From the IMG/VR virus record IMGVR_UViG_3300006754_000007: a stretch of 58,046 nt of DNA, one strand, 5' to 3'. Shown here in pieces: positions 1 through 58,046 of this stretch. A program made the translations under genes and the position numbers. Each line of letters opens with the position of its first letter. Positions within the stretch are counted from its first letter, which is position 1. Under the pieces are notes generated by a model. The model searched no databases. It worked only from the letters and a program-made list of their open reading frames with translations, and was not told the DNA's origin. The stretch is from an uncultured virus (IMG/VR IMGVR_UViG_3300006754_000007) (Duplodnaviria; Heunggongvirae; Uroviricota; Caudoviricetes).

Positions 1-523
1 TCTTCTCACCTGGGCACTCGATGTTGGCGTACCCTTCGATTTCTTCACGGGGTTCGTTCCACCCGTCCCCGTCGTACCTGCCTGTGCCGAAGGTGATCTC
101 TTGTTCTTCGGTGTCCAGGGCGGCCCAGAGCCAGAACTCGAACTTGACGTTGCGGTCCAGGACAATCGCGTTGTTCTTGGAAACCCGGATCTTTTGCCCT
201 GCTTTCCCCGCCAGGGTGATGTAAGCGAGTGCCCCCTCCCAGCCTTCACGACCTTCTTCGATGTATTCATCGCAAACGTCGTCACAGCCCTCGACCCCTA
301 TGACCTTCCATCCCATCTGCTTCAAGGGGCCAATGACCTTCTTGGAAAACTTCAGGGCTGCCTTTCCCGCCTGGGTGGTGAAGTGGCTGTAGTCATCTGT
401 CTCGGCGCACTCGGGAAGATCGGGGCCATCCGGCTCGTAGTCATCACGAGGGTCGTAGTCATCTTCGTAGTAGCCCCCATCAGGGCCATACGCGCCAGCA
501 GTCTTTGGGTCGTTAGAGGGCAT
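1..523 (-). CDS. Hypothetical late protein, runs off the window edge (MPSNDPKTAGAYGPDGGYYEDD...)
   Basis: Translated by hand. ATG at 521-523, AGGAGA RBS, open frame to position 1, late-type motif at 548-562. Not in the ORF track. Confidence 0.8.
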   Translation of the reverse strand, partial: MPSNDPKTAGAYGPDGGYYEDDYDPRDDYEPDGPDLPECAETDDYSHFTTQAGKAALKFSKKVIGPLKQMGWKVIGVEGCDDVCDEYIEEGREGWEGALAYITLAGKAGQKIRVSKNNAIVLDRNVKFEFWLWAALDTEEQEITFGTGRYDGDGWNEPREEIEGYANIECPGEK

Positions 524-547
524 CAGTTCTCCTAAGGGTCAGCCCCT

Positions 548-562
548 ATAGAGAAACCACCC
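548..562 (-). promoter_or_regulatory. Putative late promoter GGGTGGTTTCTCTAT
   Basis: Variant of the recurrent CGGTAG-N5-YTAT 15-mer, about 25 nt upstream of an ATG. Confidence 0.5.
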
Positions 563-702
563 TACTTGTCGGAAGGCTTCCAACCGCACTTGTGGCAGCC
601 TTTGCCAAGGGTCTTGATAATGCAGTCGCCAGGGGTGAAGATGACCTCGTTCTTGATGGCCTTCTTCTTTCCACAGTTTTGGCAGTCGGTCTTGATAATC
701 AT
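562..702 (-). CDS. 46-aa zinc-ribbon protein
   Basis: MIIKTDCQNCGKKK...KGCHKCGWKPSDK has two CxxC pairs and follows the promoter motif at 737-766. Confidence 0.7.
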   Translation of the reverse strand: MIIKTDCQNCGKKKAIKNEVIFTPGDCIIKTLGKGCHKCGWKPSDK

Positions 703-736
703 CACATTTCCCGCTAAGAGGCGGCTCCTCCTTCCC

Positions 737-766
737 TTTACGAGTGAAATCGAGCTTCAGAACCCC
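737..766 (-). promoter_or_regulatory. Putative early promoter GGGGTT-N18-CGTAAA
   Basis: One mismatch to a motif found five other times with identical spacing. Confidence 0.6.
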
Positions 767-813
767 TGGAATCGCGTTTTTTCTCCATCTTTTGGAAGAC
801 AATCCTCAAGAGG

Positions 814-841
814 GGGGCTTATCTTGTCGATAGGGGGGTAT
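814..841 (+). promoter_or_regulatory. Putative middle promoter GGGGC-N17-GGGTAT
   Basis: Recurrent motif, directly upstream of the HNH gene. Confidence 0.5.
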
Positions 842-854
842 AGATAGACCACAG

Positions 855-1310
855 GTGAAAACCACCAATCAGAGGTGTATGATGAGGTACTCAAAACTTG
901 GACTGACGCACGCGAAGGACATCCTCGCTTGCATCGGTCACTCCGAAAATGGCTGTTGGGAGTGGGAAGGTAAGCTCAGCCCGGAAGGCTACGGAGAGTA
1001 TTCCGTGGAGGGCGAAGAGACGCTCGCGGTACACAAGGCGATGTTTGTCATCACTCGTGGAACGGTCCCGGAAGATAGTGCCCTGGTTCATACCTGCGAC
1101 GAGAAGAAGTGCTGCAACCCTTCTCATATGAAGGTGGTGGAGACTCGTGCTTGCCACATTACTCCTGACCAGATCAATCAGATGAAGACCTGGATGGGTT
1201 CCGACTGTGAGGTGTCTCCCAATGTCGCTTCCAGGAAGTTGAACTTCCAGTGGGACACCGGAGTCGTTGCTCATCGCATGACGAAGCTGGGTATTCCCAA
1301 GAAGGCTTAG
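855..1310 (+). CDS. HNH endonuclease
   Basis: GCWEWEG..GYG..VH..HTCDEKKCCNPSHM, a typical phage HNH motif. Confidence 0.85.
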   Translation: MKTTNQRCMMRYSKLGLTHAKDILACIGHSENGCWEWEGKLSPEGYGEYSVEGEETLAVHKAMFVITRGTVPEDSALVHTCDEKKCCNPSHMKVVETRACHITPDQINQMKTWMGSDCEVSPNVASRKLNFQWDTGVVAHRMTKLGIPKKA

Positions 1311-1909
1311 TCAGAAGCCCAGTCTCGGACCCTCTCTTCACGCATGTAGGTCGCTTCGTCCCAGCGTTTAGAGTCTACAAAGCGTGGCTGATCCATCAGC
1401 AGTGCGATTGTCACCTGTCCCGGAGTTGCGCGAGGCGTGCTTGACCCGGTGAACACCACTCGTCCTTGCTTATCGGTGATGGCAGCATCCCAGGTGGGGG
1501 TGCCTTTAGAGGTTGGGTCCTTTGTGAACTCTATCTTGAGGACCTCTCGTCCTTCCCAGGAAATCCACGGCGCTTGCGTCGATCCGGCGCTGACCTCGTC
1601 CTTTACAGTCGCCAGACCCGAGAACTGCGTAAGCATCCCGTAGTCAAAGTTATGCGTGAAGTCTGTGACTTTGACGTTGGCGTGGGGCACTTCTCCGTTG
1701 GCGTGGGCAAACCACCGCTTCAGCACCTGCTCTACCTTACGGAAGTCGAGCTTCCAGACTGTGTAGGCTTTCATGCCGGTGTAGCTCTGTTCCTCCACGG
1801 AGTACGGGGCCACCTTGTTGATGGTGTCCTGGAGGAGTTTCATGGTAGGCGCTGCTGCCCATTTGTAGGCAGTCGCTACACGAACAGGGGATGGTGTTGG
1901 TTGGGACAT
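1307..1909 (-). CDS. Hypothetical protein with an N-terminal RVA motif, putative virion cargo
   Basis: 200-aa ORF, AAGGA RBS, begins MSQPTPSPVRVATAY. Confidence 0.75.
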   Translation of the reverse strand: MSQPTPSPVRVATAYKWAAAPTMKLLQDTINKVAPYSVEEQSYTGMKAYTVWKLDFRKVEQVLKRWFAHANGEVPHANVKVTDFTHNFDYGMLTQFSGLATVKDEVSAGSTQAPWISWEGREVLKIEFTKDPTSKGTPTWDAAITDKQGRVVFTGSSTPRATPGQVTIALLMDQPRFVDSKRWDEATYMREERVRDWASD

Positions 1910-2140
1910 GCGTGCGTGTTCCTTTCCCTTTCAAATCCAATAGCCCCAGTACCGGCAAGTAAGGCTCCTATAAGAAAGAGGATTCTCGACTGGAGGGCAC
2001 CTTGAATCGCAAGACCCACTCCTGATTCGGCCCGGAAGCAAGAGCACTATTCCAAAAAAGTCAGGTATCTAAAGGGGTTTACGCCGACTACAACAGTGCA
2101 AGAGGGTCCCCGCCCTGAAGCATCTCTGAGTTGTTGTAGG

Positions 2141-2170
2141 GGGGTTCCGGTGGGGCCTTTTCATCGTAGA
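2141..2170 (+). promoter_or_regulatory. Putative early promoter GGGGTT-N18-CGTAGA
   Basis: Exact motif match upstream of a four-gene operon. Confidence 0.65.
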
Positions 2171-2191
2171 GAGTGAAAGGAAGGACCCCTC

Positions 2192-2527
2192 ATGGCTCAC
2201 GATCTTACTACCGAGTACTTCTGGCACTGCGCGACCGCAGAATCCTGGAGCACCACTGTCCTGGGTTCCACAGGGAGCACCTACAACGTCCAGTGGAACA
2301 ACTGGGGTCACAAGAACCAGAGTGTCCAGTACGACTACTCCTGCGACTGCAAGGGGTACAAGTTTGGCAAGGGCAAGGACTGCTCGCACATCACGCAGGT
2401 GAAGGCTTCTGGTGACCACTGCAAGTGGTTGCAGTTCCATGACGGTGGCGATGCCGTCGAGAAGAATGGCGACCACCACTGCCCCGAGTGCGGCGACAAG
2501 GTTCACTCGATGGGGTGGGGGGTGTGA
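2192..2527 (+). CDS. SWIM zinc-finger protein with a C-terminal CxxC
   Basis: YSCDCKGYKFGKGKDCSH (CxC..CxH) and HCPECG; AGGA RBS. Confidence 0.8.
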   Translation: MAHDLTTEYFWHCATAESWSTTVLGSTGSTYNVQWNNWGHKNQSVQYDYSCDCKGYKFGKGKDCSHITQVKASGDHCKWLQFHDGGDAVEKNGDHHCPECGDKVHSMGWGV

Positions 2528-2811
2528 TGAGCACCTGGAACTTCGCCCTTATCCTCGTGGACGAGAACACTGAGGACCCGGACCAGAGGCCCCTGTGCCA
2601 TTTGGCAGAGGTGTACTACGACGAAGAGGGCAAGCCTCAAGGCTTCGCTGACGCCACCATCCTCAGTCCGTGGGACCTGGAGCGCGTCTACAAGGACGTA
2701 CAGGAACACGGTGTGAACCGCTGGTTCTACGAGAACGGGACGTTTGAGTGGAAGCGGTGCGAAGACCGGGGTGGGATGCACTGGTTCTGGACAGCCAAGG
2801 AGTGTGCGTGA
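2527..2811 (+). CDS. Hypothetical protein
   Basis: TGATG coupling to the upstream gene; begins MSTWNFALILVDE. Confidence 0.75.
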   Translation: MSTWNFALILVDENTEDPDQRPLCHLAEVYYDEEGKPQGFADATILSPWDLERVYKDVQEHGVNRWFYENGTFEWKRCEDRGGMHWFWTAKECA

Positions 2812-3164
2812 TGAATGAACTACAAATAGCAACGACAGAGGACTTCCTGGCTCTCATGGCTGATTCTCGGTACGAGAACCGCAACCGTGGTCCTGTGGAT
2901 GAGCTTGCGGAAGAACTGGACCCGGACGGGAAGCATCTGCTGGTCTTCAAGTTTGTTCACAAACGCTGGGGGTTCAATCCTGAAACCTCTGAGCGAACAG
3001 CGTCCATCGAAGAATGGCGGTGTCAGTGGTTCGTCAAGCTGAAGGACAAGCTCACCCCTGTGCCCATTATGATGGACAACGGATTTGAAGCTCTGGAGGC
3101 TCACACAAGAATCTTGAAGTACCAAGAGCCGACGTGGGACCTCCAGAAGGAAGGTGCGGAATGA
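2811..3164 (+). CDS. Hypothetical protein
   Basis: TGATG coupling, AAGGAG RBS. Confidence 0.75.
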   Translation: MNELQIATTEDFLALMADSRYENRNRGPVDELAEELDPDGKHLLVFKFVHKRWGFNPETSERTASIEEWRCQWFVKLKDKLTPVPIMMDNGFEALEAHTRILKYQEPTWDLQKEGAE

Positions 3165-3442
3165 TGGAAATGCCCCTTGCACACGATGTAGGCGTCACTT
3201 GGTATGAGGAAGACGCTCCCTATGGACCCTTCAAGATTCGCCTTGGGGGAACCAACGAGTTCGTGACCGCCATCTCAATACGCGGAGTGTCCCTCGTAGA
3301 GGGGTGGGAAGCTGATGTGATGATGTTCGAGACCATCGAGCAGGCTGTGAAGGCTGCTGCACGAGTCTGGGATATTGAAGGCTTCCACACTTCGGTGGAG
3401 TGTACCAACCATCCGAAGGCGGTCTGCGCGGACCAGTCTTAG
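3161..3442 (+). CDS. Hypothetical protein
   Basis: ATGA overlap with the upstream gene. Confidence 0.7.
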   Translation: MMEMPLAHDVGVTWYEEDAPYGPFKIRLGGTNEFVTAISIRGVSLVEGWEADVMMFETIEQAVKAAARVWDIEGFHTSVECTNHPKAVCADQS

Positions 3443-4422
3443 TCCACCCACTCCAGCAGGCTACGCACGGAGGTGGTGTCCACGCTCGCCTGCTTGCCGC
3501 TCTCAACCTCATCCGACAACTGGTGGAGGTCCTTTTGCGTGAACTGGTCCTTGAGGTCAGTACTCGTGGCGGGGTCCTCTTCGTAGATGGGTCCTTTGAC
3601 CTCTGCGCCGATCTCTTCTTCGATACCGGGCTTGGCGACGTTGTACTCAGGCCCTGGATTAGCTGCATTCTCGTCCGCTGACTTCACAGCCACTTCCCTG
3701 CCTTCAGCAAGGTCTTCAAGCTGGCTGTTGTCTGCTTGTGTGAACTGCCCGTCCATCTTCGCGTTAGGCGGGTCATTCACCAGCGGGCCAGGAACCGTCT
3801 TTCCAATATCGTCTGCGTTGAACTCCGCAGTCTTGCCTGTCACGCTGTCCGGGTACGAGGACAGGAGCATCCGGCAGTATCCACACTTCGCGGACTTCAC
3901 ATGAGCGTTCATGTAGCCCGTGATCTTCTCGTACTTCGCGGTGCGTCGGCTGTGCAGGTCGAAAGCGATGCGGCCCATTTCTTCCCGAAGCTCGGAGCAA
4001 GCTGTCAGGGCGAGGCGTGCGGTCTTCACAGGGTGTCCGTAGAGGCCGTAGGCGGCCACACGAGCCACTCCTTCTTCCGAAGCAACCTTGGGTCCCAAGT
4101 CAGCCATTGCGCCCAGCAGGAGGCGTGCAGGAGCACTCTTGGCACGCTTTGCGTGGATACCCAAGAACGCTGCACTACGCGAGTCACGGGTCCACAGAGC
4201 CTTGGCAATCCGGGCAACTCTTCGCTGAGCCTTGCGGACTGAAACCTCAACGTCATTCTGAGTGCGCTTGGTGTAGCCGTACATGCCACCAGGAGTGAGT
4301 GCAGCCTCCTTGCTCACCGACTCCTGCTCTACCTTTTCCGGGGTAGGAGAGGCAAGGTGCGGGATTCCGTTCCGCGTCATAGCGGCCCGTTCGTAGGGGA
4401 GAAGAAGTGTGTTTTCAGACAT
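3439..4422 (-). CDS. Putative virion/head protein with internal repeats
   Basis: Start MSENTLL with GGAG RBS, late motif at 4458-4472, two (M/L)YG(Y/H) helical segments, two IG..V.GP..FTQ repeats, KEA/KTA/KQA linkers. Confidence 0.75.
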   Translation of the reverse strand: MSENTLLLPYERAAMTRNGIPHLASPTPEKVEQESVSKEAALTPGGMYGYTKRTQNDVEVSVRKAQRRVARIAKALWTRDSRSAAFLGIHAKRAKSAPARLLLGAMADLGPKVASEEGVARVAAYGLYGHPVKTARLALTACSELREEMGRIAFDLHSRRTAKYEKITGYMNAHVKSAKCGYCRMLLSSYPDSVTGKTAEFNADDIGKTVPGPLVNDPPNAKMDGQFTQADNSQLEDLAEGREVAVKSADENAANPGPEYNVAKPGIEEEIGAEVKGPIYEEDPATSTDLKDQFTQKDLHQLSDEVESGKQASVDTTSVRSLLEWVD

Positions 4423-4457
4423 GGGTTCGTGCTCCGAAGTGCTGCAATAAGATTTGG

Positions 4458-4472
4458 ATAAGGTTTCTACCG
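4458..4472 (-). promoter_or_regulatory. Putative late promoter CGGTAGAAACCTTAT
   Basis: Match to the 15-mer consensus. Confidence 0.6.
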
Positions 4473-5996
4473 GACATAACGGTGAAGCTGCGTGTACTTT
4501 TGCTGTTGCCTGCGAGGTGACAGCTTGCGCCATTGATTCCGATAGTGTCGGAACAGTTCCCGGCTGCTCATGCCGGTCTCGCCGTCCATGTAGAAGTTCT
4601 CAGGAGCGTAGGAAGCCCAACCCTCAATCCAACGATTGAGTTCTCGGTCATCCATCGCACTGAAGACGCCTTCATCAAGGGAGGGCAGCTTTGTTGCGGA
4701 GAAAACGGCCTCGACGGTGAAAGGCAAACTTACCCTCCCCCATCGATCAATGCTCACTTCCCGGCCAAGTTCCATGTTTCCGATTGAGGCGTCCGTGACT
4801 TCGTATTCTTCGGCTTCCTGGTAGTCCTCGAAGAGCGACTCGAAGAACTGTTGGGGACGGCGCTTGATCCTGTCCTGGACTGCTTTTTGGAGGGCCGACT
4901 TCTCTGCTCGGACCTTCTTGGCGTATGCCTTCTTCAGGAGAGCCGCGCCCTCACGAGGGAACTGCTTCAGGAACTCCTTGAAGCCCATGCCTTCCAGGGT
5001 GATACCTCTGGAGAACACAATCTCACCTCGAACCTGAGCTTGCTGGCTCCCATCGGCAGCCATGTCCCCCAGCACCCGCTTCATCTTCAGGCCCTTTCGC
5101 CAACTGTAGTCGAGGTTCGGTGACTTCCGCTTGACATCCTCCATGACGAAAGCGAGAGCTTCCTCTGCACTCATGCCACTCAGATCAAGGCTCTTACCTT
5201 GGACGTGGCGTAGGGCTACACGAGAGGGCGATGCAGCGTATTGCCGCTCAGTGCGCTTCCCTTTGTGCTTATCTTTCCGGGTATGTCCACGTTCCACGTC
5301 ATATCCTCGTTCGTTGCGGCGATGGCCCCTGGTGGTGCTCCGTGCGCCTGCTGCTTCCGCAGCGGGGTTCTTACGCAAGCGGTCCACCTTCACCTTTACC
5401 GGAGCGTTCTTATCTTTCTTAGGTTGGACACGATGGGTTTTCCTCTTTGCCAGAAGAGCCGAAGCTACTCGTACCGCTGAAGCCATGACCTGTCTCCCGT
5501 CGGAGGTGATTTCTCGCTCTACCGCCATCGCCGGACGACGCACCAGATAGTCAGGCCACTTCTCGTACCACTTCCCGTAAAACTCTGATTTGGGCATCAC
5601 CCGCACAGTCTCATCAGGGTCGGGGATATTTGGATCTGCGACGTACACGTTCAGATCCTCATCCACGTCAAACACCACGCTTGCGTGGCTCCATTCACGG
5701 CCTTCGGGATTCCAGGCGATCATCACGGGGATGCCGCGATCCGTCCATTCCTTGATTTGCTGCACCGTGGCAGGGACGGTAAGAGTGGCCCTACAGCCGT
5801 AATGTTGAGCACAAGCAAGAGCCTGTTCCCAAGCAGCCCCCTTCATGGGGCGTGCGCCCATGACCTTGTTCACCTCATCTTCTGAGACATCGTGTCCAAC
5901 AGCTTGCAGACACATCATCATGGACGTAGCCATGCAAGTGTACTGGGTACGTTGTCGTACTGGAGTTACGGCTGCTTTTGCTTCTTTTGAGGGCAT
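4467..5996 (-). CDS. C39-like cysteine peptidase domain fused to basic and unknown domains
   Basis: QRTQYTCMATS (Gln/Cys), WSHASVV (His), VADPN (Asp), followed by two RVA linkers. Confidence 0.8.
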   Translation of the reverse strand: MPSKEAKAAVTPVRQRTQYTCMATSMMMCLQAVGHDVSEDEVNKVMGARPMKGAAWEQALACAQHYGCRATLTVPATVQQIKEWTDRGIPVMIAWNPEGREWSHASVVFDVDEDLNVYVADPNIPDPDETVRVMPKSEFYGKWYEKWPDYLVRRPAMAVEREITSDGRQVMASAVRVASALLAKRKTHRVQPKKDKNAPVKVKVDRLRKNPAAEAAGARSTTRGHRRNERGYDVERGHTRKDKHKGKRTERQYAASPSRVALRHVQGKSLDLSGMSAEEALAFVMEDVKRKSPNLDYSWRKGLKMKRVLGDMAADGSQQAQVRGEIVFSRGITLEGMGFKEFLKQFPREGAALLKKAYAKKVRAEKSALQKAVQDRIKRRPQQFFESLFEDYQEAEEYEVTDASIGNMELGREVSIDRWGRVSLPFTVEAVFSATKLPSLDEGVFSAMDDRELNRWIEGWASYAPENFYMDGETGMSSRELFRHYRNQWRKLSPRRQQQKYTQLHRYVR

Positions 5997-6037
5997 CACC
6001 CCTTACACTCCGTCCTTAGGCTCAACTCCCCTTTTCA

Positions 6038-6052
6038 ATAGGGGGGATACCG
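6038..6052 (-). promoter_or_regulatory. Putative late promoter CGGTATCCCCCCTAT
   Basis: One mismatch to the 15-mer consensus. Confidence 0.55.
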
Positions 6053-6064
6053 AATGGAGACTTG

Positions 6065-6481
6065 ATGAGCTTTTACCTCTCATGCCCCAAGTGCGGCTCT
6101 ACCAGTGTGGAGCTTCAGAGGGATTCCCGCTGGAACACTGGCCCCCGTGATTTTCACTTTCACTGTGGGATGTGTGGAAAAACCATCTATGGCCCCGGCG
6201 TACAAATGGAAGTGGACCGTCAGTACAAGTTGTTCATGGATGAGGAACGCCGTCTCAAGGCTGCCCGAAAGGAGGCAGCCAAGGCAGCCAAGGCTGCTGA
6301 AGCAAAGCGCATTGAAGAAGAGCGCAAGCTCGAAGCAGCCAGAGTAGCAGTGCAATCCTTGAACTGTGCATGGGGGGACTGTTCCGCTTTGCGGAGAGCT
6401 ACCTCTATCTACTGTTCGCGGAACTGCTCCAACAAGAATGCTCGGGCACGCCACAAGGAGCGCAAGGCTGGCGCTGCTTAG
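6065..6481 (+). CDS. Double zinc-finger protein
   Basis: CPKC..CGMC, a charged helix, then CAWGDC..YCSRNC. Confidence 0.8.
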   Translation: MSFYLSCPKCGSTSVELQRDSRWNTGPRDFHFHCGMCGKTIYGPGVQMEVDRQYKLFMDEERRLKAARKEAAKAAKAAEAKRIEEERKLEAARVAVQSLNCAWGDCSALRRATSIYCSRNCSNKNARARHKERKAGAA

Positions 6482-6942
6482 TGCTTGTGTTGGGGCGCGT
6501 GCTTTGCGTCCGGGTCCATCACGGGTTCCAGGTTCCCTGAAGGGCTGGCCTTCGGAAGAGGCTCTGGACGTGCCTCAGCAGGGATGGCATTGGCTCGTTC
6601 CTTGGCGTCCTGCACACTGTCGGCGGTGTACTGGGCCAACATATCAACGAGGTGGTGTCGAACTGCGGCTTCCATCTCATCGTCAGGGATGCTTTCGGGG
6701 TCTTCTCCGTGGGACATCCGATGCAGGTACATCGTGAATGCCTCCTGCCGGACGGTCTCCTGAAGCAGCGCATGACAAGACTGGTGAAGGCCGCCTGAAG
6801 GCCACCCCACCAAAGTCTGTGCGTCCTTTATGGTGGAAGGAACCAGCACAGACTTGATCGCGCCATCCCCTTTACGGAGAGTGATCTTGATGGTCAGGTG
6901 CGCGTCTTCGAGTTCTTCGGTTTCTTCTGGTGAATCAGACAT
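6478..6942 (-). CDS. Hypothetical protein
   Basis: 154-aa ORF co-oriented with the upstream minus-strand operon. Confidence 0.7.
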   Translation of the reverse strand: MSDSPEETEELEDAHLTIKITLRKGDGAIKSVLVPSTIKDAQTLVGWPSGGLHQSCHALLQETVRQEAFTMYLHRMSHGEDPESIPDDEMEAAVRHHLVDMLAQYTADSVQDAKERANAIPAEARPEPLPKASPSGNLEPVMDPDAKHAPQHKH

Positions 6943-6950
6943 GCGCCACT

Positions 6951-7757
6951 TTACCGAAGGAGTTCAGACATCCACGCAGCCATGCGTTTTTCGTGGCCCT
7001 TGATTTCGAGGCGGTTGAGGGTGGAAAGCTCCTGGCCTCCTGGCTCCTTGGCGATTTCCACGGGCGTAAGCGGAGCCTTCTCGGTCTCCTTCAGGGCCTT
7101 TGCTTCAGAGATGTCCAGTTCCGGGGCTGCTTCTTCGGTGACGTCTTTGATGTTCGAGATGGCGTTGGAATCAGCAAACTCCAGGACCTCTCGGTGAGAA
7201 GGGTTGTCGAAGAAATGGCCCTCAGCCGTAGGAGCCACGTCGTCAGCCTTCGCCTGCTTCTCTCCTGGAACAGGAGAGACAGCCTGCTGAAGCAGATAGG
7301 TGTTCTCCTCGTGCTGGTTTGCAGTAGCCATGAGCCAGTCATCCAACCCCAGCGTCATAGTTCCGGCAACCTTGATTGCATCGTAGGCTTCCTGGACTAC
7401 CGCCTGAAGCTCAGCTTCTGAAGCAATCCCCCGTTTGTGGTGGGACGAGTAAGCGCCCCAACGAATGACACACCCAAGCATGTGCTTCATCTGCGGAAGC
7501 AGATCCACGGCCTCACCGCCCAAGTAGCCAACCAGCTTTTCAGCCAACTGGTCCACTTGGTCCTGGACACTCTTGTAGAGCCTCTCGAACAGCAGGTGGT
7601 TTCCGTAGAAGGTTCCGCTGACTACCTGCCAATGGCTTGTCTGGTAGGAGAGATACTGGGCACGCAAGACCGCAAGCACCAAGGTCAGGTGCTTGAGGGT
7701 GACCTCCTTCTGCATCGGAGTGGCGTCCAGAAACGCCTGTTTATCTTGCGTAGCCAT
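6951..7757 (-). CDS. Dps/ferritin-like protein with an acidic C-terminal extension
   Basis: HWQVVSGTFYGNHLLFERLY..VDQLAEK fits the Dps ferroxidase signature. Confidence 0.8.
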   Translation of the reverse strand: MATQDKQAFLDATPMQKEVTLKHLTLVLAVLRAQYLSYQTSHWQVVSGTFYGNHLLFERLYKSVQDQVDQLAEKLVGYLGGEAVDLLPQMKHMLGCVIRWGAYSSHHKRGIASEAELQAVVQEAYDAIKVAGTMTLGLDDWLMATANQHEENTYLLQQAVSPVPGEKQAKADDVAPTAEGHFFDNPSHREVLEFADSNAISNIKDVTEEAAPELDISEAKALKETEKAPLTPVEIAKEPGGQELSTLNRLEIKGHEKRMAAWMSELLR

Positions 7758-7766
7758 CTGTCCTCT

Positions 7767-9281
7767 TTAGTAGACGCGAGGCGGTTTCGGCCAGCGGCCT
7801 CTTCCTTCGTGGACTTTCATGTGGAGTTTCTTGGCCTCTTTTTTCAGGGCCTTCATCGCCTCAGCGAGGGCTTCCGGCTCACCATAAACGGTGAACCCCA
7901 TCCAACCCCATTCGTCGTCGTCCGGCAGCGGAACCTTCACGGGGTTCCGGTCAGCAACGTCTACTTCCAACTTCTTGAGGGCGGCCTTCAGATAGGTCTC
8001 CCCAGACTGAATAACGCGGGAATCAATCCCTACAACGGCGACGACCATTTCCTCCTTGCCACGCATGTTGATGGCGACGTACTTGTCTACCTCCAAGGCG
8101 GTCTTGCTCAGCCCCGCGAGAATCGCACGGCGCTTCTCGTCCCCCTTGGGGAGGTCAGCAGCCATACGGATGAGCGTAGAACGGTCTGAAGCCACGTTGT
8201 CGATCACGAAGGCTTTCTTCTTTTCCCCATCCTTCTTCTCAGCCTTGGCCTTAGCCTTCTCAGCCTTCATCAGAGCCTTGTGCCGAACTGGGTCCAAGAA
8301 CTTCAGGTCGCCTGCGCCGGGGTCATCCAGGGTCCAGTCGGAATCCTCCCCCTTCATGATCTTGGCGGTGGCCGCCTGCATGACCGCGACCTCGCCCCAG
8401 AACTTCTTCGTAGCGTCGTTGAGGTCGGGCCGCTTCAAAGCGTCCTTGTAGAGTTTGGCCCTCTCCTCCGTTTTCTTGATGATCTCGTCCCGCATCTTCG
8501 GGGAAGCCTTGGCGACCTGCTGAAAGAGCTTACGGTTCTCCGAGCCAGACGACAAGTTTGACGGGTACTCCTCGAACCTCTTGAGGAGCTTGTCAGCGGA
8601 CTTGTTCGCCTTGGTCTCTTGCGGGGTGCTGCCCTCCAGACGAGCCTTCTCGGCCTCGGCCTTCGACTCCTTTTCGGCCTTGGCCTTGGCCTTGGCGTCA
8701 GCCTTGTCCGCTTTCTCCTTGGCTCGCTCCTCCTTGGACATGCCCTTTTGCCGAGCCTTTTCCTGGGTCTGAAGAGCCGCCTTGAAGTCCTTCAGGACAT
8801 CTTCGGCCTGATATAGCCTTTGAAGGAACTTCTCGGACGACTTGATGTTGTCATTCCAGTTTTCTGGGTTCTTCCTCGCCAAATAACGCATCTCCTCAAG
8901 CCTTTGCCGCGTCGAAGCAGTTTCCCGAGTGAGCGAACTGAGGGCTTTGCCGACAGCCTTGGCGGTGCCGGGGCCGATGCCGTTTTTCTTGATGTCAGCG
9001 AGAGCATCCTGAACAGCCTTGGTTGGACCCCTGCCGTCGATTCCGTTCAGCAAACTGGCGGGGCTGTCGTCCTTCTTTCCATCGCCCTTATCTCCACCCT
9101 TACTCACCGTGTGCTTGGACTTGTCAGCACCAGGGTGGTCTTTGAGATACTTCTTCAGGGCTTCGGGAGAGGCGTGCTCCATAGCCATCTTCAACCCAGT
9201 AAGGATGGCTCTACGCTTCTCGTCCCCTTTAGGAAGGTCGGCGGCCATACGAATAAGGCGGGTCTTGTCTGAAACTGTCAT
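7767..9281 (-). CDS. Lysine-rich modular protein, putative virion internal protein (possibly extends to 9485 through a TGA)
   Basis: AGGAGA RBS before MTVSDK; two copies of LIRMAADLPKGDEKRRAIL. Confidence 0.8.
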   Translation of the reverse strand: MTVSDKTRLIRMAADLPKGDEKRRAILTGLKMAMEHASPEALKKYLKDHPGADKSKHTVSKGGDKGDGKKDDSPASLLNGIDGRGPTKAVQDALADIKKNGIGPGTAKAVGKALSSLTRETASTRQRLEEMRYLARKNPENWNDNIKSSEKFLQRLYQAEDVLKDFKAALQTQEKARQKGMSKEERAKEKADKADAKAKAKAEKESKAEAEKARLEGSTPQETKANKSADKLLKRFEEYPSNLSSGSENRKLFQQVAKASPKMRDEIIKKTEERAKLYKDALKRPDLNDATKKFWGEVAVMQAATAKIMKGEDSDWTLDDPGAGDLKFLDPVRHKALMKAEKAKAKAEKKDGEKKKAFVIDNVASDRSTLIRMAADLPKGDEKRRAILAGLSKTALEVDKYVAINMRGKEEMVVAVVGIDSRVIQSGETYLKAALKKLEVDVADRNPVKVPLPDDDEWGWMGFTVYGEPEALAEAMKALKKEAKKLHMKVHEGRGRWPKPPRVY

Positions 9282-9520
9282 GGGGTTCTCCTGGCGTGCC
9301 CGATGAGGGATTGTTGCGTTGAGGGCATCTACCATTCCTGAGGTGTCCATGGCTTCGATGTCATCCTCTTCGAGGATGGGGTCCCACTCATCAATATCTG
9401 GGGGATGGGGGTGTTGGTGAGGAAGCGACCGCTTCTCATCCTCACCTCACGAATGTCGATAGGTCATGGCTTTGCGGTCTGACATGGAGATTCCCACAAG
9501 GTTGCTGTGCTTCTGCACAG

Positions 9521-9535
9521 ATAGGGAGCCTACCG
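9521..9535 (-). promoter_or_regulatory. Putative late promoter CGGTAGGCTCCCTAT
   Basis: Consensus match just past the portal stop codon. Confidence 0.6.
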
Positions 9536-9537
9536 AC

Positions 9538-11244
9538 TCAGAATCTGCCGCCGTCGTCTTCCTCTGGCTTCTTGAAGTCGAGGCCGATGTTCTTGGCGAT
9601 GAGTTCCGCAGCATCAGAGTTCTCAGCCAGAGCACGGCCTACATCCCCGTAGATTCCGCGCATGGCCTCGTTGAAGGTCGGGTCGTTGACCGTGAAGAGG
9701 TCCCGCTGAATCTTCCGGCGTACATCCACCGGGTCCAAGTTGAGCAGTTCGAGGATGGTGTCCACGTCGAGGCTGCCCTTGGTGTAGAGGTTGTAAAGGG
9801 CATCGAAGGTGTCCCTGTTGTCCCGCAGGGCAAGCCGCGTGAACGACAGGCCAGGGATGATCACCTGCTCTTCCCCAAACTCATCCTCTTCCACGAAGCC
9901 CATGCGAGCGCACATTGGCTTGAAGAAGTGTTCTTGTACGAGGTCTTGGAGTTGCTCTCGAAGCAACATGTAGCGGGTGTTGATGACTTCCAGGTTGATC
10001 CGGTCACCGCTGTACTGGGACTCTCCTGAAAGCAGACCTTCGGTGACTCCCAGCCCCGCGTAAAGCTGGCGGTCGGTGAGGTCGTACTCGCTGCTGAGGT
10101 CCAGGAGCCGTTGGTCTGCCCCCATCTCATTCCACTCAACCGGGAAGTTAGCGATGATGGAGTAGTCCGGGTCTTGGAGCGCCATGTCCACCTGCTCACG
10201 CAAGGCTTCCACGTCCGAGATGTCCAAGTCCTCGCCACTAACGATGCGAATGGGCGTCATGTGCCGCGAGGCAATACTGGTTTGGGCCTGACGGAGCTTG
10301 TCTCTGTAAACCAGAGACCGCATACACCGCTCAAGGATGGAGCGCCCCCGCAGGTCATAGTCAGACTTCCGGTTCGCCATGTAGTAGATGAAGCTCCCGG
10401 CATCAGGGTCTGTGTTGAGGGGGATGTTGTCCCCTCCCGCTACAGCCAGAACGACATCAGGGGGCATCGACTTCACGATGCGAATCGCATCCTCGTCCCC
10501 TTGCCGGGACTTTTCGATGATGTCCTTGGTCTTCGAGTCTGGAATCAACTCGAAGATTCGCTCATCCGTGAAGTTGAAAGCCTCCATCTTGACTTGTTCA
10601 GGGGGCAACACCCGAAGAGAGGTCCAGCCTTTGTAGTTCTTCTGGAGCCATTCCACGGCGCGTTCAGAGGCGTTTTCACGCTCTTGCTCTTCTTCGACAA
10701 CCTCCCCATCCTCGGTGAGTTCCCGGTGCATCTCCTTACGCACTTCGTCGGGCATGTCAGGATTATCGTCCTCAACCCAGATGAAGACTTCACCGATGAG
10801 GTTTCTCTCATGGACAATGCCGATCAACCGTTGGAGCAGCCCGATCTTCTTGGCCCAGCGTTCACAGAACCGCGTGGCAGCTACAGCGAGGTCCCGATTC
10901 TTGGCCTGCGGGGTGGAAATCCGAATCTTCGAGAGCGGAAGTTCCGTATGGAGATCGATGGCCTGCCCAACGAAAGGCTCGTTTCGGTAGAAGAAACGGT
11001 AGTAGTTCCATTGTTCGTGGAGACTTTGGGGAAGCTCCAGGAAGTCGGTGCTGAGTTCAGGGGAGTAGAAGTTGCCGCCCACCCCCTCCATGGTGTCTGC
11101 ATGGCCCAGGCCCGTGGTCATGGAAGCAGTACGCATACGCATGGAGCCAGTGACTTTGCGAGGCTTGCCGGACTTGGCCTTTTTCTTCCCGTCGCCGTTT
11201 TTGACCTTCCCAACAGTAGGAGGCTGATCACCTTTCGTGGTCAT
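9538..11244 (-). CDS. Portal protein
   Basis: 568 aa near the terminase; segments FYRNEPFVGQAIDL, GEVFIW, RGRSILERC and IYA/LYAGLGV-type helices resemble portal proteins. Confidence 0.75.
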   Translation of the reverse strand: MTTKGDQPPTVGKVKNGDGKKKAKSGKPRKVTGSMRMRTASMTTGLGHADTMEGVGGNFYSPELSTDFLELPQSLHEQWNYYRFFYRNEPFVGQAIDLHTELPLSKIRISTPQAKNRDLAVAATRFCERWAKKIGLLQRLIGIVHERNLIGEVFIWVEDDNPDMPDEVRKEMHRELTEDGEVVEEEQERENASERAVEWLQKNYKGWTSLRVLPPEQVKMEAFNFTDERIFELIPDSKTKDIIEKSRQGDEDAIRIVKSMPPDVVLAVAGGDNIPLNTDPDAGSFIYYMANRKSDYDLRGRSILERCMRSLVYRDKLRQAQTSIASRHMTPIRIVSGEDLDISDVEALREQVDMALQDPDYSIIANFPVEWNEMGADQRLLDLSSEYDLTDRQLYAGLGVTEGLLSGESQYSGDRINLEVINTRYMLLREQLQDLVQEHFFKPMCARMGFVEEDEFGEEQVIIPGLSFTRLALRDNRDTFDALYNLYTKGSLDVDTILELLNLDPVDVRRKIQRDLFTVNDPTFNEAMRGIYGDVGRALAENSDAAELIAKNIGLDFKKPEEDDGGRF

Positions 11245-11564
11245 CCGTCACTCCTTTGGGCTTCCCGCTCAGCCTGTCTTTCAGCTTTTCGTTCAGCACG
11301 CCATCGCTCAGCCCGAGTTTCTTCGGGAATCAGGTCAGGATCTTCACCGGAGCCATAACGGCTCTCGACGGTCCCCACCTCTGCCAACATTCCCAGTGCT
11401 CGATGCAACTCGTCTTCAACTCGACGTTTACGAGGGCGTCCGGCAGTCCGGTTTTGGCGAAGCTGTTCCAAGGCCAGTCCCACATGACGTGAAGCCTCGT
11501 CCAGATGCCGGGTGATCTGGCGATCTGTTTCAGAGGTGGCTGTTCTGGCCCGGTATCTGCTCAA
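11241..11564 (-). CDS. Hypothetical basic protein
   Basis: TTG start with GAGG RBS; ATGA overlap with the portal gene. Confidence 0.7.
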   Translation of the reverse strand: MSRYRARTATSETDRQITRHLDEASRHVGLALEQLRQNRTAGRPRKRRVEDELHRALGMLAEVGTVESRYGSGEDPDLIPEETRAERWRAERKAERQAEREAQRSDG

Positions 11565-11571
11565 AATAACC

Positions 11572-12138
11572 TCAGAACTTCATGTCCATGCACAACCTGT
11601 TGGCGTTGAGTGCCGCTGGCACCGCCGACACGATACCGACTACTATGGGGGAAGCGATCCCCACCAAGGCCAGTTGACCGTCTGCGTCATTGCACAGCAG
11701 CCCGTTCTCACTGACCTTCAGGTCATCGTTGAGGTTGTAAGCGATTGCGCCTCCTGTTCGTGTACCCCCAGCCAGGGCTACTGTCTCATACACTCGGAAG
11801 AAGGCTCGTGTACCCCCGTTTATCATCGTCATCACGTTCTGGCCCCCGATTCCGTGGCGGGGCTGCTGTGCAATCCAGTTCTCTGGGGAGCCGGGGCCTG
11901 TCCCGTAGGGAGGCGCGAGGTCATAGTTCTCGGACTGGAAAAGGATGAACCCTGCCGCTGCTGTGCCGTCGCTGGCCTCCACGATGAAATCGTCGTTGCC
12001 TGCGACGTACATGACGAACCGGCCTCCGCGCCAGCCTGCTGCTCGTAGGAGGGGTCCAACAGTGACGGGAAACCTGTCACCGGGGAACATCAGTTCCACA
12101 TCAAGGACGTCGTCAATGTTAGAGTTCTGGATAGCCAC
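11572..12138 (-). CDS. Putative structural (head decoration-like) protein
   Basis: Gly/Ala/Val-rich 188 aa, AGGAG RBS, late motif upstream. Confidence 0.65.
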   Translation of the reverse strand: MAIQNSNIDDVLDVELMFPGDRFPVTVGPLLRAAGWRGGRFVMYVAGNDDFIVEASDGTAAAGFILFQSENYDLAPPYGTGPGSPENWIAQQPRHGIGGQNVMTMINGGTRAFFRVYETVALAGGTRTGGAIAYNLNDDLKVSENGLLCNDADGQLALVGIASPIVVGIVSAVPAALNANRLCMDMKF

Positions 12139-12152
12139 TGTCTGCTCCTACG

Positions 12153-12181
12153 GGAGTCCATTCATAGGGACGCTACCGTAC
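12153..12181 (+). promoter_or_regulatory. Putative early-type promoter GGAGT-N18-CCGTAC
   Basis: Variant with the correct spacing, overlapping a divergent late motif. Confidence 0.4.
12164..12178 (-). promoter_or_regulatory. Putative late promoter CGGTAGCGTCCCTAT
   Basis: Consensus match. Confidence 0.6.
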
Positions 12182-12187
12182 AAGAGT

Positions 12188-12427
12188 TTCTGACCACTCC
12201 GTGGAGAAGGAGACCTCGATGCCCGCTCAATGAATGAGGTTGTTATTTGTTGATGCTCGTGGTCACGCTCGGCCAAGCGTTCACGGGCAGAGCTTGGAAG
12301 GCGGTCGGACACCTGGGTCTCCGATGCAGCAAACGGGGTGTTCCAGGACATCCAGGATTACGGGGAGCCTCCCCTCAATAATATGCTGAAGCCCCGGCTC
12401 TCCTCAGGAGGGTCGGGGTTTCTTTTT
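12188..12427 (+). ncRNA. Candidate ~240-nt structured small RNA
   Basis: Lies between a plus-strand promoter motif and a plus-strand terminator, has several helices and no convincing ORF. Confidence 0.35.
12391..12427 (+). terminator. Intrinsic terminator
   Basis: Stem GCCCCGGCTCTCC/GGAGGGTCGGGGT, whose G-U pairs form only on the plus strand, followed by TTCTTTTT. Confidence 0.65.
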
Positions 12428-12860
12428 ACGCGAGCACTCTTTGGAGCAGCGTGTCAGCCAGGACGTTGAGGGGATGCTCGAAGTCGAAGGCAAGGCTCTC
12501 ATCTTCGACAAAGAGCCGGACGCGGAGTTCCAAGCCATTGGTCAGGGCCAGAGCCATTCCAAGACCCTTCTCACACCATTCGCCATCGGGAAGGCTGAGG
12601 CCGCAGAACATCTCTACATCGTTGCAGATGAGGCGGTCGTGGATGCGCTCGACATCAGCGGTGAACTGGTCCCTGCTGATGGTGAACTCTTCCGCGAAGA
12701 ACTCGATGTCATCCCGCTCGCAGTCGATGTGCTCGATGACGTTCCCTGTGGAACGCACCAACTCGGTGATGAGGGTGAGCTTTGCGGAGGTGCCCTCAAG
12801 AAGGCGCTCAAGACGCTGGGCAGCTTCAAACTTCTGGGTCCTGTCGATGGTTTCAAGCAT
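12426..12860 (-). CDS. Hypothetical early protein
   Basis: Start MLETID with AAGGA RBS, just downstream of an exact early promoter motif. Confidence 0.75.
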   Translation of the reverse strand: MLETIDRTQKFEAAQRLERLLEGTSAKLTLITELVRSTGNVIEHIDCERDDIEFFAEEFTISRDQFTADVERIHDRLICNDVEMFCGLSLPDGEWCEKGLGMALALTNGLELRVRLFVEDESLAFDFEHPLNVLADTLLQRVLA

Positions 12861-12881
12861 GTCCTTTCCTTGGTTGTATTC

Positions 12882-12911
12882 TCTACGGGCGAAACCCGGA
12901 GCGGGAACCCC
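12882..12911 (-). promoter_or_regulatory. Putative early promoter GGGGTT-N18-CGTAGA
   Basis: Exact motif match. Confidence 0.65.
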
Positions 12912-13117
12912 ACCGCTACAACAACGGCCTTTGCTTTCCGGCCCTCGTGAGACGAGTGAACCACCCAAAACCGGACAGTTCCTGGTGAGATTTCTGACAC
13001 CTCTCGAAAACCCAGGTTGAACCTGATGATTCAAGAGGAAGGGGTCCTGACAGTTTTACCGGTTGTCCGGTTCTTGGATTCAGGTGTCACAACAGAATCC
13101 TCAACTCCTAAGGAGGA

Positions 13118-13147
13118 GGCGCTGATTCAGGAGCCTGAATCAGCGCC
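13118..13147. repeat. Perfect 14-bp inverted repeat at the terminase stop codon
   Basis: GGCGCTGATTCAGG-AG-CCTGAATCAGCGCC. Confidence 0.8.
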
Positions 13148-15047
13148 GGTTCTTCTTTGGGATGGCCCTGGAAGAAGAAACTCCACGCCGCCAAGCCATC
13201 TTCGGGGTCCGTCCAAAACGAGAGTTGTTCCCTGCATACTGAGGAACACCTCTCCGATGACCGAGTATCGCGTGCTGCTTGTTCGCGTTCTGGGTGGCAC
13301 ACCACACCATCCGCACCAGGGCATCCGAGAAGTCATCGTGCTTCCCGTCTATTTGGGGAGCCTCCACCCGGATGATGTACTTACTGACTACCTCTGCTTG
13401 AAGCTCCAACAACTCACTGATGTAAGAGCAATGGTCCTCGTTATCCGCGATGGGCCAGTCATAAAGCACCAGCCGTTGATCCAGCATGTGGTCCTTGAAG
13501 TTCTGGAACATCTGACTCGATAGTATCCGGGTGTGGTGGACCGACTTGAGTTGGCTCAAGCCACGCTTCTTGAGGGCCTGCTCCAGAGGGATTCCTGCCC
13601 ATTGGTCGAAGATGCCTGCCGAGATGTAGAACCTCTTGGCGAGCCTCTCGATCCAATCTGCAACGTCATCGAACTCCAGCCGCTCTTGTCCGACGTAGTC
13701 ACCCTCTCCTGCACTGATGCGTTCGATGTAGTCCAAGACCACGTTGCCGTCGGCGTCGTTGTGTCCGATAGCCAAGGCTGAGTAGTCGCCCACAAGGGCA
13801 ATATCAACGCCCATGAAGTGTGGGGAACGGGGTGGCGCTTGTGTCTTGGGGCGCGTTCCAGGCTTGATGCAGGCGATAAGGTCCTTGCTCTCCTCGATCC
13901 AGCCACGGGTCCGGTCGGAAAACTCGCCGCCGTACTCCGTGAAGAACACGCGAGGGTCTTTGACGTAGTGCTTCTCAAACTCCGTGGCCGGGACGGTGGG
14001 GTTCACCTCCCAAGTAGGGGCCTCGATGCAGAGCATGTTTTGGGCGGCCTTGCCTCCGCGCATCCCGATTTGGAAGAGCTTGTAGAACTGCCCTTGCCTC
14101 CCCAAAGGAGAGGAGATGAGGATGATGCGGCCCTCTACGGGGCCGATGGGCTTCCTCGCGTCCAGGGGATCTTTGTGTGAGAAGGCTGAGGTCGAGGGGG
14201 TGACGGCGTTGTACACCTCCTCGGCACCTGACTGGCCTTTGTCCGTGAAGTGCGCGACCTCATCCAGAATCACCACGATGTTACCGGCACCGCGAAGTCC
14301 TTTTGCCACGCAGGACCGGAAGGTCACCTTGATGGAAAACCTGGACCTGGGGTTATCCGTGTAGTGTCCAAACTTCTCGATGTCTTGGGGAGTCTGGAAG
14401 GTCGCAAAGCTCTGGGTGGCGTTCGCCAGATAGGTGGCGAAGAAGTCACAGTTCACAAAGTGCCCGTGGCATTCCCGGTAAAGCAGCCCTGCTTGGTCCT
14501 TGTCGGTAGCTACGCTGATGATTTGGATGACGTTGGAATCAGGCAGCCCGTAGAACTCTTGGGGATGGCCCTTGCTGATGAGCTTGTAGGTCTCGTAGGC
14601 AGCGATGCAGGCTGAGATGGTGGTCTTACCGGAACGCCGTCCGATGCTCAGAATCATCTCCCTGCGCTCGTGCCCTGGCACGAGTGCCTCGACGTTGGAG
14701 CGTTTGTTGTCGTAGAGGTATTTCAGGTAGCCCGCTTCAGTGAACACCTGGACGTTCTCACGACGCCAATCACTGATCGGGACTCGGTGGGCGTAGTAGC
14801 CGTCGGTGTCTACGAGAAGGGCGTCGTAGGCAGGGTGGTCCTCTGGGACAGGCGTGTCCAAGGGGAAGTTGAACGCATTGTCATCCAGAGCAAGGCCGTA
14901 GTGGACCTTTAGGATGACCTTCTGTACCGGAAAGAGCTTCATCCCAAGGCCCCACGGGGCCTCGATGAACGTGATGATGTCTACCGTCTCCGTCGCATCG
15001 TCTACGTCCCGCCTGCCGATGTTGATGGCGAGGTCCGCAAGGTTCAC
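13140..15047 (-). CDS. terL: Terminase large subunit
   Basis: Walker A GRRSGKT, Walker B VVILDE, ISSP coupling motif, nuclease motifs MGVDIA and HDDFSDA. Confidence 0.92.
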   Translation of the reverse strand: MNLADLAINIGRRDVDDATETVDIITFIEAPWGLGMKLFPVQKVILKVHYGLALDDNAFNFPLDTPVPEDHPAYDALLVDTDGYYAHRVPISDWRRENVQVFTEAGYLKYLYDNKRSNVEALVPGHERREMILSIGRRSGKTTISACIAAYETYKLISKGHPQEFYGLPDSNVIQIISVATDKDQAGLLYRECHGHFVNCDFFATYLANATQSFATFQTPQDIEKFGHYTDNPRSRFSIKVTFRSCVAKGLRGAGNIVVILDEVAHFTDKGQSGAEEVYNAVTPSTSAFSHKDPLDARKPIGPVEGRIILISSPLGRQGQFYKLFQIGMRGGKAAQNMLCIEAPTWEVNPTVPATEFEKHYVKDPRVFFTEYGGEFSDRTRGWIEESKDLIACIKPGTRPKTQAPPRSPHFMGVDIALVGDYSALAIGHNDADGNVVLDYIERISAGEGDYVGQERLEFDDVADWIERLAKRFYISAGIFDQWAGIPLEQALKKRGLSQLKSVHHTRILSSQMFQNFKDHMLDQRLVLYDWPIADNEDHCSYISELLELQAEVVSKYIIRVEAPQIDGKHDDFSDALVRMVWCATQNANKQHAILGHRRGVPQYAGNNSRFGRTPKMAWRRGVSSSRAIPKKNRR

Positions 15048-15727
15048 ACTTTCTCCCGCATCCGGGCCTTGGCTTCTTCCTTCCAGGTGTCAGCGAGGCG
15101 CTTGCTGATCTTGGCGAAGACCGTTTCAACGTGCTCTTGCCTCAAGCCTGCGTCATCCATTGCTCCTCGGAGGGTTTCCAGGATGAAGGCAAAGAGGGCC
15201 TCGAAGGCTGGGGAGTCCAGATCGATGGTTCCCCCAAGGTTCTTGTCCCTTCTCTTGAGCCAAGTGTCTGCGGTCATCTTCAGAACTCGTGCTCTCTTGA
15301 CTGCCAAGGAGGACGTGTCCTGTCCGTGACGTTCTGCTTCAGCCTTCTCGAAGGCAATCGAAGCTGCTTCCTGGGCCAGCGAAGCCAGGAGCGTGTCCAT
15401 GACCTCCTCGTTTTCGGCACCGGAAAGCGTCGTGCTCAGGAGATGGTCTGCTTTGAGGTGGTCCGATCTGGCTTCCATGACCTCCTCGACATTGTCAGAG
15501 ACCGGGGTCAAGCGAGTCACCTTGCGTCCAGGCTTGCCTCGCATGACGATTGGCTTGCCTGTGTTGGACAAGAGAACCTCATCATTGTCGAGGTCAATGT
15601 CGTCCGGGCGCTTGTAGATGGTCTTGTTGTCGGACCCTCTCACCTGCACACGTCGTGTGCTTGATGGAAGCGCGGCCAGGATTTGCTCTCTATCTTCTCG
15701 GGTTTGGATTGCTGGGGCTGCGGACAT
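15044..15727 (-). CDS. Probable terminase small subunit or packaging-associated protein
   Basis: Helical 227-aa ORF overlapping the terL start; the function is inferred from position only. Confidence 0.5.
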   Translation of the reverse strand: MSAAPAIQTREDREQILAALPSSTRRVQVRGSDNKTIYKRPDDIDLDNDEVLLSNTGKPIVMRGKPGRKVTRLTPVSDNVEEVMEARSDHLKADHLLSTTLSGAENEEVMDTLLASLAQEAASIAFEKAEAERHGQDTSSLAVKRARVLKMTADTWLKRRDKNLGGTIDLDSPAFEALFAFILETLRGAMDDAGLRQEHVETVFAKISKRLADTWKEEAKARMREKV

Positions 15728-15739
15728 AGACCCTCCTTA

Positions 15740-16324
15740 TCAACTTATACTCGGAGGACCGATGAACGGCTCAGCACTCTGCAAAGTTCCTGTGGCTGGA
15801 ATGAGGCCAAACATGGCGGGACTCCCGCCGCCAGCGAGGAACACAATGTCGTTCCCGCCAGGGCCTGCTGGCCCAGTAAACGTGATGACGGACCCCGCTG
15901 GTCCACCCGCTGTGAACCCAGGCAAGTTGTTGATTGCTGTGGAGAGGTTGGTCGCTGTCGTGGCTGTGTCCCCGGAGGCAACTATGAAATCATAGTCGGT
16001 CACGAGCTTGTACTCCCCGATCTGGATCCATGATTCAACGGCTGGTGTGACAGCAGCAACTACGGTGATCTCTCCAGTAGAGGCCACGAAGGTGTCAGCC
16101 GTGTTGAATGTGGCGAGGCCCTGCCGTGTCGTGAGGCCGGGGGTGCTGGGATCGCCGTCGTTCCGATCATCCCCGCGTCCAGCTACTTCAGGAAACATCT
16201 GAATCCGGTAGCTCTCTCGGACTTTCACAGGATTACCTGCAACCCCTCGTGACGGATCACTGCCTCCGGTGAGGCCGGGGGTCAGCATCGTGAACGGTCT
16301 TTGTGCTGTGACGAGCTTTCCCAT
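15740..16324 (-). CDS. Putative structural protein
   Basis: Gly/Thr/Ala-rich, AGGAGA RBS; shares a domain with 45414..46991. Confidence 0.7.
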   Translation of the reverse strand: MGKLVTAQRPFTMLTPGLTGGSDPSRGVAGNPVKVRESYRIQMFPEVAGRGDDRNDGDPSTPGLTTRQGLATFNTADTFVASTGEITVVAAVTPAVESWIQIGEYKLVTDYDFIVASGDTATTATNLSTAINNLPGFTAGGPAGSVITFTGPAGPGGNDIVFLAGGGSPAMFGLIPATGTLQSAEPFIGPPSIS

Positions 16325-16335
16325 GGGGTTCTCCT

Positions 16336-18153
16336 TTAGAACTGGATGTCAAAGTCGGTGTCTTCGGGGGCCTGCTTCAGTTTAGCAGCCGCTGTCTTGG
16401 CAACGCGGGGGTCGAACCGGGGGGAGAAGCTCACTCCCCAACCAGAGATGCCGTCCTCAATGTTAGGGACCCATTCCACATCCAGGAGAATGTCCTTGGG
16501 GTTGAAAACGTCACCTCCCGGATCACGGGACCTACCCCTTCCGCTGTAAGACGAAATGCTCTCTTCAGCGTAGTGTGTAGCGAGCAGTTCCTGGAGGTCC
16601 TTCTCGATGTCTCTGGCCTTCATTCTCTTTCGGGGGTCCGCGAAATAGACGAGGTCCATTTCCACGAGTTCCTTCATGGCCTTTTCCAAAGGCTCCCTCT
16701 CAGAGAAAATCGTAGTGCCTGAAGGAGTTCTCCCCGCCTCTTTCACGCGGGCTGCTTCAGCCTTGGCCTCGTCAGCCTGGGACTGGTCTTCGGCAGCCTC
16801 TGATTCAGCGTCGAACTTCTCGGCTTCCTGCTCGGAAGCCAACCGAAGTCTCTTGAAGGCGTTGTAGATTTTCATTGTCATGGCGCGGTTGAATGCAGTG
16901 TACTCAAACAGGTTCTCCGCATCCCGGTCTGTCACTTCATCTTCGATTTCAGCGGCAGAAACGCCATAATGGAGGGCCAAGTGCGCCAAGATCCGGCTCT
17001 TTTTGTGAGGCGGCAAGCTATTCAAATACTTTGCGTTGGCAGCACCAGAGCCAGCAGCGGTCTTGGCCTGCTGCTCGGAAGTGCTGACGTTCCTCGCAGT
17101 CTTCAGCAACGGAAGCAAGGCCGCCCTAAGCTCAGGATTTTCACTCGCCAGCCGGATGGTTCTTTCGCGCAGGGAAGCAGACATAGAAGCCGTTCTGGCG
17201 AGGCGCATGGCGTCCTGGAAGACCTGCTGGATGTCGCGGTCCTTCATCAAGGTCTGCTGGAGGCGCTCATCGTTGGCGAGTGCTCGCTCCATGGCTGGAA
17301 GCACCTTGTCCCGGAAGGTTCGGCCTGCCACCTGCCGGGAGATTTCGGTCCCTGTCATTCGGGAGATTGCTTCAGCCAGAGGCTGCTGGTCGATGCCCAT
17401 CCCTCGGGCAGATGGGTTCAGGAGTCCTGGGTCATTGAGGACAGCATCCCAGACTGCTTCTTGGCCTGGGCCTCGAAGCTCCTTGCGAACTGCGCGGTCA
17501 ATGGTCTGAAGCATCCCAGGCTTGTTCACCACGGAGATGCTCAAAGCAGTCTCCGAAGTTCCGGGGTCACTGTAAAACCTGTCGATCATGGATGCCTGAT
17601 CGAAGCCCTCATCGCCAAAGCCTTCATCAATGCTCACATCATGGCGAGAGTCGATGACGTCCATGGCCCGTGCTTTTGCCCATGATCGCAGCGTCCCGGC
17701 GAGGCCCTTCATGTCTACGCGGCCTGCTTTGAGGGCGTTTGCCAGCTTCTTCCCCAGGCGACGGTAGATGGACCCTCCAGATACCTCGTCCATGTTCACG
17801 ATGGTCAAGCCCGCAATCAGGGCCTGGGCGATCTCGTCAGAAGTGTAGGAGGTTCCTTTGATTTGGCCCGCTCCTCCGATGACGGCTCCGTACAAGTCGT
17901 AGTCCCGCCGCATGTCGAAAAACTGCGGGTTGATGTCGGGGAAGTTTTGCTGGATGTCGGGAAATGTGGCAACAGGACGCTGGCTGAGAGAGCCGGGGCG
18001 CATGTTCAATGCCCCCTCCAACACTGTGGCGCGAGCAAACAGGTCGTCCTGAATCCGGGCTTCCTTGAGAAGGTTTGCCAGCTTGCCCTGCAAAGGGTGA
18101 CCTTCAGGAAGGCTCTCTGCAAAAAACTGTGTCCGTGCTGTGATGTTTGTCAT
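16336..18153 (-). CDS. Modular late protein with a possible degenerate sigma-factor-like domain
   Basis: 605 aa; SDEIAQ..LRSWAKARAMDVI..VSIDE..HTH-like segment; several K-x-A linkers. Confidence 0.6.
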   Translation of the reverse strand: MTNITARTQFFAESLPEGHPLQGKLANLLKEARIQDDLFARATVLEGALNMRPGSLSQRPVATFPDIQQNFPDINPQFFDMRRDYDLYGAVIGGAGQIKGTSYTSDEIAQALIAGLTIVNMDEVSGGSIYRRLGKKLANALKAGRVDMKGLAGTLRSWAKARAMDVIDSRHDVSIDEGFGDEGFDQASMIDRFYSDPGTSETALSISVVNKPGMLQTIDRAVRKELRGPGQEAVWDAVLNDPGLLNPSARGMGIDQQPLAEAISRMTGTEISRQVAGRTFRDKVLPAMERALANDERLQQTLMKDRDIQQVFQDAMRLARTASMSASLRERTIRLASENPELRAALLPLLKTARNVSTSEQQAKTAAGSGAANAKYLNSLPPHKKSRILAHLALHYGVSAAEIEDEVTDRDAENLFEYTAFNRAMTMKIYNAFKRLRLASEQEAEKFDAESEAAEDQSQADEAKAEAARVKEAGRTPSGTTIFSEREPLEKAMKELVEMDLVYFADPRKRMKARDIEKDLQELLATHYAEESISSYSGRGRSRDPGGDVFNPKDILLDVEWVPNIEDGISGWGVSFSPRFDPRVAKTAAAKLKQAPEDTDFDIQF

Positions 18154-18176
18154 GCCCGCCTCAACTGAATCTTTCA

Positions 18177-18206
18177 GGGGTTCCCGCTCGAAGGCTGCTC
18201 CGTAGA
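18177..18206 (+). promoter_or_regulatory. Putative early promoter GGGGTT-N18-CGTAGA
   Basis: Exact motif match, oriented toward 18415. Confidence 0.6.
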
Positions 18207-18230
18207 GAGTCCATAGACCTACCCACGCTC

Positions 18231-18245
18231 ATAAGAGGCTTAGCG
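18231..18245 (-). promoter_or_regulatory. Putative late promoter CGCTAAGCCTCTTAT
   Basis: Variant of the 15-mer upstream of 18153. Confidence 0.45.
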
Positions 18246-18414
18246 ATAGACAGAAATAAATCGCCACTCCAGCCTCGCCTAAAGGCGATTCCATGTTACT
18301 CTCCTCATGTTGCGTCCTCGACTCGCTCGGTAAGAGCACTCGTCACCGTCGCAGCGCACTAAACCCCACCAAGACCTTTCGCAGTTCACTGCCCCAGGTC
18401 GAGAAGAGGAACCG

Positions 18415-19662
18415 ATGACTGAAGAAACTAAGTTGAGAGTTCGGACTGTACGTCTCATTGAAGTGATCGACGCGGTCCAATCCAACCTTCGCCTTTCAAG
18501 CCCGTCCACCACCGTTGATGCCTGTGATGCCGCTGTGAAGGCAGCCTTCGCCTCTCTCGGAGAGGAGCAGGGTTGCGGACGCAAGCTCTTCAATCGGGAT
18601 GTCGTTTACGGTCATGGCTATCGAGGTCAATCTGCGGTTAGAGAGTTTGCTACGGACCTCCATGCTGCCTTCAATGGGCGTATGGGTCCGTTGCTCAAGC
18701 GTGTTCGAGAAGCCGACCAGGAAGCTGTGGTAACCACCATCCAAGGACTTGTGACTACGCGAGGCTGGTTGGATGAGCGGATTGCCAATGGGCTGCTTCA
18801 GCGACTCAGCTTCAAGGTCCACCAGCGGTTCCCGTTGGAGACCAGGGACGAGATCCGTGGCGTCGTTCACCTTGCTCTCGCCGTGTGGGCGGCAGAAGGT
18901 AGCTTTGATGCTCACCTTCGGAGAGGGTATCAGCCCAGCTTGACCAACATGACCGACTGGATTGGTCTGAAGGTCATCAACGTGCTTCGGCGTCGTGGAC
19001 AGGATGCTCTTCTGAGAGAGATGCGGGGATCGCGGACAGACCGTGAGTTCAAGGCTGATGGGAAGATCGCAGCCGATGCTCTCGATGTGACTTCCTTCGA
19101 TGTTGTGAAGGACTATGACGAGGATGGGGTTCCCACCGGAGAGACAATGATCGTGGATCGCTCCACGGACGAGGACTCGGGGATCGATCCTGAGTTCTTG
19201 GAGCTTGCTCGGGACTGCCTGAAGGCAGCGCGACCCAAGGCTCATGACCGACTGCTTCGGGTGTTGGACCTGATGTGCGTGGGAGCTTCTCGTCAGGAGA
19301 TCGCAGACCAGGAAGGGATCACCATCCTGCGAGCAGGACACCTCACGGCAAGAGTGCGTGGCGACCTTCGGGAAGCGGTGGTCACTCTGGACATGGCTCG
19401 GGCAATCCTGAGGTACATCGTGGCAGAGCCGTTCGCTACTCGCGGCGAGATCATCGAGGACTTGGGGTACTCCCGTGTCCAGGTTGACAGGGCTGTGCGG
19501 TTGCTCGGAACACGAGGGATGTTGGCGGTTCACACCGGGCACAGCTATCGGGCAACGGATGCAGGGCTGTCTGGGGAAGAGAGCCTGAGGCTTACCTTCG
19601 GGATGCCCTCGGAGAGGCACGGCGTCATTGTTCACGAGGGAAGCTGGGGTAGCGGCACCTAA
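18415..19662 (+). CDS. Sigma-factor-like protein with a C-terminal winged helix
   Basis: Region-2-like WIGLKVINVLRRR, region-4-like GASRQEIADQEGIT, wHTH ATRGEIIEDLGYSRVQVDRAVRLL. Confidence 0.6.
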   Translation: MTEETKLRVRTVRLIEVIDAVQSNLRLSSPSTTVDACDAAVKAAFASLGEEQGCGRKLFNRDVVYGHGYRGQSAVREFATDLHAAFNGRMGPLLKRVREADQEAVVTTIQGLVTTRGWLDERIANGLLQRLSFKVHQRFPLETRDEIRGVVHLALAVWAAEGSFDAHLRRGYQPSLTNMTDWIGLKVINVLRRRGQDALLREMRGSRTDREFKADGKIAADALDVTSFDVVKDYDEDGVPTGETMIVDRSTDEDSGIDPEFLELARDCLKAARPKAHDRLLRVLDLMCVGASRQEIADQEGITILRAGHLTARVRGDLREAVVTLDMARAILRYIVAEPFATRGEIIEDLGYSRVQVDRAVRLLGTRGMLAVHTGHSYRATDAGLSGEESLRLTFGMPSERHGVIVHEGSWGSGT

Positions 19663-20009
19663 GCCTCTGCAAAGGCGTTCCAGGCAGGCACAGTCGCAGA
19701 GGGGGTGTCAGCCTTGGTGCAGCCGTCATTGTCCGTCAGAACGGCGTCCATGATGACTGAGCAATAGGGGGTGGCCCCGTCAGGGTCATGGATCACGATG
19801 CAGTTGTGGGAGGTATCCCCAAACTGGACCTTTTGGTTCAGGGCTTGGAGCGAAGTACCACCAATGCCCCGCACCGCCTTGCCTGCTCGCCACAGAGCTT
19901 CTCCTATTTCCTCATAAGATGCTTGATGCTCAATAGGCCGCACGGAATCACCGACAAGCTCGGCAAACCAGACCCCATAAGGACTACGATTCTTCTTCAG
20001 TTCTTGCAT
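19659..20009 (-). CDS. Hypothetical protein
   Basis: Start MQELKK after GAGGGG; converges on the 18415 gene. Confidence 0.6.
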   Translation of the reverse strand: MQELKKNRSPYGVWFAELVGDSVRPIEHQASYEEIGEALWRAGKAVRGIGGTSLQALNQKVQFGDTSHNCIVIHDPDGATPYCSVIMDAVLTDNDGCTKADTPSATVPAWNAFAEA

Positions 20010-20084
20010 CACACCCCCTCGCTCAATAGAGTACCCAGCGCCAAGCCCCATAACGGGTGTCTTGAGCTTTCTGAGCAGCATGGC

Positions 20085-20470
20085 CGATTGACTTGATCGT
20101 GTGCTTGTCTGACTTGGAGGGTGTCAGGATCTGGGAAACCAGAGCGGTAAGGAACCCCGCCGCTTGGATGTGAACTTCAACCAGGAGCCAGCAACATAGG
20201 GAACTTGAAGGGTTGCTCCACACCTCCTCGGAGACGGAGCCTCAGAATCAGCTTCTACTTCGGCCCTCGAAAGAGGCGAGCCGCTTAGAGAGTAGGATTC
20301 CTCGAACCCCCTTACGGACGATGCCCCCGCTTCCAGCCAAGTCATAGGAAGTAGATCAGGGATAGAAGGTAAGGAGAACCGTAGGTTCGACTGAAATAGA
20401 ACGAGCGTAGCGAGAGATAAGACAGGTAGAGAGAGTAAGAGCAGTAAAGAATCTAAGGAACCAACTACTT
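20085..20470 (+). other. Non-coding structured and purine-skewed region (candidate ncRNA and/or origin)
   Basis: GAAA-tetraloop hairpins, then an A/G-rich tract containing CGAGCGTAGCGAG. Confidence 0.4.
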
Positions 20471-20512
20471 CTTCAATGAAGTTGCTATCAGTTTTCCCCC
20501 ATAGGAGACACC

Positions 20513-21034
20513 ATGAGCTTCTATGGAAACCGGGGCGGCCATGCCCCTGTTAGAACAGCTACCCAGTTGTCTGAGGTCTTGAGGGGTCCCCTCTACCTTG
20601 TCCTTACAGGCACGGTTGACGTGATCTTCCCTCAGACAGGTCGTGCTGCACCTTCTGCCAAGGTGGGCTTCCGGGCTGTTCGTCCTATGGGGAGTGATGC
20701 AGAGCTTCTTGCGAGCGGTACCTGGATCAACTGGAAGCAGTGGAACGAAGTTGTGGTTCCGTTGTTCGAGGACCAGCGGGTAACTGCTTGGTTTGGAACT
20801 CTTGGGGGCGATACCGGGGACGATGTCGTGTTGCCTCGGGATATTTATGTGCCTGGGGGAAGCGGAGAGATCGCCACTACCTCTGGCGGCACGGTCTTGT
20901 CTGAAGGCACTGTTGTGGGCACCAAGACCCCGACTCAGAGGCAGGTTGCCTCCATGTTCCTTTCCTCGGATGAGTACATCACTGCCCTTGGCGGCCTGAT
21001 CCTCTTGTACGCCCAGGCTGCCGGGTACGAGTGA
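20513..21034 (+). CDS. Hypothetical protein
   Basis: AGGAGA RBS, 173 aa, weak late-type motif at 20474-20488. Confidence 0.75.
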   Translation: MSFYGNRGGHAPVRTATQLSEVLRGPLYLVLTGTVDVIFPQTGRAAPSAKVGFRAVRPMGSDAELLASGTWINWKQWNEVVVPLFEDQRVTAWFGTLGGDTGDDVVLPRDIYVPGGSGEIATTSGGTVLSEGTVVGTKTPTQRQVASMFLSSDEYITALGGLILLYAQAAGYE

Positions 21035-21042
21035 GAATCAAG

Positions 21043-21070
21043 GGGGTCGAAGCAGGGCGCTGGCGGGTAC
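21043..21070 (+). promoter_or_regulatory. Putative middle promoter GGGGT-N17-GGGTAC
   Basis: Recurrent motif. Confidence 0.55.
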
Positions 21071-21079
21071 TGGTTTACT

Positions 21080-21286
21080 ATGAGCCAGCCCCCAAAACGC
21101 AGACCCCCAACTCCCCGGAAAGCCCATCCTGATGAGGGCAAGCAGGTGTGGGTTGCGTGTCGTGCGAGTCACGGGTGTGAAGGAAAGCAGTCCGAAATCG
21201 CTATGCGGTTCAAGCTCCCCGCAGGGGGCAACGCCATCCACTACACCTGCCTCACTTGTCGTGGCCGATTTGTCATTCGCGTCTGA
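21080..21286 (+). CDS. Small zinc-ribbon protein
   Basis: CRASHGC..CLTC; TGATG-coupled to the next gene. Confidence 0.7.
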   Translation: MSQPPKRRPPTPRKAHPDEGKQVWVACRASHGCEGKQSEIAMRFKLPAGGNAIHYTCLTCRGRFVIRV

Positions 21287-21894
21287 TGGGTTTGTTGAGG
21301 CTTTACTTCGGACCTGCTGCTCGGGATAAGGCTATTCAAGCCGCCGAATCGCTGGGGCGTCTTGTCTCAGATCCGGTGGGGGATGCGGGCCTCAAGGTCG
21401 ATGATTCCCGCGCCATCGTGGCACTTGCTGCTTATGCAGGGATCGGGGATCGAAAGCCCGTTGTGGTTGTGGGTCCTGTGGATGAGGCCACACCAGAAGC
21501 AGCCGACGCTCTTCTCAAGACCCTTGAAGAGATGGCGACAGGCTCGCTCCAGATTGTTCTGTGGGCACATCATCGGAACGCTGTCATACCCACCATCCTT
21601 TCCCGGACACATCCGACATGGTGTCCCGGACCTCCTTTGGTTCGATGGGAGGACAGGGATGGGGTGGATGAGCTTTGGAGTGCCCTCGCCATCAACGATT
21701 CAGGGGCAGCTTTATGTGTGCTTCGAGATCACAAGGGTTCTGAAACGGATCTGCTTCAGGGGGTCGTGGCCCACCTCGAAGACACCTGTGAGAATCCTGC
21801 TTCCATAAAGCTCTGGGTTCGAGTTCGAGAGGCGCTGGAGAAAACTCCGGTCAGTGCATTGCGTGCAGCAGACGCCATCTTGGATGTGTCCTGA
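21286..21894 (+). CDS. Clamp-loader delta-prime-like subunit (shortened)
   Basis: DEATPEAADALLKTLEE and VIPTILSR are HolB/DnaX-family motifs. Confidence 0.7.
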   Translation: MGLLRLYFGPAARDKAIQAAESLGRLVSDPVGDAGLKVDDSRAIVALAAYAGIGDRKPVVVVGPVDEATPEAADALLKTLEEMATGSLQIVLWAHHRNAVIPTILSRTHPTWCPGPPLVRWEDRDGVDELWSALAINDSGAALCVLRDHKGSETDLLQGVVAHLEDTCENPASIKLWVRVREALEKTPVSALRAADAILDVS

Positions 21895-22901
21895 TGTCCT
21901 CGGAAACCTGGGCCAACCCACGCCGCGTAGTCGCTATTTCTGGCAGCGAGACCTTTCTCTGGAACCGGGAGCTTCAGCTTGCATCCCGAGAAGCCTCGAA
22001 AGCGGGAAGGCGCGTCATCTGGGTGGAGGGCACAGACCCCACATCCGAAGTGGAAGATGCCCTTAGCTGCGCGGGGACTTTCGGGGAAACCATCCTTGTA
22101 GTGGTGAGGCACGGGTCGAAGTTGGACCCCCAGGTAGTTCAGCGTCATGGGGTTGATGAGAACACCTTGTCCACGTTGCTCTTGTTGCATGAGGGGGACT
22201 TGAAGAAGAAGCCTGCGGTTTTCGAGGACCCTTCCGTCCTTCATCTGGCTATCGAACGTCCCAGTTCTCGGAAAGATCGGGGGAAGGTGGCTGTCCGGTT
22301 CGCGGCCTACGAGGCAAATCGGCTGCTTCCAGGAAGCACGTTGGACCCGAAGTTGGCAGATGGTCTTGTTTACGCCGTGGGGACGGATCTTGGAATCATC
22401 TCTCAGGAGCTTCTGAAGGCCACTTCCTTGGCGAAGGCACAGGGTTCCCCGGAGGTTCAGTTTTCTCATGTTCGGGACACCCTTCGTGTCTCGGCTGAGA
22501 TGGACCTGCGTCCATTGTCCCAGGCCCTGGTGGCAGCAAACGCCGCCAAAACCATCAAGGCTTTGCATCGACTCAAGGGTTCTATTTCCGGGGACCCCCT
22601 GATGCTCTTGCTTCGAGCACGGGGAGGGCCGGGACACTTGGCATTGGAGTGGTTGGCGGCAAGTTATCTACTTGAAAAGAGGGTGGATTCACAGGGGATT
22701 GCGGAGAGGTTGGGCGTCCCCCGATGGGCGGTAGAAAGGGATGTGATTCCAGCAGCCCGTCGATGGGGAACCTCGAATCTTCGGTGGCTTGTGCATGGGC
22801 TGTCTGAGGTGGAGGCGGCAGTTCTCCGTGGTTCCGCGACCCCGTGGGTAGCCTTGGTTGCCGTGCTTGCTGGAGGGTGTCGCCGCACCCGTTCCCGGTA
22901 G
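21894..22901 (+). CDS. Clamp-loader delta (HolA-like) subunit
   Basis: ISGSETFL N-terminus, LVYAVGTDLGIISQELLK, IAERLGVPRW; size matches HolA. Confidence 0.7.
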   Translation: MSSETWANPRRVVAISGSETFLWNRELQLASREASKAGRRVIWVEGTDPTSEVEDALSCAGTFGETILVVVRHGSKLDPQVVQRHGVDENTLSTLLLLHEGDLKKKPAVFEDPSVLHLAIERPSSRKDRGKVAVRFAAYEANRLLPGSTLDPKLADGLVYAVGTDLGIISQELLKATSLAKAQGSPEVQFSHVRDTLRVSAEMDLRPLSQALVAANAAKTIKALHRLKGSISGDPLMLLLRARGGPGHLALEWLAASYLLEKRVDSQGIAERLGVPRWAVERDVIPAARRWGTSNLRWLVHGLSEVEAAVLRGSATPWVALVAVLAGGCRRTRSR

Positions 22902-22958
22902 CCCTTCAATAGCCGCTGACCAATACGCCTTTCCCCGTAGACGACCAGGAGCCGCCGA

Positions 22959-25001
22959 ATGAATCCCGACGCCCACCCCTCTCAATCGCGCTCCCTTTCC
23001 AGCTTCTTTGTGTCGGTTGAGGAGAAGAGGCAGCTTGAGGAGGTGCCTCCGACAACATTCCCCAACGCGCTCTCCCGGTTTGTCTTTACACGCACCTATC
23101 CTCGTTGGCGGGAGGAAGAAGGTAGGCGTGAGACTCTCGAAGAAGCTGTGGATCGCTACGTTGGATTTCTACGCGGATGTCGAAACATCCCGGCCCCTGT
23201 TCTGACCGACATCCGGGAATCCATTCTTCGTTTCGAGGCTCTCCCTTCTATGCGGGCCTTGTGGGCAGCGGGTCCTGCTGCTGCTCGTGACAACACGATG
23301 TTCTACAACTGCGCGTTTATCCCCATGGACTCTCTGCGCTCTTTCAGCGAGCTTCTCTACATCTTGATGATGGGCACGGGTGTCGGCTACTCCGTGGAGA
23401 GGGAGTTTGTGGACAACCTCCCTCTCGTTGCAGGCCGGACAGAGCACCCTGTTCTGTACACCATTGAGGACAGCACAGAGGGCTGGGCCAACGCGGTCTT
23501 CGACGGACTTACCATGATGTGGAAGGGGGATACGGTTGATTTCGACTACTCCCAGATCCGTCCGGCAGGTGCTCGGCTGAAGACGAAGGGTGGCCGTGCT
23601 TCGGGGCCTGAGCCTCTTCGCCGTCTCCTGGATTTCTGTCAGAAGACCGTTGATGCTGCTTCAGGCCGCAAGCTCAGTTCGGTTGAGGTTTCGGACATCG
23701 CCTGCATGATCGGTGAGATCGTGATGGCAGGTGGCGTGAGGCGTGCCGCACTGATTTGCTTCAGCGACCCTGATGACGACGACATGCGACATGCCAAGGA
23801 CTGGAGCAAGGGGGACTTCCCTACTTGCCGGTACATGGCGAACTTCAGTGCCTTCTGGAAGCAGAAGCCAAACAAGAAGACCTTCATGAAGGAATGGAGC
23901 ACGCTGAAGAACAGCGGCTCCGGTGAGCGGGGCTTCTTCATGTTCCCCGTCGGTAAACGCTCGGAGCGTCGTGGGGACTGTCGTTCCAACCCCTGTGGGG
24001 AAATCCTCCTTCGCTACGCCACCAGCACCGACCCTTGGACGGGTGAGGGCGGCGGCGGCCAGTTCTGCAACCTCTCGGCTGCTGTGATGCGTCCTGAGGA
24101 TACGGTCGAGACCTTCGCCAAGAAGATCCGCACGGCTACCTGGATTGGAGCCATCCAGGCCACCTTCACGCACTTCCCATACCTGCGTCCCGCGTGGTCC
24201 CAGCATTGTGAGGAAGATCGACTGTTGGGCGTGGACATCACGGGGCACTGTGACAATCCGACACTGTCGTGCGACTCGGAAGCCATGAAGCACTTCAACG
24301 CCGTTGCTCGGGAAACCGCAGCCGTGGCCGCTGCGTGGTTTGACATGCCTATGCCTGCTTCCATCACTTGTGGGAAGCCCAGCGGGAACTCCAGTCAGCT
24401 TGTGGACTGCGCCAGCGGGTTCCACAGCCGGTACGCCCCTTACTACATTCGTCGGGTTCGCATCTCGGGGAACGACCCCTTGTTCCATCTGGTTCGTGAT
24501 TCTGGTGCCCCCGTCTTCAAGGACAACCAATACAAGGACACCCCAGACGATGAGTGTCCTACTTGGGTGGTGGAGTTCCCCGTCAAGTCCCCGGAGAAGG
24601 CGATGACTCGGAAGGATGAGTCAGCGTTGATGCAGCTTCGGCGCTACTACCATGTCATGAAGTCCTGGTGTTCGGTTCGGGGCCACAACCAGTCCGCTAC
24701 GGTGTATGTCCGGGAGCATGAGTGGGAGGAGGTCGGCAACTGGCTCTTCGAGAACTTCGATGAGGTCACTGGCCTGAGCTTCTTGCCTTACGAGGACCAC
24801 AAGTACGATCTCGCGCCGTATGAGGAACTTAGCCAGGAAGAGTACGAGCAGCGGGTCCAAGACTTCCCTGACATCGACTACTCCCTGCTCACCCACTACG
24901 AGAAGGAAGACATGGGCACTGGTTCTCGGGAACTGGCCTGTGTCGGCGGGGCGTGTGAAATCGACTTCGACAAGCTCTCGATGGAAGCTACCCAGAGCTA
25001 A
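22959..25001 (+). CDS. nrdJ: Class II adenosylcobalamin-dependent ribonucleotide reductase
   Basis: RTYPR, YNCAF, GGVRRAA, SNPCGEI, KPSGNSSQL, and C-terminal ACVGGAC. Confidence 0.9.
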   Translation: MNPDAHPSQSRSLSSFFVSVEEKRQLEEVPPTTFPNALSRFVFTRTYPRWREEEGRRETLEEAVDRYVGFLRGCRNIPAPVLTDIRESILRFEALPSMRALWAAGPAAARDNTMFYNCAFIPMDSLRSFSELLYILMMGTGVGYSVEREFVDNLPLVAGRTEHPVLYTIEDSTEGWANAVFDGLTMMWKGDTVDFDYSQIRPAGARLKTKGGRASGPEPLRRLLDFCQKTVDAASGRKLSSVEVSDIACMIGEIVMAGGVRRAALICFSDPDDDDMRHAKDWSKGDFPTCRYMANFSAFWKQKPNKKTFMKEWSTLKNSGSGERGFFMFPVGKRSERRGDCRSNPCGEILLRYATSTDPWTGEGGGGQFCNLSAAVMRPEDTVETFAKKIRTATWIGAIQATFTHFPYLRPAWSQHCEEDRLLGVDITGHCDNPTLSCDSEAMKHFNAVARETAAVAAAWFDMPMPASITCGKPSGNSSQLVDCASGFHSRYAPYYIRRVRISGNDPLFHLVRDSGAPVFKDNQYKDTPDDECPTWVVEFPVKSPEKAMTRKDESALMQLRRYYHVMKSWCSVRGHNQSATVYVREHEWEEVGNWLFENFDEVTGLSFLPYEDHKYDLAPYEELSQEEYEQRVQDFPDIDYSLLTHYEKEDMGTGSRELACVGGACEIDFDKLSMEATQS

Positions 25002-25176
25002 CGGTTCGCCGCTGCACTATGCAGTGGTTGAGGGCCAGGATGCAGCTATGGCACCAGTGCTTGGAGGACTCCGTGTCCTTCCAGCGCACTTCCTGGTCTG
25101 TGCCACACTTCTCGCACTTGTGGTCTTTGTCCCGCCACTCGTTGTTATGGGACACCATCACTACTGATTGTTTCAC
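24988..25176 (-). CDS. Small zinc-binding protein
   Basis: CEKC..CHSC; GTGA overlap with the upstream gene. Confidence 0.65.
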   Translation of the reverse strand: MKQSVVMVSHNNEWRDKDHKCEKCGTDQEVRWKDTESSKHWCHSCILALNHCIVQRRTVSSG

Positions 25177-25967
25177 ACCTCAATCTCCTTTTGCCGGGTC
25201 TGCTCTCGCTCCACGGCCTTTCTTACCCTGGTCCAATCGTCTTTGTGTACAACTTGAATCGCGTGGAACATGGGGTAGCCGTTGATTGCGCGGGGGAAGG
25301 TGTCCTTCATGTTTCCCACGATGGCCCCAATGTCCTCGCTCCAGCGCGAAAAGATGCGGTCATGGCGTTCTACCCACTCGTCGTAGAGGCGTTGACGTTC
25401 TTCTGCTCGCCCTGTGTGGACGATAAGGGCGGCTTGCCACGCCCCTATAGCGAGGTCATGCTCGGCTTCGATGCGGATACGCTCTTGTGCCCCCGCCTCA
25501 AGTGCCTCGTGCCATTCTCGTGAAGCAGCTTCCCAGGCACGGATGCGGCGGGTGTTCTCGGTGTCGAGGATTTCCTGGGCCTTTGCCACCATGTCCTCGT
25601 CTACCTCACCCCACTCCAGGTCCTTGAGCACCTGGGGGTCCAGCTTGCCCAGAACAGGCTTCTCGGGAGGGTCGCCAGGGCCTTGCGGATAGCCCGGAAA
25701 CTCAGGCTTGGGGGGATCGCCATCCAAAGTCTCAGGAGGGCTTGTAGACCCCATGAGGGCCTCTCGTAGCTCTTCGGGAGGTCCCAGTGCCCCCATCGCC
25801 AGGGGCATGAACACCAACTTCACAGAGGGCGCATCCACTTGGTCTGTGGAGAGGGCCTGACCCGAGAGGAGGTTCAGCACCAGTTGGCGCATGTCTTCCT
25901 TGGAGAGACGAGGAACGCCCCGGATGACCCGAGGCTCTCCTTCTTCGTGTTCGACTCGGTGGCTCAT
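25173..25967 (-). CDS. Hypothetical protein
   Basis: ATGA overlap; Pro-rich middle; C-terminal PRAINGYPMF. Confidence 0.75.
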   Translation of the reverse strand: MSHRVEHEEGEPRVIRGVPRLSKEDMRQLVLNLLSGQALSTDQVDAPSVKLVFMPLAMGALGPPEELREALMGSTSPPETLDGDPPKPEFPGYPQGPGDPPEKPVLGKLDPQVLKDLEWGEVDEDMVAKAQEILDTENTRRIRAWEAASREWHEALEAGAQERIRIEAEHDLAIGAWQAALIVHTGRAEERQRLYDEWVERHDRIFSRWSEDIGAIVGNMKDTFPRAINGYPMFHAIQVVHKDDWTRVRKAVEREQTRQKEIEV

Positions 25968-26392
25968 TTGCCCCGGCACTCCGGGCCAAGCCCGCTGTCG
26001 ATGCTCGCGGGCACCGTCAGCTTCCGGCCACAGCGACCGCAGCGACCTTCGTGGAGGACCCGCACGGAGCGGAGGTCATCGCGGCCAGCGGCTGCGAAGG
26101 TCCAGTTGAGGATGCTCTGGGCGCGAACACCCTTGTCGCCAGCCTTGCTCTTGGCGCTGATGACAACCTGCTCGCCCCGAAGGGTGCCCAGGAAGCTGAA
26201 GTGGGTCTCGTTGTCGGAACCCGTCATCACGTCCACCAGGACGGAGCGGAAGCCCTTCGGGCGACGGAAGCGAACGGTGACGCGACCTTCAGTGGCGTCG
26301 TTCACGACGGTCATCGTGCAGCCATTGCGGCGTCCCTCGCGGGGGCTGGTGGCGAAGCGGATGACGTTGGAGGCGGCGAGTTCGTTGGCCAT
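25964..26392 (-). CDS. DUF6011-like zinc-finger protein
   Basis: CGRCGRKLTVPASIDSGLGPEC; AAGGAGA RBS. Confidence 0.8.
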   Translation of the reverse strand: MANELAASNVIRFATSPREGRRNGCTMTVVNDATEGRVTVRFRRPKGFRSVLVDVMTGSDNETHFSFLGTLRGEQVVISAKSKAGDKGVRAQSILNWTFAAAGRDDLRSVRVLHEGRCGRCGRKLTVPASIDSGLGPECRGK

Positions 26393-26442
26393 GCTGAATC
26401 TCCTTGGCTGCAAGCAGCGCGGGGTTGTTCTCTCTTGGTCTC

Positions 26443-26472
26443 TCTACGGCTGACCCCCTGGTTCGGAACCCC
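26443..26472 (-). promoter_or_regulatory. Putative early promoter GGGGTT-N18-CGTAGA
   Basis: Exact motif match. Confidence 0.65.
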
Positions 26473-26476
26473 CTCG

Positions 26477-26505
26477 GGGGTACTTTCCTTCTTCTCAATG
26501 GGTAC
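26477..26505 (+). promoter_or_regulatory. Putative middle promoter GGGGT-N18-GGGTAC
   Basis: Recurrent motif, back to back with the early motif. Confidence 0.6.
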
Positions 26506-26513
26506 AACGACGT

Positions 26514-27011
26514 ATGAGTTTTGTGTTTGCTGTCGCAGAGGGGGTTTTCCGCGTCATGGAGAAAGGCTGTTTGCCCACAGCTTTCCCGGACGGGGGAGAT
26601 CCCACAGACCTTGAAGAGCTTCTTTCCAGCCTGGAGGGGCGTGAGGTGAAGGCTGTGCTTCACCATTTGCCTCCCAAGCCCCCCAACTCAACGATGGCAG
26701 GCGGTGGTGCGTGTCTCTGGCCTCCCGGTGCGTGCCCGTGCGGGCATAACAAGGACAAGGGCTGGCTTTACAATGGCGTTTTCACAGGGTTGGTTCGTAA
26801 AGAGGGAGGCGAGTGGTTGGTGGGGGATGCGAGATTGCCCTTCGAGATGTTGCCCGGACACCGTGGCCGCTTCTCGGCTGTGACTACTGGGGTAGAGGTG
26901 GAAAGGTCTCCCGAGAGCACAGAAGCCAAGGAGCTTGCGGACCTACTGGGCGAAGCGGAGGGTTTGAGTGCCACATTGGCCTCCCTCCAAGCCTTCATGA
27001 AGGAGGATTGA
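26514..27011 (+). CDS. Hypothetical protein
   Basis: 165 aa, TGATG-coupled to recD2. Confidence 0.7.
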   Translation: MSFVFAVAEGVFRVMEKGCLPTAFPDGGDPTDLEELLSSLEGREVKAVLHHLPPKPPNSTMAGGGACLWPPGACPCGHNKDKGWLYNGVFTGLVRKEGGEWLVGDARLPFEMLPGHRGRFSAVTTGVEVERSPESTEAKELADLLGEAEGLSATLASLQAFMKED

Positions 27012-29353
27012 TGGCGAAAGCTGTCCCTTGTAGCGGGCGTGTCACTTCCATCATCTATGAGAACGCGGGCTTCTTTGTGTTGCGCGTGTTGTTGGATGAC
27101 TCTTCCCACAACGGTAAGCCTGTGGCTGTTCGGGGGAGCTTTGGCTCCCTGTCCCTTGGATCTTGGATCTCTTTCGACGGCAAGTGGGAAAAGCACCCCA
27201 CTTACGGCGACCAGATTCATGCCCTCCGCTCTCCTGCGTCTGCACCCGGTTGGACCCTTACCTCTTGTCTCTCTGCCCTGGCAGCACAAGGCATTGGGGC
27301 GGGAACGTGCTCCCTCTTGGAGAGGTCTTACGGGAAAGACTTGCCGTCCGTGCTGGACCAGGGGGAGGAGGCTCTTCGAGAGTCTGGGTTGGATGACTTC
27401 ACCCGCACCTTCATCATTTCGCGTTGGCGAAGTCTCCGCGTCTACCTGGACACCATGCGGTTTATGGCAGAGGTAGGGATCTCTTCTCGCTCGGTGGGGC
27501 TGGTCTGGAAGACTTTCGGGGCTGGTGTAGAGGAGCTTCTGCTTACAGACCCTTGGTCGTTGGTGCGGGTCCGTGGAATCACCTTTCCCCAAGCTGATGA
27601 GGTGGCAAGAAGTCTCGGTGTGGACATGAGTTCCAACCGTCGGCTTTGTGGGGCGTTGGTAAGTGCCATCCAAGACTGTTCACAAGGAGGCCACCTCTTT
27701 GCCACTTCATTTGAGGTGGTGCAGCGGGTTGGGGCCTTGGTTCCAGATGCCAAGGGCAACGCACGGGTGATCCTGGAAGCTATTGCCTTGTTGCGAGAAG
27801 AGGGAAGCATCATCGTGGAGCCACGGCATGAAGGGGGCTTTGCCATTTATGACCCGGCCCTACACGCGATGGAGAGCGAGTCAGCGGTCCTGTTGGCTGG
27901 ACGTAAGCTGGCTGAGGCTCCAGTGTTGGAGAAGACCCTGGATGGCCTCGCTCAGTTCGGGCCAGCAGCCCAGAAGGAGCGCGAGCGTGTAAAGAAGGTT
28001 TCCGAAAAGGCCCTACGTCGAGTAGCCGCAGGAGCGTTGAGGGATTGGTCGGCGGGAAGCAAGATTGTCCTCACGGAGCATCAGACTGAAGCAGCCCTGT
28101 GTGCTCTTACAGCCCCAATCTCGGTGTTGACGGGCCTTCCTGGGACGGGCAAAACCACTACGTTGAGGGCCGTTGTGGATGTGCTTCGGGACACCCACAT
28201 ACCGTTCCTGCTTTGTGCCCCCACGGGGATTGCAGCCAAGAGGCTCGCCTTGGTAGCCGGGGCAACAGCGTCCACAATCCATCGAGCTTTTGGGGCCAAG
28301 GATGTTCCGGTAACAGAGAGCCGAGAAGCTACCTACTTGGGGATTGTCGGAGAGTCCGGTGGACGCGACCTCGACAAAGACGCCTCAAAGCAGAAATGGG
28401 GCTACGGGCCAGGGAACACCCACCCCGCCAAGGTTGTCATTTGTGACGAGTCTTCCATGCTGGACCAACACTTGCTTTACCGCATCCTTTCTGGGACAGA
28501 TGCTGATTGCAGGCTGGTGTTCGTCGGGGATTCTGCCCAGTTACCTTCGGTTGGTGCTGGGGATGTTCTCCGTGAGATTGTGTCCTCTGCCCAGTTTCCA
28601 GTGTCCCACCTGGACACCATCTTCCGTCAGGAGGACACCAGCGGAATCATCTTGGCTGCCCATGCGGTCCACCGAGGCGACGTTCCTACGAGTGATGGAA
28701 AAGATTTCGTTCTGGTGTCCAAGATCACGGATGAAGAGGCTGCCGACTATGTTGTGGAACTGGCATCCAGTCTGTACAGGCGTAGGGAGAACTTCCAGGT
28801 GCTGTCCCCCCGACATGCGGGGTCGGTGGGAGTCACGGCCCTGAATGACCGTATCCGTTCTGCTTTGAACCCTGGCGTAGCTGGGTTGGCTGAGGTTCGG
28901 CTCGGAGGGGAGGTGATTCGGGAGGACGACCGGGTCATGGTGATTCGGAACGACTACGAGTTGGACGTTTACAACGGTGATGTGGGGAAGGTGGCCCGGA
29001 TTGACCGCAAGGCAAGGGAGATCGAGGTCAAGATCCACGGAGTTCCGGGAACGCCTCCGCGTCATGTTCGCTTTGCCTTCAAGGATGCAGTTTCTCGGCT
29101 ACGTCTTGCGTATGCCCAGACTGTCCACAAGTCACAGGGCCAGGAGTACGACGTGATTGTGATGCCTGTGGTGCCCTCTTTTGGCCGTCAGCTTCAGCGC
29201 AACCTCTTCTACACAGCCATTACTCGCGCAAGGGGGAAGGTGGTTTTGGTGGGCAAGGCTGCGGCCATCGCCTCAGCCGTTCACAATGACCGGGCTGACC
29301 AGCGGAACACTATGCTTGCGGCCCGTATTCGGGAGGCTGTCGCTTCCCAATAG
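27011..29353 (+). CDS. recD2: RecD2-like SF1 helicase
   Basis: N-terminal OB/HhH region (HPTYGDQ, GITFPQAD), GLPGTGKTT, CDESSM, VGDSAQLPSVG, YNGDVG, TVHKSQGQE, YTAITRAR. Confidence 0.92.
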   Translation: MAKAVPCSGRVTSIIYENAGFFVLRVLLDDSSHNGKPVAVRGSFGSLSLGSWISFDGKWEKHPTYGDQIHALRSPASAPGWTLTSCLSALAAQGIGAGTCSLLERSYGKDLPSVLDQGEEALRESGLDDFTRTFIISRWRSLRVYLDTMRFMAEVGISSRSVGLVWKTFGAGVEELLLTDPWSLVRVRGITFPQADEVARSLGVDMSSNRRLCGALVSAIQDCSQGGHLFATSFEVVQRVGALVPDAKGNARVILEAIALLREEGSIIVEPRHEGGFAIYDPALHAMESESAVLLAGRKLAEAPVLEKTLDGLAQFGPAAQKERERVKKVSEKALRRVAAGALRDWSAGSKIVLTEHQTEAALCALTAPISVLTGLPGTGKTTTLRAVVDVLRDTHIPFLLCAPTGIAAKRLALVAGATASTIHRAFGAKDVPVTESREATYLGIVGESGGRDLDKDASKQKWGYGPGNTHPAKVVICDESSMLDQHLLYRILSGTDADCRLVFVGDSAQLPSVGAGDVLREIVSSAQFPVSHLDTIFRQEDTSGIILAAHAVHRGDVPTSDGKDFVLVSKITDEEAADYVVELASSLYRRRENFQVLSPRHAGSVGVTALNDRIRSALNPGVAGLAEVRLGGEVIREDDRVMVIRNDYELDVYNGDVGKVARIDRKAREIEVKIHGVPGTPPRHVRFAFKDAVSRLRLAYAQTVHKSQGQEYDVIVMPVVPSFGRQLQRNLFYTAITRARGKVVLVGKAAAIASAVHNDRADQRNTMLAARIREAVASQ

Positions 29354-29355
29354 GG

Positions 29356-29382
29356 GGGGTTCTTTCGTTCGAGGGGGGGTAG
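29356..29382 (+). promoter_or_regulatory. Putative middle promoter GGGGT-N16-GGGTAG
   Basis: Recurrent motif. Confidence 0.5.
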
Positions 29383-29416
29383 TAGTTCTTACCGCCTTGT
29401 TTCAGGGCTGGACAAC

Positions 29417-29863
29417 ATGGAGAAAGCGATGAGTTCCAAAATCACGGAAGAGGAAGCCCGTAAGAACCTCCAGGAAACCGTGCGGCAAGTGAAGTCCAAG
29501 ATGCGAATCACAAAGGTGGTTGCTACCCGTGCTGTGAAGACGAAGCGGGGTGACTTCTTTGCTGGTATGTCGGCTGCTTGGGATTCGGTTCAGGACGATG
29601 CAGGAGGTTGCGCTGACGTTGACATTTCGGTGGACACTGAGGATAGCGCAGCCAGCGGCATGACCTTGGAGGAGTCCCGTGTCTCTCACATCCTCCTTTC
29701 GATGGAGGCTTCCATCGCTGCTTGGCGTGCCGCTTTGACGGATGGCGCGATCAGCAAGGCTGCCTTTGACGATAAGGTTCGCACCATCAAGCACAACACA
29801 GTCCAGCACCTCTCGGAGCTTGTGGAAAAGGTTACGTCTGACTCCGAAGAAGAAGCTGCATAG
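29417..29863 (+). CDS. Hypothetical protein
   Basis: 148-aa ORF in the replication block. Confidence 0.75.
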   Translation: MEKAMSSKITEEEARKNLQETVRQVKSKMRITKVVATRAVKTKRGDFFAGMSAAWDSVQDDAGGCADVDISVDTEDSAASGMTLEESRVSHILLSMEASIAAWRAALTDGAISKAAFDDKVRTIKHNTVQHLSELVEKVTSDSEEEAA

Positions 29864-29871
29864 AGGTTCTT

Positions 29872-30705
29872 ATGTCCTTGCCTTCCATTACCCCTGAAGT
29901 AGTTGAGAGCGTCTTCGCCAGATTGGGGGCGATGGAGGTTATTCTCGATGCGGACCCGTTGGAGTTTGGGCCTCGTCGCTTGAACTTGAAGATCGCGGAG
30001 GCTCGTGGACACCTTTCACGGACAGAGCGCATCTACCTTCAGGTGTCCCAATGGCTCCAGCAGTACCGTAAGGCTAACCGTGGCCTTCAGGCTGACTTCG
30101 ACCTTCAGATGCAGGACTTGTTGGCTAACGACCCGGAGGTTCGTGCAGGCAGGAACGTCAAGGATCGAGACGCTGTTGCCACCATGAAGCTCCGTACCGA
30201 GAAAGAGGAACTTGCGGCCCAGGAGATTGCCCTCCAAGACTTGGAGGCGGTGATGACCGTCATCAAAGCGAAGCGGTCAGACCTCAAAGACACCCAGGCT
30301 CGTCTCCGGGACCAGATTCGGTTGTGTGGAGAAGAGATTGGCTTGGGGGGACGGTGGGGGTCCAAGGCTGCTCCCGAAGTTGACGCTCCTGACCTGGACG
30401 CCGCTCCTCATGTGGATGCTACGACCATGCGGGATTTGCAGGATATGTTCTCGGGTGTTGGAGACATGGAAGCTCCTGCTCCTGAAGAGGTAGAGCACAT
30501 CGCCACGACTATGAGTCCTGAGGTTGGTGTTCCTGAGTCGTCTGTGGTTGGGAAGGAAGAGAAAGCTCCCTCTTTGGATGAGGGGATGCCTACGAACGGT
30601 TCCGATGGAGACGTGGATGCGTTCCTCGCTGCATTGGATTCTACGCCTACTCGTTCTCCCCAGGATCTGGATATAGAGGAACTTCTCGGGGATCTTTCTC
30701 CGTAG
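29872..30705 (+). CDS. Coiled-coil protein with an acidic tail (possible recombination mediator)
   Basis: Helical N-terminal half, acidic disordered C-terminal half ending DIEELLGDL; next to SSB, RuvC and RecA. Confidence 0.6.
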   Translation: MSLPSITPEVVESVFARLGAMEVILDADPLEFGPRRLNLKIAEARGHLSRTERIYLQVSQWLQQYRKANRGLQADFDLQMQDLLANDPEVRAGRNVKDRDAVATMKLRTEKEELAAQEIALQDLEAVMTVIKAKRSDLKDTQARLRDQIRLCGEEIGLGGRWGSKAAPEVDAPDLDAAPHVDATTMRDLQDMFSGVGDMEAPAPEEVEHIATTMSPEVGVPESSVVGKEEKAPSLDEGMPTNGSDGDVDAFLAALDSTPTRSPQDLDIEELLGDLSP

Positions 30706-30706
30706 G

Positions 30707-30734
30707 GGGGTCTACCCTCGTTTCAGGTGGGTAA
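30707..30734 (+). promoter_or_regulatory. Putative middle promoter GGGGT-N17-GGGTAA
   Basis: Recurrent motif. Confidence 0.55.
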
Positions 30735-30805
30735 AGGGATGTAGGCGCAACCTTTACAACCTTGCTCGTAAGAAGCATTTCAACTCGCGCCTTAGGAGAA
30801 ATAGT

Positions 30806-31537
30806 ATGTCTGGTTTCATGGATTTCAGTATCGGCAGCGGCGACGACCGCATCGGTAAAAAGGCAACTCGGTTCAAGCCGGAAGCTGGCCGCACTTACCG
30901 TGTGAGCCTCGCTTGGTTCAAGGACATGGATGAGGAAGGCACTCCCTCTACCGACCCTGACAACCTTCGGTTCACGGGCTGCGAGCGCATGTACAAGCCC
31001 GGTGTGGGCTACTTCCTTTACAAGGGTCCGGCCTACGCTGAGTTCGGTCAGCCCAAGCAGAGCGTGGCTACTGTCATGGTGATCTGGCCCACCGACAAGA
31101 ACGGTGACCTGGATGCCGCTTCCTTCAAGAACGGGACGGGATGGCAGGTGATGCCCTGGATCTTCTCCCCGGACAAGTACAAGGACATTGGCCGTATCCA
31201 CACCAAGTTCTCCTTGCTGGAGCATGACTTGAGCATGACCTGCACGGATGCCACTTACCACAAGATGACGTTCACCCCGGAGAACAACAACCTGCTCTTC
31301 AAGCTGTTGGAGGCCAAGGACGAGACGCTGCGTGAAGTGGCGACTAAGATCCTGGCTGACGCCAAGGGCGTGGCTGCGAACATCCACCGTGAACTGGCTC
31401 GTGACCTGACCGTGGACGAGATCCGCGAGAAGCTCGGTGAGGTGGTGGAAGGTCCGGTCAACGGTGGCGGCACTGGCACCACCGCGAACACCGCCAAGGA
31501 CGTGGACAACCTCTTGGAGGGACTCCTGGACGGGTAG
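30806..31537 (+). CDS. Probable single-stranded DNA-binding protein
   Basis: Aromatic beta-rich core, acidic tail DVDNLLEGLLDG, strong AGGAGA RBS, genomic context. Confidence 0.6.
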   Translation: MSGFMDFSIGSGDDRIGKKATRFKPEAGRTYRVSLAWFKDMDEEGTPSTDPDNLRFTGCERMYKPGVGYFLYKGPAYAEFGQPKQSVATVMVIWPTDKNGDLDAASFKNGTGWQVMPWIFSPDKYKDIGRIHTKFSLLEHDLSMTCTDATYHKMTFTPENNNLLFKLLEAKDETLREVATKILADAKGVAANIHRELARDLTVDEIREKLGEVVEGPVNGGGTGTTANTAKDVDNLLEGLLDG

Positions 31538-32179
31538 ATGCTCGTCCTTGGCTTGGACCCATCCCTGACGAACTACGGATGGGCCTTGCACGATACAATG
31601 GCCCCTGTCGGAGACGCTTCACGGTGTCCTGGCAGGGGCCGTTTCCGTACCCCCTCCAAGATGGAGTTCATTGAGCGGTATCTCTATATGAGGGCTTCCC
31701 TGTGTGCCCTGATACAGGAGCATCAGCCGGATAGGGTTGGCATCGAGTTCCCCATCTTCAATGACCTGTGGAGTGAGGGGATGTATGGCCTCTTTCTGTA
31801 CTCGTGCGAAGCCTTGAAGTCCCAAGCCTGTGATGTTGTGTTCTGGTCACCCATGCAAGTGAAGGCCCACGCTCGTGATTCCATTGACCGTCCTCCCAAG
31901 TGGAAGATGGATAAAGCGGACATGGTGGAGGCCGCACGGACGGATACTGGTGGAGGCCGTTGGAACCACAACGAAGCTGATGCCTACCTTGTTGGGAAAC
32001 TGGCCTCCCGTTTCTGGCTTTTCCACGAAAAAAGCATCGCTGAGGGGGGTCTGACACCCCTGGAGAACCGGTACTTTACAGAGGTCAAGAAGTACATCCG
32101 AGGGAAGAAAGCTGGTCGTGAGGTGCGGCGGGGGATCATCCACCGGGAGAATGATCGTTTTTTCATCTGGTCCCGCTGA
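31538..32179 (+). CDS. ruvC: RuvC-like Holliday junction resolvase
   Basis: LGLDPSLTNYG, VGIE, K.DM, NEADA. Confidence 0.8.
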   Translation: MLVLGLDPSLTNYGWALHDTMAPVGDASRCPGRGRFRTPSKMEFIERYLYMRASLCALIQEHQPDRVGIEFPIFNDLWSEGMYGLFLYSCEALKSQACDVVFWSPMQVKAHARDSIDRPPKWKMDKADMVEAARTDTGGGRWNHNEADAYLVGKLASRFWLFHEKSIAEGGLTPLENRYFTEVKKYIRGKKAGREVRRGIIHRENDRFFIWSR

Positions 32180-32192
32180 CGCAGGAGTGACT

Positions 32193-33392
32193 ATGCCCCG
32201 CCCGAAGAAGAGTTCCACTGACACCAAGACCCTCAAGGTGGCTGGAAATGCCTTGACCAAGGCTCGGGATTTCGTCCAGAAGAAGATGGCGAAACCCTAC
32301 GAGCAAGCACACGTTGCGCTGGACCCTGAGTCACTCCAAGAGTCCGCACCCCACCTGCCCACTGGCTCCACGGTTGTGGACTACCTCATCGGGGGAGAGG
32401 CGAACACTTTTGGGGTCGCTCCGTGCCCTGGATTGCCGCGTGGCCGTGTCACTCAGGTGTGGGGGCATGAGAGTGCCGGAAAGACCACCCTGGCCCTCAC
32501 AGCGGCAGCAGCGGCCTGTGCGGAGGGAGGCACCGTCCTCTACATCGACTGGGAGAACGACATCGTTCCTGATTATGCAGCAGCTTTGGGGGTGCCCATC
32601 ACGGACCCTGAGAGGTTCGAGCTTCTCCAGCCTGATTCTCTGGAAGATGGAATCAAGTTTGCTTTGATCTACGCCGCTGCCGGGGTGGACCTTATCGTGT
32701 TCGATTCTGTGGGGGCTGCGGTGCCGCGTCGGATTGCGGAGCGGGACATGACCGAGGCCGCAGAGCAATCCAAGATCGGAGAGCTTCAATCTATCTGGTC
32801 CCAGGAACTCCCCAACCTCAAGAGCATCGTCGCCAAGAGCGGGACGGCTGTTCTCGGCATTAGCCAAATCCGTGCGGACATCGGCGTGGCTTATGGCCCC
32901 AAGACGAAGCCGCAGGGAGGCAACGCCTGGAAGTTCTACTCTTCTGTGCGGATTGAACTCCGACGGGTCAAGAACGAGAAGTCTCGTCGCCATGACGCCC
33001 TGACCCACAGGGCCGATGAGCGAGTCATCGGGGGCATCATCAAGGCGGTGGCGAAGAAGTGCAAGATGTCTTCCAGTCAGGGTCGAGAGGTCGTCTTCTA
33101 CATCCGGTGGGGGGAGGGCATCGACAACTACCGCTCCATTCTGGAAATCGCTATGGCCCACGGCATCGTCAAGAAGGGCGGTGCTTGGGTTAGCTGGGAC
33201 CGGGCAGGAGAAGCTGTGAAGAAGCAAGGCGTTGAAAAGATGCGGGATTACTTGATCGCCAACCCCGATGCCTACAACGACCTGTGCTCAGTTGTGTACC
33301 CGTTGCTGGGGGCTACGGAGGTGCCTGACGCCTTCGAGGACGAGGCTGCACCTGGGGAGTTGGAGGAGGCCCTGGCCGGGGTCCTTTCTTGA
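32193..33392 (+). CDS. recA: RecA recombinase
   Basis: GLPRGR, GHESAGKTT, VFDSV, ISQIR, GGNAWKFYSSVRIE. Confidence 0.95.
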   Translation: MPRPKKSSTDTKTLKVAGNALTKARDFVQKKMAKPYEQAHVALDPESLQESAPHLPTGSTVVDYLIGGEANTFGVAPCPGLPRGRVTQVWGHESAGKTTLALTAAAAACAEGGTVLYIDWENDIVPDYAAALGVPITDPERFELLQPDSLEDGIKFALIYAAAGVDLIVFDSVGAAVPRRIAERDMTEAAEQSKIGELQSIWSQELPNLKSIVAKSGTAVLGISQIRADIGVAYGPKTKPQGGNAWKFYSSVRIELRRVKNEKSRRHDALTHRADERVIGGIIKAVAKKCKMSSSQGREVVFYIRWGEGIDNYRSILEIAMAHGIVKKGGAWVSWDRAGEAVKKQGVEKMRDYLIANPDAYNDLCSVVYPLLGATEVPDAFEDEAAPGELEEALAGVLS

Positions 33393-33393
33393 G

Positions 33394-33423
33394 GGGGTTC
33401 GCGGGGAGCACGGCCAGCGTAGA
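33394..33423 (+). promoter_or_regulatory. Putative early promoter GGGGTT-N18-CGTAGA
   Basis: Exact motif match. Confidence 0.65.
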
Positions 33424-33441
33424 AACCTGTAGGAGGCTGCG

Positions 33442-34533
33442 ATGAGCGTCCACGTCAGGATTCAGAACTTCCAATCTATCGAGGATGCGTCCATCGAAGT
33501 TGATGGCTTCACGGTGGTGACTGGTCCCAACAACAGCGGCAAGAGCGCGTTGATGCGAGCTATCCGGGGTGTCTTCACTAACGCTCCTGCGGGGGCCTTG
33601 GTGAGGCATGGGACCTCTCACCTGACAGTAGACCTCGCCTTCGAGGATGGCGTTGTCCGCTGGGAGAAGGGCAAGAAGCTCAACCGCTACACCGTGAATG
33701 GCAAGGTGTTGGACAATGTAGGGCGGGGAGTTCCTTCTGAAGTTGCGGAGATGGGGCTGCAAGAGATCAAGGCTGCATCTGACCGCCTGTGGCCGCAGAT
33801 TGCAGAGCAGTTTGGAGGGGTCCTCTTCCTGGTTGATCGTCCAGGTTCGGTGGTTGCGGAAGCACTCTCGGATGTCGAGCGTGTAGGGAAGCTCTCCGAT
33901 GCTCTCCGTTTGTCGGAGTCTGATCGTCGTTCCACGACATCTGAACTCAAAATCCGTCGCAAAGATGCCCTTGAGTTGGCTGAGGAAGAAGCCGCTTTCG
34001 AGGGCCTTGATGAGGTGGCGGTTGTGATTGGGGCTTTGTCTGAAGCAGAGAAGGAGCTTGTCTTCGTGGAGATGGAGGTCCAAGAGGTCTCCCGTCTGAA
34101 GCAGCGCCTTGAAGCATCGCGTTCGGTTGTTTCATCTTTGGAGGGGTTCGACCCGGAGGCCCTTCCCGAGGCTTCCGCAGCATCGGAAGTCCAACAGCTT
34201 CAAGTGGAGCTTCGAGAAATCCAGGTCCTGGTGGACCAACTTGCTGCTTCAAGGAGTGCGGTGGTTGAAGCTGAGGCAGCCGTTGCCGCTTCAGAGAAAC
34301 ACCCTCTTCCCCAGAGCAGCAAGTTGGAGAAGGTAGCAAGGGGCATGAAGCAGGTTCGTGAGTTCCAAGGACGCCTCGTCAAAGCCATCGAGGAAGTGAA
34401 GACTTTGACGGCTACACACAAGGACATGGAACAGCAGTTGGCAGACGCGGAGGAAGAGGTTCATGCTCTTTTGGGTGACCGGGGGATCTGTCCGACCTGT
34501 GACGCGGTATTTGAGAAGAAGGAGGGCGCATGA
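33442..34533 (+). CDS. SbcC/Rad50-like ATPase, N-terminal half
   Basis: IQNFQS, Walker A GPNNSGKS, coiled coil, ends at a CPTC zinc hook; no Walker B. Confidence 0.85.
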   Translation: MSVHVRIQNFQSIEDASIEVDGFTVVTGPNNSGKSALMRAIRGVFTNAPAGALVRHGTSHLTVDLAFEDGVVRWEKGKKLNRYTVNGKVLDNVGRGVPSEVAEMGLQEIKAASDRLWPQIAEQFGGVLFLVDRPGSVVAEALSDVERVGKLSDALRLSESDRRSTTSELKIRRKDALELAEEEAAFEGLDEVAVVIGALSEAEKELVFVEMEVQEVSRLKQRLEASRSVVSSLEGFDPEALPEASAASEVQQLQVELREIQVLVDQLAASRSAVVEAEAAVAASEKHPLPQSSKLEKVARGMKQVREFQGRLVKAIEEVKTLTATHKDMEQQLADAEEEVHALLGDRGICPTCDAVFEKKEGA

Positions 34534-35492
34534 TCAAGCTCCTTTGGCGCACTGATGTTCACCTGTCTGACCGTGCCCCGGTGTCTCGCACCGATGATTG
34601 GGCTGAGACCGTGTTTGGGAAGCTGGACCAAGTTCGTAGGGTTGCCGAGAAGGTTGGTGCTTCAGCCATTCTCGACGGTGGGGATTTCTTCCACATCAAG
34701 TCACCCGGTCGCAACTCGCACGCCCTGGTTCATCGGACAGCCCAGCACCATGCGGATTACCCGTGCCCTGTCTATTGCACGCCTGGAAACCATGACTGTG
34801 TGTATGGGGACTACTCCTTCCTCCCCCAGCAGCCTTTAGGGGTGCTCTATGCGAGCGGGGTATTCCGGCGTTTGTACGACGAGCATGAGGCGGTTTTTGA
34901 GCAAGGTGGGGTGAAGGTCCGTGTAGTAGGGGTGCCCTACCATGGCACTACCTATGCCATGGACCGTTTCCACTATATTGAGCGCAAGGATGAGGACTAC
35001 CTCGTCTGTGTGGCCCATGTCTTGGCTTCCAAGAAGGGTGGCTCGATGTTTGAGGGGGAGGACATCATCAAGTACGAGGCTCTCCGTGACACGGCCCCGG
35101 ATATGTTCCTCTTTGGGCATTGGCACAAGGACCAGGGCATCGTGGAGCTACAGGATAAGACCTTCGTGAATGTTGGAAGCCTGACCCGAGGGACGCTGTC
35201 TCGGGACGATGTAGGCCGTCGTCCTGCGTGTGTTCTCTTGTCTTTCTCGGAGCAGGAGATGACGGCTAAGGTCGTGAGGCTTCGGGTGAAGCCTTCCGAG
35301 GAGGTCTTCGATATAGAAGGCCGTGCCCGCCAAGTTCAGCGGCAGGTGGAGATGGACTCTTTCGTTACGGCTATTCGTGACTCTCTCAGCACAGAGCAAG
35401 AGGGCGAGGATTTGGTGGACGTAGTGAACAACCTCTCTGACGTTCCGCAAGCGGTTCGGGAAAGATCATTGGCTTACCTGGAGCGGGTATAG
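34530..35492 (+). CDS. sbcD: SbcD/Mre11-like metallophosphoesterase nuclease
   Basis: DVH, GDFFH, GNHD, GHWH, NVGSL. Confidence 0.88.
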   Translation: MIKLLWRTDVHLSDRAPVSRTDDWAETVFGKLDQVRRVAEKVGASAILDGGDFFHIKSPGRNSHALVHRTAQHHADYPCPVYCTPGNHDCVYGDYSFLPQQPLGVLYASGVFRRLYDEHEAVFEQGGVKVRVVGVPYHGTTYAMDRFHYIERKDEDYLVCVAHVLASKKGGSMFEGEDIIKYEALRDTAPDMFLFGHWHKDQGIVELQDKTFVNVGSLTRGTLSRDDVGRRPACVLLSFSEQEMTAKVVRLRVKPSEEVFDIEGRARQVQRQVEMDSFVTAIRDSLSTEQEGEDLVDVVNNLSDVPQAVRERSLAYLERV

Positions 35493-35571
35493 TCCCCACT
35501 GCCCTTTTCCAATGGGTGGGAAGCAGCCTGACCCTGCCTCTGCCCCACAGGCCCCTCGTGAGTGATTGCGG

Positions 35572-35600
35572 GGGGCCTATTGGTAGAGGGTCAAGGGTAG
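35572..35600 (+). promoter_or_regulatory. Putative middle promoter GGGGC-N18-GGGTAG
   Basis: Recurrent motif. Confidence 0.5.
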
Positions 35601-35619
35601 TGTGGGTCATGGAGTCTCA

Positions 35620-36537
35620 GTGAATCAAAAGTCCACCCTCTATTGGTCTACCCTCAAGCTATTCGAGGAGTGCCCCCAGAAGTTCTTGTGGACCAAGGGC
35701 TGGGGTGCCCTTGATGTTGGGGGAGGCCCCGGAGAAGGGAAGCCCATCCCGGTTCGTCGGTCACGGCACCATGCTGTGATGGGGATTGTCACGCAGTACG
35801 CTATCGAGCGCATGTACAACGATGAGCTATGGCGTGAGCCAGCCACCCTGAAGAACAGGCTCCTGGAGATTGTTGATTCAGAGTGGGAGCGCGAATCCTC
35901 CAAGGAGAGGAACTGGATCGATTACCGCGTGTCGGGGTCTTCCAGGTCTCTTCGTCAGGTGTGTCGAGACGGGGTCGCTGGGTATTTGCGGACCATGAAG
36001 GCGCACAAGTTCCTGGGTCCCTACGCCAAGGCTGAGGTCAACCTTGTTGGTTGGATTGACAAGTGGAACGCGGTTGGGGGGAGGGCCGACACCATTATCC
36101 GTCGGGAGGACACTGGAATCACCATCCTCGACGGCAAGAACACCAAGCACAAGATGCGGTACACGGACCCCGACCAGTTGCGGTGGTACGCGATGCTCTT
36201 CAAGCTCGCCTACAAGGTGATGCCGGATCGACTTGCTTACGTTTGGTTTAGATTTCCACATGGAGCCGAGGACGAGGAGGGGGAGCCTGAATCAGGTGTG
36301 GCGTGGGTCGAGTTCACCGAGGAGGACCTTCGTGGCTTGGCGCAGCGTGCCGTGGATGTGAAGAAGGGGATGCGTAAGGGGAAGTTTGCGCCTACGCCTT
36401 CCGCAACGGTGTGCAAGTTCTGCGACTTCGACACTGTTTGTGAGGCCCGAATGCAACAGAAAGCCAGCCGTAGCCGCAAGCCCAAGAAGATTGATGCCTT
36501 GACTGATGGTGGCGGTTTCGTGGACCTTTCCCTGTAG
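35620..36537 (+). CDS. PD-(D/E)XK exonuclease (RecB/Cas4-like, Fe-S cysteines)
   Basis: ECP, GRAD..ILDGK, QLRWY, CKFCDFDTVC. Confidence 0.85.
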   Translation: MNQKSTLYWSTLKLFEECPQKFLWTKGWGALDVGGGPGEGKPIPVRRSRHHAVMGIVTQYAIERMYNDELWREPATLKNRLLEIVDSEWERESSKERNWIDYRVSGSSRSLRQVCRDGVAGYLRTMKAHKFLGPYAKAEVNLVGWIDKWNAVGGRADTIIRREDTGITILDGKNTKHKMRYTDPDQLRWYAMLFKLAYKVMPDRLAYVWFRFPHGAEDEEGEPESGVAWVEFTEEDLRGLAQRAVDVKKGMRKGKFAPTPSATVCKFCDFDTVCEARMQQKASRSRKPKKIDALTDGGGFVDLSL

Positions 36538-36538
36538 G

Positions 36539-36567
36539 GGGGTCTTTTTCCTCTTCCCGATGGGTAC
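36539..36567 (+). promoter_or_regulatory. Putative middle promoter GGGGT-N18-GGGTAC
   Basis: Recurrent motif. Confidence 0.6.
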
Positions 36568-36587
36568 TTCTTTCTGGAGGTAGCCCC

Positions 36588-36857
36588 ATGGAAGAACTGG
36601 ACTCCCGACTCCAACAAGCGGTGGAAACACGCAATCAAATCGCCGCTGAAGTGCAGCGGGTTGCAGGCCGTCTGGATGCCGCTAAGACCACCCTTTCTGA
36701 AGTCGAGGAAGCTATCCAGGCGAAAGGGCTTGACCCTGATGCCTTGGATAAGGTCCTCAAAGACTTGGAGGAACGCTACGCCGATGGCGTGGCGTCCTTT
36801 GAGCAGGATATTGAAGAAGCCCGTACAGCCCTTACCCCCTATCTGGAGAACCCCTGA
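36588..36857 (+). CDS. Small coiled-coil protein
   Basis: GGAGG RBS; helical-hairpin pattern. Confidence 0.75.
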   Translation: MEELDSRLQQAVETRNQIAAEVQRVAGRLDAAKTTLSEVEEAIQAKGLDPDALDKVLKDLEERYADGVASFEQDIEEARTALTPYLENP

Positions 36858-37987
36858 TGAAGATTGAAGTCGCTAAAACGGACCTGGAGGTTGCTCTCCA
36901 GGTTGTTCGCCTTGTGGTTGGCACCACAGGAAATGACCTTTCCACCCACTACCTCTTTAGGGTGGGTCCAAACGCGGAAGCGGAGGTTCTTGCCTTTCAT
37001 CAGCGGCTGTTTTCCAGCACGGCTCTCAAGTGCAACGTGGAGGGGGATGAGGGGGACGCCTTCACGGTTGAAGCATGGCGGCTCGATAAGTGGTTGAACG
37101 GCGTTTCCGGGACCTCATTGACCTTGGAGTCAGGTGACGGGGGCAACGTCAATGCTTCGGGAGGGCGCAGCAAGATTCGCCTTCGGTCCCTGGACCCCAC
37201 CAAGTTCCCGTATTGGGACACCACCTTCTCGGAAGCAGAGGATGTGGGGTCTGTGTCGTCGGTGCAGCTTGCGGCGGCACTGGGCTACTCCAAGAGGTTT
37301 GTGGCGGCTGAGGACACCACCCGGCCTGCCATCAGTCAGGTAGAGGTGATTGACGGTGTTCTTTGGGCTTCCGACCGTCGGACAGTCTCCTTGGTTGAGG
37401 TGGACGGCTTGGAGAAGAGCAACCTTCGTGTTGCGGGAAAGGACTTGGGGACCCTCGCTCGGTTCTTGTCGCTCAAGGACTCTGGTTCAACTGGGCTGCT
37501 CCAGCATGACGCGGCGTTTTTCTTTGTCCGTGATGACGGGTCTCACTTGGGTGTGTCTCGTCCTCAAGCAGAGTTCCCTCTCCTCAAGGTTGATCGGGAG
37601 GCCGCAGATGAAGCTCTCTTCACGGTTTCTGCTGACGACCTGAGGTCCGCAGTGGCTGTTCTCTCTGCTTCTGCACCCAAGGACAACACCAATGTTCGGG
37701 TGCGTGCGAATGGAAAGGGTGTGGTTCTTTCCATGGCCTCCGAGGCAGGGGGAGACGATGAGTACCCGGTCGCGTGTAGCTCTATAGAGAACGCTGACGT
37801 GTTCACGGAGGAAGGCTTCGTGGTGGACTACCCTTACATCCTTGGGATCATCGACCACTTCGGTTTGGGTGACCTCAACCTTGGGGTCAACCGTCGAGGC
37901 AAGGGCGGCTACGTCGCATTTCGACACGCGGAGCAGTTCGGAACCTCTGACAGCAACTACCATACGGTCATGGTGTGGAGGGTTTGA
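36857..37987 (+). CDS. dnaN: DNA polymerase III beta sliding clamp (divergent)
   Basis: 376 aa; MKIEVAKTDLEVAL, LDPTKFP, EDTTRPAIS, ASDRRT, FP, VDYPYIL appear in clamp order. Confidence 0.8.
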   Translation: MKIEVAKTDLEVALQVVRLVVGTTGNDLSTHYLFRVGPNAEAEVLAFHQRLFSSTALKCNVEGDEGDAFTVEAWRLDKWLNGVSGTSLTLESGDGGNVNASGGRSKIRLRSLDPTKFPYWDTTFSEAEDVGSVSSVQLAAALGYSKRFVAAEDTTRPAISQVEVIDGVLWASDRRTVSLVEVDGLEKSNLRVAGKDLGTLARFLSLKDSGSTGLLQHDAAFFFVRDDGSHLGVSRPQAEFPLLKVDREAADEALFTVSADDLRSAVAVLSASAPKDNTNVRVRANGKGVVLSMASEAGGDDEYPVACSSIENADVFTEEGFVVDYPYILGIIDHFGLGDLNLGVNRRGKGGYVAFRHAEQFGTSDSNYHTVMVWRV

Positions 37988-38625
37988 CGGCCCTCAAAGA
38001 GGACGTTGCAGCCCTGAGCGCGGGTCTTTCTCGCGTCCAAGGCCGCAGGGATTCTGTGCGGGACCGCTTGGTAGCGGTGGAGTCCAACATTCTTGCCCTT
38101 GAAGAAGAGGGGGAGGTGTTGGACCGGGTTGCGGACTTGTTCAGGCTGCTCATTGACCAGGAGATTGCCAGCAACGCTCAAGCGGCAGAATCCCTTCTCA
38201 CTGAGGGGTTGCGTACTGTCTTTGATGACATGGACCTGTCTGTTCGGAGTGAGGTTGATGTTCAGCGAGGCCGTGTTTCCGTGAATCTGTTCACGGTGCA
38301 GCACCAACCTGATGGCACCATCACGGATGCCCCTTCCACTGAGGGTTACGGGGGATCGGTCGCCGCAGTCCAGTCCGTTCTCTTGCGGGTGGTTGTGATG
38401 CTTCGTCGGGGGATGCGACCCCTTTTGCTGTTGGACGAGTCTTTGGGCGCGGTGGCAGAGCACTATGTTCCTCGTGTGGGCCAGTTCCTCACCCTCTTGG
38501 CAGGTCGCGTGGGGATGGACATCCTGGCTGTTACCCACAACCCAGTTTTGGTGGAGGCGGCAAATCGGGCGTACCGCATCAAGAAGGCGTCCGGGGCAGC
38601 CGTCTTTGAAGAGGTTCGCACATGA
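37975..38625 (+). CDS. SbcC/Rad50-like ATPase, C-terminal half
   Basis: Short coil, signature-like YGGS, Walker B LLLLDES, H-loop VTH; no Walker A. Confidence 0.82.
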   Translation: MEGLTALKEDVAALSAGLSRVQGRRDSVRDRLVAVESNILALEEEGEVLDRVADLFRLLIDQEIASNAQAAESLLTEGLRTVFDDMDLSVRSEVDVQRGRVSVNLFTVQHQPDGTITDAPSTEGYGGSVAAVQSVLLRVVVMLRRGMRPLLLLDESLGAVAEHYVPRVGQFLTLLAGRVGMDILAVTHNPVLVEAANRAYRIKKASGAAVFEEVRT

Positions 38626-39158
38626 GAACCTCAGGCGAGGTGCTTCAGAAGCTCAAGCAGTTGCGCTTCCGTCACATCAAGCGGGTCTTGAAGAAGGCTT
38701 TGCGGGTGGCTCCTTCAACGTGTGCCCACAACCGGATGGTGGAAATCCCCGCCTCGAACGAGCGTGTCGGTTTGTGTTGTTGTCCTGGGTTGGTGCTTGG
38801 AGTGTGTGACGATATTCTGGGAGATCGGTCAGGGGGGTGTTCCTCCTGGGAGGGCCGACACTCGAAGGAGGAACTGAAGGAGGAACTGAAGAGCACCTTT
38901 GACTCAGCCCCCGCCTCTGAGCTTTCTCGCCTCTACCCGGATGTTGCTACCCTGATGTGGGTGCTTTCCGATTCGGATGCCCCTCGTGACTCACTGATGC
39001 CTGGGGCTACCTTGGTAGGCTCTCTTGGCGGGGTCCCTATTTGGGCCGACACTCCTGACGAAGCCCATGCAGCCCAAGCTACCCTGGACCTCTTGACGAG
39101 CAATGTCCAACAGACAGAGGACCCTATTCCTTGGTTTCGGCGGGTGCTCCCGTGGTGA
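38622..39158 (+). CDS. Hypothetical Cys-containing protein
   Basis: ATGA overlap; CAHN..CCC..C..C. Confidence 0.7.
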   Translation: MRTSGEVLQKLKQLRFRHIKRVLKKALRVAPSTCAHNRMVEIPASNERVGLCCCPGLVLGVCDDILGDRSGGCSSWEGRHSKEELKEELKSTFDSAPASELSRLYPDVATLMWVLSDSDAPRDSLMPGATLVGSLGGVPIWADTPDEAHAAQATLDLLTSNVQQTEDPIPWFRRVLPW

Positions 39159-39682
39159 TGCTTACCGAGGTTGTTCCTTATGACATGGGGAAGAAGACGC
39201 CTCTTATGGTGGAAGTTCCGGTTGATAGGGACCTCGCTCCTTACTTGGTGACTTCTACCAAGGCATCTTTATGGATAGAGCGCCCTCACCCTAACAACTG
39301 CGTGCGAGCGGCTGTGTGTGCTGGCGACATGGGCGAACACTGTCAGTTGTTGGTGCAAGAGATTGCCTTGAAGGGGGACGCTGAGGGGTGGGGTAACTGT
39401 CAATCGCTTACTCCTGAGGGGGTGAAGGCAGCCCTCCAACACCTCGACTACTACGGCTTTTCGGATGTGGAGGTGCTTTTCTCCACGACCACCAAAACTG
39501 TGGGGGTGCCTGAGGGCGTTCCTGTTGGTGAGGCCCTCTGGGTTCCACCTGGATGGGCTGTCGTGGTTCCTGTTGACCGGGGGTTCGTGGGAACCACTCT
39601 TCGATTCAAAGAGGATCGTCTGGCGACTGTGGTTCACAATGCTGCCCGTGCCGTGGTCGTGTTGATCGGAGAGGCCCAGTGA
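39158..39682 (+). CDS. Hypothetical protein
   Basis: TGATG coupling. Confidence 0.7.
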   Translation: MLTEVVPYDMGKKTPLMVEVPVDRDLAPYLVTSTKASLWIERPHPNNCVRAAVCAGDMGEHCQLLVQEIALKGDAEGWGNCQSLTPEGVKAALQHLDYYGFSDVEVLFSTTTKTVGVPEGVPVGEALWVPPGWAVVVPVDRGFVGTTLRFKEDRLATVVHNAARAVVVLIGEAQ

Positions 39683-40389
39683 GGAAGTGGCTCACAGAAG
39701 CTACTTCTCAGGCTGCCTCAAATCTGACTACTGAAGCAGAGGGCTACGTTTTAGGGCGTGGGATTCCGGCCCCGCTGATGTCTGACATCGGGATTGGCGT
39801 GTGGCAGGCTCCCGGTTCCCGTTCCCCTGATTCCTCTTTTAGAGGGTGGACCGGAGCCTTGGTCATCCCCACCTACTCGCCCCGGCAGCAGTTGGTCGGG
39901 GTGGAGTTTCGATCTTGGGTGCGGGGGGCTGCCAAGGCTGTCAAGAAGTACCACCTCCCTGAAGCAGCGTGGATTCCCACGTTTATTGGCCTGACGGACT
40001 CTGCTTTTCGGCGTATCTGGGACGGCGGGGATGTCTGGATAGTGGAGGGGGTTTTTGATTTGGCCCTTGCCCATGTCGTCCCGTCCCAGGATGTCGTGTT
40101 GGCATCAGCAGGTGCTGCTCTTCGGAAGAAGCACCTCCGGTTCTTACAGCGGTACGTTTCTTCGGCGGCATGTGTCCATCTGGTTTTCGATGAGGACGAG
40201 ACAGGTAGAAAGCAGGCCACAGGATTCACAGATGATCGCAGCGGAAAGTGGGTACCGGGGGTTCCTCAGCGTCTTGAGCGGGTAGGAGTACGTTGTCGGG
40301 ACGTGCGCTATCGAGGCGGTAAAGATCCCGGCGAGGTATGGGACAGGGGCGGTAAAGCCTCCCTTTCTCGGACGTTCAACTTGAAGTAG
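39679..40389 (+). CDS. DnaG-like primase catalytic/TOPRIM domain, lacking the zinc-binding domain
   Basis: YVLGRGI, LVIP..VGVEFR, KKY, IVEGVFD, FDEDETG, KDPGE. Confidence 0.8.
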   Translation: MRKWLTEATSQAASNLTTEAEGYVLGRGIPAPLMSDIGIGVWQAPGSRSPDSSFRGWTGALVIPTYSPRQQLVGVEFRSWVRGAAKAVKKYHLPEAAWIPTFIGLTDSAFRRIWDGGDVWIVEGVFDLALAHVVPSQDVVLASAGAALRKKHLRFLQRYVSSAACVHLVFDEDETGRKQATGFTDDRSGKWVPGVPQRLERVGVRCRDVRYRGGKDPGEVWDRGGKASLSRTFNLK

Positions 40390-40401
40390 GAGAACATCGA
40401 C

Positions 40402-40959
40402 ATGGCCGTTGAATACTGGAAAGCCAGACAGGAAATCCACGACACAATCCTGGCGCTGATCGGGCAGAATCACCCCGATCTTGCTCTTGTGTCTGACGAG
40501 ATCGTTGCTGTCTTCAGGGAGAAGGCGGGGAAGACCGGGGGTCAGGTAGTCCTTGGCTCCTCGAAGAAGGTCGCCCCTTTGGCAAATGCGCTCGCAGGGG
40601 AGAGCTTCAAGTTCGTCCTGGAGCTTGCTGCCGACCAATGGGAGCACGAACTGACCTCGAAGCAGAAGGAGGCCCTTCTGGACCACCTTTTGACTGCTTG
40701 TCGGTGCGAAGAAGACCCCAAGAGCGGCGACCTCAAGTGTACGGTCGCCAAGCCCGACATCATGGCTTTCCGTGAGAACGTCGAGCGGTACGGGATGTGG
40801 TTCCCGACCGAGGAGGGCGAAAGTGCCCCCTCCCCTGTGGACGAGATGTTCGGGGAAGAAGAGCCGACATCGGCAGAGGCCCCGTCAGATGTGGACGAGA
40901 TCCTCGATGACCTTTTGGAGCCGGAACACGAGGCGGTCGATCATCTTGGTGGGGAATAG
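40402..40959 (+). CDS. Phage metallopeptidase-like protein, probably degenerate
   Basis: W..LT..QKEALLDH..PDI..F...VERYG; acidic tail. Confidence 0.6.
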   Translation: MAVEYWKARQEIHDTILALIGQNHPDLALVSDEIVAVFREKAGKTGGQVVLGSSKKVAPLANALAGESFKFVLELAADQWEHELTSKQKEALLDHLLTACRCEEDPKSGDLKCTVAKPDIMAFRENVERYGMWFPTEEGESAPSPVDEMFGEEEPTSAEAPSDVDEILDDLLEPEHEAVDHLGGE

Positions 40960-40961
40960 GC

Positions 40962-41330
40962 ATGTGGGGGTTGGAAACCATCAGGCAGATCAACGAGGAA
41001 GCAGCTACCGCAGCCAGGGGTGATGGGAATGCTCCTTACTGCATTGGCGTGGCCGATTCCCTGGATGAGTGGCCGCCGTTTCCTTTCCCTCACCTGGGCT
41101 ATGCCTGCGATGACGTTGACCAGGAACATGATCGCCTGGACACCTGCCTCGTAGACCGTTCAGGGTTCGGGGCTGAGGACGAGCCTGCCTTGACGGCTCT
41201 GGCCTTCAGGAACCGTCTGGGCACCCTCCGAGAGCAGCACGGTGCCCTTATGGTGGCCCTTGAGGAGATAGGCCAGTTCCAGGTCTACATCGCCATCTGG
41301 AAGGGGCAGGAGAAGGTGGATGGCCTTTGA
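40962..41330 (+). CDS. Hypothetical protein
   Basis: 122-aa ORF within the operon. Confidence 0.7.
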   Translation: MWGLETIRQINEEAATAARGDGNAPYCIGVADSLDEWPPFPFPHLGYACDDVDQEHDRLDTCLVDRSGFGAEDEPALTALAFRNRLGTLREQHGALMVALEEIGQFQVYIAIWKGQEKVDGL

Positions 41331-42735
41331 CACTAAGTACCGTCCTGCCTCTTACTCGGAGGTTCTGGGTCAGCAGGCAACCGTAGAGGTGCTCCAGCAG
41401 TTTGTTCGGGAGGGAAAGGGCTTCCATCAGTCCTACGTTTTCTGTGGGCAGCATGGGTCCGGCAAGACAACGCTGGGACGTATCCTTGCTCGTGCGTTGC
41501 TGTGTGAGGCACCTAACGACGGGAACCCTTGTGACACCTGCACCTCCTGTTCTTCGATCATCGACAAGGGTGTTTCGGAGTGTTTTGTTGAGCTTGATGC
41601 AGCCACAAAGTCAGGCAAGGCTGATGTAGCCAAAATCATCGAGGACATCAGCTATTCCACTTTTAGCGGGAAGCGGGGCATCTACCTCTTTGATGAAGCT
41701 CATCGCCTCTCCAAGCAGGCTCTTGATGCGTTGCTGAAGCCCATGGAGGACTGTGTCCTGGGCACCGAGGACAAGCAGTTGGTGTGCATCTTCGCCACCA
41801 CAGAGCCAGAGAAGATGCGCTCCACCATCTTCTCTCGATGTGCTCCCGCTTTTGTGATTCGGAAGGTGGACCCTGCGACGATTGCCAAACGGTTGAGACA
41901 GGTGTGTGATCAAGAGGGGGTGGAGCACGAGGACTCAGCCCTGGACCTGATTGCCGCACGCAGTGAGAGCCATATTCGGGACGCCCTCAAAATGGTTGAG
42001 GGCATCTCCATGCTGGGGCCGCTGACTCAGGAGGCGGTTTCCTCGTACATGCGGTTGGATACAAACCAGTTGGTTTGGGACATCCTTCACCAGATCAAGG
42101 AGGACCTCCCTATGGCAGTGCTGTCGGCGCATACGTTGGTGACAGAGGTGTCTCCTTCCATTGCATATGAGCGCCTCGCGGAAGCTGCTTTGCTTGCCTA
42201 CGAGACGACTTTGGGGGTGTCTAAGATCCCCTTGTATTGGGATGCTGAAAAGGTTGAGGCCGCATCCACCTCTCTTGGAGAGAGCTTATTGTTGATTGCG
42301 GAGATTTTTGCGGCCTCCCCACGTCGTCCCACGAGCCGTTCACTGGTGCTGGACCTTGCACGGGTCCACCATGGGATGGGGAATCCCCTTTCAGTTCCAG
42401 CACCTTTTTCCACGCCCTCTCGTCTTGTCGAGGCCGTGGCTCCTGGGAAGCCACCAGCCAATCAAGACTTGTCTGTGTCAAGGGCGGGTAGTGTTCATCA
42501 GGACAAGACCCAGCGTGCAACCCATACCACCAACTCAGGCGTTTTCATTGATCCCCGTGCCATCGGGAAAGGCACCGGAGTGGGTAAGGGGCGGCCCTCA
42601 AAGGGGAAACCTGACACCCCTGAGGCAGGGGCTTTGGACCCCGAAGTCTTCCATGCCATCCTCCACCTGCGCCTTGCAGAGTTGAGGCGGGATCGTGGCA
42701 GACTTCCGGGACGAGCTAACGTGGGTGGTTCTTGA
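41320..42735 (+). CDS. dnaX: DNA polymerase III gamma/tau clamp-loader ATPase
   Basis: KYRP..EVLGQ, GSGKTT, C4 zinc finger, ELDAA, FDEAH, ALLK, TIFSRC. Confidence 0.93.
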   Translation: MAFDTKYRPASYSEVLGQQATVEVLQQFVREGKGFHQSYVFCGQHGSGKTTLGRILARALLCEAPNDGNPCDTCTSCSSIIDKGVSECFVELDAATKSGKADVAKIIEDISYSTFSGKRGIYLFDEAHRLSKQALDALLKPMEDCVLGTEDKQLVCIFATTEPEKMRSTIFSRCAPAFVIRKVDPATIAKRLRQVCDQEGVEHEDSALDLIAARSESHIRDALKMVEGISMLGPLTQEAVSSYMRLDTNQLVWDILHQIKEDLPMAVLSAHTLVTEVSPSIAYERLAEAALLAYETTLGVSKIPLYWDAEKVEAASTSLGESLLLIAEIFAASPRRPTSRSLVLDLARVHHGMGNPLSVPAPFSTPSRLVEAVAPGKPPANQDLSVSRAGSVHQDKTQRATHTTNSGVFIDPRAIGKGTGVGKGRPSKGKPDTPEAGALDPEVFHAILHLRLAELRRDRGRLPGRANVGGS

Positions 42736-43240
42736 GCTAACAAGGCTCGGGGAGCAGAAGGCTGAGGAGGGGTGTCTCCCAGGACTTTTACAGGATGCCC
42801 TCAAGGTGGGATCTGACCACTCCGTTTTTGTGCCTTGTGTGGTTTACGAGAGAGATGGCGCTCGGATTGTCTTGAACATGATGGAGGGCTACGTCTTCAT
42901 AGCCGCAGGACTTTCCGAAAGTTCTTACCTCGCCTTGGAACACGAATGCCCCTACATCCGGCAGGTGTTGTGTCACCGCCAACGTGGGGGTGTGCCTGTC
43001 TTATCCACGATTCCCGATTCAAATCTTGACGAGATACGGGGTGGCCTTCGTAAGATGATTGCGGTGGAGATCGAGACGGGTATGCAAGTTGAGGTCGTGG
43101 ACGGACCATACGCCGGGTTATCCGGTAACGTGGTACAGCTTGAAGGGGACAATGCCCATGTCTACATGGAGATGAGGTCCCTCAAAGCGATACGGTCAAT
43201 CCCCAGGACGGTTCTTCGTCCCAAAACAGCTAACGGGTAG
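42695..43240 (+). CDS. NusG/RfaH-like transcription factor
   Basis: NGN-like WVVL..VFVP..MMEGYVFI and KOW GMQVEVVDGPYAGLSGNV. Confidence 0.82.
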   Translation: MADFRDELTWVVLELTRLGEQKAEEGCLPGLLQDALKVGSDHSVFVPCVVYERDGARIVLNMMEGYVFIAAGLSESSYLALEHECPYIRQVLCHRQRGGVPVLSTIPDSNLDEIRGGLRKMIAVEIETGMQVEVVDGPYAGLSGNVVQLEGDNAHVYMEMRSLKAIRSIPRTVLRPKTANG

Positions 43241-43246
43241 GTAGGG

Positions 43247-43861
43247 ATGTCGAGTAACTATTGGTGTGGGCACAAGATTTTGGATCCTCAAGACATGGAG
43301 CGTCAGTTCTCCACGGAGGATGGCCTCGCCTACCTCGACTGTACTGGAACAGAGCACATGAGCGGGGAGCGCACAGCCCAGTTGGGGCTGGTCCGCGCCG
43401 TTCTGGACAACATCCCCCCAAGGGAAGCAGATTTTGTGGAGTTGTACTTCTTCAAGCGTGTGCGCCAGACAGCAATCGCAGACATCTTCAATGTCAGCCA
43501 GCCGACGGTGTGCTACCGACTTCAACGGGCGGCTGCTCGGATCAAGTACCTGTTGGGGCTTCCTGAGTACGACGTAGCCCAGATGCGAAAAGACCTTGCA
43601 GGGGTTCTTGGGGACCCTATTGACGTGGATGTGATGCTGGGGATGGTTGAAACCACCTGTCAGAGTGAGGTTGCTAAACGCATGGGGGTTTCCCAAGGCT
43701 TTGTGCGGCACCGTTTCCTGCGAACCATCGCTGCTTTGGAGAAGCTGCCGAGGATGTCAGCCTATGTGGACGTCTTCAAGCATGTTTCCCAAAACCTCAA
43801 CATTCTCCGAGAGGTGCAGCGAGCCAAGTGGTCTGAGCCGGTGATTTACTTGGTCTCCTGA
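43247..43861 (+). CDS. Tandem sigma70 region-4-like HTH protein
   Basis: IPPREADFVELYF..QTAIADIFNVSQPTVCYRLQRA and QSEVAKRMGVSQGFVRHR. Confidence 0.75.
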   Translation: MSSNYWCGHKILDPQDMERQFSTEDGLAYLDCTGTEHMSGERTAQLGLVRAVLDNIPPREADFVELYFFKRVRQTAIADIFNVSQPTVCYRLQRAAARIKYLLGLPEYDVAQMRKDLAGVLGDPIDVDVMLGMVETTCQSEVAKRMGVSQGFVRHRFLRTIAALEKLPRMSAYVDVFKHVSQNLNILREVQRAKWSEPVIYLVS

Positions 43862-43864
43862 TCT

Positions 43865-43879
43865 CGGTGGTCCTCTTAT
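43865..43879 (+). promoter_or_regulatory. Putative late promoter CGGTGGTCCTCTTAT
   Basis: One mismatch to the consensus, at the boundary between replication and structural genes. Confidence 0.6.
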
Positions 43880-43922
43880 TGAGCATGTCCCGTGAAGGGC
43901 TTGTTCCTTCGGAGGACACGAT

Positions 43923-44237
43923 ATGCCTAAACCCAAGCCTTCCCATCGTCGTGTGGCGATGGCTAAGCGCCTTGCTCGACGCTGGGTCGAGGCCAACGTG
44001 CGCCCGGAGTATCGGGTCACGGTCTACATGGGTCCCAAAGGACTCCGAAACCTTCCTGGACTGCTGCGATCTTTCCGGGACGGCAAACTCAAGGTTGGCT
44101 CTGTAGATCCGGTCACGGACCTTGGGATCAAGGCTGGGTTTGACCATGTCGAAGTCTGGTCTGCCGACCGTAAGGGCCTTGTCGCCTTGGACTCTTGGTT
44201 GCGCGAAGTGGGCTGCGAAACCACTGGCGTCTGGTAG
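43923..44237 (+). CDS. Hypothetical late protein
   Basis: GGAGG RBS; leader RRVAMAKRLARRW. Confidence 0.75.
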   Translation: MPKPKPSHRRVAMAKRLARRWVEANVRPEYRVTVYMGPKGLRNLPGLLRSFRDGKLKVGSVDPVTDLGIKAGFDHVEVWSADRKGLVALDSWLREVGCETTGVW

Positions 44238-44245
44238 GAGGACCG

Positions 44246-44674
44246 ATGGCTCTCGCATTGGCGCTTTCTGAGTTCAGCTATACGTCTGGGTCTGCCAGCG
44301 ATCAGTTCCTCTTTACCGTGGTCTCTGATTCGCAGGGCAACCTGTCAGTGCGGGACATTCAAAACGCCTATGGGATGGTCGTCAGCCCCTATGGTCGGAT
44401 TCCCAAGTCAGTTGAAGACGACATCCACAGCGCCATCTCTCAAGTGGAGGCCATCATGGCTGCGACCTCAGCGGTGAACGGTACTCTGACGTTCACAGAT
44501 TCCCACGAGGAAACCTTTACCTTTACCGATGCCATGACCAGCGCAACCTATCGGGTTCAGCTTTCGAGCGATGCCTTTGTTCCTCTTCGGATCAGCGCCC
44601 AAAGCACCACCACTTTTACCGTCCAAGCCGGGGCTGACTTCACAGGCACCATCGGCTTTGACGTGTTCGTATGA
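44246..44674 (+). CDS. Putative fiber-associated structural protein
   Basis: AGGAGG RBS; Thr/Ser-rich; C-terminal domain similar to the C-terminus of 45414..46991. Confidence 0.7.
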   Translation: MALALALSEFSYTSGSASDQFLFTVVSDSQGNLSVRDIQNAYGMVVSPYGRIPKSVEDDIHSAISQVEAIMAATSAVNGTLTFTDSHEETFTFTDAMTSATYRVQLSSDAFVPLRISAQSTTTFTVQAGADFTGTIGFDVFV

Positions 44675-44681
44675 GGCCCTC

Positions 44682-45410
44682 ATGAGCTTGTTTTCTAAAG
44701 CTGTCCGGGTTGCTTCAGAGCTTCCGAAAGGGTCTGAGCCAAGGCGTGATCTCCTGAAGGTCCTGAAGGAGTCTCGGGTGGTGCCCGAGAAGCTCCGGGC
44801 CAAGTACCAGAACATCGGAGACTTCGGAGGAACGCCTCGCATCCTCGCATCTTGGCACCTGGAAGTTGCGGGTCCTACCTTTGACATCAAGGATGACCTG
44901 AAGAAGCTCGGCTTGCGCTGGGAGAAGCGTAGGAAGATGTGGGGGCTGTGGGCCACGGAGTACTCACATCCGGGCTTCTCCAACAAGGATGCGCGAAGAC
45001 AGGGTTATCGCAACTACGGCGCGATTCGAGACGCCCAGAAGAAGGCTTGGCCTCAGGTCCAGAGGCTCGTCAAGGACTACAACGACAAGATCGACAAGCA
45101 GATCGATCAGAAACGGGACTTGGCTAAGGACCCCAAGGACGCACTGAAGAAGCTCTTGAGGTCCATGCGAATGGGCAAGCGGCTCGAAGAGTACGGTGTT
45201 GAGATCAGCTACGACTGGCCCAGCCGGTACTCCGTGGACGAGGCCAAGGTTCGGGTGTCCGGCAACACTTATGAACTTCGAGGCTTGATGAAGCAAACTG
45301 GTTGGCGCTGGAAATCCGGGAGCAAGGCTTGGGAGCTTTCGGTCGATGAGTACAACGCCATTTCCGCTGATTGGATGGCGAAGACCATCCGTGCATTGAA
45401 GGGGAGGTAG
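44682..45410 (+). CDS. Basic protein with two DUF5710-like repeats behind a putative targeting leader
   Basis: VAGPTFDIKDDLKKLGLRW..KMW and VSGNTYELRGLMKQTGWRW..KAW. Confidence 0.7.
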   Translation: MSLFSKAVRVASELPKGSEPRRDLLKVLKESRVVPEKLRAKYQNIGDFGGTPRILASWHLEVAGPTFDIKDDLKKLGLRWEKRRKMWGLWATEYSHPGFSNKDARRQGYRNYGAIRDAQKKAWPQVQRLVKDYNDKIDKQIDQKRDLAKDPKDALKKLLRSMRMGKRLEEYGVEISYDWPSRYSVDEAKVRVSGNTYELRGLMKQTGWRWKSGSKAWELSVDEYNAISADWMAKTIRALKGR

Positions 45411-45413
45411 AAG

Positions 45414-46991
45414 ATGGCACAACCCCCTTGGCTTGTAGACGTTCTCCAGATTGAACCTGGATCCGGTGATACCATCACCGTTGATCGGGATGCTACTGAC
45501 GGAGCTATGCAGTTCGTGGACGCGGTGGTCACTTCCGGTGTCCTGCTTCCAGCACTCGTTGGAATCCGCAATATCACGGGCGTATTTGTGGTTGGCCGTG
45601 CCGGGGACGGCGCTCCTTACACCACAGTTCAGGCTGCCCTGGATGCAATCCCCGCTGCATCTTCTGCTTTGGTGCCCTCTCTTGTCTTGATCATGCCGGG
45701 GGTCTACACCGAAGACCTGACGCTTACCCGCGACGGCGTCTACATGGTTGGGCTTGGCGGGGCCAAGCTCATCAACAGCACGGGCACGCACACCCTCACC
45801 ATCAAGGCTGAATCAACTTCGACCCCGCAGAACATTCTCCTGAAGGGTTTGGAGATCGAGTGCGATCACGCCGGGGATGCTTGTGTTTATGTGCTCGGGG
45901 CTGACACCTTTGCTTCAGGGACAGTCGATGTAGACAACGCGCCCATCACGGCAGGTGACCTCATCACTGTTGGTGGGGTTGCACTCACCGGAGTCTCTGG
46001 GACCCGGACATCGGGGTCTGACGATTTCTCGGTCAATGGGGTGACGACAGACGAGATTGCTGCCGAGATTGCGGACGCGATCATGGATAGCGCCAACAGC
46101 TTCACCAACGTGGTGACGGCGGTTTCTGCCTTGAATGTCGTGACCTTTTCCGCAGTAACCGCAGGGACGGTGGGAAATGCCATCACCCTGGCAGTAACCG
46201 TAGCGGTGCCAGGGGACTTGGCTCCTTCTGGGGCTACTCTGGCAGGGGGCGGTTCTTCTGGAAACGTCGTGGCTGACGGTGCTTTGACCATCGAGGACTG
46301 TGTCCTGGTTGCTTCAGGGGCTGGCTGCTACCAAGTCGATGCCGATACTGCGAACCACATCCGTGTTCGAGGTGGCACCTTCCGTGGGTCCTCCGCGACC
46401 TCAATCTTCCAGGCATCCAATACGGCGGCTGTGCGTCTGGAAGGCATCGAGTGGATGAACGACTTCCAGTTGGCTTACGACAACACTCTGGACCAGCCCA
46501 ACGACGTGACTTCCGAGTACCAGATTGTGAACTGCGGGCGTATCCATGACCTGTTGGCGAACTTCGTGGGGCTTGGCTCTCTCACCATCTCGAACTGCCC
46601 TGACATCAGCGTCTTGGCTCAGGATGGTGACCAGACGCTGGCTCTCAACAACTGTGTGGTGGGCGGGGCCACGACTTTGGGTACGACTACCGCCGCCACG
46701 TTCCGCAATACAGAACGAGGAACTCTCGCAGTGTCCGGTGGCACTCCCACCCTTGCGGAGTCGAGGTTCATGGGGTCACAAGCCTTCGCAGGCACGACTA
46801 CCCAGACCATCACCTTCGACATCCAGCAGCCCGATACCTCCTACACCGTGTTGATCGAGGTGGGTCCCGCTGGCGCGGGGAACGTGATGGCGGCGACGAA
46901 CAAGACGGCAACCACCTTCGATATTGAAGAGGTGAACGGACCCTTCGCCGTCACCGCAACGATCAACTACGTCATTTGTAGAGACTTGTAG
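45414..46991 (+). CDS. Putative tail or head fiber with a pectin-lyase-like beta-helix
   Basis: Cap motif PYTTVQAALDA..IMPGVYTE; Thr/Gly/Ala-rich. Confidence 0.7.
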   Translation: MAQPPWLVDVLQIEPGSGDTITVDRDATDGAMQFVDAVVTSGVLLPALVGIRNITGVFVVGRAGDGAPYTTVQAALDAIPAASSALVPSLVLIMPGVYTEDLTLTRDGVYMVGLGGAKLINSTGTHTLTIKAESTSTPQNILLKGLEIECDHAGDACVYVLGADTFASGTVDVDNAPITAGDLITVGGVALTGVSGTRTSGSDDFSVNGVTTDEIAAEIADAIMDSANSFTNVVTAVSALNVVTFSAVTAGTVGNAITLAVTVAVPGDLAPSGATLAGGGSSGNVVADGALTIEDCVLVASGAGCYQVDADTANHIRVRGGTFRGSSATSIFQASNTAAVRLEGIEWMNDFQLAYDNTLDQPNDVTSEYQIVNCGRIHDLLANFVGLGSLTISNCPDISVLAQDGDQTLALNNCVVGGATTLGTTTAATFRNTERGTLAVSGGTPTLAESRFMGSQAFAGTTTQTITFDIQQPDTSYTVLIEVGPAGAGNVMAATNKTATTFDIEEVNGPFAVTATINYVICRDL

Positions 46992-47000
46992 AGGTAAGCC

Positions 47001-48011
47001 ATGAGCAACAATGATTTCTGGGAGCAGGCCACTGGGATTTTCACTGGGGAACTCCCGACAGCCATCGACCACCACCTTTCCGAGAAGGTTGCAGGGCAGA
47101 GCTTTGACTCCGTGCGTGAGCTTACGGAGGTCTTTCGTACAACCAATGCGCTTCCTCTGAGCACTGAAGCAGGAGCCAAGGTGTCCTTTACCGGCGGCCT
47201 TGGCGCGTACATGACTTACGAAAACCCGCCTCCAAAGGGCGCTTTGGGCGAAGTGGTCAACGTCAAATCAGCCAACGGCGACATCACGCATCATGACGGC
47301 AAGGTGTTCGTGCAGTGGGACGATGGCGAGTTCCGCTCGATCCACGCAGAGCACTTGCGGCTGGCTGGTGAAGGCAAGACGGCAAAAGATTTCGCCTCCA
47401 TGTCTATGGTGGAACTCGGCAAGGCAGTTGCAAAGAAGTTCCCCAAGGCATCCTTCAATAAGAAGCAAAATATGTGGGATCTTGGAGATGGCCGTATGGT
47501 CATGTTCGGTCGGCACGGTAAGAAGACCACCATTGATGTTTGGACTTCGGATAAACGCCCCAAGAAAATCAAAATGGACATCAGCATTGGCTCCGAGAGT
47601 GATGCTGTGTCTGCTCTGAAGAAACACAAAGCCGCATCCGACCTCAAGGCGACGTTTGAGAAGATCAAGGCCCTGGCCGAGAAGCGCCCCGACAGCAAGT
47701 TCCTGAAGTCGCTGCTGAAGCAGATGGCCGACAAGGGCTTCGCTCCGACCGACAAGCAGATGGCTGTGGTCAAGAAGATCGAGAAAGAGATCGGGCAGAT
47801 GGCCACCATGCAGAAGGAACTGAAGTCGCTGGGCAAGGCCGCCAAGACGTTTCGGGTTTCCAACGTGGGTGACCTCACGGAGTTCCTCAAGGTTTCCGAG
47901 GGCAAGTTGATCCACAAGAGCACCAACGACCTGTGGTCGATGACTGCTGATGGTGACGACTTCCTGATTGAGCGCCTCTTTGACGACACTGGGGAGCCGC
48001 TTCAGGGGTGA
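47001..48011 (+). CDS. Modular virion-type protein
   Basis: SH3-like segment, two Lys-rich inserts, C-terminal LIHKSTNDLW..IERLFDD. Confidence 0.75.
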   Translation: MSNNDFWEQATGIFTGELPTAIDHHLSEKVAGQSFDSVRELTEVFRTTNALPLSTEAGAKVSFTGGLGAYMTYENPPPKGALGEVVNVKSANGDITHHDGKVFVQWDDGEFRSIHAEHLRLAGEGKTAKDFASMSMVELGKAVAKKFPKASFNKKQNMWDLGDGRMVMFGRHGKKTTIDVWTSDKRPKKIKMDISIGSESDAVSALKKHKAASDLKATFEKIKALAEKRPDSKFLKSLLKQMADKGFAPTDKQMAVVKKIEKEIGQMATMQKELKSLGKAAKTFRVSNVGDLTEFLKVSEGKLIHKSTNDLWSMTADGDDFLIERLFDDTGEPLQG

Positions 48012-48030
48012 TGATGACGGCTTCGGTGTC

Positions 48031-48045
48031 CGGTAAACCGCCTAT
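48031..48045 (+). promoter_or_regulatory. Putative late promoter CGGTAAACCGCCTAT
   Basis: One mismatch to the consensus. Confidence 0.6.
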
Positions 48046-48074
48046 TCCATTCCACTCCGTAGGAGAGTGTGTCC

Positions 48075-49109
48075 ATGCGCCCTGACCCTGCACGCATCGC
48101 AAAAGCTCATGCCCGCAAGCAGCGGGTTGGTGCGTCTGTGTCTAAGACTGCTGGTGAAGTTCGCTTCATCAAGGACCGGGGTAACGACAAGAACGAGTGG
48201 GGTTGGGGAAGCCCAGGTCCGAGTGAGCGTGAAATCACCGCTGACTTCGTTTTTGACCCTCGCTACCTGAAGCCTCTTGCCCAGACGATGCGCTCTGCCC
48301 TCATGGGGTTGGGCCATGTTGCTTCAGCACAGGACAAGTTCCTGAAGCTCAAGAGCCGCCAAGTCAGCCCGGACGGGAACCTTGGCGGTAAAGGCTACAT
48401 CCAGAAGGTCTCTGAGATGCGGCGGCAGTTGATGAACTGCGCGGAAGCCCTCTCATCCTTCACCGATACTGTGTACGACGAGATGGCTGCCCCTCACTGG
48501 GACCCAGCCGAGGACACTCTTGACCCCCGCGACCGTGACGAGGTGCGGGAGATTGTCGAGGAGGTCGATGAGATCCGTGAAGATCCTGTGGCTTGGGCTG
48601 AAGAGGACCTCACACAAACCGGCAAGGTTGCTCGTCGCAAGACGGCTGCTTGGGCAGGCATCGACTACATGCGTGGAGATGACCGTTGGACGCTGGGCAA
48701 GGCCATCGAAAAGCGTCGTGTTCGAGTTCCTTCCGGCTACAAGCTGGTTTCGGAGCCTGGGAAGGTCGTGGTGTTCAACTGGGGAGTCCTGGAGGACGGG
48801 GCCACAGCAGAGTTTCGCTTTACGCCTAACGGCACTGACATCCGGTTCATTGTTGATGGCTACGGGGACAAGAGGTCACCGGGTCTGATTCGACACAAGT
48901 GGATCGGAGACCCTGCTGATGATGCGGTGACGCTTGAGAAGCTCATCAAGAAGTACATGCTCGCGCTGACGAAGGCAGTGGCAGAGGATGAGCTTGATCT
49001 TGCAACGCAGATTGAGCGTGCCCAGATGAGGGGTCAAGAGCGGCGTGACGACCGTCGGTACAGTTCAAGTCGAGTGGCGGCAAGGTTTATGGAGGTGAGC
49101 GGTGAGTAA
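48075..49109 (+). CDS. Modular virion-type protein
   Basis: AGGAGA RBS; KTA linkers; ends SSRVAARF. Confidence 0.78.
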   Translation: MRPDPARIAKAHARKQRVGASVSKTAGEVRFIKDRGNDKNEWGWGSPGPSEREITADFVFDPRYLKPLAQTMRSALMGLGHVASAQDKFLKLKSRQVSPDGNLGGKGYIQKVSEMRRQLMNCAEALSSFTDTVYDEMAAPHWDPAEDTLDPRDRDEVREIVEEVDEIREDPVAWAEEDLTQTGKVARRKTAAWAGIDYMRGDDRWTLGKAIEKRRVRVPSGYKLVSEPGKVVVFNWGVLEDGATAEFRFTPNGTDIRFIVDGYGDKRSPGLIRHKWIGDPADDAVTLEKLIKKYMLALTKAVAEDELDLATQIERAQMRGQERRDDRRYSSSRVAARFMEVSGE

Positions 49110-51267
49110 GGACAAACCCCTGGACATTCTTGGGGAGAGCCACCTTCCGGCTGACCTCTTTACCCCTACGTTGGGGTCGAACTATGGTCTCGATGGCTTC
49201 GAGGACATGCACTACAACAGCGGTGTCCTCGAAGGCGTGCTGAACCCTGAGCTTCTCCCTGGACCTGCCGTCCCTGACGGCTTCGAGGGAATCACAGCCA
49301 ATGATATGGGTATCGCGGAGTTCATGAAGGAAGCTGACTTGGCTGACCTGGACTGGCTTGCGGATGCGGAGCAGGACCCGGAGCGCCTTCCGCAGAACCC
49401 CGTGGACTTGGCTATCCCGGAGCTTGAGGAAGCCTGGGGCGTGGATCGTAGGACAAATGGCATCAAGGTGTTTTCGACGGACCTTTCCCATGCGAGAGCC
49501 TTGGAAGAGGCATCCCCCCTTAGGAAGAACGAGAGGGAGCTTTCGGAAATCTTGGTTTCGGCCATGCGTCGTTCGGCTGCGGGCGACGACATCGAGCAGA
49601 TCATCGGCCAGTCGCGTCTTGCTGCTGGCTTGGACTCTTCTCGCATTGAGAGGGGCTTGGACATCGTCCGTAGCGAGCACGGGCTTGCTGGGAATGTCTT
49701 TGTGCGTGCGGCTGCCTACCCGTCTTACGAGAAGGGCAAGTGGAAGAAGGAGGTCTTGAAGGCCGCCCGAAATGCGGAGTACATCCTTGTTTCAGAGCAG
49801 GACTTTGGATCTACGCACATTCAGAATGGCCGCTGTACCGTCACCGGTAAGAAAGCCGTCCTGGAAGTCCCGTGGAAGGATGCTTTGGCCCACTACGGAC
49901 CCCTGCTTGGGGCTGTGGGCCGCAAGGTTGCTTCTGATTTGCCGCCCCGTGATGCGTTGAGGGCTGCTTTTTCGGCTCCCGCTACGCAGCAGGTTGCGGG
50001 TGGTGAGCGTCTTCCTCATTACAAGGCCGTGTGTGACACGGTGACCTCCGAGGAAGCTCGCGTTGCATTGGCTTCCGCAGACACCACCCCCAAGGAAGTG
50101 CATATCTCCGAGGCAGGGCTGCAACAGAGGATCTCTTCGTGGAAGTCCTCGAACATGATCGATGGCGACGTGGCTGATGAGATTCTGGCTTCGGATCTCC
50201 CCCTGAATCAGAAGTTGGATCGGGCAGTTGCGGCGGTAACTGCAAAGGCCACGGCCAAGGCAGATTTTACGGGCGCTCCGAATACGGCTGCTGAAGCAGC
50301 CCAGGCCCGCCAGCACCTTCGGCTCGTTCGTAACGATTCTGGTCGTGAGGCTGCCGAGGCGAAGTTGGAGCAGATCACCGCCTTCCGAAACACCGAGGAG
50401 TTGGATCGTCGCGTGGCTCGGGTCATCGCGGAAATCGAGAAGGGAGCACGCGGCTCCTACCTCAAGTCCTTCATCACTCGCTTGATTCCACAGAAGTTTG
50501 CCGCCCAAGCAGTGCATCTTCTTCGCCCTACCCTGGAAAGAACAGGAGCACTGGAAGATTCCAAGACAGCAACTTCTTATGATGGGCATGTATACGAGCG
50601 AGCACCTGAAGTTCGAGCCGCTATCGAGCTTTCGGACATCGACATGGCCCTTGTGAAGGCAGCCTCTGATGGTGATTCCACAGTGGGAGAAATCAAGAGC
50701 GTCCTGAAGTGGGCTTCGAGGCACATGTCCGAGGGCAGCGCAGGCCAAGAACTGTCGGAGTTGCTTCAGCACCGGTTCTCGAACCGGATCCTGAAGGCCG
50801 CTTCAGGTCTGATTCAGGATCTTCGTGGCGCTCATGAAGGCGCTGCTGGGTTCTTGTATGTTGACGCGGATGCTTACATGGCCCCCCAAGGAATCTCAGG
50901 TTGTGAGACAGGAGCCTTGCGCCACCGCGCCAACCAGATTCCTGCGGTGTTGGCGAGCGCCAGATGTCAGGGTTGTACCCGTGTTTGCACATTGTCGTGC
51001 GGCACGCGGAAGTGTGGGACCTACAACAAGGTTCTCCTGGAGGGTTCGGATCTCCCCGAGAACATCCAGTCCATCAAGAAGGCCAACATCACCGGGGCAG
51101 ACCATACGGACGCGGAAGATATTGCTTCCATGTTCAACAGTACTACCTATGACCCGGACGAGTTCAGCCTTCGGAACGCAGACTTCGAGGAGCAGGTGGA
51201 GCTTGCCCCCCTCCCCGAAAACGAGAAGATTGGCGACATCGTTTTGGGTGGCTTCCTGTGGGAGTGA
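49102..51267 (+). CDS. Large hypothetical structural protein with an internal repeat and a Cys cluster
   Basis: 721 aa, GGAGG RBS, within the late operon. Confidence 0.78.
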   Translation: MSKDKPLDILGESHLPADLFTPTLGSNYGLDGFEDMHYNSGVLEGVLNPELLPGPAVPDGFEGITANDMGIAEFMKEADLADLDWLADAEQDPERLPQNPVDLAIPELEEAWGVDRRTNGIKVFSTDLSHARALEEASPLRKNERELSEILVSAMRRSAAGDDIEQIIGQSRLAAGLDSSRIERGLDIVRSEHGLAGNVFVRAAAYPSYEKGKWKKEVLKAARNAEYILVSEQDFGSTHIQNGRCTVTGKKAVLEVPWKDALAHYGPLLGAVGRKVASDLPPRDALRAAFSAPATQQVAGGERLPHYKAVCDTVTSEEARVALASADTTPKEVHISEAGLQQRISSWKSSNMIDGDVADEILASDLPLNQKLDRAVAAVTAKATAKADFTGAPNTAAEAAQARQHLRLVRNDSGREAAEAKLEQITAFRNTEELDRRVARVIAEIEKGARGSYLKSFITRLIPQKFAAQAVHLLRPTLERTGALEDSKTATSYDGHVYERAPEVRAAIELSDIDMALVKAASDGDSTVGEIKSVLKWASRHMSEGSAGQELSELLQHRFSNRILKAASGLIQDLRGAHEGAAGFLYVDADAYMAPQGISGCETGALRHRANQIPAVLASARCQGCTRVCTLSCGTRKCGTYNKVLLEGSDLPENIQSIKKANITGADHTDAEDIASMFNSTTYDPDEFSLRNADFEEQVELAPLPENEKIGDIVLGGFLWE

Positions 51268-51270
51268 TCC

Positions 51271-54200
51271 GTGGAGTCTCGTTGCCTCAGTATTGAAGCA
51301 GTAGCACTGCGGAAGCAGGCTGAGATGTCCCATGCGGCATCCATTGCTTTGATGAAATGGCTCTCGGAGACCACCCAGCGCATGGGTGTTGCTCGCCATG
51401 TTTATGTTGTAGGCGGGGCTGTCCGAAACTTCTTGATCGACAAGCCCATCAAAGACATCGACATGGTGGTGGACTCGCTTGCGCTCAAGGGCGGCAAGGA
51501 TGCCGCCTGGGTTGCAGATGGCATTGCTCGCGCTGTGCCTACTCGAACTAATGTCATCTCTGACAGCTTGGGGGTTTCCAAGGTGTTCATCGAAGGCCCG
51601 TGGGAGCTTGATGGTCATCAACTGGAAGGGGAGGTCATCGAGATCGTCAACGCCCGCGAGGAGGTTTACGAGGTCGATCCTGAGACAGGGGATTATGTGG
51701 GGCACAAGCCCATTGAGGTGAATCCGACATCATTGGAGATCGATGTCACGAGGCGGGAGTTCACGTTCAACACGCTGATGTGGCGTCTTCTTGATGTGGC
51801 GAAGGGTCCTGACAAGGCAGAGATCATCGACTTGACTGGCTGTGGGTTGAAGGACCTGGAAAGCCGTGAGATGAGGTGCCCCCAGGACCCGGACAAGACC
51901 TTCAAGCAAGACCCGACAAGGATTATCCGTACTATCAAGTTCGCCTTCAAGTACGGCTTCAAGCTCCCTCCTGACGTGAAGGCTGCCGCGAAGCGTCAAG
52001 CCAAGGGCCTAAAGCGCATTGTCTCCAAGACTCAATCTGTTCTTCAGGTCGTTGTCTTGGATAGTCCCCAATACAAGAAGGCCCTGAAGGTAATGGATGA
52101 CTTGGGGGTGATAGATGTCCTCAAGGAGATGATGCAGGAGAACAGGTCATTCGCCTCTTTCCTTGCTGGGCAGGTTGGCAAGAAGGGAGTGGCCTACATG
52201 TTCGACCTGATGGATGTCGGACTTCCGGTTGGCTCCCCCATCTCGTTTTTGAGCGCGAAGCAGCAACGTCGCTTTCGGGAAATCACCACTCCAATGGAAC
52301 GTGATGACGCCCAAGCGTTTTTGGACATGCTTCGGCAGCCTGGGCAGGGGTATAAAGACCCCTCCTTCGTCAACAATCTTGCTGAACAACATGGCTATGC
52401 CCGACGGGAGATGAAGGACTTCATGCCTGTTGTAGACGGGCTGGCAAGAGAGCTTCTCCTGGAAAACCCTGCTTTGGGGGATTCCCCTGCTGCACTTCGA
52501 CGGCTTGTAGAGCAGCAGCTTCCTCGACGGCTTCCCCGAAGAACCGCCAGCACGGCACTGTCTTACGGCTCCCCTTCCGAAGAGGACCTGCTGAAAATGC
52601 AGGCCCCAACTCCCATATTTCCCATGGGGTTGGAGGACTTCGACTTGGAGCCTCCCCCTGGCGCGGAGGAGACCCTTGAAGAACTACAAGCATTACGGCA
52701 AGTCGCTGCGGAGGAGCGCCCGGAAGCTGAAGCGTTCGTGCGCGAGTCTGACGGCGAGATTCTCCCTCTCTTTGCTGATTTGTGGAACCGTTTTGGTGTC
52801 CGAGTTGATCAGGGATGGGCGCGAGAGATGGTCAGGCAAGCAAGGACCCATATCTTACGGTTGAAGTGGCACTTCAACCGTGCCCGCCCTCACCAAGTAG
52901 GGGAGGCAATCGGGCAGTCTTTTGTGCCCATGGATTCGCAGACGGCTCACACACCGGCTTACCCCAGTGGACATGCCATCCAAGCGTACCTCTTGGGTGA
53001 GGCTTCGAGCCGCCTGGACCCGGAGCATACAGACGAGTACTTCGACTTGGTGGGCCGCATCCTTTGGGGTCGCGTCCAGGCGGGGTACCACTGGCCCAGT
53101 GACATCTCCTATGGGGTGGAGATCGCTCAAGACATGGCTGAAGCCATGGAGCTTCCTCCCCAGTTCAGCCCTCGCGTAGCTCGAATCATGGAGCGTCGTG
53201 CTCATCACATGCGTCAACAGGTGCGTTGGGCGAAGACCTACACGGTCAATAAGGGCGACTCGGTCTGGTACGGCAAGTACAAGAACCAGCGCGGGGTTGT
53301 CCAAAGTTTCGGCATGAGTGACAAGGGCGACCCGACCATCACCGTCGAGCAACTTCCGGCTCCTTCGGCAAGGAAGCCGAAGAAGAAGTCCCCAAAGGAG
53401 TTGAACCTTTTCAAGATCCGGCCCCGCAAGGAGGACGGTAAAGATGAGGATCAGGAGAAGAAGGCTGCCCGCCGCGTTGTTGCGAAGTTCAGGGCCAAGA
53501 AGAAGGTCCCGAAAACCGATGGTTCAGGAACCACCACCATTTATGAGTACGGCCCCCGGCAAGTTGCCCAACGACACAAGGACAAGGCCAAGCGCCTCAA
53601 GGCGTTGAAGTCCTCGCTGTCTGCTTTGAGGTCCAAGGTTTCTGGGGACATGGCTTCCAAGGACCCGGAAACCAGACTGACGGCGTTGGCAGTGGCTCTT
53701 CTCGACAAGACCTACGAACGTGTGGGGAACGAGAAGTCTGCGGGTGAGCGCGGCCACCACGGCATCACCACCCTTTGTGTGGAGCACCTGACCCTGAAAG
53801 GGAAGAAAGCTACCTTCACATATGTGGGTAAGAGCGGAGTGAAGCAGAAGAAGGTGGTGGATGACCCCCAGATTATTCAGGTGCTGAAGCACGCCGTTGA
53901 AGGCAAAAGCCCCAGCGAGAGAATCCTGTGCGATGGCGACGACTGTCTGATTCGAGCGCGGCACGTCAACAGCTACCTGAAGCCTTTCGACATCACTGCG
54001 AAGGACCTTCGAGGATTGCACGCCAACGAGGAGATGCGGGTCCACCTTCAGGACATCCGTAAGAAGGGGGAGAACCTTCCTCACCCTCGCAAAGAGCGGG
54101 ACAAGATCCTAAAGGCTGAGTTCAAGGACGCGCTGGCACTTGTGGCTGTGGCGGTAGGCCATCAGGCTTCCACTCTTAGGTCCCAGTACCTCGTACCGGG

Positions 54201-56397
54201 CCTTGAGAAAGCCTACATGAAGGATGGGACTGTCATCGAGGACCTCGCAAAGCAAGCTGCACTGGAGCGTGATGCAGGTCTTCGGCAGTGGCTCATGGGC
54301 TTGCTGGGGAAATCCACTATCGTCAAAGCAATCTTTGATTGGGGCGAGCAGCGTGTAGACGGCCCTTCGGACTTCCCGAGGGGGATGGTTCCCGAGGGCT
54401 ACATTTGGCAGATAGGCGACAGTTGGTATTCCACTCTTGGAGAGGGGTTCCGCGTTCGGAAGTACCGGTACGAGAAGGATGCGGTTCGAGGAATCCGGTT
54501 TGCCCGTGTGGCTTTTCTGCTTCAGGCCAAGCAGGCAACGAAGTCCACTGGCGAACAGGAGGACGAAGAAGCCAAACGTCTTGTTCGCAACTCTCCTAAG
54601 AAGAGGCCACCCCGCGTTGATTTAGAGCGCAGGCGTGTTTTGGACGAGGACATCGAGCAAGATCCCGACCAGGACCAGGAGAAGAAGGACACCTCCCACA
54701 ACTTCAAGGACATCGCGGCTGCGATGGCCGCCCGCCGCGTAGCTTTCCGCTATCGCCAAGCGGAGGAGTTCACGGAACAGGAGTGGAAGACCTACAAGGA
54801 GAAGCATCCCGGAGCCAGCAAGGACGACCACGAGATCCGCTCCGTTGGAGGAGAGGGGGATGAAGAAGAAGCCAAGGACACCTGGGCAGAGCTTTCCGAC
54901 GACGAGAAGATGGAGGCCATCGAAGAGGGGGCCAAGGACGAGTTCGCCAAGATCAAGGAGGAGTTCCCCGACGCGACCCTCACCGAAAATGAGGTGACGG
55001 ACATGTTCTTGGAGCAGGGGGCGAACGACCAAGATCCCTTCAGTCCTGCTTCAGTGAAAGAGCGACGTGACAAGGTCCTTGGAGAGGCTGAGATGGACTC
55101 AGCCACCAACAACCTCGTTCTCTTGACTCAATCCTTTGGGGGGAAAGAGTCTAAGAAGGTTGAAGAGGCTCTTTCGGGTTTGGAGGGCGATGACCGGGCT
55201 ACGTTCTTGGACTCCTACCAAAAGGTTCAGGAAGCCTCGAAGAACCGGGACTCTGAAACTCGTAAGAACCCGAAAGCTCGTAAAGAGTTGCTGGACCTCA
55301 TCGAAAATCTCGATGAGGTCATGGAAGCCCTCGCTTCCGCGAATCCTCAGACTATTGGCGAAGTCCTCGCTTTGTTCGAGTACGCCACCAAGGTTCTTTT
55401 CAACCCGGCACTTCTTGACCCGTCAAATCCGGTATCTGAAGAAGGGGCTGCGGTTTCTGGGGAGGCCCTGACCAAAGCACGGGAGAGAAGCGGTGTCCAT
55501 GCTGCCACCGCCTTTGATCGCTACAAGGAAGCCACCCCGGAGGAACGAGCACACGCCAAGGAAGCCTTGGCGATGCAGATGGAGGACCTTCCTGAGGATT
55601 CTCCTAAGAGCATCGAGCTTCAGGGTGTCATTTCCGGCCTTCTGGCTGCATCTGCCGTTCATGACGGCGAAGAAGCAACGGGCGTTGGGCCAACGATGCA
55701 GCTTTTGGTCAAAGCCCTTGATGCGGCAGGAGAGGTGGGTGTTGGGGGAGCTTTGTTCGCCCCTGTTGGGCAGGACATGTCCACCCCGGAAGTGCGGGAC
55801 AACATTCGGAATGCCCTTTCGGGGGTCTTGGACTCTGATTGGGAGAGCCTTGTCGATAAAGACGACCCGATTTACCCCATCGCAGAGTTGTTGTCTGATG
55901 ATGATGCGGGGTTGGGCATGGAAGATCGACAGTTCTTGAGGACCGTCATCGCGGATTACCTGACCGATGAAATCACGGTTGTTGAAGAAAAGAGCCGTGG
56001 GGACCACACCAAAGAAGAGCCGACCAGCGGAGACGTGAAGAAGGACCTCAAGGAGCGCCGTAAGAAGGACAAGTCTCGAATCAATAGCGCCCTTTCAGAG
56101 GCTAAGGCCGGATTGGATCAGGCTCTCATTGACGAGGCAGAGGGTAAAGGTGAAGGCAAGGGTGAAGGCAAGGGTGAAGGCAGCGTAGGCGAGCCTCAGT
56201 CTGCTGCTAAGAAGGGTTTCTTCTCGGCATTGCTGGATATTCTCTTCCCCGGCTCCATCCCGAAGAAATGGCAGGATGTTCTGGATGAGGACGCTTCCCC
56301 TTCCACAGATAAGAAGGCTTTTGCTCACTATGATTTGAATCCGTGGGACACTTCCAAACTTCCAGCGGGACGTCATGTCCCGCTGGATGCGCGGTAG
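51271..56397 (+). CDS. 1708-aa polyprotein: CCA/poly(A)-polymerase-family nucleotidyltransferase, PAP2 phosphatase, SH3-like domain, DNA topoisomerase IB, acidic helical region
   Basis: VGGAVRN..DID, RREFTFN, QDPTRIIR; KWHFNRARP, YPSGH, RVQAGYHWPSD; RVGNE, GKSG, AKDLR, GH..LRSQY. Confidence 0.88.
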   Translation: MESRCLSIEAVALRKQAEMSHAASIALMKWLSETTQRMGVARHVYVVGGAVRNFLIDKPIKDIDMVVDSLALKGGKDAAWVADGIARAVPTRTNVISDSLGVSKVFIEGPWELDGHQLEGEVIEIVNAREEVYEVDPETGDYVGHKPIEVNPTSLEIDVTRREFTFNTLMWRLLDVAKGPDKAEIIDLTGCGLKDLESREMRCPQDPDKTFKQDPTRIIRTIKFAFKYGFKLPPDVKAAAKRQAKGLKRIVSKTQSVLQVVVLDSPQYKKALKVMDDLGVIDVLKEMMQENRSFASFLAGQVGKKGVAYMFDLMDVGLPVGSPISFLSAKQQRRFREITTPMERDDAQAFLDMLRQPGQGYKDPSFVNNLAEQHGYARREMKDFMPVVDGLARELLLENPALGDSPAALRRLVEQQLPRRLPRRTASTALSYGSPSEEDLLKMQAPTPIFPMGLEDFDLEPPPGAEETLEELQALRQVAAEERPEAEAFVRESDGEILPLFADLWNRFGVRVDQGWAREMVRQARTHILRLKWHFNRARPHQVGEAIGQSFVPMDSQTAHTPAYPSGHAIQAYLLGEASSRLDPEHTDEYFDLVGRILWGRVQAGYHWPSDISYGVEIAQDMAEAMELPPQFSPRVARIMERRAHHMRQQVRWAKTYTVNKGDSVWYGKYKNQRGVVQSFGMSDKGDPTITVEQLPAPSARKPKKKSPKELNLFKIRPRKEDGKDEDQEKKAARRVVAKFRAKKKVPKTDGSGTTTIYEYGPRQVAQRHKDKAKRLKALKSSLSALRSKVSGDMASKDPETRLTALAVALLDKTYERVGNEKSAGERGHHGITTLCVEHLTLKGKKATFTYVGKSGVKQKKVVDDPQIIQVLKHAVEGKSPSERILCDGDDCLIRARHVNSYLKPFDITAKDLRGLHANEEMRVHLQDIRKKGENLPHPRKERDKILKAEFKDALALVAVAVGHQASTLRSQYLVPGLEKAYMKDGTVIEDLAKQAALERDAGLRQWLMGLLGKSTIVKAIFDWGEQRVDGPSDFPRGMVPEGYIWQIGDSWYSTLGEGFRVRKYRYEKDAVRGIRFARVAFLLQAKQATKSTGEQEDEEAKRLVRNSPKKRPPRVDLERRRVLDEDIEQDPDQDQEKKDTSHNFKDIAAAMAARRVAFRYRQAEEFTEQEWKTYKEKHPGASKDDHEIRSVGGEGDEEEAKDTWAELSDDEKMEAIEEGAKDEFAKIKEEFPDATLTENEVTDMFLEQGANDQDPFSPASVKERRDKVLGEAEMDSATNNLVLLTQSFGGKESKKVEEALSGLEGDDRATFLDSYQKVQEASKNRDSETRKNPKARKELLDLIENLDEVMEALASANPQTIGEVLALFEYATKVLFNPALLDPSNPVSEEGAAVSGEALTKARERSGVHAATAFDRYKEATPEERAHAKEALAMQMEDLPEDSPKSIELQGVISGLLAASAVHDGEEATGVGPTMQLLVKALDAAGEVGVGGALFAPVGQDMSTPEVRDNIRNALSGVLDSDWESLVDKDDPIYPIAELLSDDDAGLGMEDRQFLRTVIADYLTDEITVVEEKSRGDHTKEEPTSGDVKKDLKERRKKDKSRINSALSEAKAGLDQALIDEAEGKGEGKGEGKGEGSVGEPQSAAKKGFFSALLDILFPGSIPKKWQDVLDEDASPSTDKKAFAHYDLNPWDTSKLPAGRHVPLDAR
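56149..56182 (+). repeat. 12-bp tandem repeat encoding GEGK
   Basis: GGTGAAGGCAAG, about 2.8 copies. Confidence 0.85.
56361..56387. repeat. 11-bp inverted repeat just upstream of a late promoter motif
   Basis: TCCAGCGGGAC-GTCAT-GTCCCGCTGGA. Confidence 0.75.
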
Positions 56398-56406
56398 GGT
56401 TCCTAT
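56392..56406 (+). promoter_or_regulatory. Putative late promoter CGGTAGGGTTCCTAT
   Basis: Consensus match. Confidence 0.6.
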
Positions 56407-56480
56407 ACACCAACCCTATGAGCGAGACTTGCACTCGCTGGAATCCCTGTCCCGACAGGAACCCCTTTTGGAGAGTCACC

Positions 56481-57539
56481 ATGGCCGACAATCTTACCCG
56501 GCACGGGGCACGGACCCTTACCGAGTCCCTTGACCGTATTGCAACCGCCGTTCAGCACAATGCTGCTGTTCTGGGACTTCCCGGCAATATCGCCCAGGAC
56601 TTCGCCTATCGGTGTGACCTGATTAGCGATGCAGTTGAGAAGACTGCGGCCTCCAACTTTCCCTCCAAGGAAGCGGATTTCGATGCGGCTTCGATTGGGG
56701 CTGAGGTTCCGGGACCCTTGGTTGATGAGCCACCGGACCCCCAGATTGATGACCACTTCACTCAGGACAAGTTCCATGAGCTTGGGGACATGGAGGAAGC
56801 CGCAGAGAAGCTCGCCTCTCTGATGGTGGAGGCTGACCATGTGCTGGAAGCAGTGATGCCGACTGTCCAGGTGAAGGGCTTTGCTGGCTTCACCAATCAG
56901 ATTCGTCGTTTGGATGAGCTATCCAACGAGATTGAGTTGCTGGAGCGGGAGCTTGAAGCAGCCACTCAGGGCTTGCTTTCACGCAAGAAGGATCTCGACA
57001 AGGAAATGAAGAAGGCCGTCCAGGAACTCAAGGACGACTACAAGGAGAACCTTTCAGCACAGGGCAATGTCGTCATTGAGCGCAAAACTGCTTTGGTGGA
57101 CGCCCTGGCTCGATTGGCGGTGGTTGCTCGTAAGCGGACCCCCCAGATGGTTCGGGAAGAGATGCTGGCGGTTCTGGCTAACGAATATGGCGCAAGCATC
57201 ATGGACCGTATCCCGGAACTTGAATCCGCTCTCCGTGAGGAGAGGAAGACCCTTACGGTGTCCTTCAAGGGCTTTGAGTTGATGGCTCATGCGCCTTCCC
57301 CAACAGCTTCCGTGAAGCAGGCTGGGATTTTGGACAAGATTGTCCGTTTCCGCGAATGGCTCCTTGGAGGTCTTCGCCGCATCCTGGCTCTGGGCACCCA
57401 AGCCACCCGCCTTTTCAAGGGTGTGGGCCAGAAGATGGATCGGGATACCAAAACCTTCTTGAAGGAGCTTGGTGCCTACGAGAAGGAAATGGCGAAGGCG
57501 GCCACACAAGAGCATGGCTTTGACTTTTTCGCTGAGTAG
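56481..57539 (+). CDS. Coiled-coil modular head or scaffold-like protein
   Basis: GGAGA RBS; KTA/KEA/KQA linkers; IGAEVPGP..FTQ motif. Confidence 0.75.
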   Translation: MADNLTRHGARTLTESLDRIATAVQHNAAVLGLPGNIAQDFAYRCDLISDAVEKTAASNFPSKEADFDAASIGAEVPGPLVDEPPDPQIDDHFTQDKFHELGDMEEAAEKLASLMVEADHVLEAVMPTVQVKGFAGFTNQIRRLDELSNEIELLERELEAATQGLLSRKKDLDKEMKKAVQELKDDYKENLSAQGNVVIERKTALVDALARLAVVARKRTPQMVREEMLAVLANEYGASIMDRIPELESALREERKTLTVSFKGFELMAHAPSPTASVKQAGILDKIVRFREWLLGGLRRILALGTQATRLFKGVGQKMDRDTKTFLKELGAYEKEMAKAATQEHGFDFFAE

Positions 57540-57550
57540 CTGGAGAGGCC

Positions 57551-58046
57551 GTGTCCAAAACTGCTGTCAACAATGTCAACTGGTAACAGAGAGCCACCGA
57601 GTTCTCTGTAGGTGATCTCGTGGGCCTTTTTGGAGCCTATGAGTCCCAGTCAGGCCGCGTAACAGCAGTCTGGCCTGCTATCGGCATGGTTGATGTCGAG
57701 ATGGCAGTCGGGAACAAGCGGTTTCCAGCCGAAGAGCTTCAGCGGTACGACAATGAAACGGGAAATGTGGTCCCACCCCAAACGGATTCAGCCGCAGTGT
57801 CCCCCACTGTTTCAGTTCCCGGAGGCCCTTACAAGGAAGCCTCTGTGCAGCGGGTTGCCGAAGCTGCTGTGCGTAGAGCCTTGTACTGGGCTTCCAAGGA
57901 TCGTCAATACCGGCTTACGGGTGCCGAGTCAGGCGGGGGTCCGATTGGCTGTCCTAAATGTAAGGACGGGACGTTGAAGAAGGCCATCTACAAGAGGCGC
58001 GACGGTGCAAGCGAGCGTCTCATGGGTTGCCCCGGTTGTCTGTTCC
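57551..58046 (+). CDS. Partial late protein (SH3-like plus zinc ribbon) interrupted by an in-frame TAA at codon 12
   Basis: GGAGAGG RBS, then MSKTAVNNVNW*QRATEFSVGD..GRVTAVWPAIGMVDVE..VQRVA..CPKC..CPGC; open to the window end. Confidence 0.7.

Follow-up and report, generated by a model that had tools for sequence, protein, structure and literature searches.

The window, by which we mean the whole stretch of DNA analysed, comprises 58,046 nucleotides from an uncultured virus (IMG/VR IMGVR_UViG_3300006754_000007). Judged by its sequence, the source is an uncultured giant (jumbo) phage, kin of Bacillus phage G. The features discussed are collected in Table 1. We divided the open reading frames into a set of 24 from the morphogenesis block (9437 aa) and a set of 31 others (8268 aa). 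A late-promoter-like motif was found upstream of 6 of the 24 morphogenesis-block genes and of none of the 31 others, and on 28 of 56 genes carrying the tags described below, compared to 80 of 538 comparison genes.

Table 1. Positions of the features in the window, with conservation or score where available.
Feature	Position	Strand	Remark
Leader KTA, gene ending at 523	497..505	-	VKA instead in sole homologue found
Late-promoter-like motif, further copies	548-561, 12164-12177, 18256-18270	-	
RVA tag, N-terminal, gene 1307-1909	1862..1891	-	Score 22.5; held-out model 18.7
Second RVA tag, internal, gene 4467-5996	5202..5231	-	Score 24.0
RVA tag just past C39-peptidase region, gene 4467-5996	5451..5480	-	Score 17.6
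Leader KEA, C39-peptidase gene	5979..5987	-	Kept in 3/3 scored
Late-promoter-like motif GG[TA]-N4-9-YYTAT	6038..6051	-	Upstream of 6/24 late-set and 0/31 other genes
Leader KQA, ferritin/Dps-like gene 6951-7757	7734..7742	-	Kept in 4/5
Hairpin tag, second copy, gene 7767-9350	8103..8195	-	Then KTA (8097-8105)
Hairpin tag, first copy, gene 7767-9350	9186..9278	-	
Portal protein	9538..11244	-	PHROG 16240; 30% to phage G gp14
RTA-S, N-terminal in portal protein	11125-11133	-	Kept in 8/11 homologues
Leader RTA, gene 11241-11564	11538..11546	-	Absent from single homologue covering site
Terminase large subunit	13140..15047	-	Context gene; no tag, no K/R-[TQEV]-A site
Hairpin-tag variant, gene 16336-18153	17089..17181	-	Then two KTA sites
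Leader KEA, gene 16336-18153	18058..18066	-	KEA and KAA in two homologues
Late-promoter-like motif, further copies	43866-43879, 48032-48045	+	
Weak RVA-type tag near N-terminus, gene 43923-44237	43959..43988	+	Score 15.6; held out 11.7
N-terminal hairpin-tag variant starting with RVA, gene 44679-45410	44679..44771	+	
RVA-type tag (RIA), N-terminal, gene 48075-49109	48084..48113	+	Score 16.0; kept in 6/8 homologues
KTA between tag and conserved domain, gene 48075	48144..48152	+	Kept in 8/8 homologues
RVA tag, C-terminal, gene 48075-49109	49062..49091	+	Score 24.9
K-x-A-rich head-region protein, 721 aa	49102..51267	+	
KAA in 721-aa protein	50656-50664	+	Kept in 8/8 homologues at 22% flank identity
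Multi-enzyme protein, 1708 aa, candidate cargo polyprotein	51271..56397	+	Pfam
Leader KQA, 1708-aa protein	51313..51321	+	Kept in 4/7
RVA-type tag (RVV) just before topoisomerase IB domain	53464..53493	+	Score 16.7
RVA tag, internal in 1708-aa protein, RQA next	54727..54756	+	Score 22.0
Leader KTA, gene 57551	57557..57565	+	Kept in 6/10
Borderline RVA tag, gene 57551	57842..57871	+	Score 12.3; R-x-A kept in 12/13 homologues

A preliminary description of this DNA had listed eight late genes with a short leader ending in [K/R]-x-A, and all eight leaders are present in the translations of the named genes. In six listed homologues of the C39-peptidase gene (PF13529 at residues 10-123) the leader reads KTA, KSA or RTA, and gene 6951-7757 has a weak Pfam Ferritin match. 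Motif counts were compared with a null of 500 shuffles, of whole proteins and within 30-residue windows, and 24 patterns were tried. The late-set excess that had been predicted over a composition-matched null was found: K[TQE]A occurs 33 times in the morphogenesis-block ORFs, where 10.6 are expected (z 7), and 5 times in the others (6.0 expected). The full [KR][TQEKV]A pattern is likewise in excess in the late set, but not in that set only, as the other set is also mildly raised (41 vs. 27.9, p 0.01). The lead residue is chiefly Lys, and R[TQE]A shows no enrichment (14 vs. 11.3). Within the first 30 residues, [KR][TQEKV]A was found in 12 of 24 morphogenesis-block proteins (2.6 expected) and in 4 of 31 others (3.0 expected). 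Ser after K-x-A is raised 2.4-fold in head-module proteins, tail proteins show no enrichment of the motif (3 vs. 4.2; 10 vs. 7.3), and the G003 DNA-metabolism proteins have 13 K[TQE]A against 6.8. Bare K-x-A across 107 tagged proteins is not raised (339 vs. 337).

The K-x-A excess persists under 30-residue local shuffles, and the mirror and spacing controls (A-x-[KR], [KR]A, [KR]xxA and [DE]xA) are flat in the window ORFs. At equal flank identity, motif sites are conserved at 0.54 and [DE]xA sites at 0.30, and head-region proteins of phage G (30% GC) and of Tunturi_5 have the same excess. This makes it very unlikely that the excess simply reflects helical or histone-like sequence rich in Lys and Ala, with functionless tags spread by duplication, even though the proteins do have that composition and [KR]-x-[LIV] is raised too (z 3.6) and conserved as often (0.51). 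Many single sites are also poorly conserved, such as KEA1419 of gene 51271 (1 of 7 homologues) and KTA488 of gene 49102 (0 of 8), and chance would account for roughly one third to one half of the window triplets.

A basic helix around RVA had also been described, from nine peptides. All nine are present in the translations; seven score at least 15 with our tag model, VQRVAEAA at 12.3 is a borderline case and VARVAAY, at -5.1, falls outside the model. The predicted late excess of RVA was found (15 vs. 4.4 expected; 7 vs. 5.3 in the other set). The tag is a separate unit of 10 residues, placed at either protein end or inside, and 0 of 41 tags lie within Pfam domains, where 10.2 are expected. The seed pattern gave 68 matches compared to 0-2 across 20 shuffles, and the tag model 118 matches in 83 of 1288 proteins, of which 34 are N-terminal (9 expected) and 16 C-terminal (7.8 expected). 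A held-out model, trained on two other genomes, gave 8 matches in the late set of the window and 0 in the other set. Masking the tags leaves the 107 tagged proteins in 47 families. By these statistics RVA acts, as had been proposed, like a tag that can be moved between unrelated late proteins. Unlike here, neither RVA nor hairpin tags were found in the 40 kb scored of phage G and the 50 kb scored of Tunturi_5, and RVA tags were not found in the examined region of ET08, so the RVA layer appears to be clade-limited.

A second tag, a hairpin of 30 residues, was missed by the preliminary description. Its consensus is LIRLASxLPxGSxERRAIL, and it was found in 1772 protein clusters. Pfam and PDB sequence searches gave no family for it, and no match was found among 50,697 phage records. 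Outside the window [KR]xA follows the hairpin in 107 of 175 matches, and hairpin and RVA rarely occur in one protein (1 of 144). In relatives the module after the hairpin variant of gene 16336-18153 has a tag of its own, hairpin or RVA. The hairpin as a mimic of the capsid-protein propeptide was considered and dropped (profile comparison probability <1%); complex prediction of capsid protein and hairpin scored 0.00 in two runs, which is evidence neither way.

The K-x-A triplets had furthermore been said to mark internal domain boundaries. This stands in part, as a site lies at only about 30% of homology boundaries and an excess, though weaker, is found in untagged proteins as well (22 of 282 vs. 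11.7). Away from the tags K-x-A is slightly avoided (0.84, z -1.9; 0.86, z -2.9; untagged 1.00), but the trend for R-x-A is opposite and the avoidance was therefore not relied on.

Contigs of 99.9% identity extend the window into genes for a protease, a scaffold and a phage-G-like capsid protein, which adjoin each other. The protease was not recognised by Pfam or PDB sequence searches, and an earlier model (12 sequences, pLDDT 51) had no Foldseek match and only weak VIA matches. A model of the protease core from 120 sequences (pLDDT 88) has VZV protease as top match (Z 11.1, rmsd 2.4, 112 aligned), with T4 gp21 at Z 10.2 (rmsd 2.7, 126 aligned), HCMV protease at Z 8.3 and the next unrelated match at 6.9. 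On this model the head protease has the assemblin beta-barrel fold (SH-clan, assemblin/T4 gp21). A His and a Ser-Met-Gly are invariant in the 120 sequences and are candidate catalytic residues, by sequence alignment rather than superposition on a solved active site. Homologues in Tunturi_5 and Rhodococcus phage E3 are annotated as prohead protease, and portal, protease and capsid protein are homologous to those in the head modules of phage G and Tunturi_5. Of 116 homologues, 115 have [KR]xA both before and after the protease core. In the scaffold, sites K76, K377 and K400 are kept in 8/8 homologues, the last directly before a conserved C-terminal peptide. The capsid protein has K24-L-A26-A27, with K24, A26 and A27 invariant in 13/13.

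For the phage G capsid protein, 255 of 282 residues and 28.2 kDa have been reported from N-terminal sequencing (PMC5646251, Table 1, which gives length and mass and no residue sequence). The shortening from 282 to 255 residues implies a cut after Ala27, which computes to 255 residues and 28.17 kDa, and this Ala27 aligns with K24-L-A26-A27 of the capsid protein here. The phage G site is A-L-A then Q, with Ala and not Lys at P3. Against the cut speaks also that the 6WKK chain has 280 residues and contains this N-terminal stretch. Phage G particle proteomics (PMC12484599) was unusable as a cleavage test, because many replication proteins are among its detections too, its statements on gp19 disagree and no peptide table was found with it. 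The Tunturi paper reports no mass spectrometry.

The assignment of K-x-A as a putative head-protease site with Ala at P1 is well supported by the predicted protease fold, by the sites flanking the protease core and the scaffold C-terminal peptide, by the lack of enrichment in tail proteins and by the implied phage G capsid-protein cut. The 'Ala-specific analogue' suggested earlier agrees with this as to Ala at P1, on fold, site placement and the phage G cut, while Lys at P3 is not matched in phage G. Herpesvirus assemblin shares the predicted fold. According to the excerpt of PMC4498786, its R and M sites have Ala at P1 with Ser/Thr next and free the protease core or precede the scaffold C-terminal peptide, as proposed here, K400 being placed like the M site. 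Unlike in herpesviruses, P3 here is basic, and protease and scaffold are separate genes. Herpesvirus assemblin systems are not known to have cargo tags.

We consider it fairly probable that the system has two layers, a K-x-A head-protease site and two portable capsid-docking tags, and on sequence grounds it may be a variant of T4 targeting and cleavage. K-x-A, often followed by S or A, would be recognised by the assemblin/gp21-fold protease and cut after Ala; besides its own chain, the protease would trim the scaffold, the propeptide of the capsid protein and internal head proteins. RVA and hairpin would be portable basic helical tags by which unrelated late proteins dock in the prohead as it assembles, K-x-A sites close by would allow the protease to remove the tag and part polyprotein modules, and the freed enzymes would enter the host alongside the DNA. 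Cleavage at K-x-A is very likely, packaging by the tags is likely, and for injection of the freed proteins the balance tips slightly in favour.

As in T4 (IPI-III, Alt; gp21), a short shared peptide is found on unrelated late proteins beside a protease motif; the excerpt of PMC9026906 describes for T4 how an SH-clan head protease removes it by cutting at a motif of three residues, together with a scaffold cut many times and an ADP-ribosyltransferase among the cargo, cargo and cuts being predicted here. T4 gp21 cuts after Glu at L/I-x-E, whereas the enriched and conserved motif here ends in Ala (Glu-ending motifs were not separately scored). T4 has gp23/gp22/gp20 head genes, and capsid and portal here are of phage G types. 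Also unlike T4, there are two tags, which occur at the C-terminus and internally as well, several per polyprotein and in dozens of carrier families. In phiKZ (gp175) and SPN3US (gp245) many head and ejection proteins are cut at a short motif (S/A-x-E, A-x-E) with redundant sites; these differ by Glu at P1 and long protein-specific propeptides, and the excerpts of PMC9026906 and PMC10052503 describe no shared portable tag.

The RVA tag itself contains two [KR]xA frames (RVA and R-[YF]-A), a third is often just upstream, and the hairpin includes R-L-A-S. Moreover, RVA sits two residues before the implied phage G cut, and in T4 the targeting and cutting residues fall within the same ten residues (excerpt of PMC9026906). 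K-x-A might accordingly be the protease site and RVA and hairpin extended or clustered cleavage cassettes without targeting. We regard this as unlikely, since conserved residues with helical spacing are found on both sides of RVA, alike in N-terminal, internal and C-terminal copies, since 16 tags lie within 20 residues of the C-terminus, where cutting alone frees little, and since the hairpin, in its many clusters, is far longer than the protease sites read here. Weighing against the two-layer reading, flanking sites outside the RVA tag were found in 17/34, 23/68 (upstream), 17/68 (downstream) and 6/16 cases; only between a third and half of the tags have one.

Both tags are rich in Arg, some tagged proteins have ParB-like or fusellovirus VP2-like DNA-binding domains, and RNA-repair and topoisomerase domains could work late in the cell. 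The tags could thus be basic helices binding DNA or another late structure (viral factory, capsid exterior), on proteins that do their work late in the infected cell rather than being injected. That a head-protease-type motif flanks the tags above chance, and that tags are frequent in head-module genes adjoining portal and protease and absent from replication proteins, makes this improbable.

Under the two-layer reading the 1708-aa protein is a candidate cargo polyprotein. By Pfam it has a CCA/poly(A)-type nucleotidyltransferase, a PAP2 phosphatase, a topoisomerase IB core (residues 767-968) and unknown modules. These are split or reshuffled in relatives, where a full RVA tag directly precedes the leader KQA; some polyprotein homologues have no tag above score 11. 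Candidate cargo domains on tagged proteins include InPase, ART-PolyVal, 2H and GNAT, classes proposed as virion-delivered in the excerpt of Iyer et al. 2017 (PMC5512222). The polyvalent proteins treated there join several enzymes in one chain, with InPase, ART, 2H, GNAT and peptidase domains, and packaging and injection are proposed for them. Several unrelated effector domains per chain and variable architecture are found here too. Pfam scans of the window and the tagged proteins gave no MuF domain. The linkers here contain defined tags along with a candidate motif for cutting; that excerpt describes neither for polyvalent proteins.

We put forward tentatively, and with some doubt, a position-independent cargo code: two interchangeable tags, at either end or between modules, would load dozens of unrelated proteins and polyproteins, and an Ala-specific herpesvirus-like protease would separate the enzymes to be injected (RNA repair, topoisomerase, ADP-ribosyltransferases). 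Were this so, one could predict from a sequence tag which uncharacterised genes in these uncultured jumbo phages are virion-carried, a class in which counter-defence proteins are expected; by the hairpin alone, some 1800 uncharacterised protein clusters would be marked as anti-host or counter-defence factors that are injected. For phage-G-type heads there would be a rule of cleavage after Ala, shared with herpesviruses, and the T4 model of how proteins are loaded into capsids would be widened to tags that work internally or at either end.

Gene 57551 has a TAA in frame at codon 12 in the window; two near-identical assemblies have C at 57584 and encode an intact product of 188 aa.

All peptides named in the preliminary description were found in the window. 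The ORFs were divided by position and annotation, once that description's finding was known, into a late set of 24 morphogenesis-block ORFs (9437 aa) and the 31 remaining ORFs (8268 aa), and 24 patterns were scored against 500 shuffles. K[TQE]A occurs 33 times in the late set (10.6 when shuffled) and 5 times in the other set (6.0), and RVA 15 times (4.4) and 7 times (5.3), respectively. The leader motif is found in 12 of the 24 late ORFs, where 2.6 are expected, and in 4 of the 31 others (3.0 expected). R[TQE]A is not enriched in this test and the spacing and mirror control patterns are flat; [KR]-x-[LIV] is also elevated (z 3.6). The observation of a [K/R]-x-A and RVA grammar in the late proteins is confirmed, for K[TQE]A and RVA by the expected late excess, while [KR][TQEKV]A as a whole shows a slight excess in the other set as well (41 vs 27.9).

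The window, with a GC content of 57%, is a fragment of a large tailed phage. Its unannotated genes form two runs. The replication block carries a clamp, three clamp-loader subunits, RecA, RecD2, SbcCD-like pieces and a primase, as well as NusG-like and sigma-like genes and a class II ribonucleotide reductase. By portal, the closest records are the uncultured LR745208.1 (65%, 485 kb), Tunturi_5 (36%) and Bacillus phage G gp14 (30%). Three loci (L087-L089) match the right end of the window at 99.9-100% identity and extend beyond it, adding a protease (473 aa), an acidic scaffold-like protein (424 aa), a decoration-like protein and a capsid protein (290 aa). The 99% identical orthologue of this capsid protein on a related contig, G002, matches phage G gp27 (6WKK, E 2.6e-66). 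At window position 57584 a T creates TAA at codon 12 of gene 57551; two 99.9% identical assemblies have C and an intact gene of 188 aa. The T is either a private variant or an assembly error.

Coordinates of the main features in the window
Feature	Position	Type
Portal	9538-11244	
Terminase	13140-15047	
Replication block	21256-43861	bacterial-type

The RVA tag was modelled on 1288 non-redundant proteins, drawn from the window, 40 further loci and five contigs whose genes were called per tile. A seed pattern from the window examples gave 68 matches against 0-2 in 20 shuffles, and after refinement to S-[AP]-x-R-V-A-x-[RA]-[YFW]-[AL] the model gave 118 in 83 proteins against 0-3. These are N-terminal in 34 cases (9 expected), C-terminal in 16 (7.8) and internal in 68. 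Trained on the related contigs G003 and G004 only, the model finds 8 sites in the late set of the window (shuffle mean 0.2) and none in the other set. A Pfam scan of 78 tagged proteins found domains in 26, and in these 0 of 41 tags lie within a domain (10.2 expected; homologues are not independent). Outside the tag, [KR]xA follows 17/34 N-terminal (null 16%) and 17/68 internal tags, and precedes 23/68 internal and 6/16 C-terminal tags (null 9.5%), so that the link between tag and site exceeds chance and is far from complete. One match (17.3) falls in a tail-like block, within a protein of 2013 aa (L060:12779-18817), and is possibly a false positive.

A second tag is a 30-residue hairpin, LIRLASxLPxGSxERRAIL, with 30 occurrences against 0-1 in shuffles. 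Gene 9350 has two copies, and genes 18153 and 44679 have variants. Its profile matches 1772 clusters at 50% identity. Among 144 of the best 150 matches (6 close to the training set were dropped), [KR]xA follows 107 of 175 scorable copies, with peaks 13, 16 and 17 residues past the hairpin Pro that are partly selected, since the profile spans those columns. One module is preceded by the hairpin in G003, by a variant of it in the window and by the RVA tag in the related contig G005, which suggests that the two tags can replace each other. With tags masked, 107 tagged proteins fall into 47 families. The hairpin is reminiscent of the coat-binding helix-turn-helix in the P22 scaffold. A fusellovirus VP2 domain (PF25632) is present in 5/150 hairpin-tagged proteins (P0008, P0036, P0046, P0084, P0109), and an ADP-ribosyltransferase domain in P0030.

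The protease core structure was predicted from 120 sequences (pLDDT 88). It matches T4 gp21 (Foldseek E 2.6e-3), and VIA matches are VZV protease (Z 11.1), gp21 (Z 10.2) and HCMV protease (Z 8.3). Of 120 homologues returned, 4 with long inserts were left out, and [KR]xA lies upstream of the core in 115 of the 116 scored, and downstream in 115 of 116. Head proteases split by long inserts are L103:8001-10874, P0234, P0247, P0257 and P0260, the last four with intein-type Pfam accessions. In homologue alignments, late-set K-x-A is conserved at 0.54 (63 sites) against 0.30 for [DE]xA (122) at equal flank identity, and in the other set at 0.38 (24 sites) against 0.46 (100); [KR]x[LIV] reaches 0.51, but with higher flank identity. 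The scaffold sites K76, K377 and K400 are conserved in 8/8, K400 directly N-terminal of a conserved C-terminal peptide, which is how the herpesvirus M site is placed (PMC4498786).

K[TQEVKAIL]A occurs 14 times in the phage's own protease and scaffold (4.4 shuffled) and 35 times in the G003 head core (12.8). Tail proteins show no such excess (G003 3 vs 4.2, Tunturi_5 10 vs 7.3), and the G003 DNA-metabolism set has 29 vs 22.2, or 13 vs 6.8 for K[TQE]A. The head sets of phage G (38 vs 12.4) and Tunturi_5 (54 vs 19.9) are illustrations only, having been chosen with the sequences already seen. Bare K-x-A is raised in head-module homologues (740 vs 452). Taken together, the tagged proteins have no excess of it (339 vs 337), and their KTA and KQA counts are up by about two- to 2.6-fold. 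In the 1362-aa multi-domain Tunturi_5 gp321 (L106:2790-6878), KAA and KTA lie by eye at apparent module joints.

For the phage G capsid protein, Table 1 of PMC5646251 gives 282 residues, and for the mature form, from N-terminal sequencing, 255 residues and 28.2 kDa, that is a length and a mass rather than the residues sequenced; these lengths place the cut after Ala27, and removing 27 residues leaves a computed 28.17 kDa. At the aligned position the window phage, Tunturi_5 and LR745208.1 have K-L-A followed by A, and K24, A26 and A27 are invariant in 13/13 relatives. P3 at phage G's own presumed cut is Ala, and the 280-residue 6WKK chain contains the N-terminal stretch that the cut would remove. 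By eye only, phage G gp9, 12, 13, 17, 20 and 53 (L020:9524-18253, 35181-36314), small head-region proteins, have a common basic N-terminal leader, R-L-[IKV]-[KS], which may be phage G's own tag.

With motif statistics, tag portability, protease fold and gene context established, the preliminary interpretation of cargo packaged, cut free and injected is partly supported. Most likely, cargo would dock in the prohead by means of the tags, protease cuts after Ala would clear away scaffold, propeptides and the tags themselves, and the freed modules would travel along with the DNA; cutting, packaging and injection are all putative steps. The working would be like that of the T4 capsid targeting sequence and gp21 (PMC9026906), but the motif here ends in Ala where T4's ends in Glu, and the head type differs. 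Also consulted were PMC10052503, PMC5512222, PMC7824862, PMC12484599, PMC11924767 and PMC12619734. Among the top literature matches, which cover few subscription papers, none describes the K-x-A rule, the RVA tag or the hairpin tag.

Pfam domains in tagged proteins are topoisomerase IB, CCA/poly(A)-type transferase, PAP2, 2H, HAD, InPase, ART-PolyVal, NUDIX, WLM, GNAT and C39; the majority have no known domain. Modules of the 1708-aa protein (gene 51271) are separate or reshuffled in relatives, and several pieces start with a tag; others have no tag scoring >11. The triplets occur at 109/355 homology starts (59 expected) and 103/341 ends (58), with a smaller excess in untagged proteins too, and the [DE]xA control shows no excess at homology boundaries. 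Directly after K/R-x-A start an acidic proline-rich cassette common to genes 4533 and 56343 (window 3826-3834, 56667-56675) and a short KxHP cassette common to genes 9350 and 51271 (54754-54762 in the latter).

GG[TA]-N4-9-YYTAT, first noticed in the window (four patterns were tried), lies upstream of 28/56 tagged and 80/538 untagged unit-leading genes, a count in which G001 and G002 overlap. In the window it precedes 6/24 late-set and 0/31 other-set genes, and we infer it to be a late promoter.

Follow-up and report, generated by a model that had tools for sequence, protein, structure and literature searches.

A three-enzyme protein encoded in the head operon of a phage G-like huge marine phage: candidate multi-enzyme capsid cargo

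The gene at 51271 to 56397 of the window (the whole stretch of 58,046 nucleotides analysed here, IMG/VR record IMGVR_UViG_3300006754_000007, from an uncultured virus of the Caudoviricetes) encodes a predicted nucleotidyltransferase, acid phosphatase and topoisomerase in one polypeptide, among the genes for a phage head. The original prediction, made from the letters of the sequence, held that the product is a packaged precursor cut into separate injected enzymes, and knew of no described protein combining the three. On the second point our literature searches agree: they found no protein with this combination and no paper describing the family.

The reading frame and its genomic setting

The gene is a single unbroken frame with no internal stops; the preceding gene ends at 51267, and the product is predicted to be a soluble protein of 190 kDa. 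Its features, with residue (aa) numbers, are as follows.

51271 to 56397, plus strand: whole gene, 1708 aa plus stop; GTG start, GGGAG 6 nucleotides upstream
51271 to 51327, plus strand: N-terminal leader, aa 1-19; weak tag copy EAVALRKQA ending in KQA; family alignment at the nucleotidyltransferase border; predicted helix at 8-16, pLDDT below 50 at 1-17
51328 to 52533, plus strand: predicted nucleotidyltransferase module, aa 20-421; PF01743, PHROGs and 1miv matches; in about 60 of the 120 relatives listed
52534 to 52578, plus strand: linker 1, aa 422-436 (PRRLPRRTAS...); pLDDT below 50 at 422-428
52579 to 53151, plus strand: predicted soluble PAP2 / class A acid phosphatase module, aa 437-627; PF01569, full-length 7f18 match with three motifs
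53152 to 53238, plus strand: linker 2, aa 628-656; weak tags PRVARIM... and VRWAKTY (10.2 bits); pLDDT below 50 at 643-656
53239 to 53430, plus strand: small beta domain ('SH3-like'), aa 657-720; five predicted strands at 664-718; BLAST segments labelled SH3
53431 to 53496, plus strand: linker 3, aa 721-742, with tag AARRVVAKF (PSSM 13.8 bits); predicted helix at 725-739, pLDDT below 50 at 720-741
53497 to 54255, plus strand: predicted topoisomerase IB module, aa 743-995; Topoisom_I; pentad R817, K854, R914, H964, Y973
54256 to 54495, plus strand: small inserted module X, aa 996-1075; in about 22 of the 120 relatives listed; flanked on both sides by KQA junctions (994 and 1087)
54496 to 54795, plus strand: C1 charged motif; PSSM; aligned in 93 relatives and covering about 92 of the 120 listed
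54883 to 56085, plus strand: C2, predicted all-helical domain of about 400 aa, aa 1205-1605; AF2 pLDDT about 90
56086 to 56394, plus strand: low-confidence C-terminal tail, aa 1606-1708; GEGK repeat and terminal YDLNPW motif

A frame of this composition could be an artefact, either a chimeric assembly or a fusion created by lost stop codons in one contig, and we consider this extremely improbable. We found no evidence in support of it, apart from the fact that no single Logan contig covers the entire gene. Contigs from four other sequencing runs (three studies) tile positions 51000 to 56600 with a likeness of at least 99%; each covers part of the gene, but together they bridge every domain junction, with no indels, no joints and four single-base differences. 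An IMG/VR contig from a separate data set spans the whole gene, its overlap being identical at 9090 of 9094 bases, and full-length collinear orthologs of the protein exist at 93% and 68% identity. Because the contigs of other runs and these orthologs agree, misassembly is unlikely.

The head operon in which the gene lies is that of a huge marine phage resembling phage G. In the window, portal and terminase are encoded at a distance of 40 kb and on the opposite strand, which counts against the reading as capsid cargo; a separate PhageMetallopep gene is found at 40402-40959. That the gene belongs to a late operon, as first proposed, is borne out by the continuation of the same phage, represented by loci L001 and L002 (9090 of 9094 and 4131 of 4135 bases identical). 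Here the gene is followed, in order, by genes for two proteins (398 and 188 aa), for a 473-aa head maturation protease (phrog_18299, 3.7e-15), for a scaffold-like acidic protein of 424 aa, for a protein of 249 aa, and for the major head protein (phrog_2522, 7.3e-54). In a 297-kb relative (L006), the same block begins after the portal gene and one 366-aa open reading frame (ORF). We compared 31 loci, several of them near-duplicates, with at least 8 kb of sequence upstream of a major head protein at least 89% identical; the topoisomerase, C1 or both are encoded upstream of the head protein gene in 28 of them, and the distance from the end of C1 to that gene is 5.2-8.5 kb (median 6.9 kb). A promoter and terminator scan of 43000-58046 was uninformative, given its site counts (promoter-like, 1 against 3.9 expected; terminator-like, 17 against 14.2 expected).

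Enzyme modules, linkers and the C-terminal region

The enzyme domains lie where the original prediction had placed them, within the one ORF, and a domain search puts each above its Pfam cut-off: the PolyA_pol head domain (PF01743) at residues 44-202 (2.2e-12; 47.8 bits, cut-off 23), PAP2 (PF01569) at 531-618 (1.2e-07; 31.9 bits, cut-off 27.2) and Topoisom_I at 767-968 (8.3e-29; 101 bits, cut-off 23.7). In PHROGs, the N-terminal part matches tRNA nucleotidyltransferase (3e-21). In an alignment with 1miv, a CCA-adding enzyme, its motifs GGAVRN (48-53), DID (62-64), RREFTFN (161-167) and QDPTRIIR (213-220) find their counterparts; GGAVRN, DID, RRE and QDPTR represent the head-domain motifs of class II nucleotidyltransferases (GGxVRD..DxD, RRD and (E/D)DxxR). 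Judged by its sequence, the module is a class II nucleotidyltransferase of the CCA-adding or poly(A) polymerase type, enzymes of both kinds being matched in the PDB at similar E-values.

In the phosphatase, KWHFNRARP (532-540), PSGH (565-568) and RVQAGYHWPSD (601-611) align to the soluble acid phosphatase 7f18 (query residues 5-200 of 220; 2.8e-12), and all three motifs of the PAP2 / class A acid phosphatases (KX6RP, PSGH and (S)RX5HX3D) are present. No membrane-like segment was found in the module (highest 19-aa Kyte-Doolittle mean, 1.33), so the enzyme appears to be of the soluble form. The type IB topoisomerase pentad (Arg-Lys-Arg-His/Asn-Tyr) is complete; its five residues align to the pentad positions of 2f4q, and each is at least 90% conserved among 41 relatives. 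The earlier claim that the core catalytic motifs of all three enzymes are intact is thus upheld by alignment to known structures.

By structure prediction, the protein resembles beads on a string: nucleotidyltransferase, acid phosphatase, beta domain, topoisomerase, X, C1 and C2. The AF2 model of residues 1-1100 contains confident domains, with pLDDT below 50 at the four stretches listed above and at 995-1030, and its pTM is 0.36; the modules are joined by these low-confidence linkers, in which short motifs recur. Module X is modelled with modest confidence, and the stretch previously called SH3-like is a predicted small five-stranded beta domain whose position varies among relatives. Several linker strings had been picked out by eye, and they proved unequal: AARRVVAKF (735), together with AARRVAFRY (1156), is one of the two strongest copies of a family-wide tag, and the leader, RRTA and RVA..RWA are weaker copies within low-confidence linkers.

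C1 has the consensus ATKS..EDEEA.RLVR.SPKKKPPR..DL.R..V..D.D..KD.S.N[YF]KD and ends in the strongest tag, AARRVAFRY (22.7 bits). Some proteins end in 'LSLNYKDTGG', resembling the double-glycine leaders of C39 peptidase substrates; we dropped this reading, since the spacing departs from the leader consensus. C2 is specific to the family, with 48 representatives at E of 0.001 or below among 1.84 billion, and in the long relatives it is found close to the C-terminus. The C1/C2 model yielded a best E of 0.35 with Foldseek against the PDB and of 0.33 against BFVD (TM-scores of 0.15 or below among the matches listed), and the best match that VIA-align found among 48,161 chains (Z of 6.9) was to 87 residues of a designed helical bundle, the others being fragments of 46-148 residues; no usable match to residues 1076-1708 was found in the ESM Atlas. 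The predicted C2 domain has no identifiable fold relative, which is not proof of a new fold. Among 121 family members, 26 have a motif of the type [YFW][DN]..PW, like the one that closes the tail, within their final 60 aa.

Module turnover and the border tag

The family comprises 151 metagenomic matches, of which 120 are listed. Its layout is collinear: variable enzymes are followed by the topoisomerase (usually), C1 and then C2, in keeping with the original expectation of a fixed anchor with variable enzymes. Across 21 members the modules include SOD, 2H, NUDIX, RNA ligase, HAD_SAK_1, cREC, InPase, ART-PolyVal, GNAT, GGACT, C39 peptidase (in one relative among the 120 listed) and inteins. Some relatives are split, with separate head-locus genes of 905, 176 and 1255 aa in L006 and the topoisomerase as a 508-aa ORF in LR745208. 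HAD_SAK_1, which Pfam does not detect in the 1708-aa protein, where PAP2 is found instead, occurs in the 1255-aa protein of L006 and in P0048, P0053, P0040 and P0103. Among the 120 proteins listed, PAP2 is present in 32 and HAD_SAK_1 in 7, and both in none (about 1.9 expected); we considered the two as alternatives in one phosphatase slot, but the cases are too few for this exclusion to be significant. The major head protein is about 90% identical across the clade, whereas the cargo modules fall to 25-58% identity and change in composition, a contrast that would be expected if the genes were engaged in an arms race. A further 74 phage records match only the nucleotidyltransferase or the topoisomerase part.

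The modules are separated by a short predicted helix, RVAxR[YWF], about 12-fold above chance, and partly by [KR]-x-A junctions. The pattern R[VIL]A..[YWF] occurs 183 times in 121 proteins (15.3 +/- 3.6 in shuffles), and 44 of 48 looser matches, in 22 proteins, fall outside Pfam envelopes. An RVAAKY-type tag precedes the topoisomerase in the 97 relatives aligned. The tag is not confined to this protein: in the phage's own proteome there are 5 matches at 12 bits or more (0.05 expected), with three other proteins among the carriers, and 645 distinct ORFs from related loci contain 55 (0.6 expected). It is about threefold denser upstream of the head protein gene (26 per 58,730 aa) than downstream (8 per 56,431 aa). 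The head loci of phage G and Tunturi_5 contain none at 9 bits or more. A preference for protein N-termini, hinted at by L006, L004 and L009, was rejected: of the 55 tags, 5 are N-terminal, 10 C-terminal and 40 internal, the N-terminal share comparing with 7.9% of positions. A co-fold prediction of the head protein (17-row alignment) with residues 1138-1182, run without controls, scored 0.00 in both runs, which speaks neither for nor against binding.

As for the junctions, [KR]QA occurs six times in the protein (1.0 expected; none of 300 shuffles reaches six), with two copies inside enzyme domains (242 and 522). At the border sites 15, 994 and 1087, [KR]-x-A predominates throughout the family. 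The scaffold-like protein resembles the 19-aa leader in having a [KR]-x-A near its N-terminus, kept in 18 of 18 orthologs.

Candidate roles of the protein

We consider it somewhat more probable than its converse that the protein is capsid-associated multi-enzyme cargo, a phage 'polyvalent' protein, whose packaging, cleavage and ejection we infer. C1/C2, the amphipathic border helix or both would steer it into the assembling prohead; it would be kept inside the capsid with the DNA and leave with the DNA at infection. In the host, damaged tRNA 3' ends could be healed by the phosphatase together with the CCA-type enzyme, a task to which the 2H phosphoesterase, HAD phosphatase, RNA ligase and NUDIX modules of relatives may contribute, and the topoisomerase could relax the phage's very long genome on entry, serving early transcription or replication. 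Single enzymes may be released if the head maturation protease cuts at some of the [KR]-x-A junctions, the least supported step of the scheme.

The idea of packaged multi-enzyme polyvalent proteins is already in print (Iyer et al. 2017, PMC5512222): in the excerpts at hand, such proteins are encoded near virion genes and proposed to be packaged and injected. The 1708-aa protein fits best as a variant with a new enzyme combination; the text of the paper contains no mention of PAP2, CCA-adding enzymes or superoxide, and 'topoisomerase' only in a reference title. Shared features are the union of unrelated activities in one polypeptide, a tailed phage of the portal-terminase kind (both genes lie in the window) with the gene beside virion genes, domains that are fused or separate in relatives, and ART-PolyVal, InPase and 2H domains among those relatives. 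MuF and zincin-like metallopeptidase domains, the usual packaging and self-processing marks in proteins of this published kind (PMC5512222), were not detected by Pfam in the protein or in the 120 matches listed, which counts against the cargo reading; an anchor (C1/C2) and a border tag peculiar to it also set the family apart.

Other systems offer partial parallels. Poxvirus virions carry a type IB topoisomerase and a poly(A) polymerase. If the present protein is packaged, its particle would likewise contain a topoisomerase of type IB to serve the incoming genome, and perhaps a nucleotidyltransferase acting on RNA 3' ends; poxviruses are, however, eukaryotic viruses with separate proteins and an unrelated polymerase family. 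Encapsulins load diverse enzymes into an HK97-fold shell by short cargo-loading peptides, which the tag would resemble if it bound the head protein. The internal proteins of T4 reportedly (Mullaney and Black, 1996) bear an N-terminal capsid targeting sequence that is processed by gp21 and removed after Glu. As there, a short peptide marks unrelated head-region proteins and a head protease is encoded nearby; unlike the T4 signal, the tag is mostly internal or C-terminal and occurs several times per protein, and its targeting role is putative. Its lack of preference for N-termini counts against the cargo reading, while the 19-aa leader ending in KQA and the similar N-terminal [KR]-x-A of the scaffold-like protein are closer to the T4 pattern. 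The concept of RNA end healing and sealing has a parallel in relatives that combine HAD_SAK_1, 2H phosphoesterase, RNA ligase and a CCA-type nucleotidyltransferase, although the 1708-aa protein has PAP2 in place of HAD_SAK_1, and the topoisomerase, head-locus position, tags and C1/C2 appear to fall outside the concept. SPN3US and phiKZ belong to a lineage separate from that of this phage G-like virus and have different proteins; their large capsids hold tens of megadaltons of internal proteins, including enzymes such as the virion RNA polymerase, and propeptides are removed by a head protease whose cleavage motif ends in Glu (excerpts of PMC10052503; see also PMC7411985 and PMC5694885, likewise excerpts, for ejection proteins). 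Those excerpts of PMC10052503 report no multi-enzyme fusion of the present kind.

The protein might instead stay in the cytoplasm as a late multi-enzyme protein for tRNA end repair and DNA topology, never packaged and encoded in the head operon only for strong transcription, with C1/C2 as a regulatory or oligomerising domain and the tags as flexible linkers or protein-interaction helices. The usual substrates of all three enzymes are cytoplasmic, and large phages commonly encode a tRNA nucleotidyltransferase as a separate protein away from the head operon; the missing MuF domain and the want of a capsid-related fold match for C2, which also tells against tying C2 to the capsid, point the same way. 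We nevertheless think this unlikely, given the conserved place of the module set between portal and protease or head protein in 28 of 31 loci, the occurrence of the tag on other head-locus proteins and its higher density upstream of the head protein gene, domains in relatives (ART-PolyVal and InPase) first defined in polyvalent proteins, and the rapid turnover of enzymes beside a nearly constant head protein.

Whether packaged cargo would be cut is a separate matter. It could remain one tethered 190-kDa multi-enzyme, its helices docking to scaffold, shell or DNA and its [KR]-x-A junctions left intact, a version to which we give rather limited credence. It would suit the tags, which are predicted helices and not extended protease substrates, and their loose coupling to the junctions (26 of 197 have a [KR]-x-A at a fixed offset downstream). 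Since the natural ends of relatives frequently fall at these borders, fusion and fission by themselves could account for junction conservation. In SPN3US, 42 head proteins are reported as uncut, and the Glu specificity of giant-phage head proteases argues against cutting at [KR]-x-A (excerpts of PMC10052503). The excess of [KR]QA, the retention of [KR]-x-A at three module borders and in all the scaffold-like orthologs, and the protease gene three genes downstream favour processing.

Under the favoured cargo reading, huge phages would bring enzymes for RNA repair, and a topoisomerase, into the cell along with their DNA. Host defences that cleave tRNAs would be countered in advance, and a genome several hundred kilobases long could be managed as soon as it arrives. 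The border tag and C1/C2 tail would be testable handles on cargo choice and might be reused for loading foreign proteins. A bolder form, which we hold only tentatively and think doubtful, is that the tag with C1/C2 is a portable address for swappable cassettes, that the head protease cuts at [KR]-x-A, and that marine and freshwater huge phages so deliver a tRNA-repair kit and a topoisomerase; phage heads would then have a programmable code for loading cargo, one that evolves much more quickly than their shell. No cultured phage matches the gene by megablast or its C-terminal 633 aa by tblastn (E of 0.01 or below), and since none carries the C-terminal module or, in phage G and Tunturi_5, the tag, there is no virion proteome to borrow. 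No RNA run is among the sequencing runs listed as containing the gene; the gene or parts of it occur in 20 runs from 15 studies, and the family is common in marine metagenomes.

Gene and enzyme domains of the 1708-residue protein

The 1708-residue protein of this phage (P0001) is encoded in one uninterrupted frame, as the original prediction held, and a search against Pfam-A recovered all three of the enzymes read from the sequence alone, each exceeding the curated cut-off of its family.

51271-56397, + strand: open reading frame of 1708 codons, GTG start, no internal stop
P0001 residues 44-202: PolyA_pol head domain (E 2.2e-12)
P0001 residues 531-618: PAP2 (1.2e-07)
P0001 residues 767-968: Topoisom_I catalytic core (8.3e-29)

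The sequence GGGAG lies 6 nt ahead of the GTG start, and the preceding gene stops at 51267. The core catalytic motifs claimed for the three enzymes could be located by alignment to solved structures. The N-terminal part, labelled tRNA nucleotidyltransferase by PHROGs (3e-21), has GGAVRN/DID, RRE, and QDPTR at the motif positions of the CCA-adding enzyme 1miv; the PAP2 part can be aligned to the soluble acid phosphatase 7f18 over nearly the full length of that chain (2.8e-12), and KX6RP, PSGH, and RX5HX3D are all found; and the pentad positions of the bacterial topoisomerase IB (TopoIB) 2f4q correspond to R817, K854, R914, H964, and Y973, each with a conservation of 90% or more in 41 relatives. 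No membrane-like segment was found in P0001, for which the 19-residue hydropathy mean peaks at 1.33. The observation of three enzymes in a single protein is thus confirmed.

An assembly artefact is ruled out as the source of the fusion by contig tiling from four runs, an independent IMG/VR contig, and collinear orthologs. The gene stretch or parts of it were found in 20 marine runs from 15 studies, and positions 51000-56600 are tiled at a likeness of at least 99% by contigs from four further runs, the possible source run not among them, with 4 single-base differences and zero insertions, deletions, or joints. Every domain junction, where the original prediction had allowed for misassembly, is bridged by individual contigs of these runs without a joint or indel; none of them spans the entire gene, which is spanned by one IMG/VR contig from another data set. 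Full-length collinear orthologs occur at 93% identity (relative P0002) and at 68% (relative P0003 and contigs L003-L005).

Head operon and modular family

The window comes from the genome of a large tailed phage.

13140-15047, - strand: large terminase
9538-11244, - strand: portal

It also encodes a ribonucleotide reductase, a RecD-like helicase, RecA, a clamp, a clamp loader, a NusG/KOW-like protein, and a sigma factor, after which begins a tight same-strand run of genes for proteins of 279, 525, 336, 346, 721, 1708, and 398 aa. The neighbors of the 1708-aa gene in this run have zero Pfam matches, and only the 279-aa frame matches PHROGs, weakly, to families of unknown function. Two contigs of the same phage, L001 and L002 (9090/9094 and 4131/4135 bases identical), reach beyond the window end and continue the run.

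Beyond the window end, same run (L001/L002): 188-aa open reading frame
Next in the run: 473-aa head maturation protease (phrog_18299, 3.7e-15)
L002 5648-6922: very acidic 424-aa protein, scaffold-like by composition and position
Between the 424-aa protein and the major head protein: 249-aa open reading frame
End of the run as listed: 290-aa major head protein (phrog_2522, 7.3e-54)

Because protease, scaffold-like, and head protein genes continue the run, the late operon of the original prediction can be specified as a head-morphogenesis operon. In a 297-kb relative (L006), a portal gene 80% identical to that of the window is followed by one 366-aa frame and then the same block. The head protein is 88% identical to that of the uncultured 485-kb phage LR745208, 49% to that of Tunturiibacter phage Tunturi_5, and 40% to that of Bacillus phage G; more distant ties, via head protein and protease, lead to large mycobacteriophages. 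The head operon is preceded directly, on its own strand, by the genes for the NusG/KOW-like and sigma-70 region-4 proteins (42695-43861, +); phage G likewise has a sigma factor close to its head genes.

Directly downstream of the 1708-aa gene, the 398-aa protein (56343-57539, +) shares a short segment with a 364-aa protein (3439-4533, -), which the ortholog of the 398-aa protein on contig L004 matches at 55% over 53 aa. Its listed start at 56343 overlaps the end of the 1708-aa gene by 55 nt; the ortholog aligns solely from residue 41, and therefore the true start is probably later.

A search with the full length of P0001 returned 151 proteins. Mapped onto P0001, the 120 listed ones include about 60 with the nucleotidyltransferase (NTase), about 31 with PAP2, about 98 with TopoIB, about 92 with a conserved charged stretch (C1, residues 1076-1175), and about 55-72 with the region after it (C2, residues 1176-1620). 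The fixed anchor with variable enzymes that had been expected is recognizable in their nearly constant order: variable enzymes, TopoIB, C1, C2. Among 21 diverse members, Pfam identified extra modules including Fe/Mn superoxide dismutase, 2H/LigT phosphoesterases, HAD_SAK_1 phosphatase, RNA ligase, cREC, NUDIX, InPase, ART-PolyVal, GNAT, GGACT, C39 peptidase, and DUF5661, as well as inteins within the NTase. Intein_splicing and LAGLIDADG_3 are listed for relatives P0019, P0038, P0042, P0052, P0098, and P0110, and an intein interrupts the NTase head domain in P0019 and P0042, the two scanned. The 297-kb relative splits the protein into genes of 905 aa (unknown N-terminal part plus NTase), 176 aa, and 1255 aa (HAD_SAK_1, TopoIB, C1, and C2), and in LR745208 TopoIB is a separate 508-aa gene of the same operon.

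Conservation is strong along C1, a linear motif reading ATKS..EDEEA.RLVR.SPKKKPPR.DL.R..V...D.D...KD.S.N[YF]KD, and in ten or so relatives the natural protein end follows directly after N[YFH]KD.G(G). Residues 1076-1708, modelled with AF2 (51-row alignment; mean pLDDT 77), are predicted to contain a wholly helical block of ~400 residues (about 1205-1605) with pLDDT near 90; C1 and the final 100 residues have low confidence. Foldseek gave no convincing fold relative for this model (best E 0.35 in PDB, 0.33 in BFVD), the best VIA-align match of the C1/C2 model (Z 6.9) covers helical fragments, and an ESM Atlas search with the C-terminal part found nothing. When C2 alone was run with phmmer against the full library of 1.84 billion representatives, 48 matched at E<=0.001, and 18 of these reached 1e-10 or better; the match lies close to the C-terminal end of long proteins, and a few short proteins comprise little besides C2. 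Together with C1, C2 makes up a C-terminal anchor specific to this family. Within 60 residues of the C-terminus, 26 of 121 members, P0001 included, carry a [YFW][DN]..PW-type motif.

A scan of IMG/VR anchored on the head protein gave 586 stretches, the best 80 of which (contigs up to 375 kb) were examined. TopoIB and/or C1 lies upstream of the head protein gene in 28 of the 31 loci having at least 8 kb upstream, independent cases being fewer than 31 because several loci are near-duplicates; the distance from the end of C1 to the head protein gene is 5.2-8.5 kb (median 6.9 kb). Across those 80 stretches the identity of the head protein is 89-100%; leaving out near-identical and 68%-ortholog contigs, identity to the window is 46-58% for TopoIB and 25-34% for C2, against a head protein that is ~90% identical. 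A conserved shell therefore stands beside fast-changing contents.

Border motifs and junctions

Aligning the relatives at the borders of NTase and TopoIB and at the end of C1 reveals a motif RVAxR[YWF], usually followed by L or K, just upstream of each module. For the form R[VIL]A..[YWF], 121 proteins gave 183 occurrences, a count inflated by shared ancestry, versus 15.3 +/- 3.6 in composition shuffles. This tag flanks unrelated modules (GNAT, NUDIX, C39, NTase, TopoIB, and DUF5872), and of 48 looser matches, spread over 22 proteins, 44 fall outside Pfam envelopes. A PSSM built without P0001 scored 22.7 bits at its residue 1152 and 13.8 bits at 731, and the proteome of the phage (21,214 aa) contains 5 matches of at least 12 bits versus 0.05 expected, so that the recurrent border helix is present on other proteins of the same phage.

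48069-49109, + strand: 346-aa head-block protein, tag at residue 331 near the C-terminus (21.0 bits), otherwise unannotated
4467-5999, - strand: 510-aa C39-peptidase protein, tag at 173 (13.6 bits), second copy at 256 (11.6 bits)
1307-1909, - strand: 200-aa protein, tag at residue 6 (13.1 bits), otherwise unannotated

The 510-aa protein, encoded in the portal/terminase block, has Peptidase_C39_2 at residues 11-124 (4.1e-12) ahead of both tags, and relative P0097 carries a C39 module inside its tagged chain; possible roles for the 510-aa protein are that of a second protein of cargo type and that of a processing protease.

The head-protein-anchored loci contain 55 tag matches in 41 of 645 distinct frames (0.6 expected), at a density ~3x higher upstream of the head protein gene (26 per 58,730 aa) than downstream (8 per 56,431 aa). 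The head loci of phage G and Tunturi_5 have zero matches at 9 bits or more. With 5 of the 55 matches N-terminal, 10 C-terminal, and 40 internal, the tag was rejected as an N-terminal mark of separate proteins. AF2 models show the tags as helices within linkers of low confidence; for residues 1-1100 the domains are modelled confidently, pLDDT falls below 50 at 1-17, 422-428, 643-656, 720-741, and 995-1030, and the pTM is 0.36. The predicted picture is one of beads on a string.

The string [KR]QA occurs six times in P0001 (1.0 expected; six reached in 0 of 300 shuffles), two copies lying inside enzyme domains, and border sites 15, 994, and 1087 are mostly [KR]-x-A throughout the family. Judged by sequence, the small module X (residues 996-1075) looks like an insertion bracketed by two junction copies. 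All 18 orthologs of the scaffold-like protein carry [KR]-x-A at a distance of ~15-25 residues from the N-terminus, 13 of them with S or A directly after it, and the remainder of the protein is poorly conserved. Aligned, the 18 orthologs have strongly conserved N-terminal (M.R.R[ML]TW...[KR]xA[SA]) and C-terminal (LWESAPDVSKFF) ends, and between these a hypervariable, acidic middle with repeats. [KR]-x-A falls within 12 residues after the tag in 53 of 197 distinct cases (28.5 +/- 4.5 for random 12-mers), with a peak of 26 three residues past the aromatic residue. These patterns are weakly compatible with cutting by the head protease at some junctions; the cleavage motifs given for giant-phage head proteases in passages of PMC10052503 end in Glu, whereas the junction in this family is [KR]-x-A.

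Proposed function and published parallels

P0001 is an intact soluble multi-enzyme protein of a modular family with a fixed place in the head operon. The original interpretation, a packaged precursor cut into separate injected enzymes, is partly supported: the intact three-enzyme frame, head operon, and fixed anchor stand, and loading, cutting, and travel with the DNA are its conjectural part. Given this context, we lean slightly toward P0001 being capsid cargo; it would be loaded into the prohead via C1/C2 and/or the tag, travel with the phage DNA, and act at the start of infection. Were it cargo, its cutting would be at best an even prospect. TopoIB might relax the incoming genome. In several members, a 2H phosphodiesterase, a phosphatase (PAP2 or HAD_SAK_1), an RNA ligase, and a CCA-type enzyme occur in combination and together supply the steps to heal and rebuild cut RNA ends; PAP2 could be the end-phosphatase of this series. 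The name "Swiss Army Knife" proteins was reportedly coined in a 2016 RNA-repair paper. Passages of PMC7824862 support the steps of the RNA end-healing pathway.

The closest published concept is that of polyvalent proteins, whose testable defining features, as set out in sections of Iyer et al. 2017 (PMC5512222), are found in P0001; the MuF fusion and zincin peptidase, described there as frequent, are absent from the Pfam matches of P0001 and of the 120 relatives listed. The text of that paper makes no mention of PAP2, CCA-adding, or superoxide, and contains "topoisomerase" solely in a reference title. Full-text literature searches found no such protein described: the one paper matching TopoIB, nucleotidyltransferase, phage, and virion concerns eukaryotic giant viruses, and "topoisomerase IB" is absent from the best matches on bacteriophages or huge phages. 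The general idea of packaged, delivered multi-enzyme phage proteins has been published since 2017; the family itself is widespread and coherent, undescribed as far as these searches reach, and provides a testable cargo-marking motif.

In the cultured 309-kb phage Tunturi_5 (L007), a 1362-aa protein annotated "MutT/NUDIX hydrolase" is encoded at 6502-10590, and an 827-aa "DNA ejection protein" is also encoded in the gene run upstream of the head maturation protease. The 1362-aa protein may offer, in a cultivable phage, an analogous case of a large virion protein that bears an enzyme.
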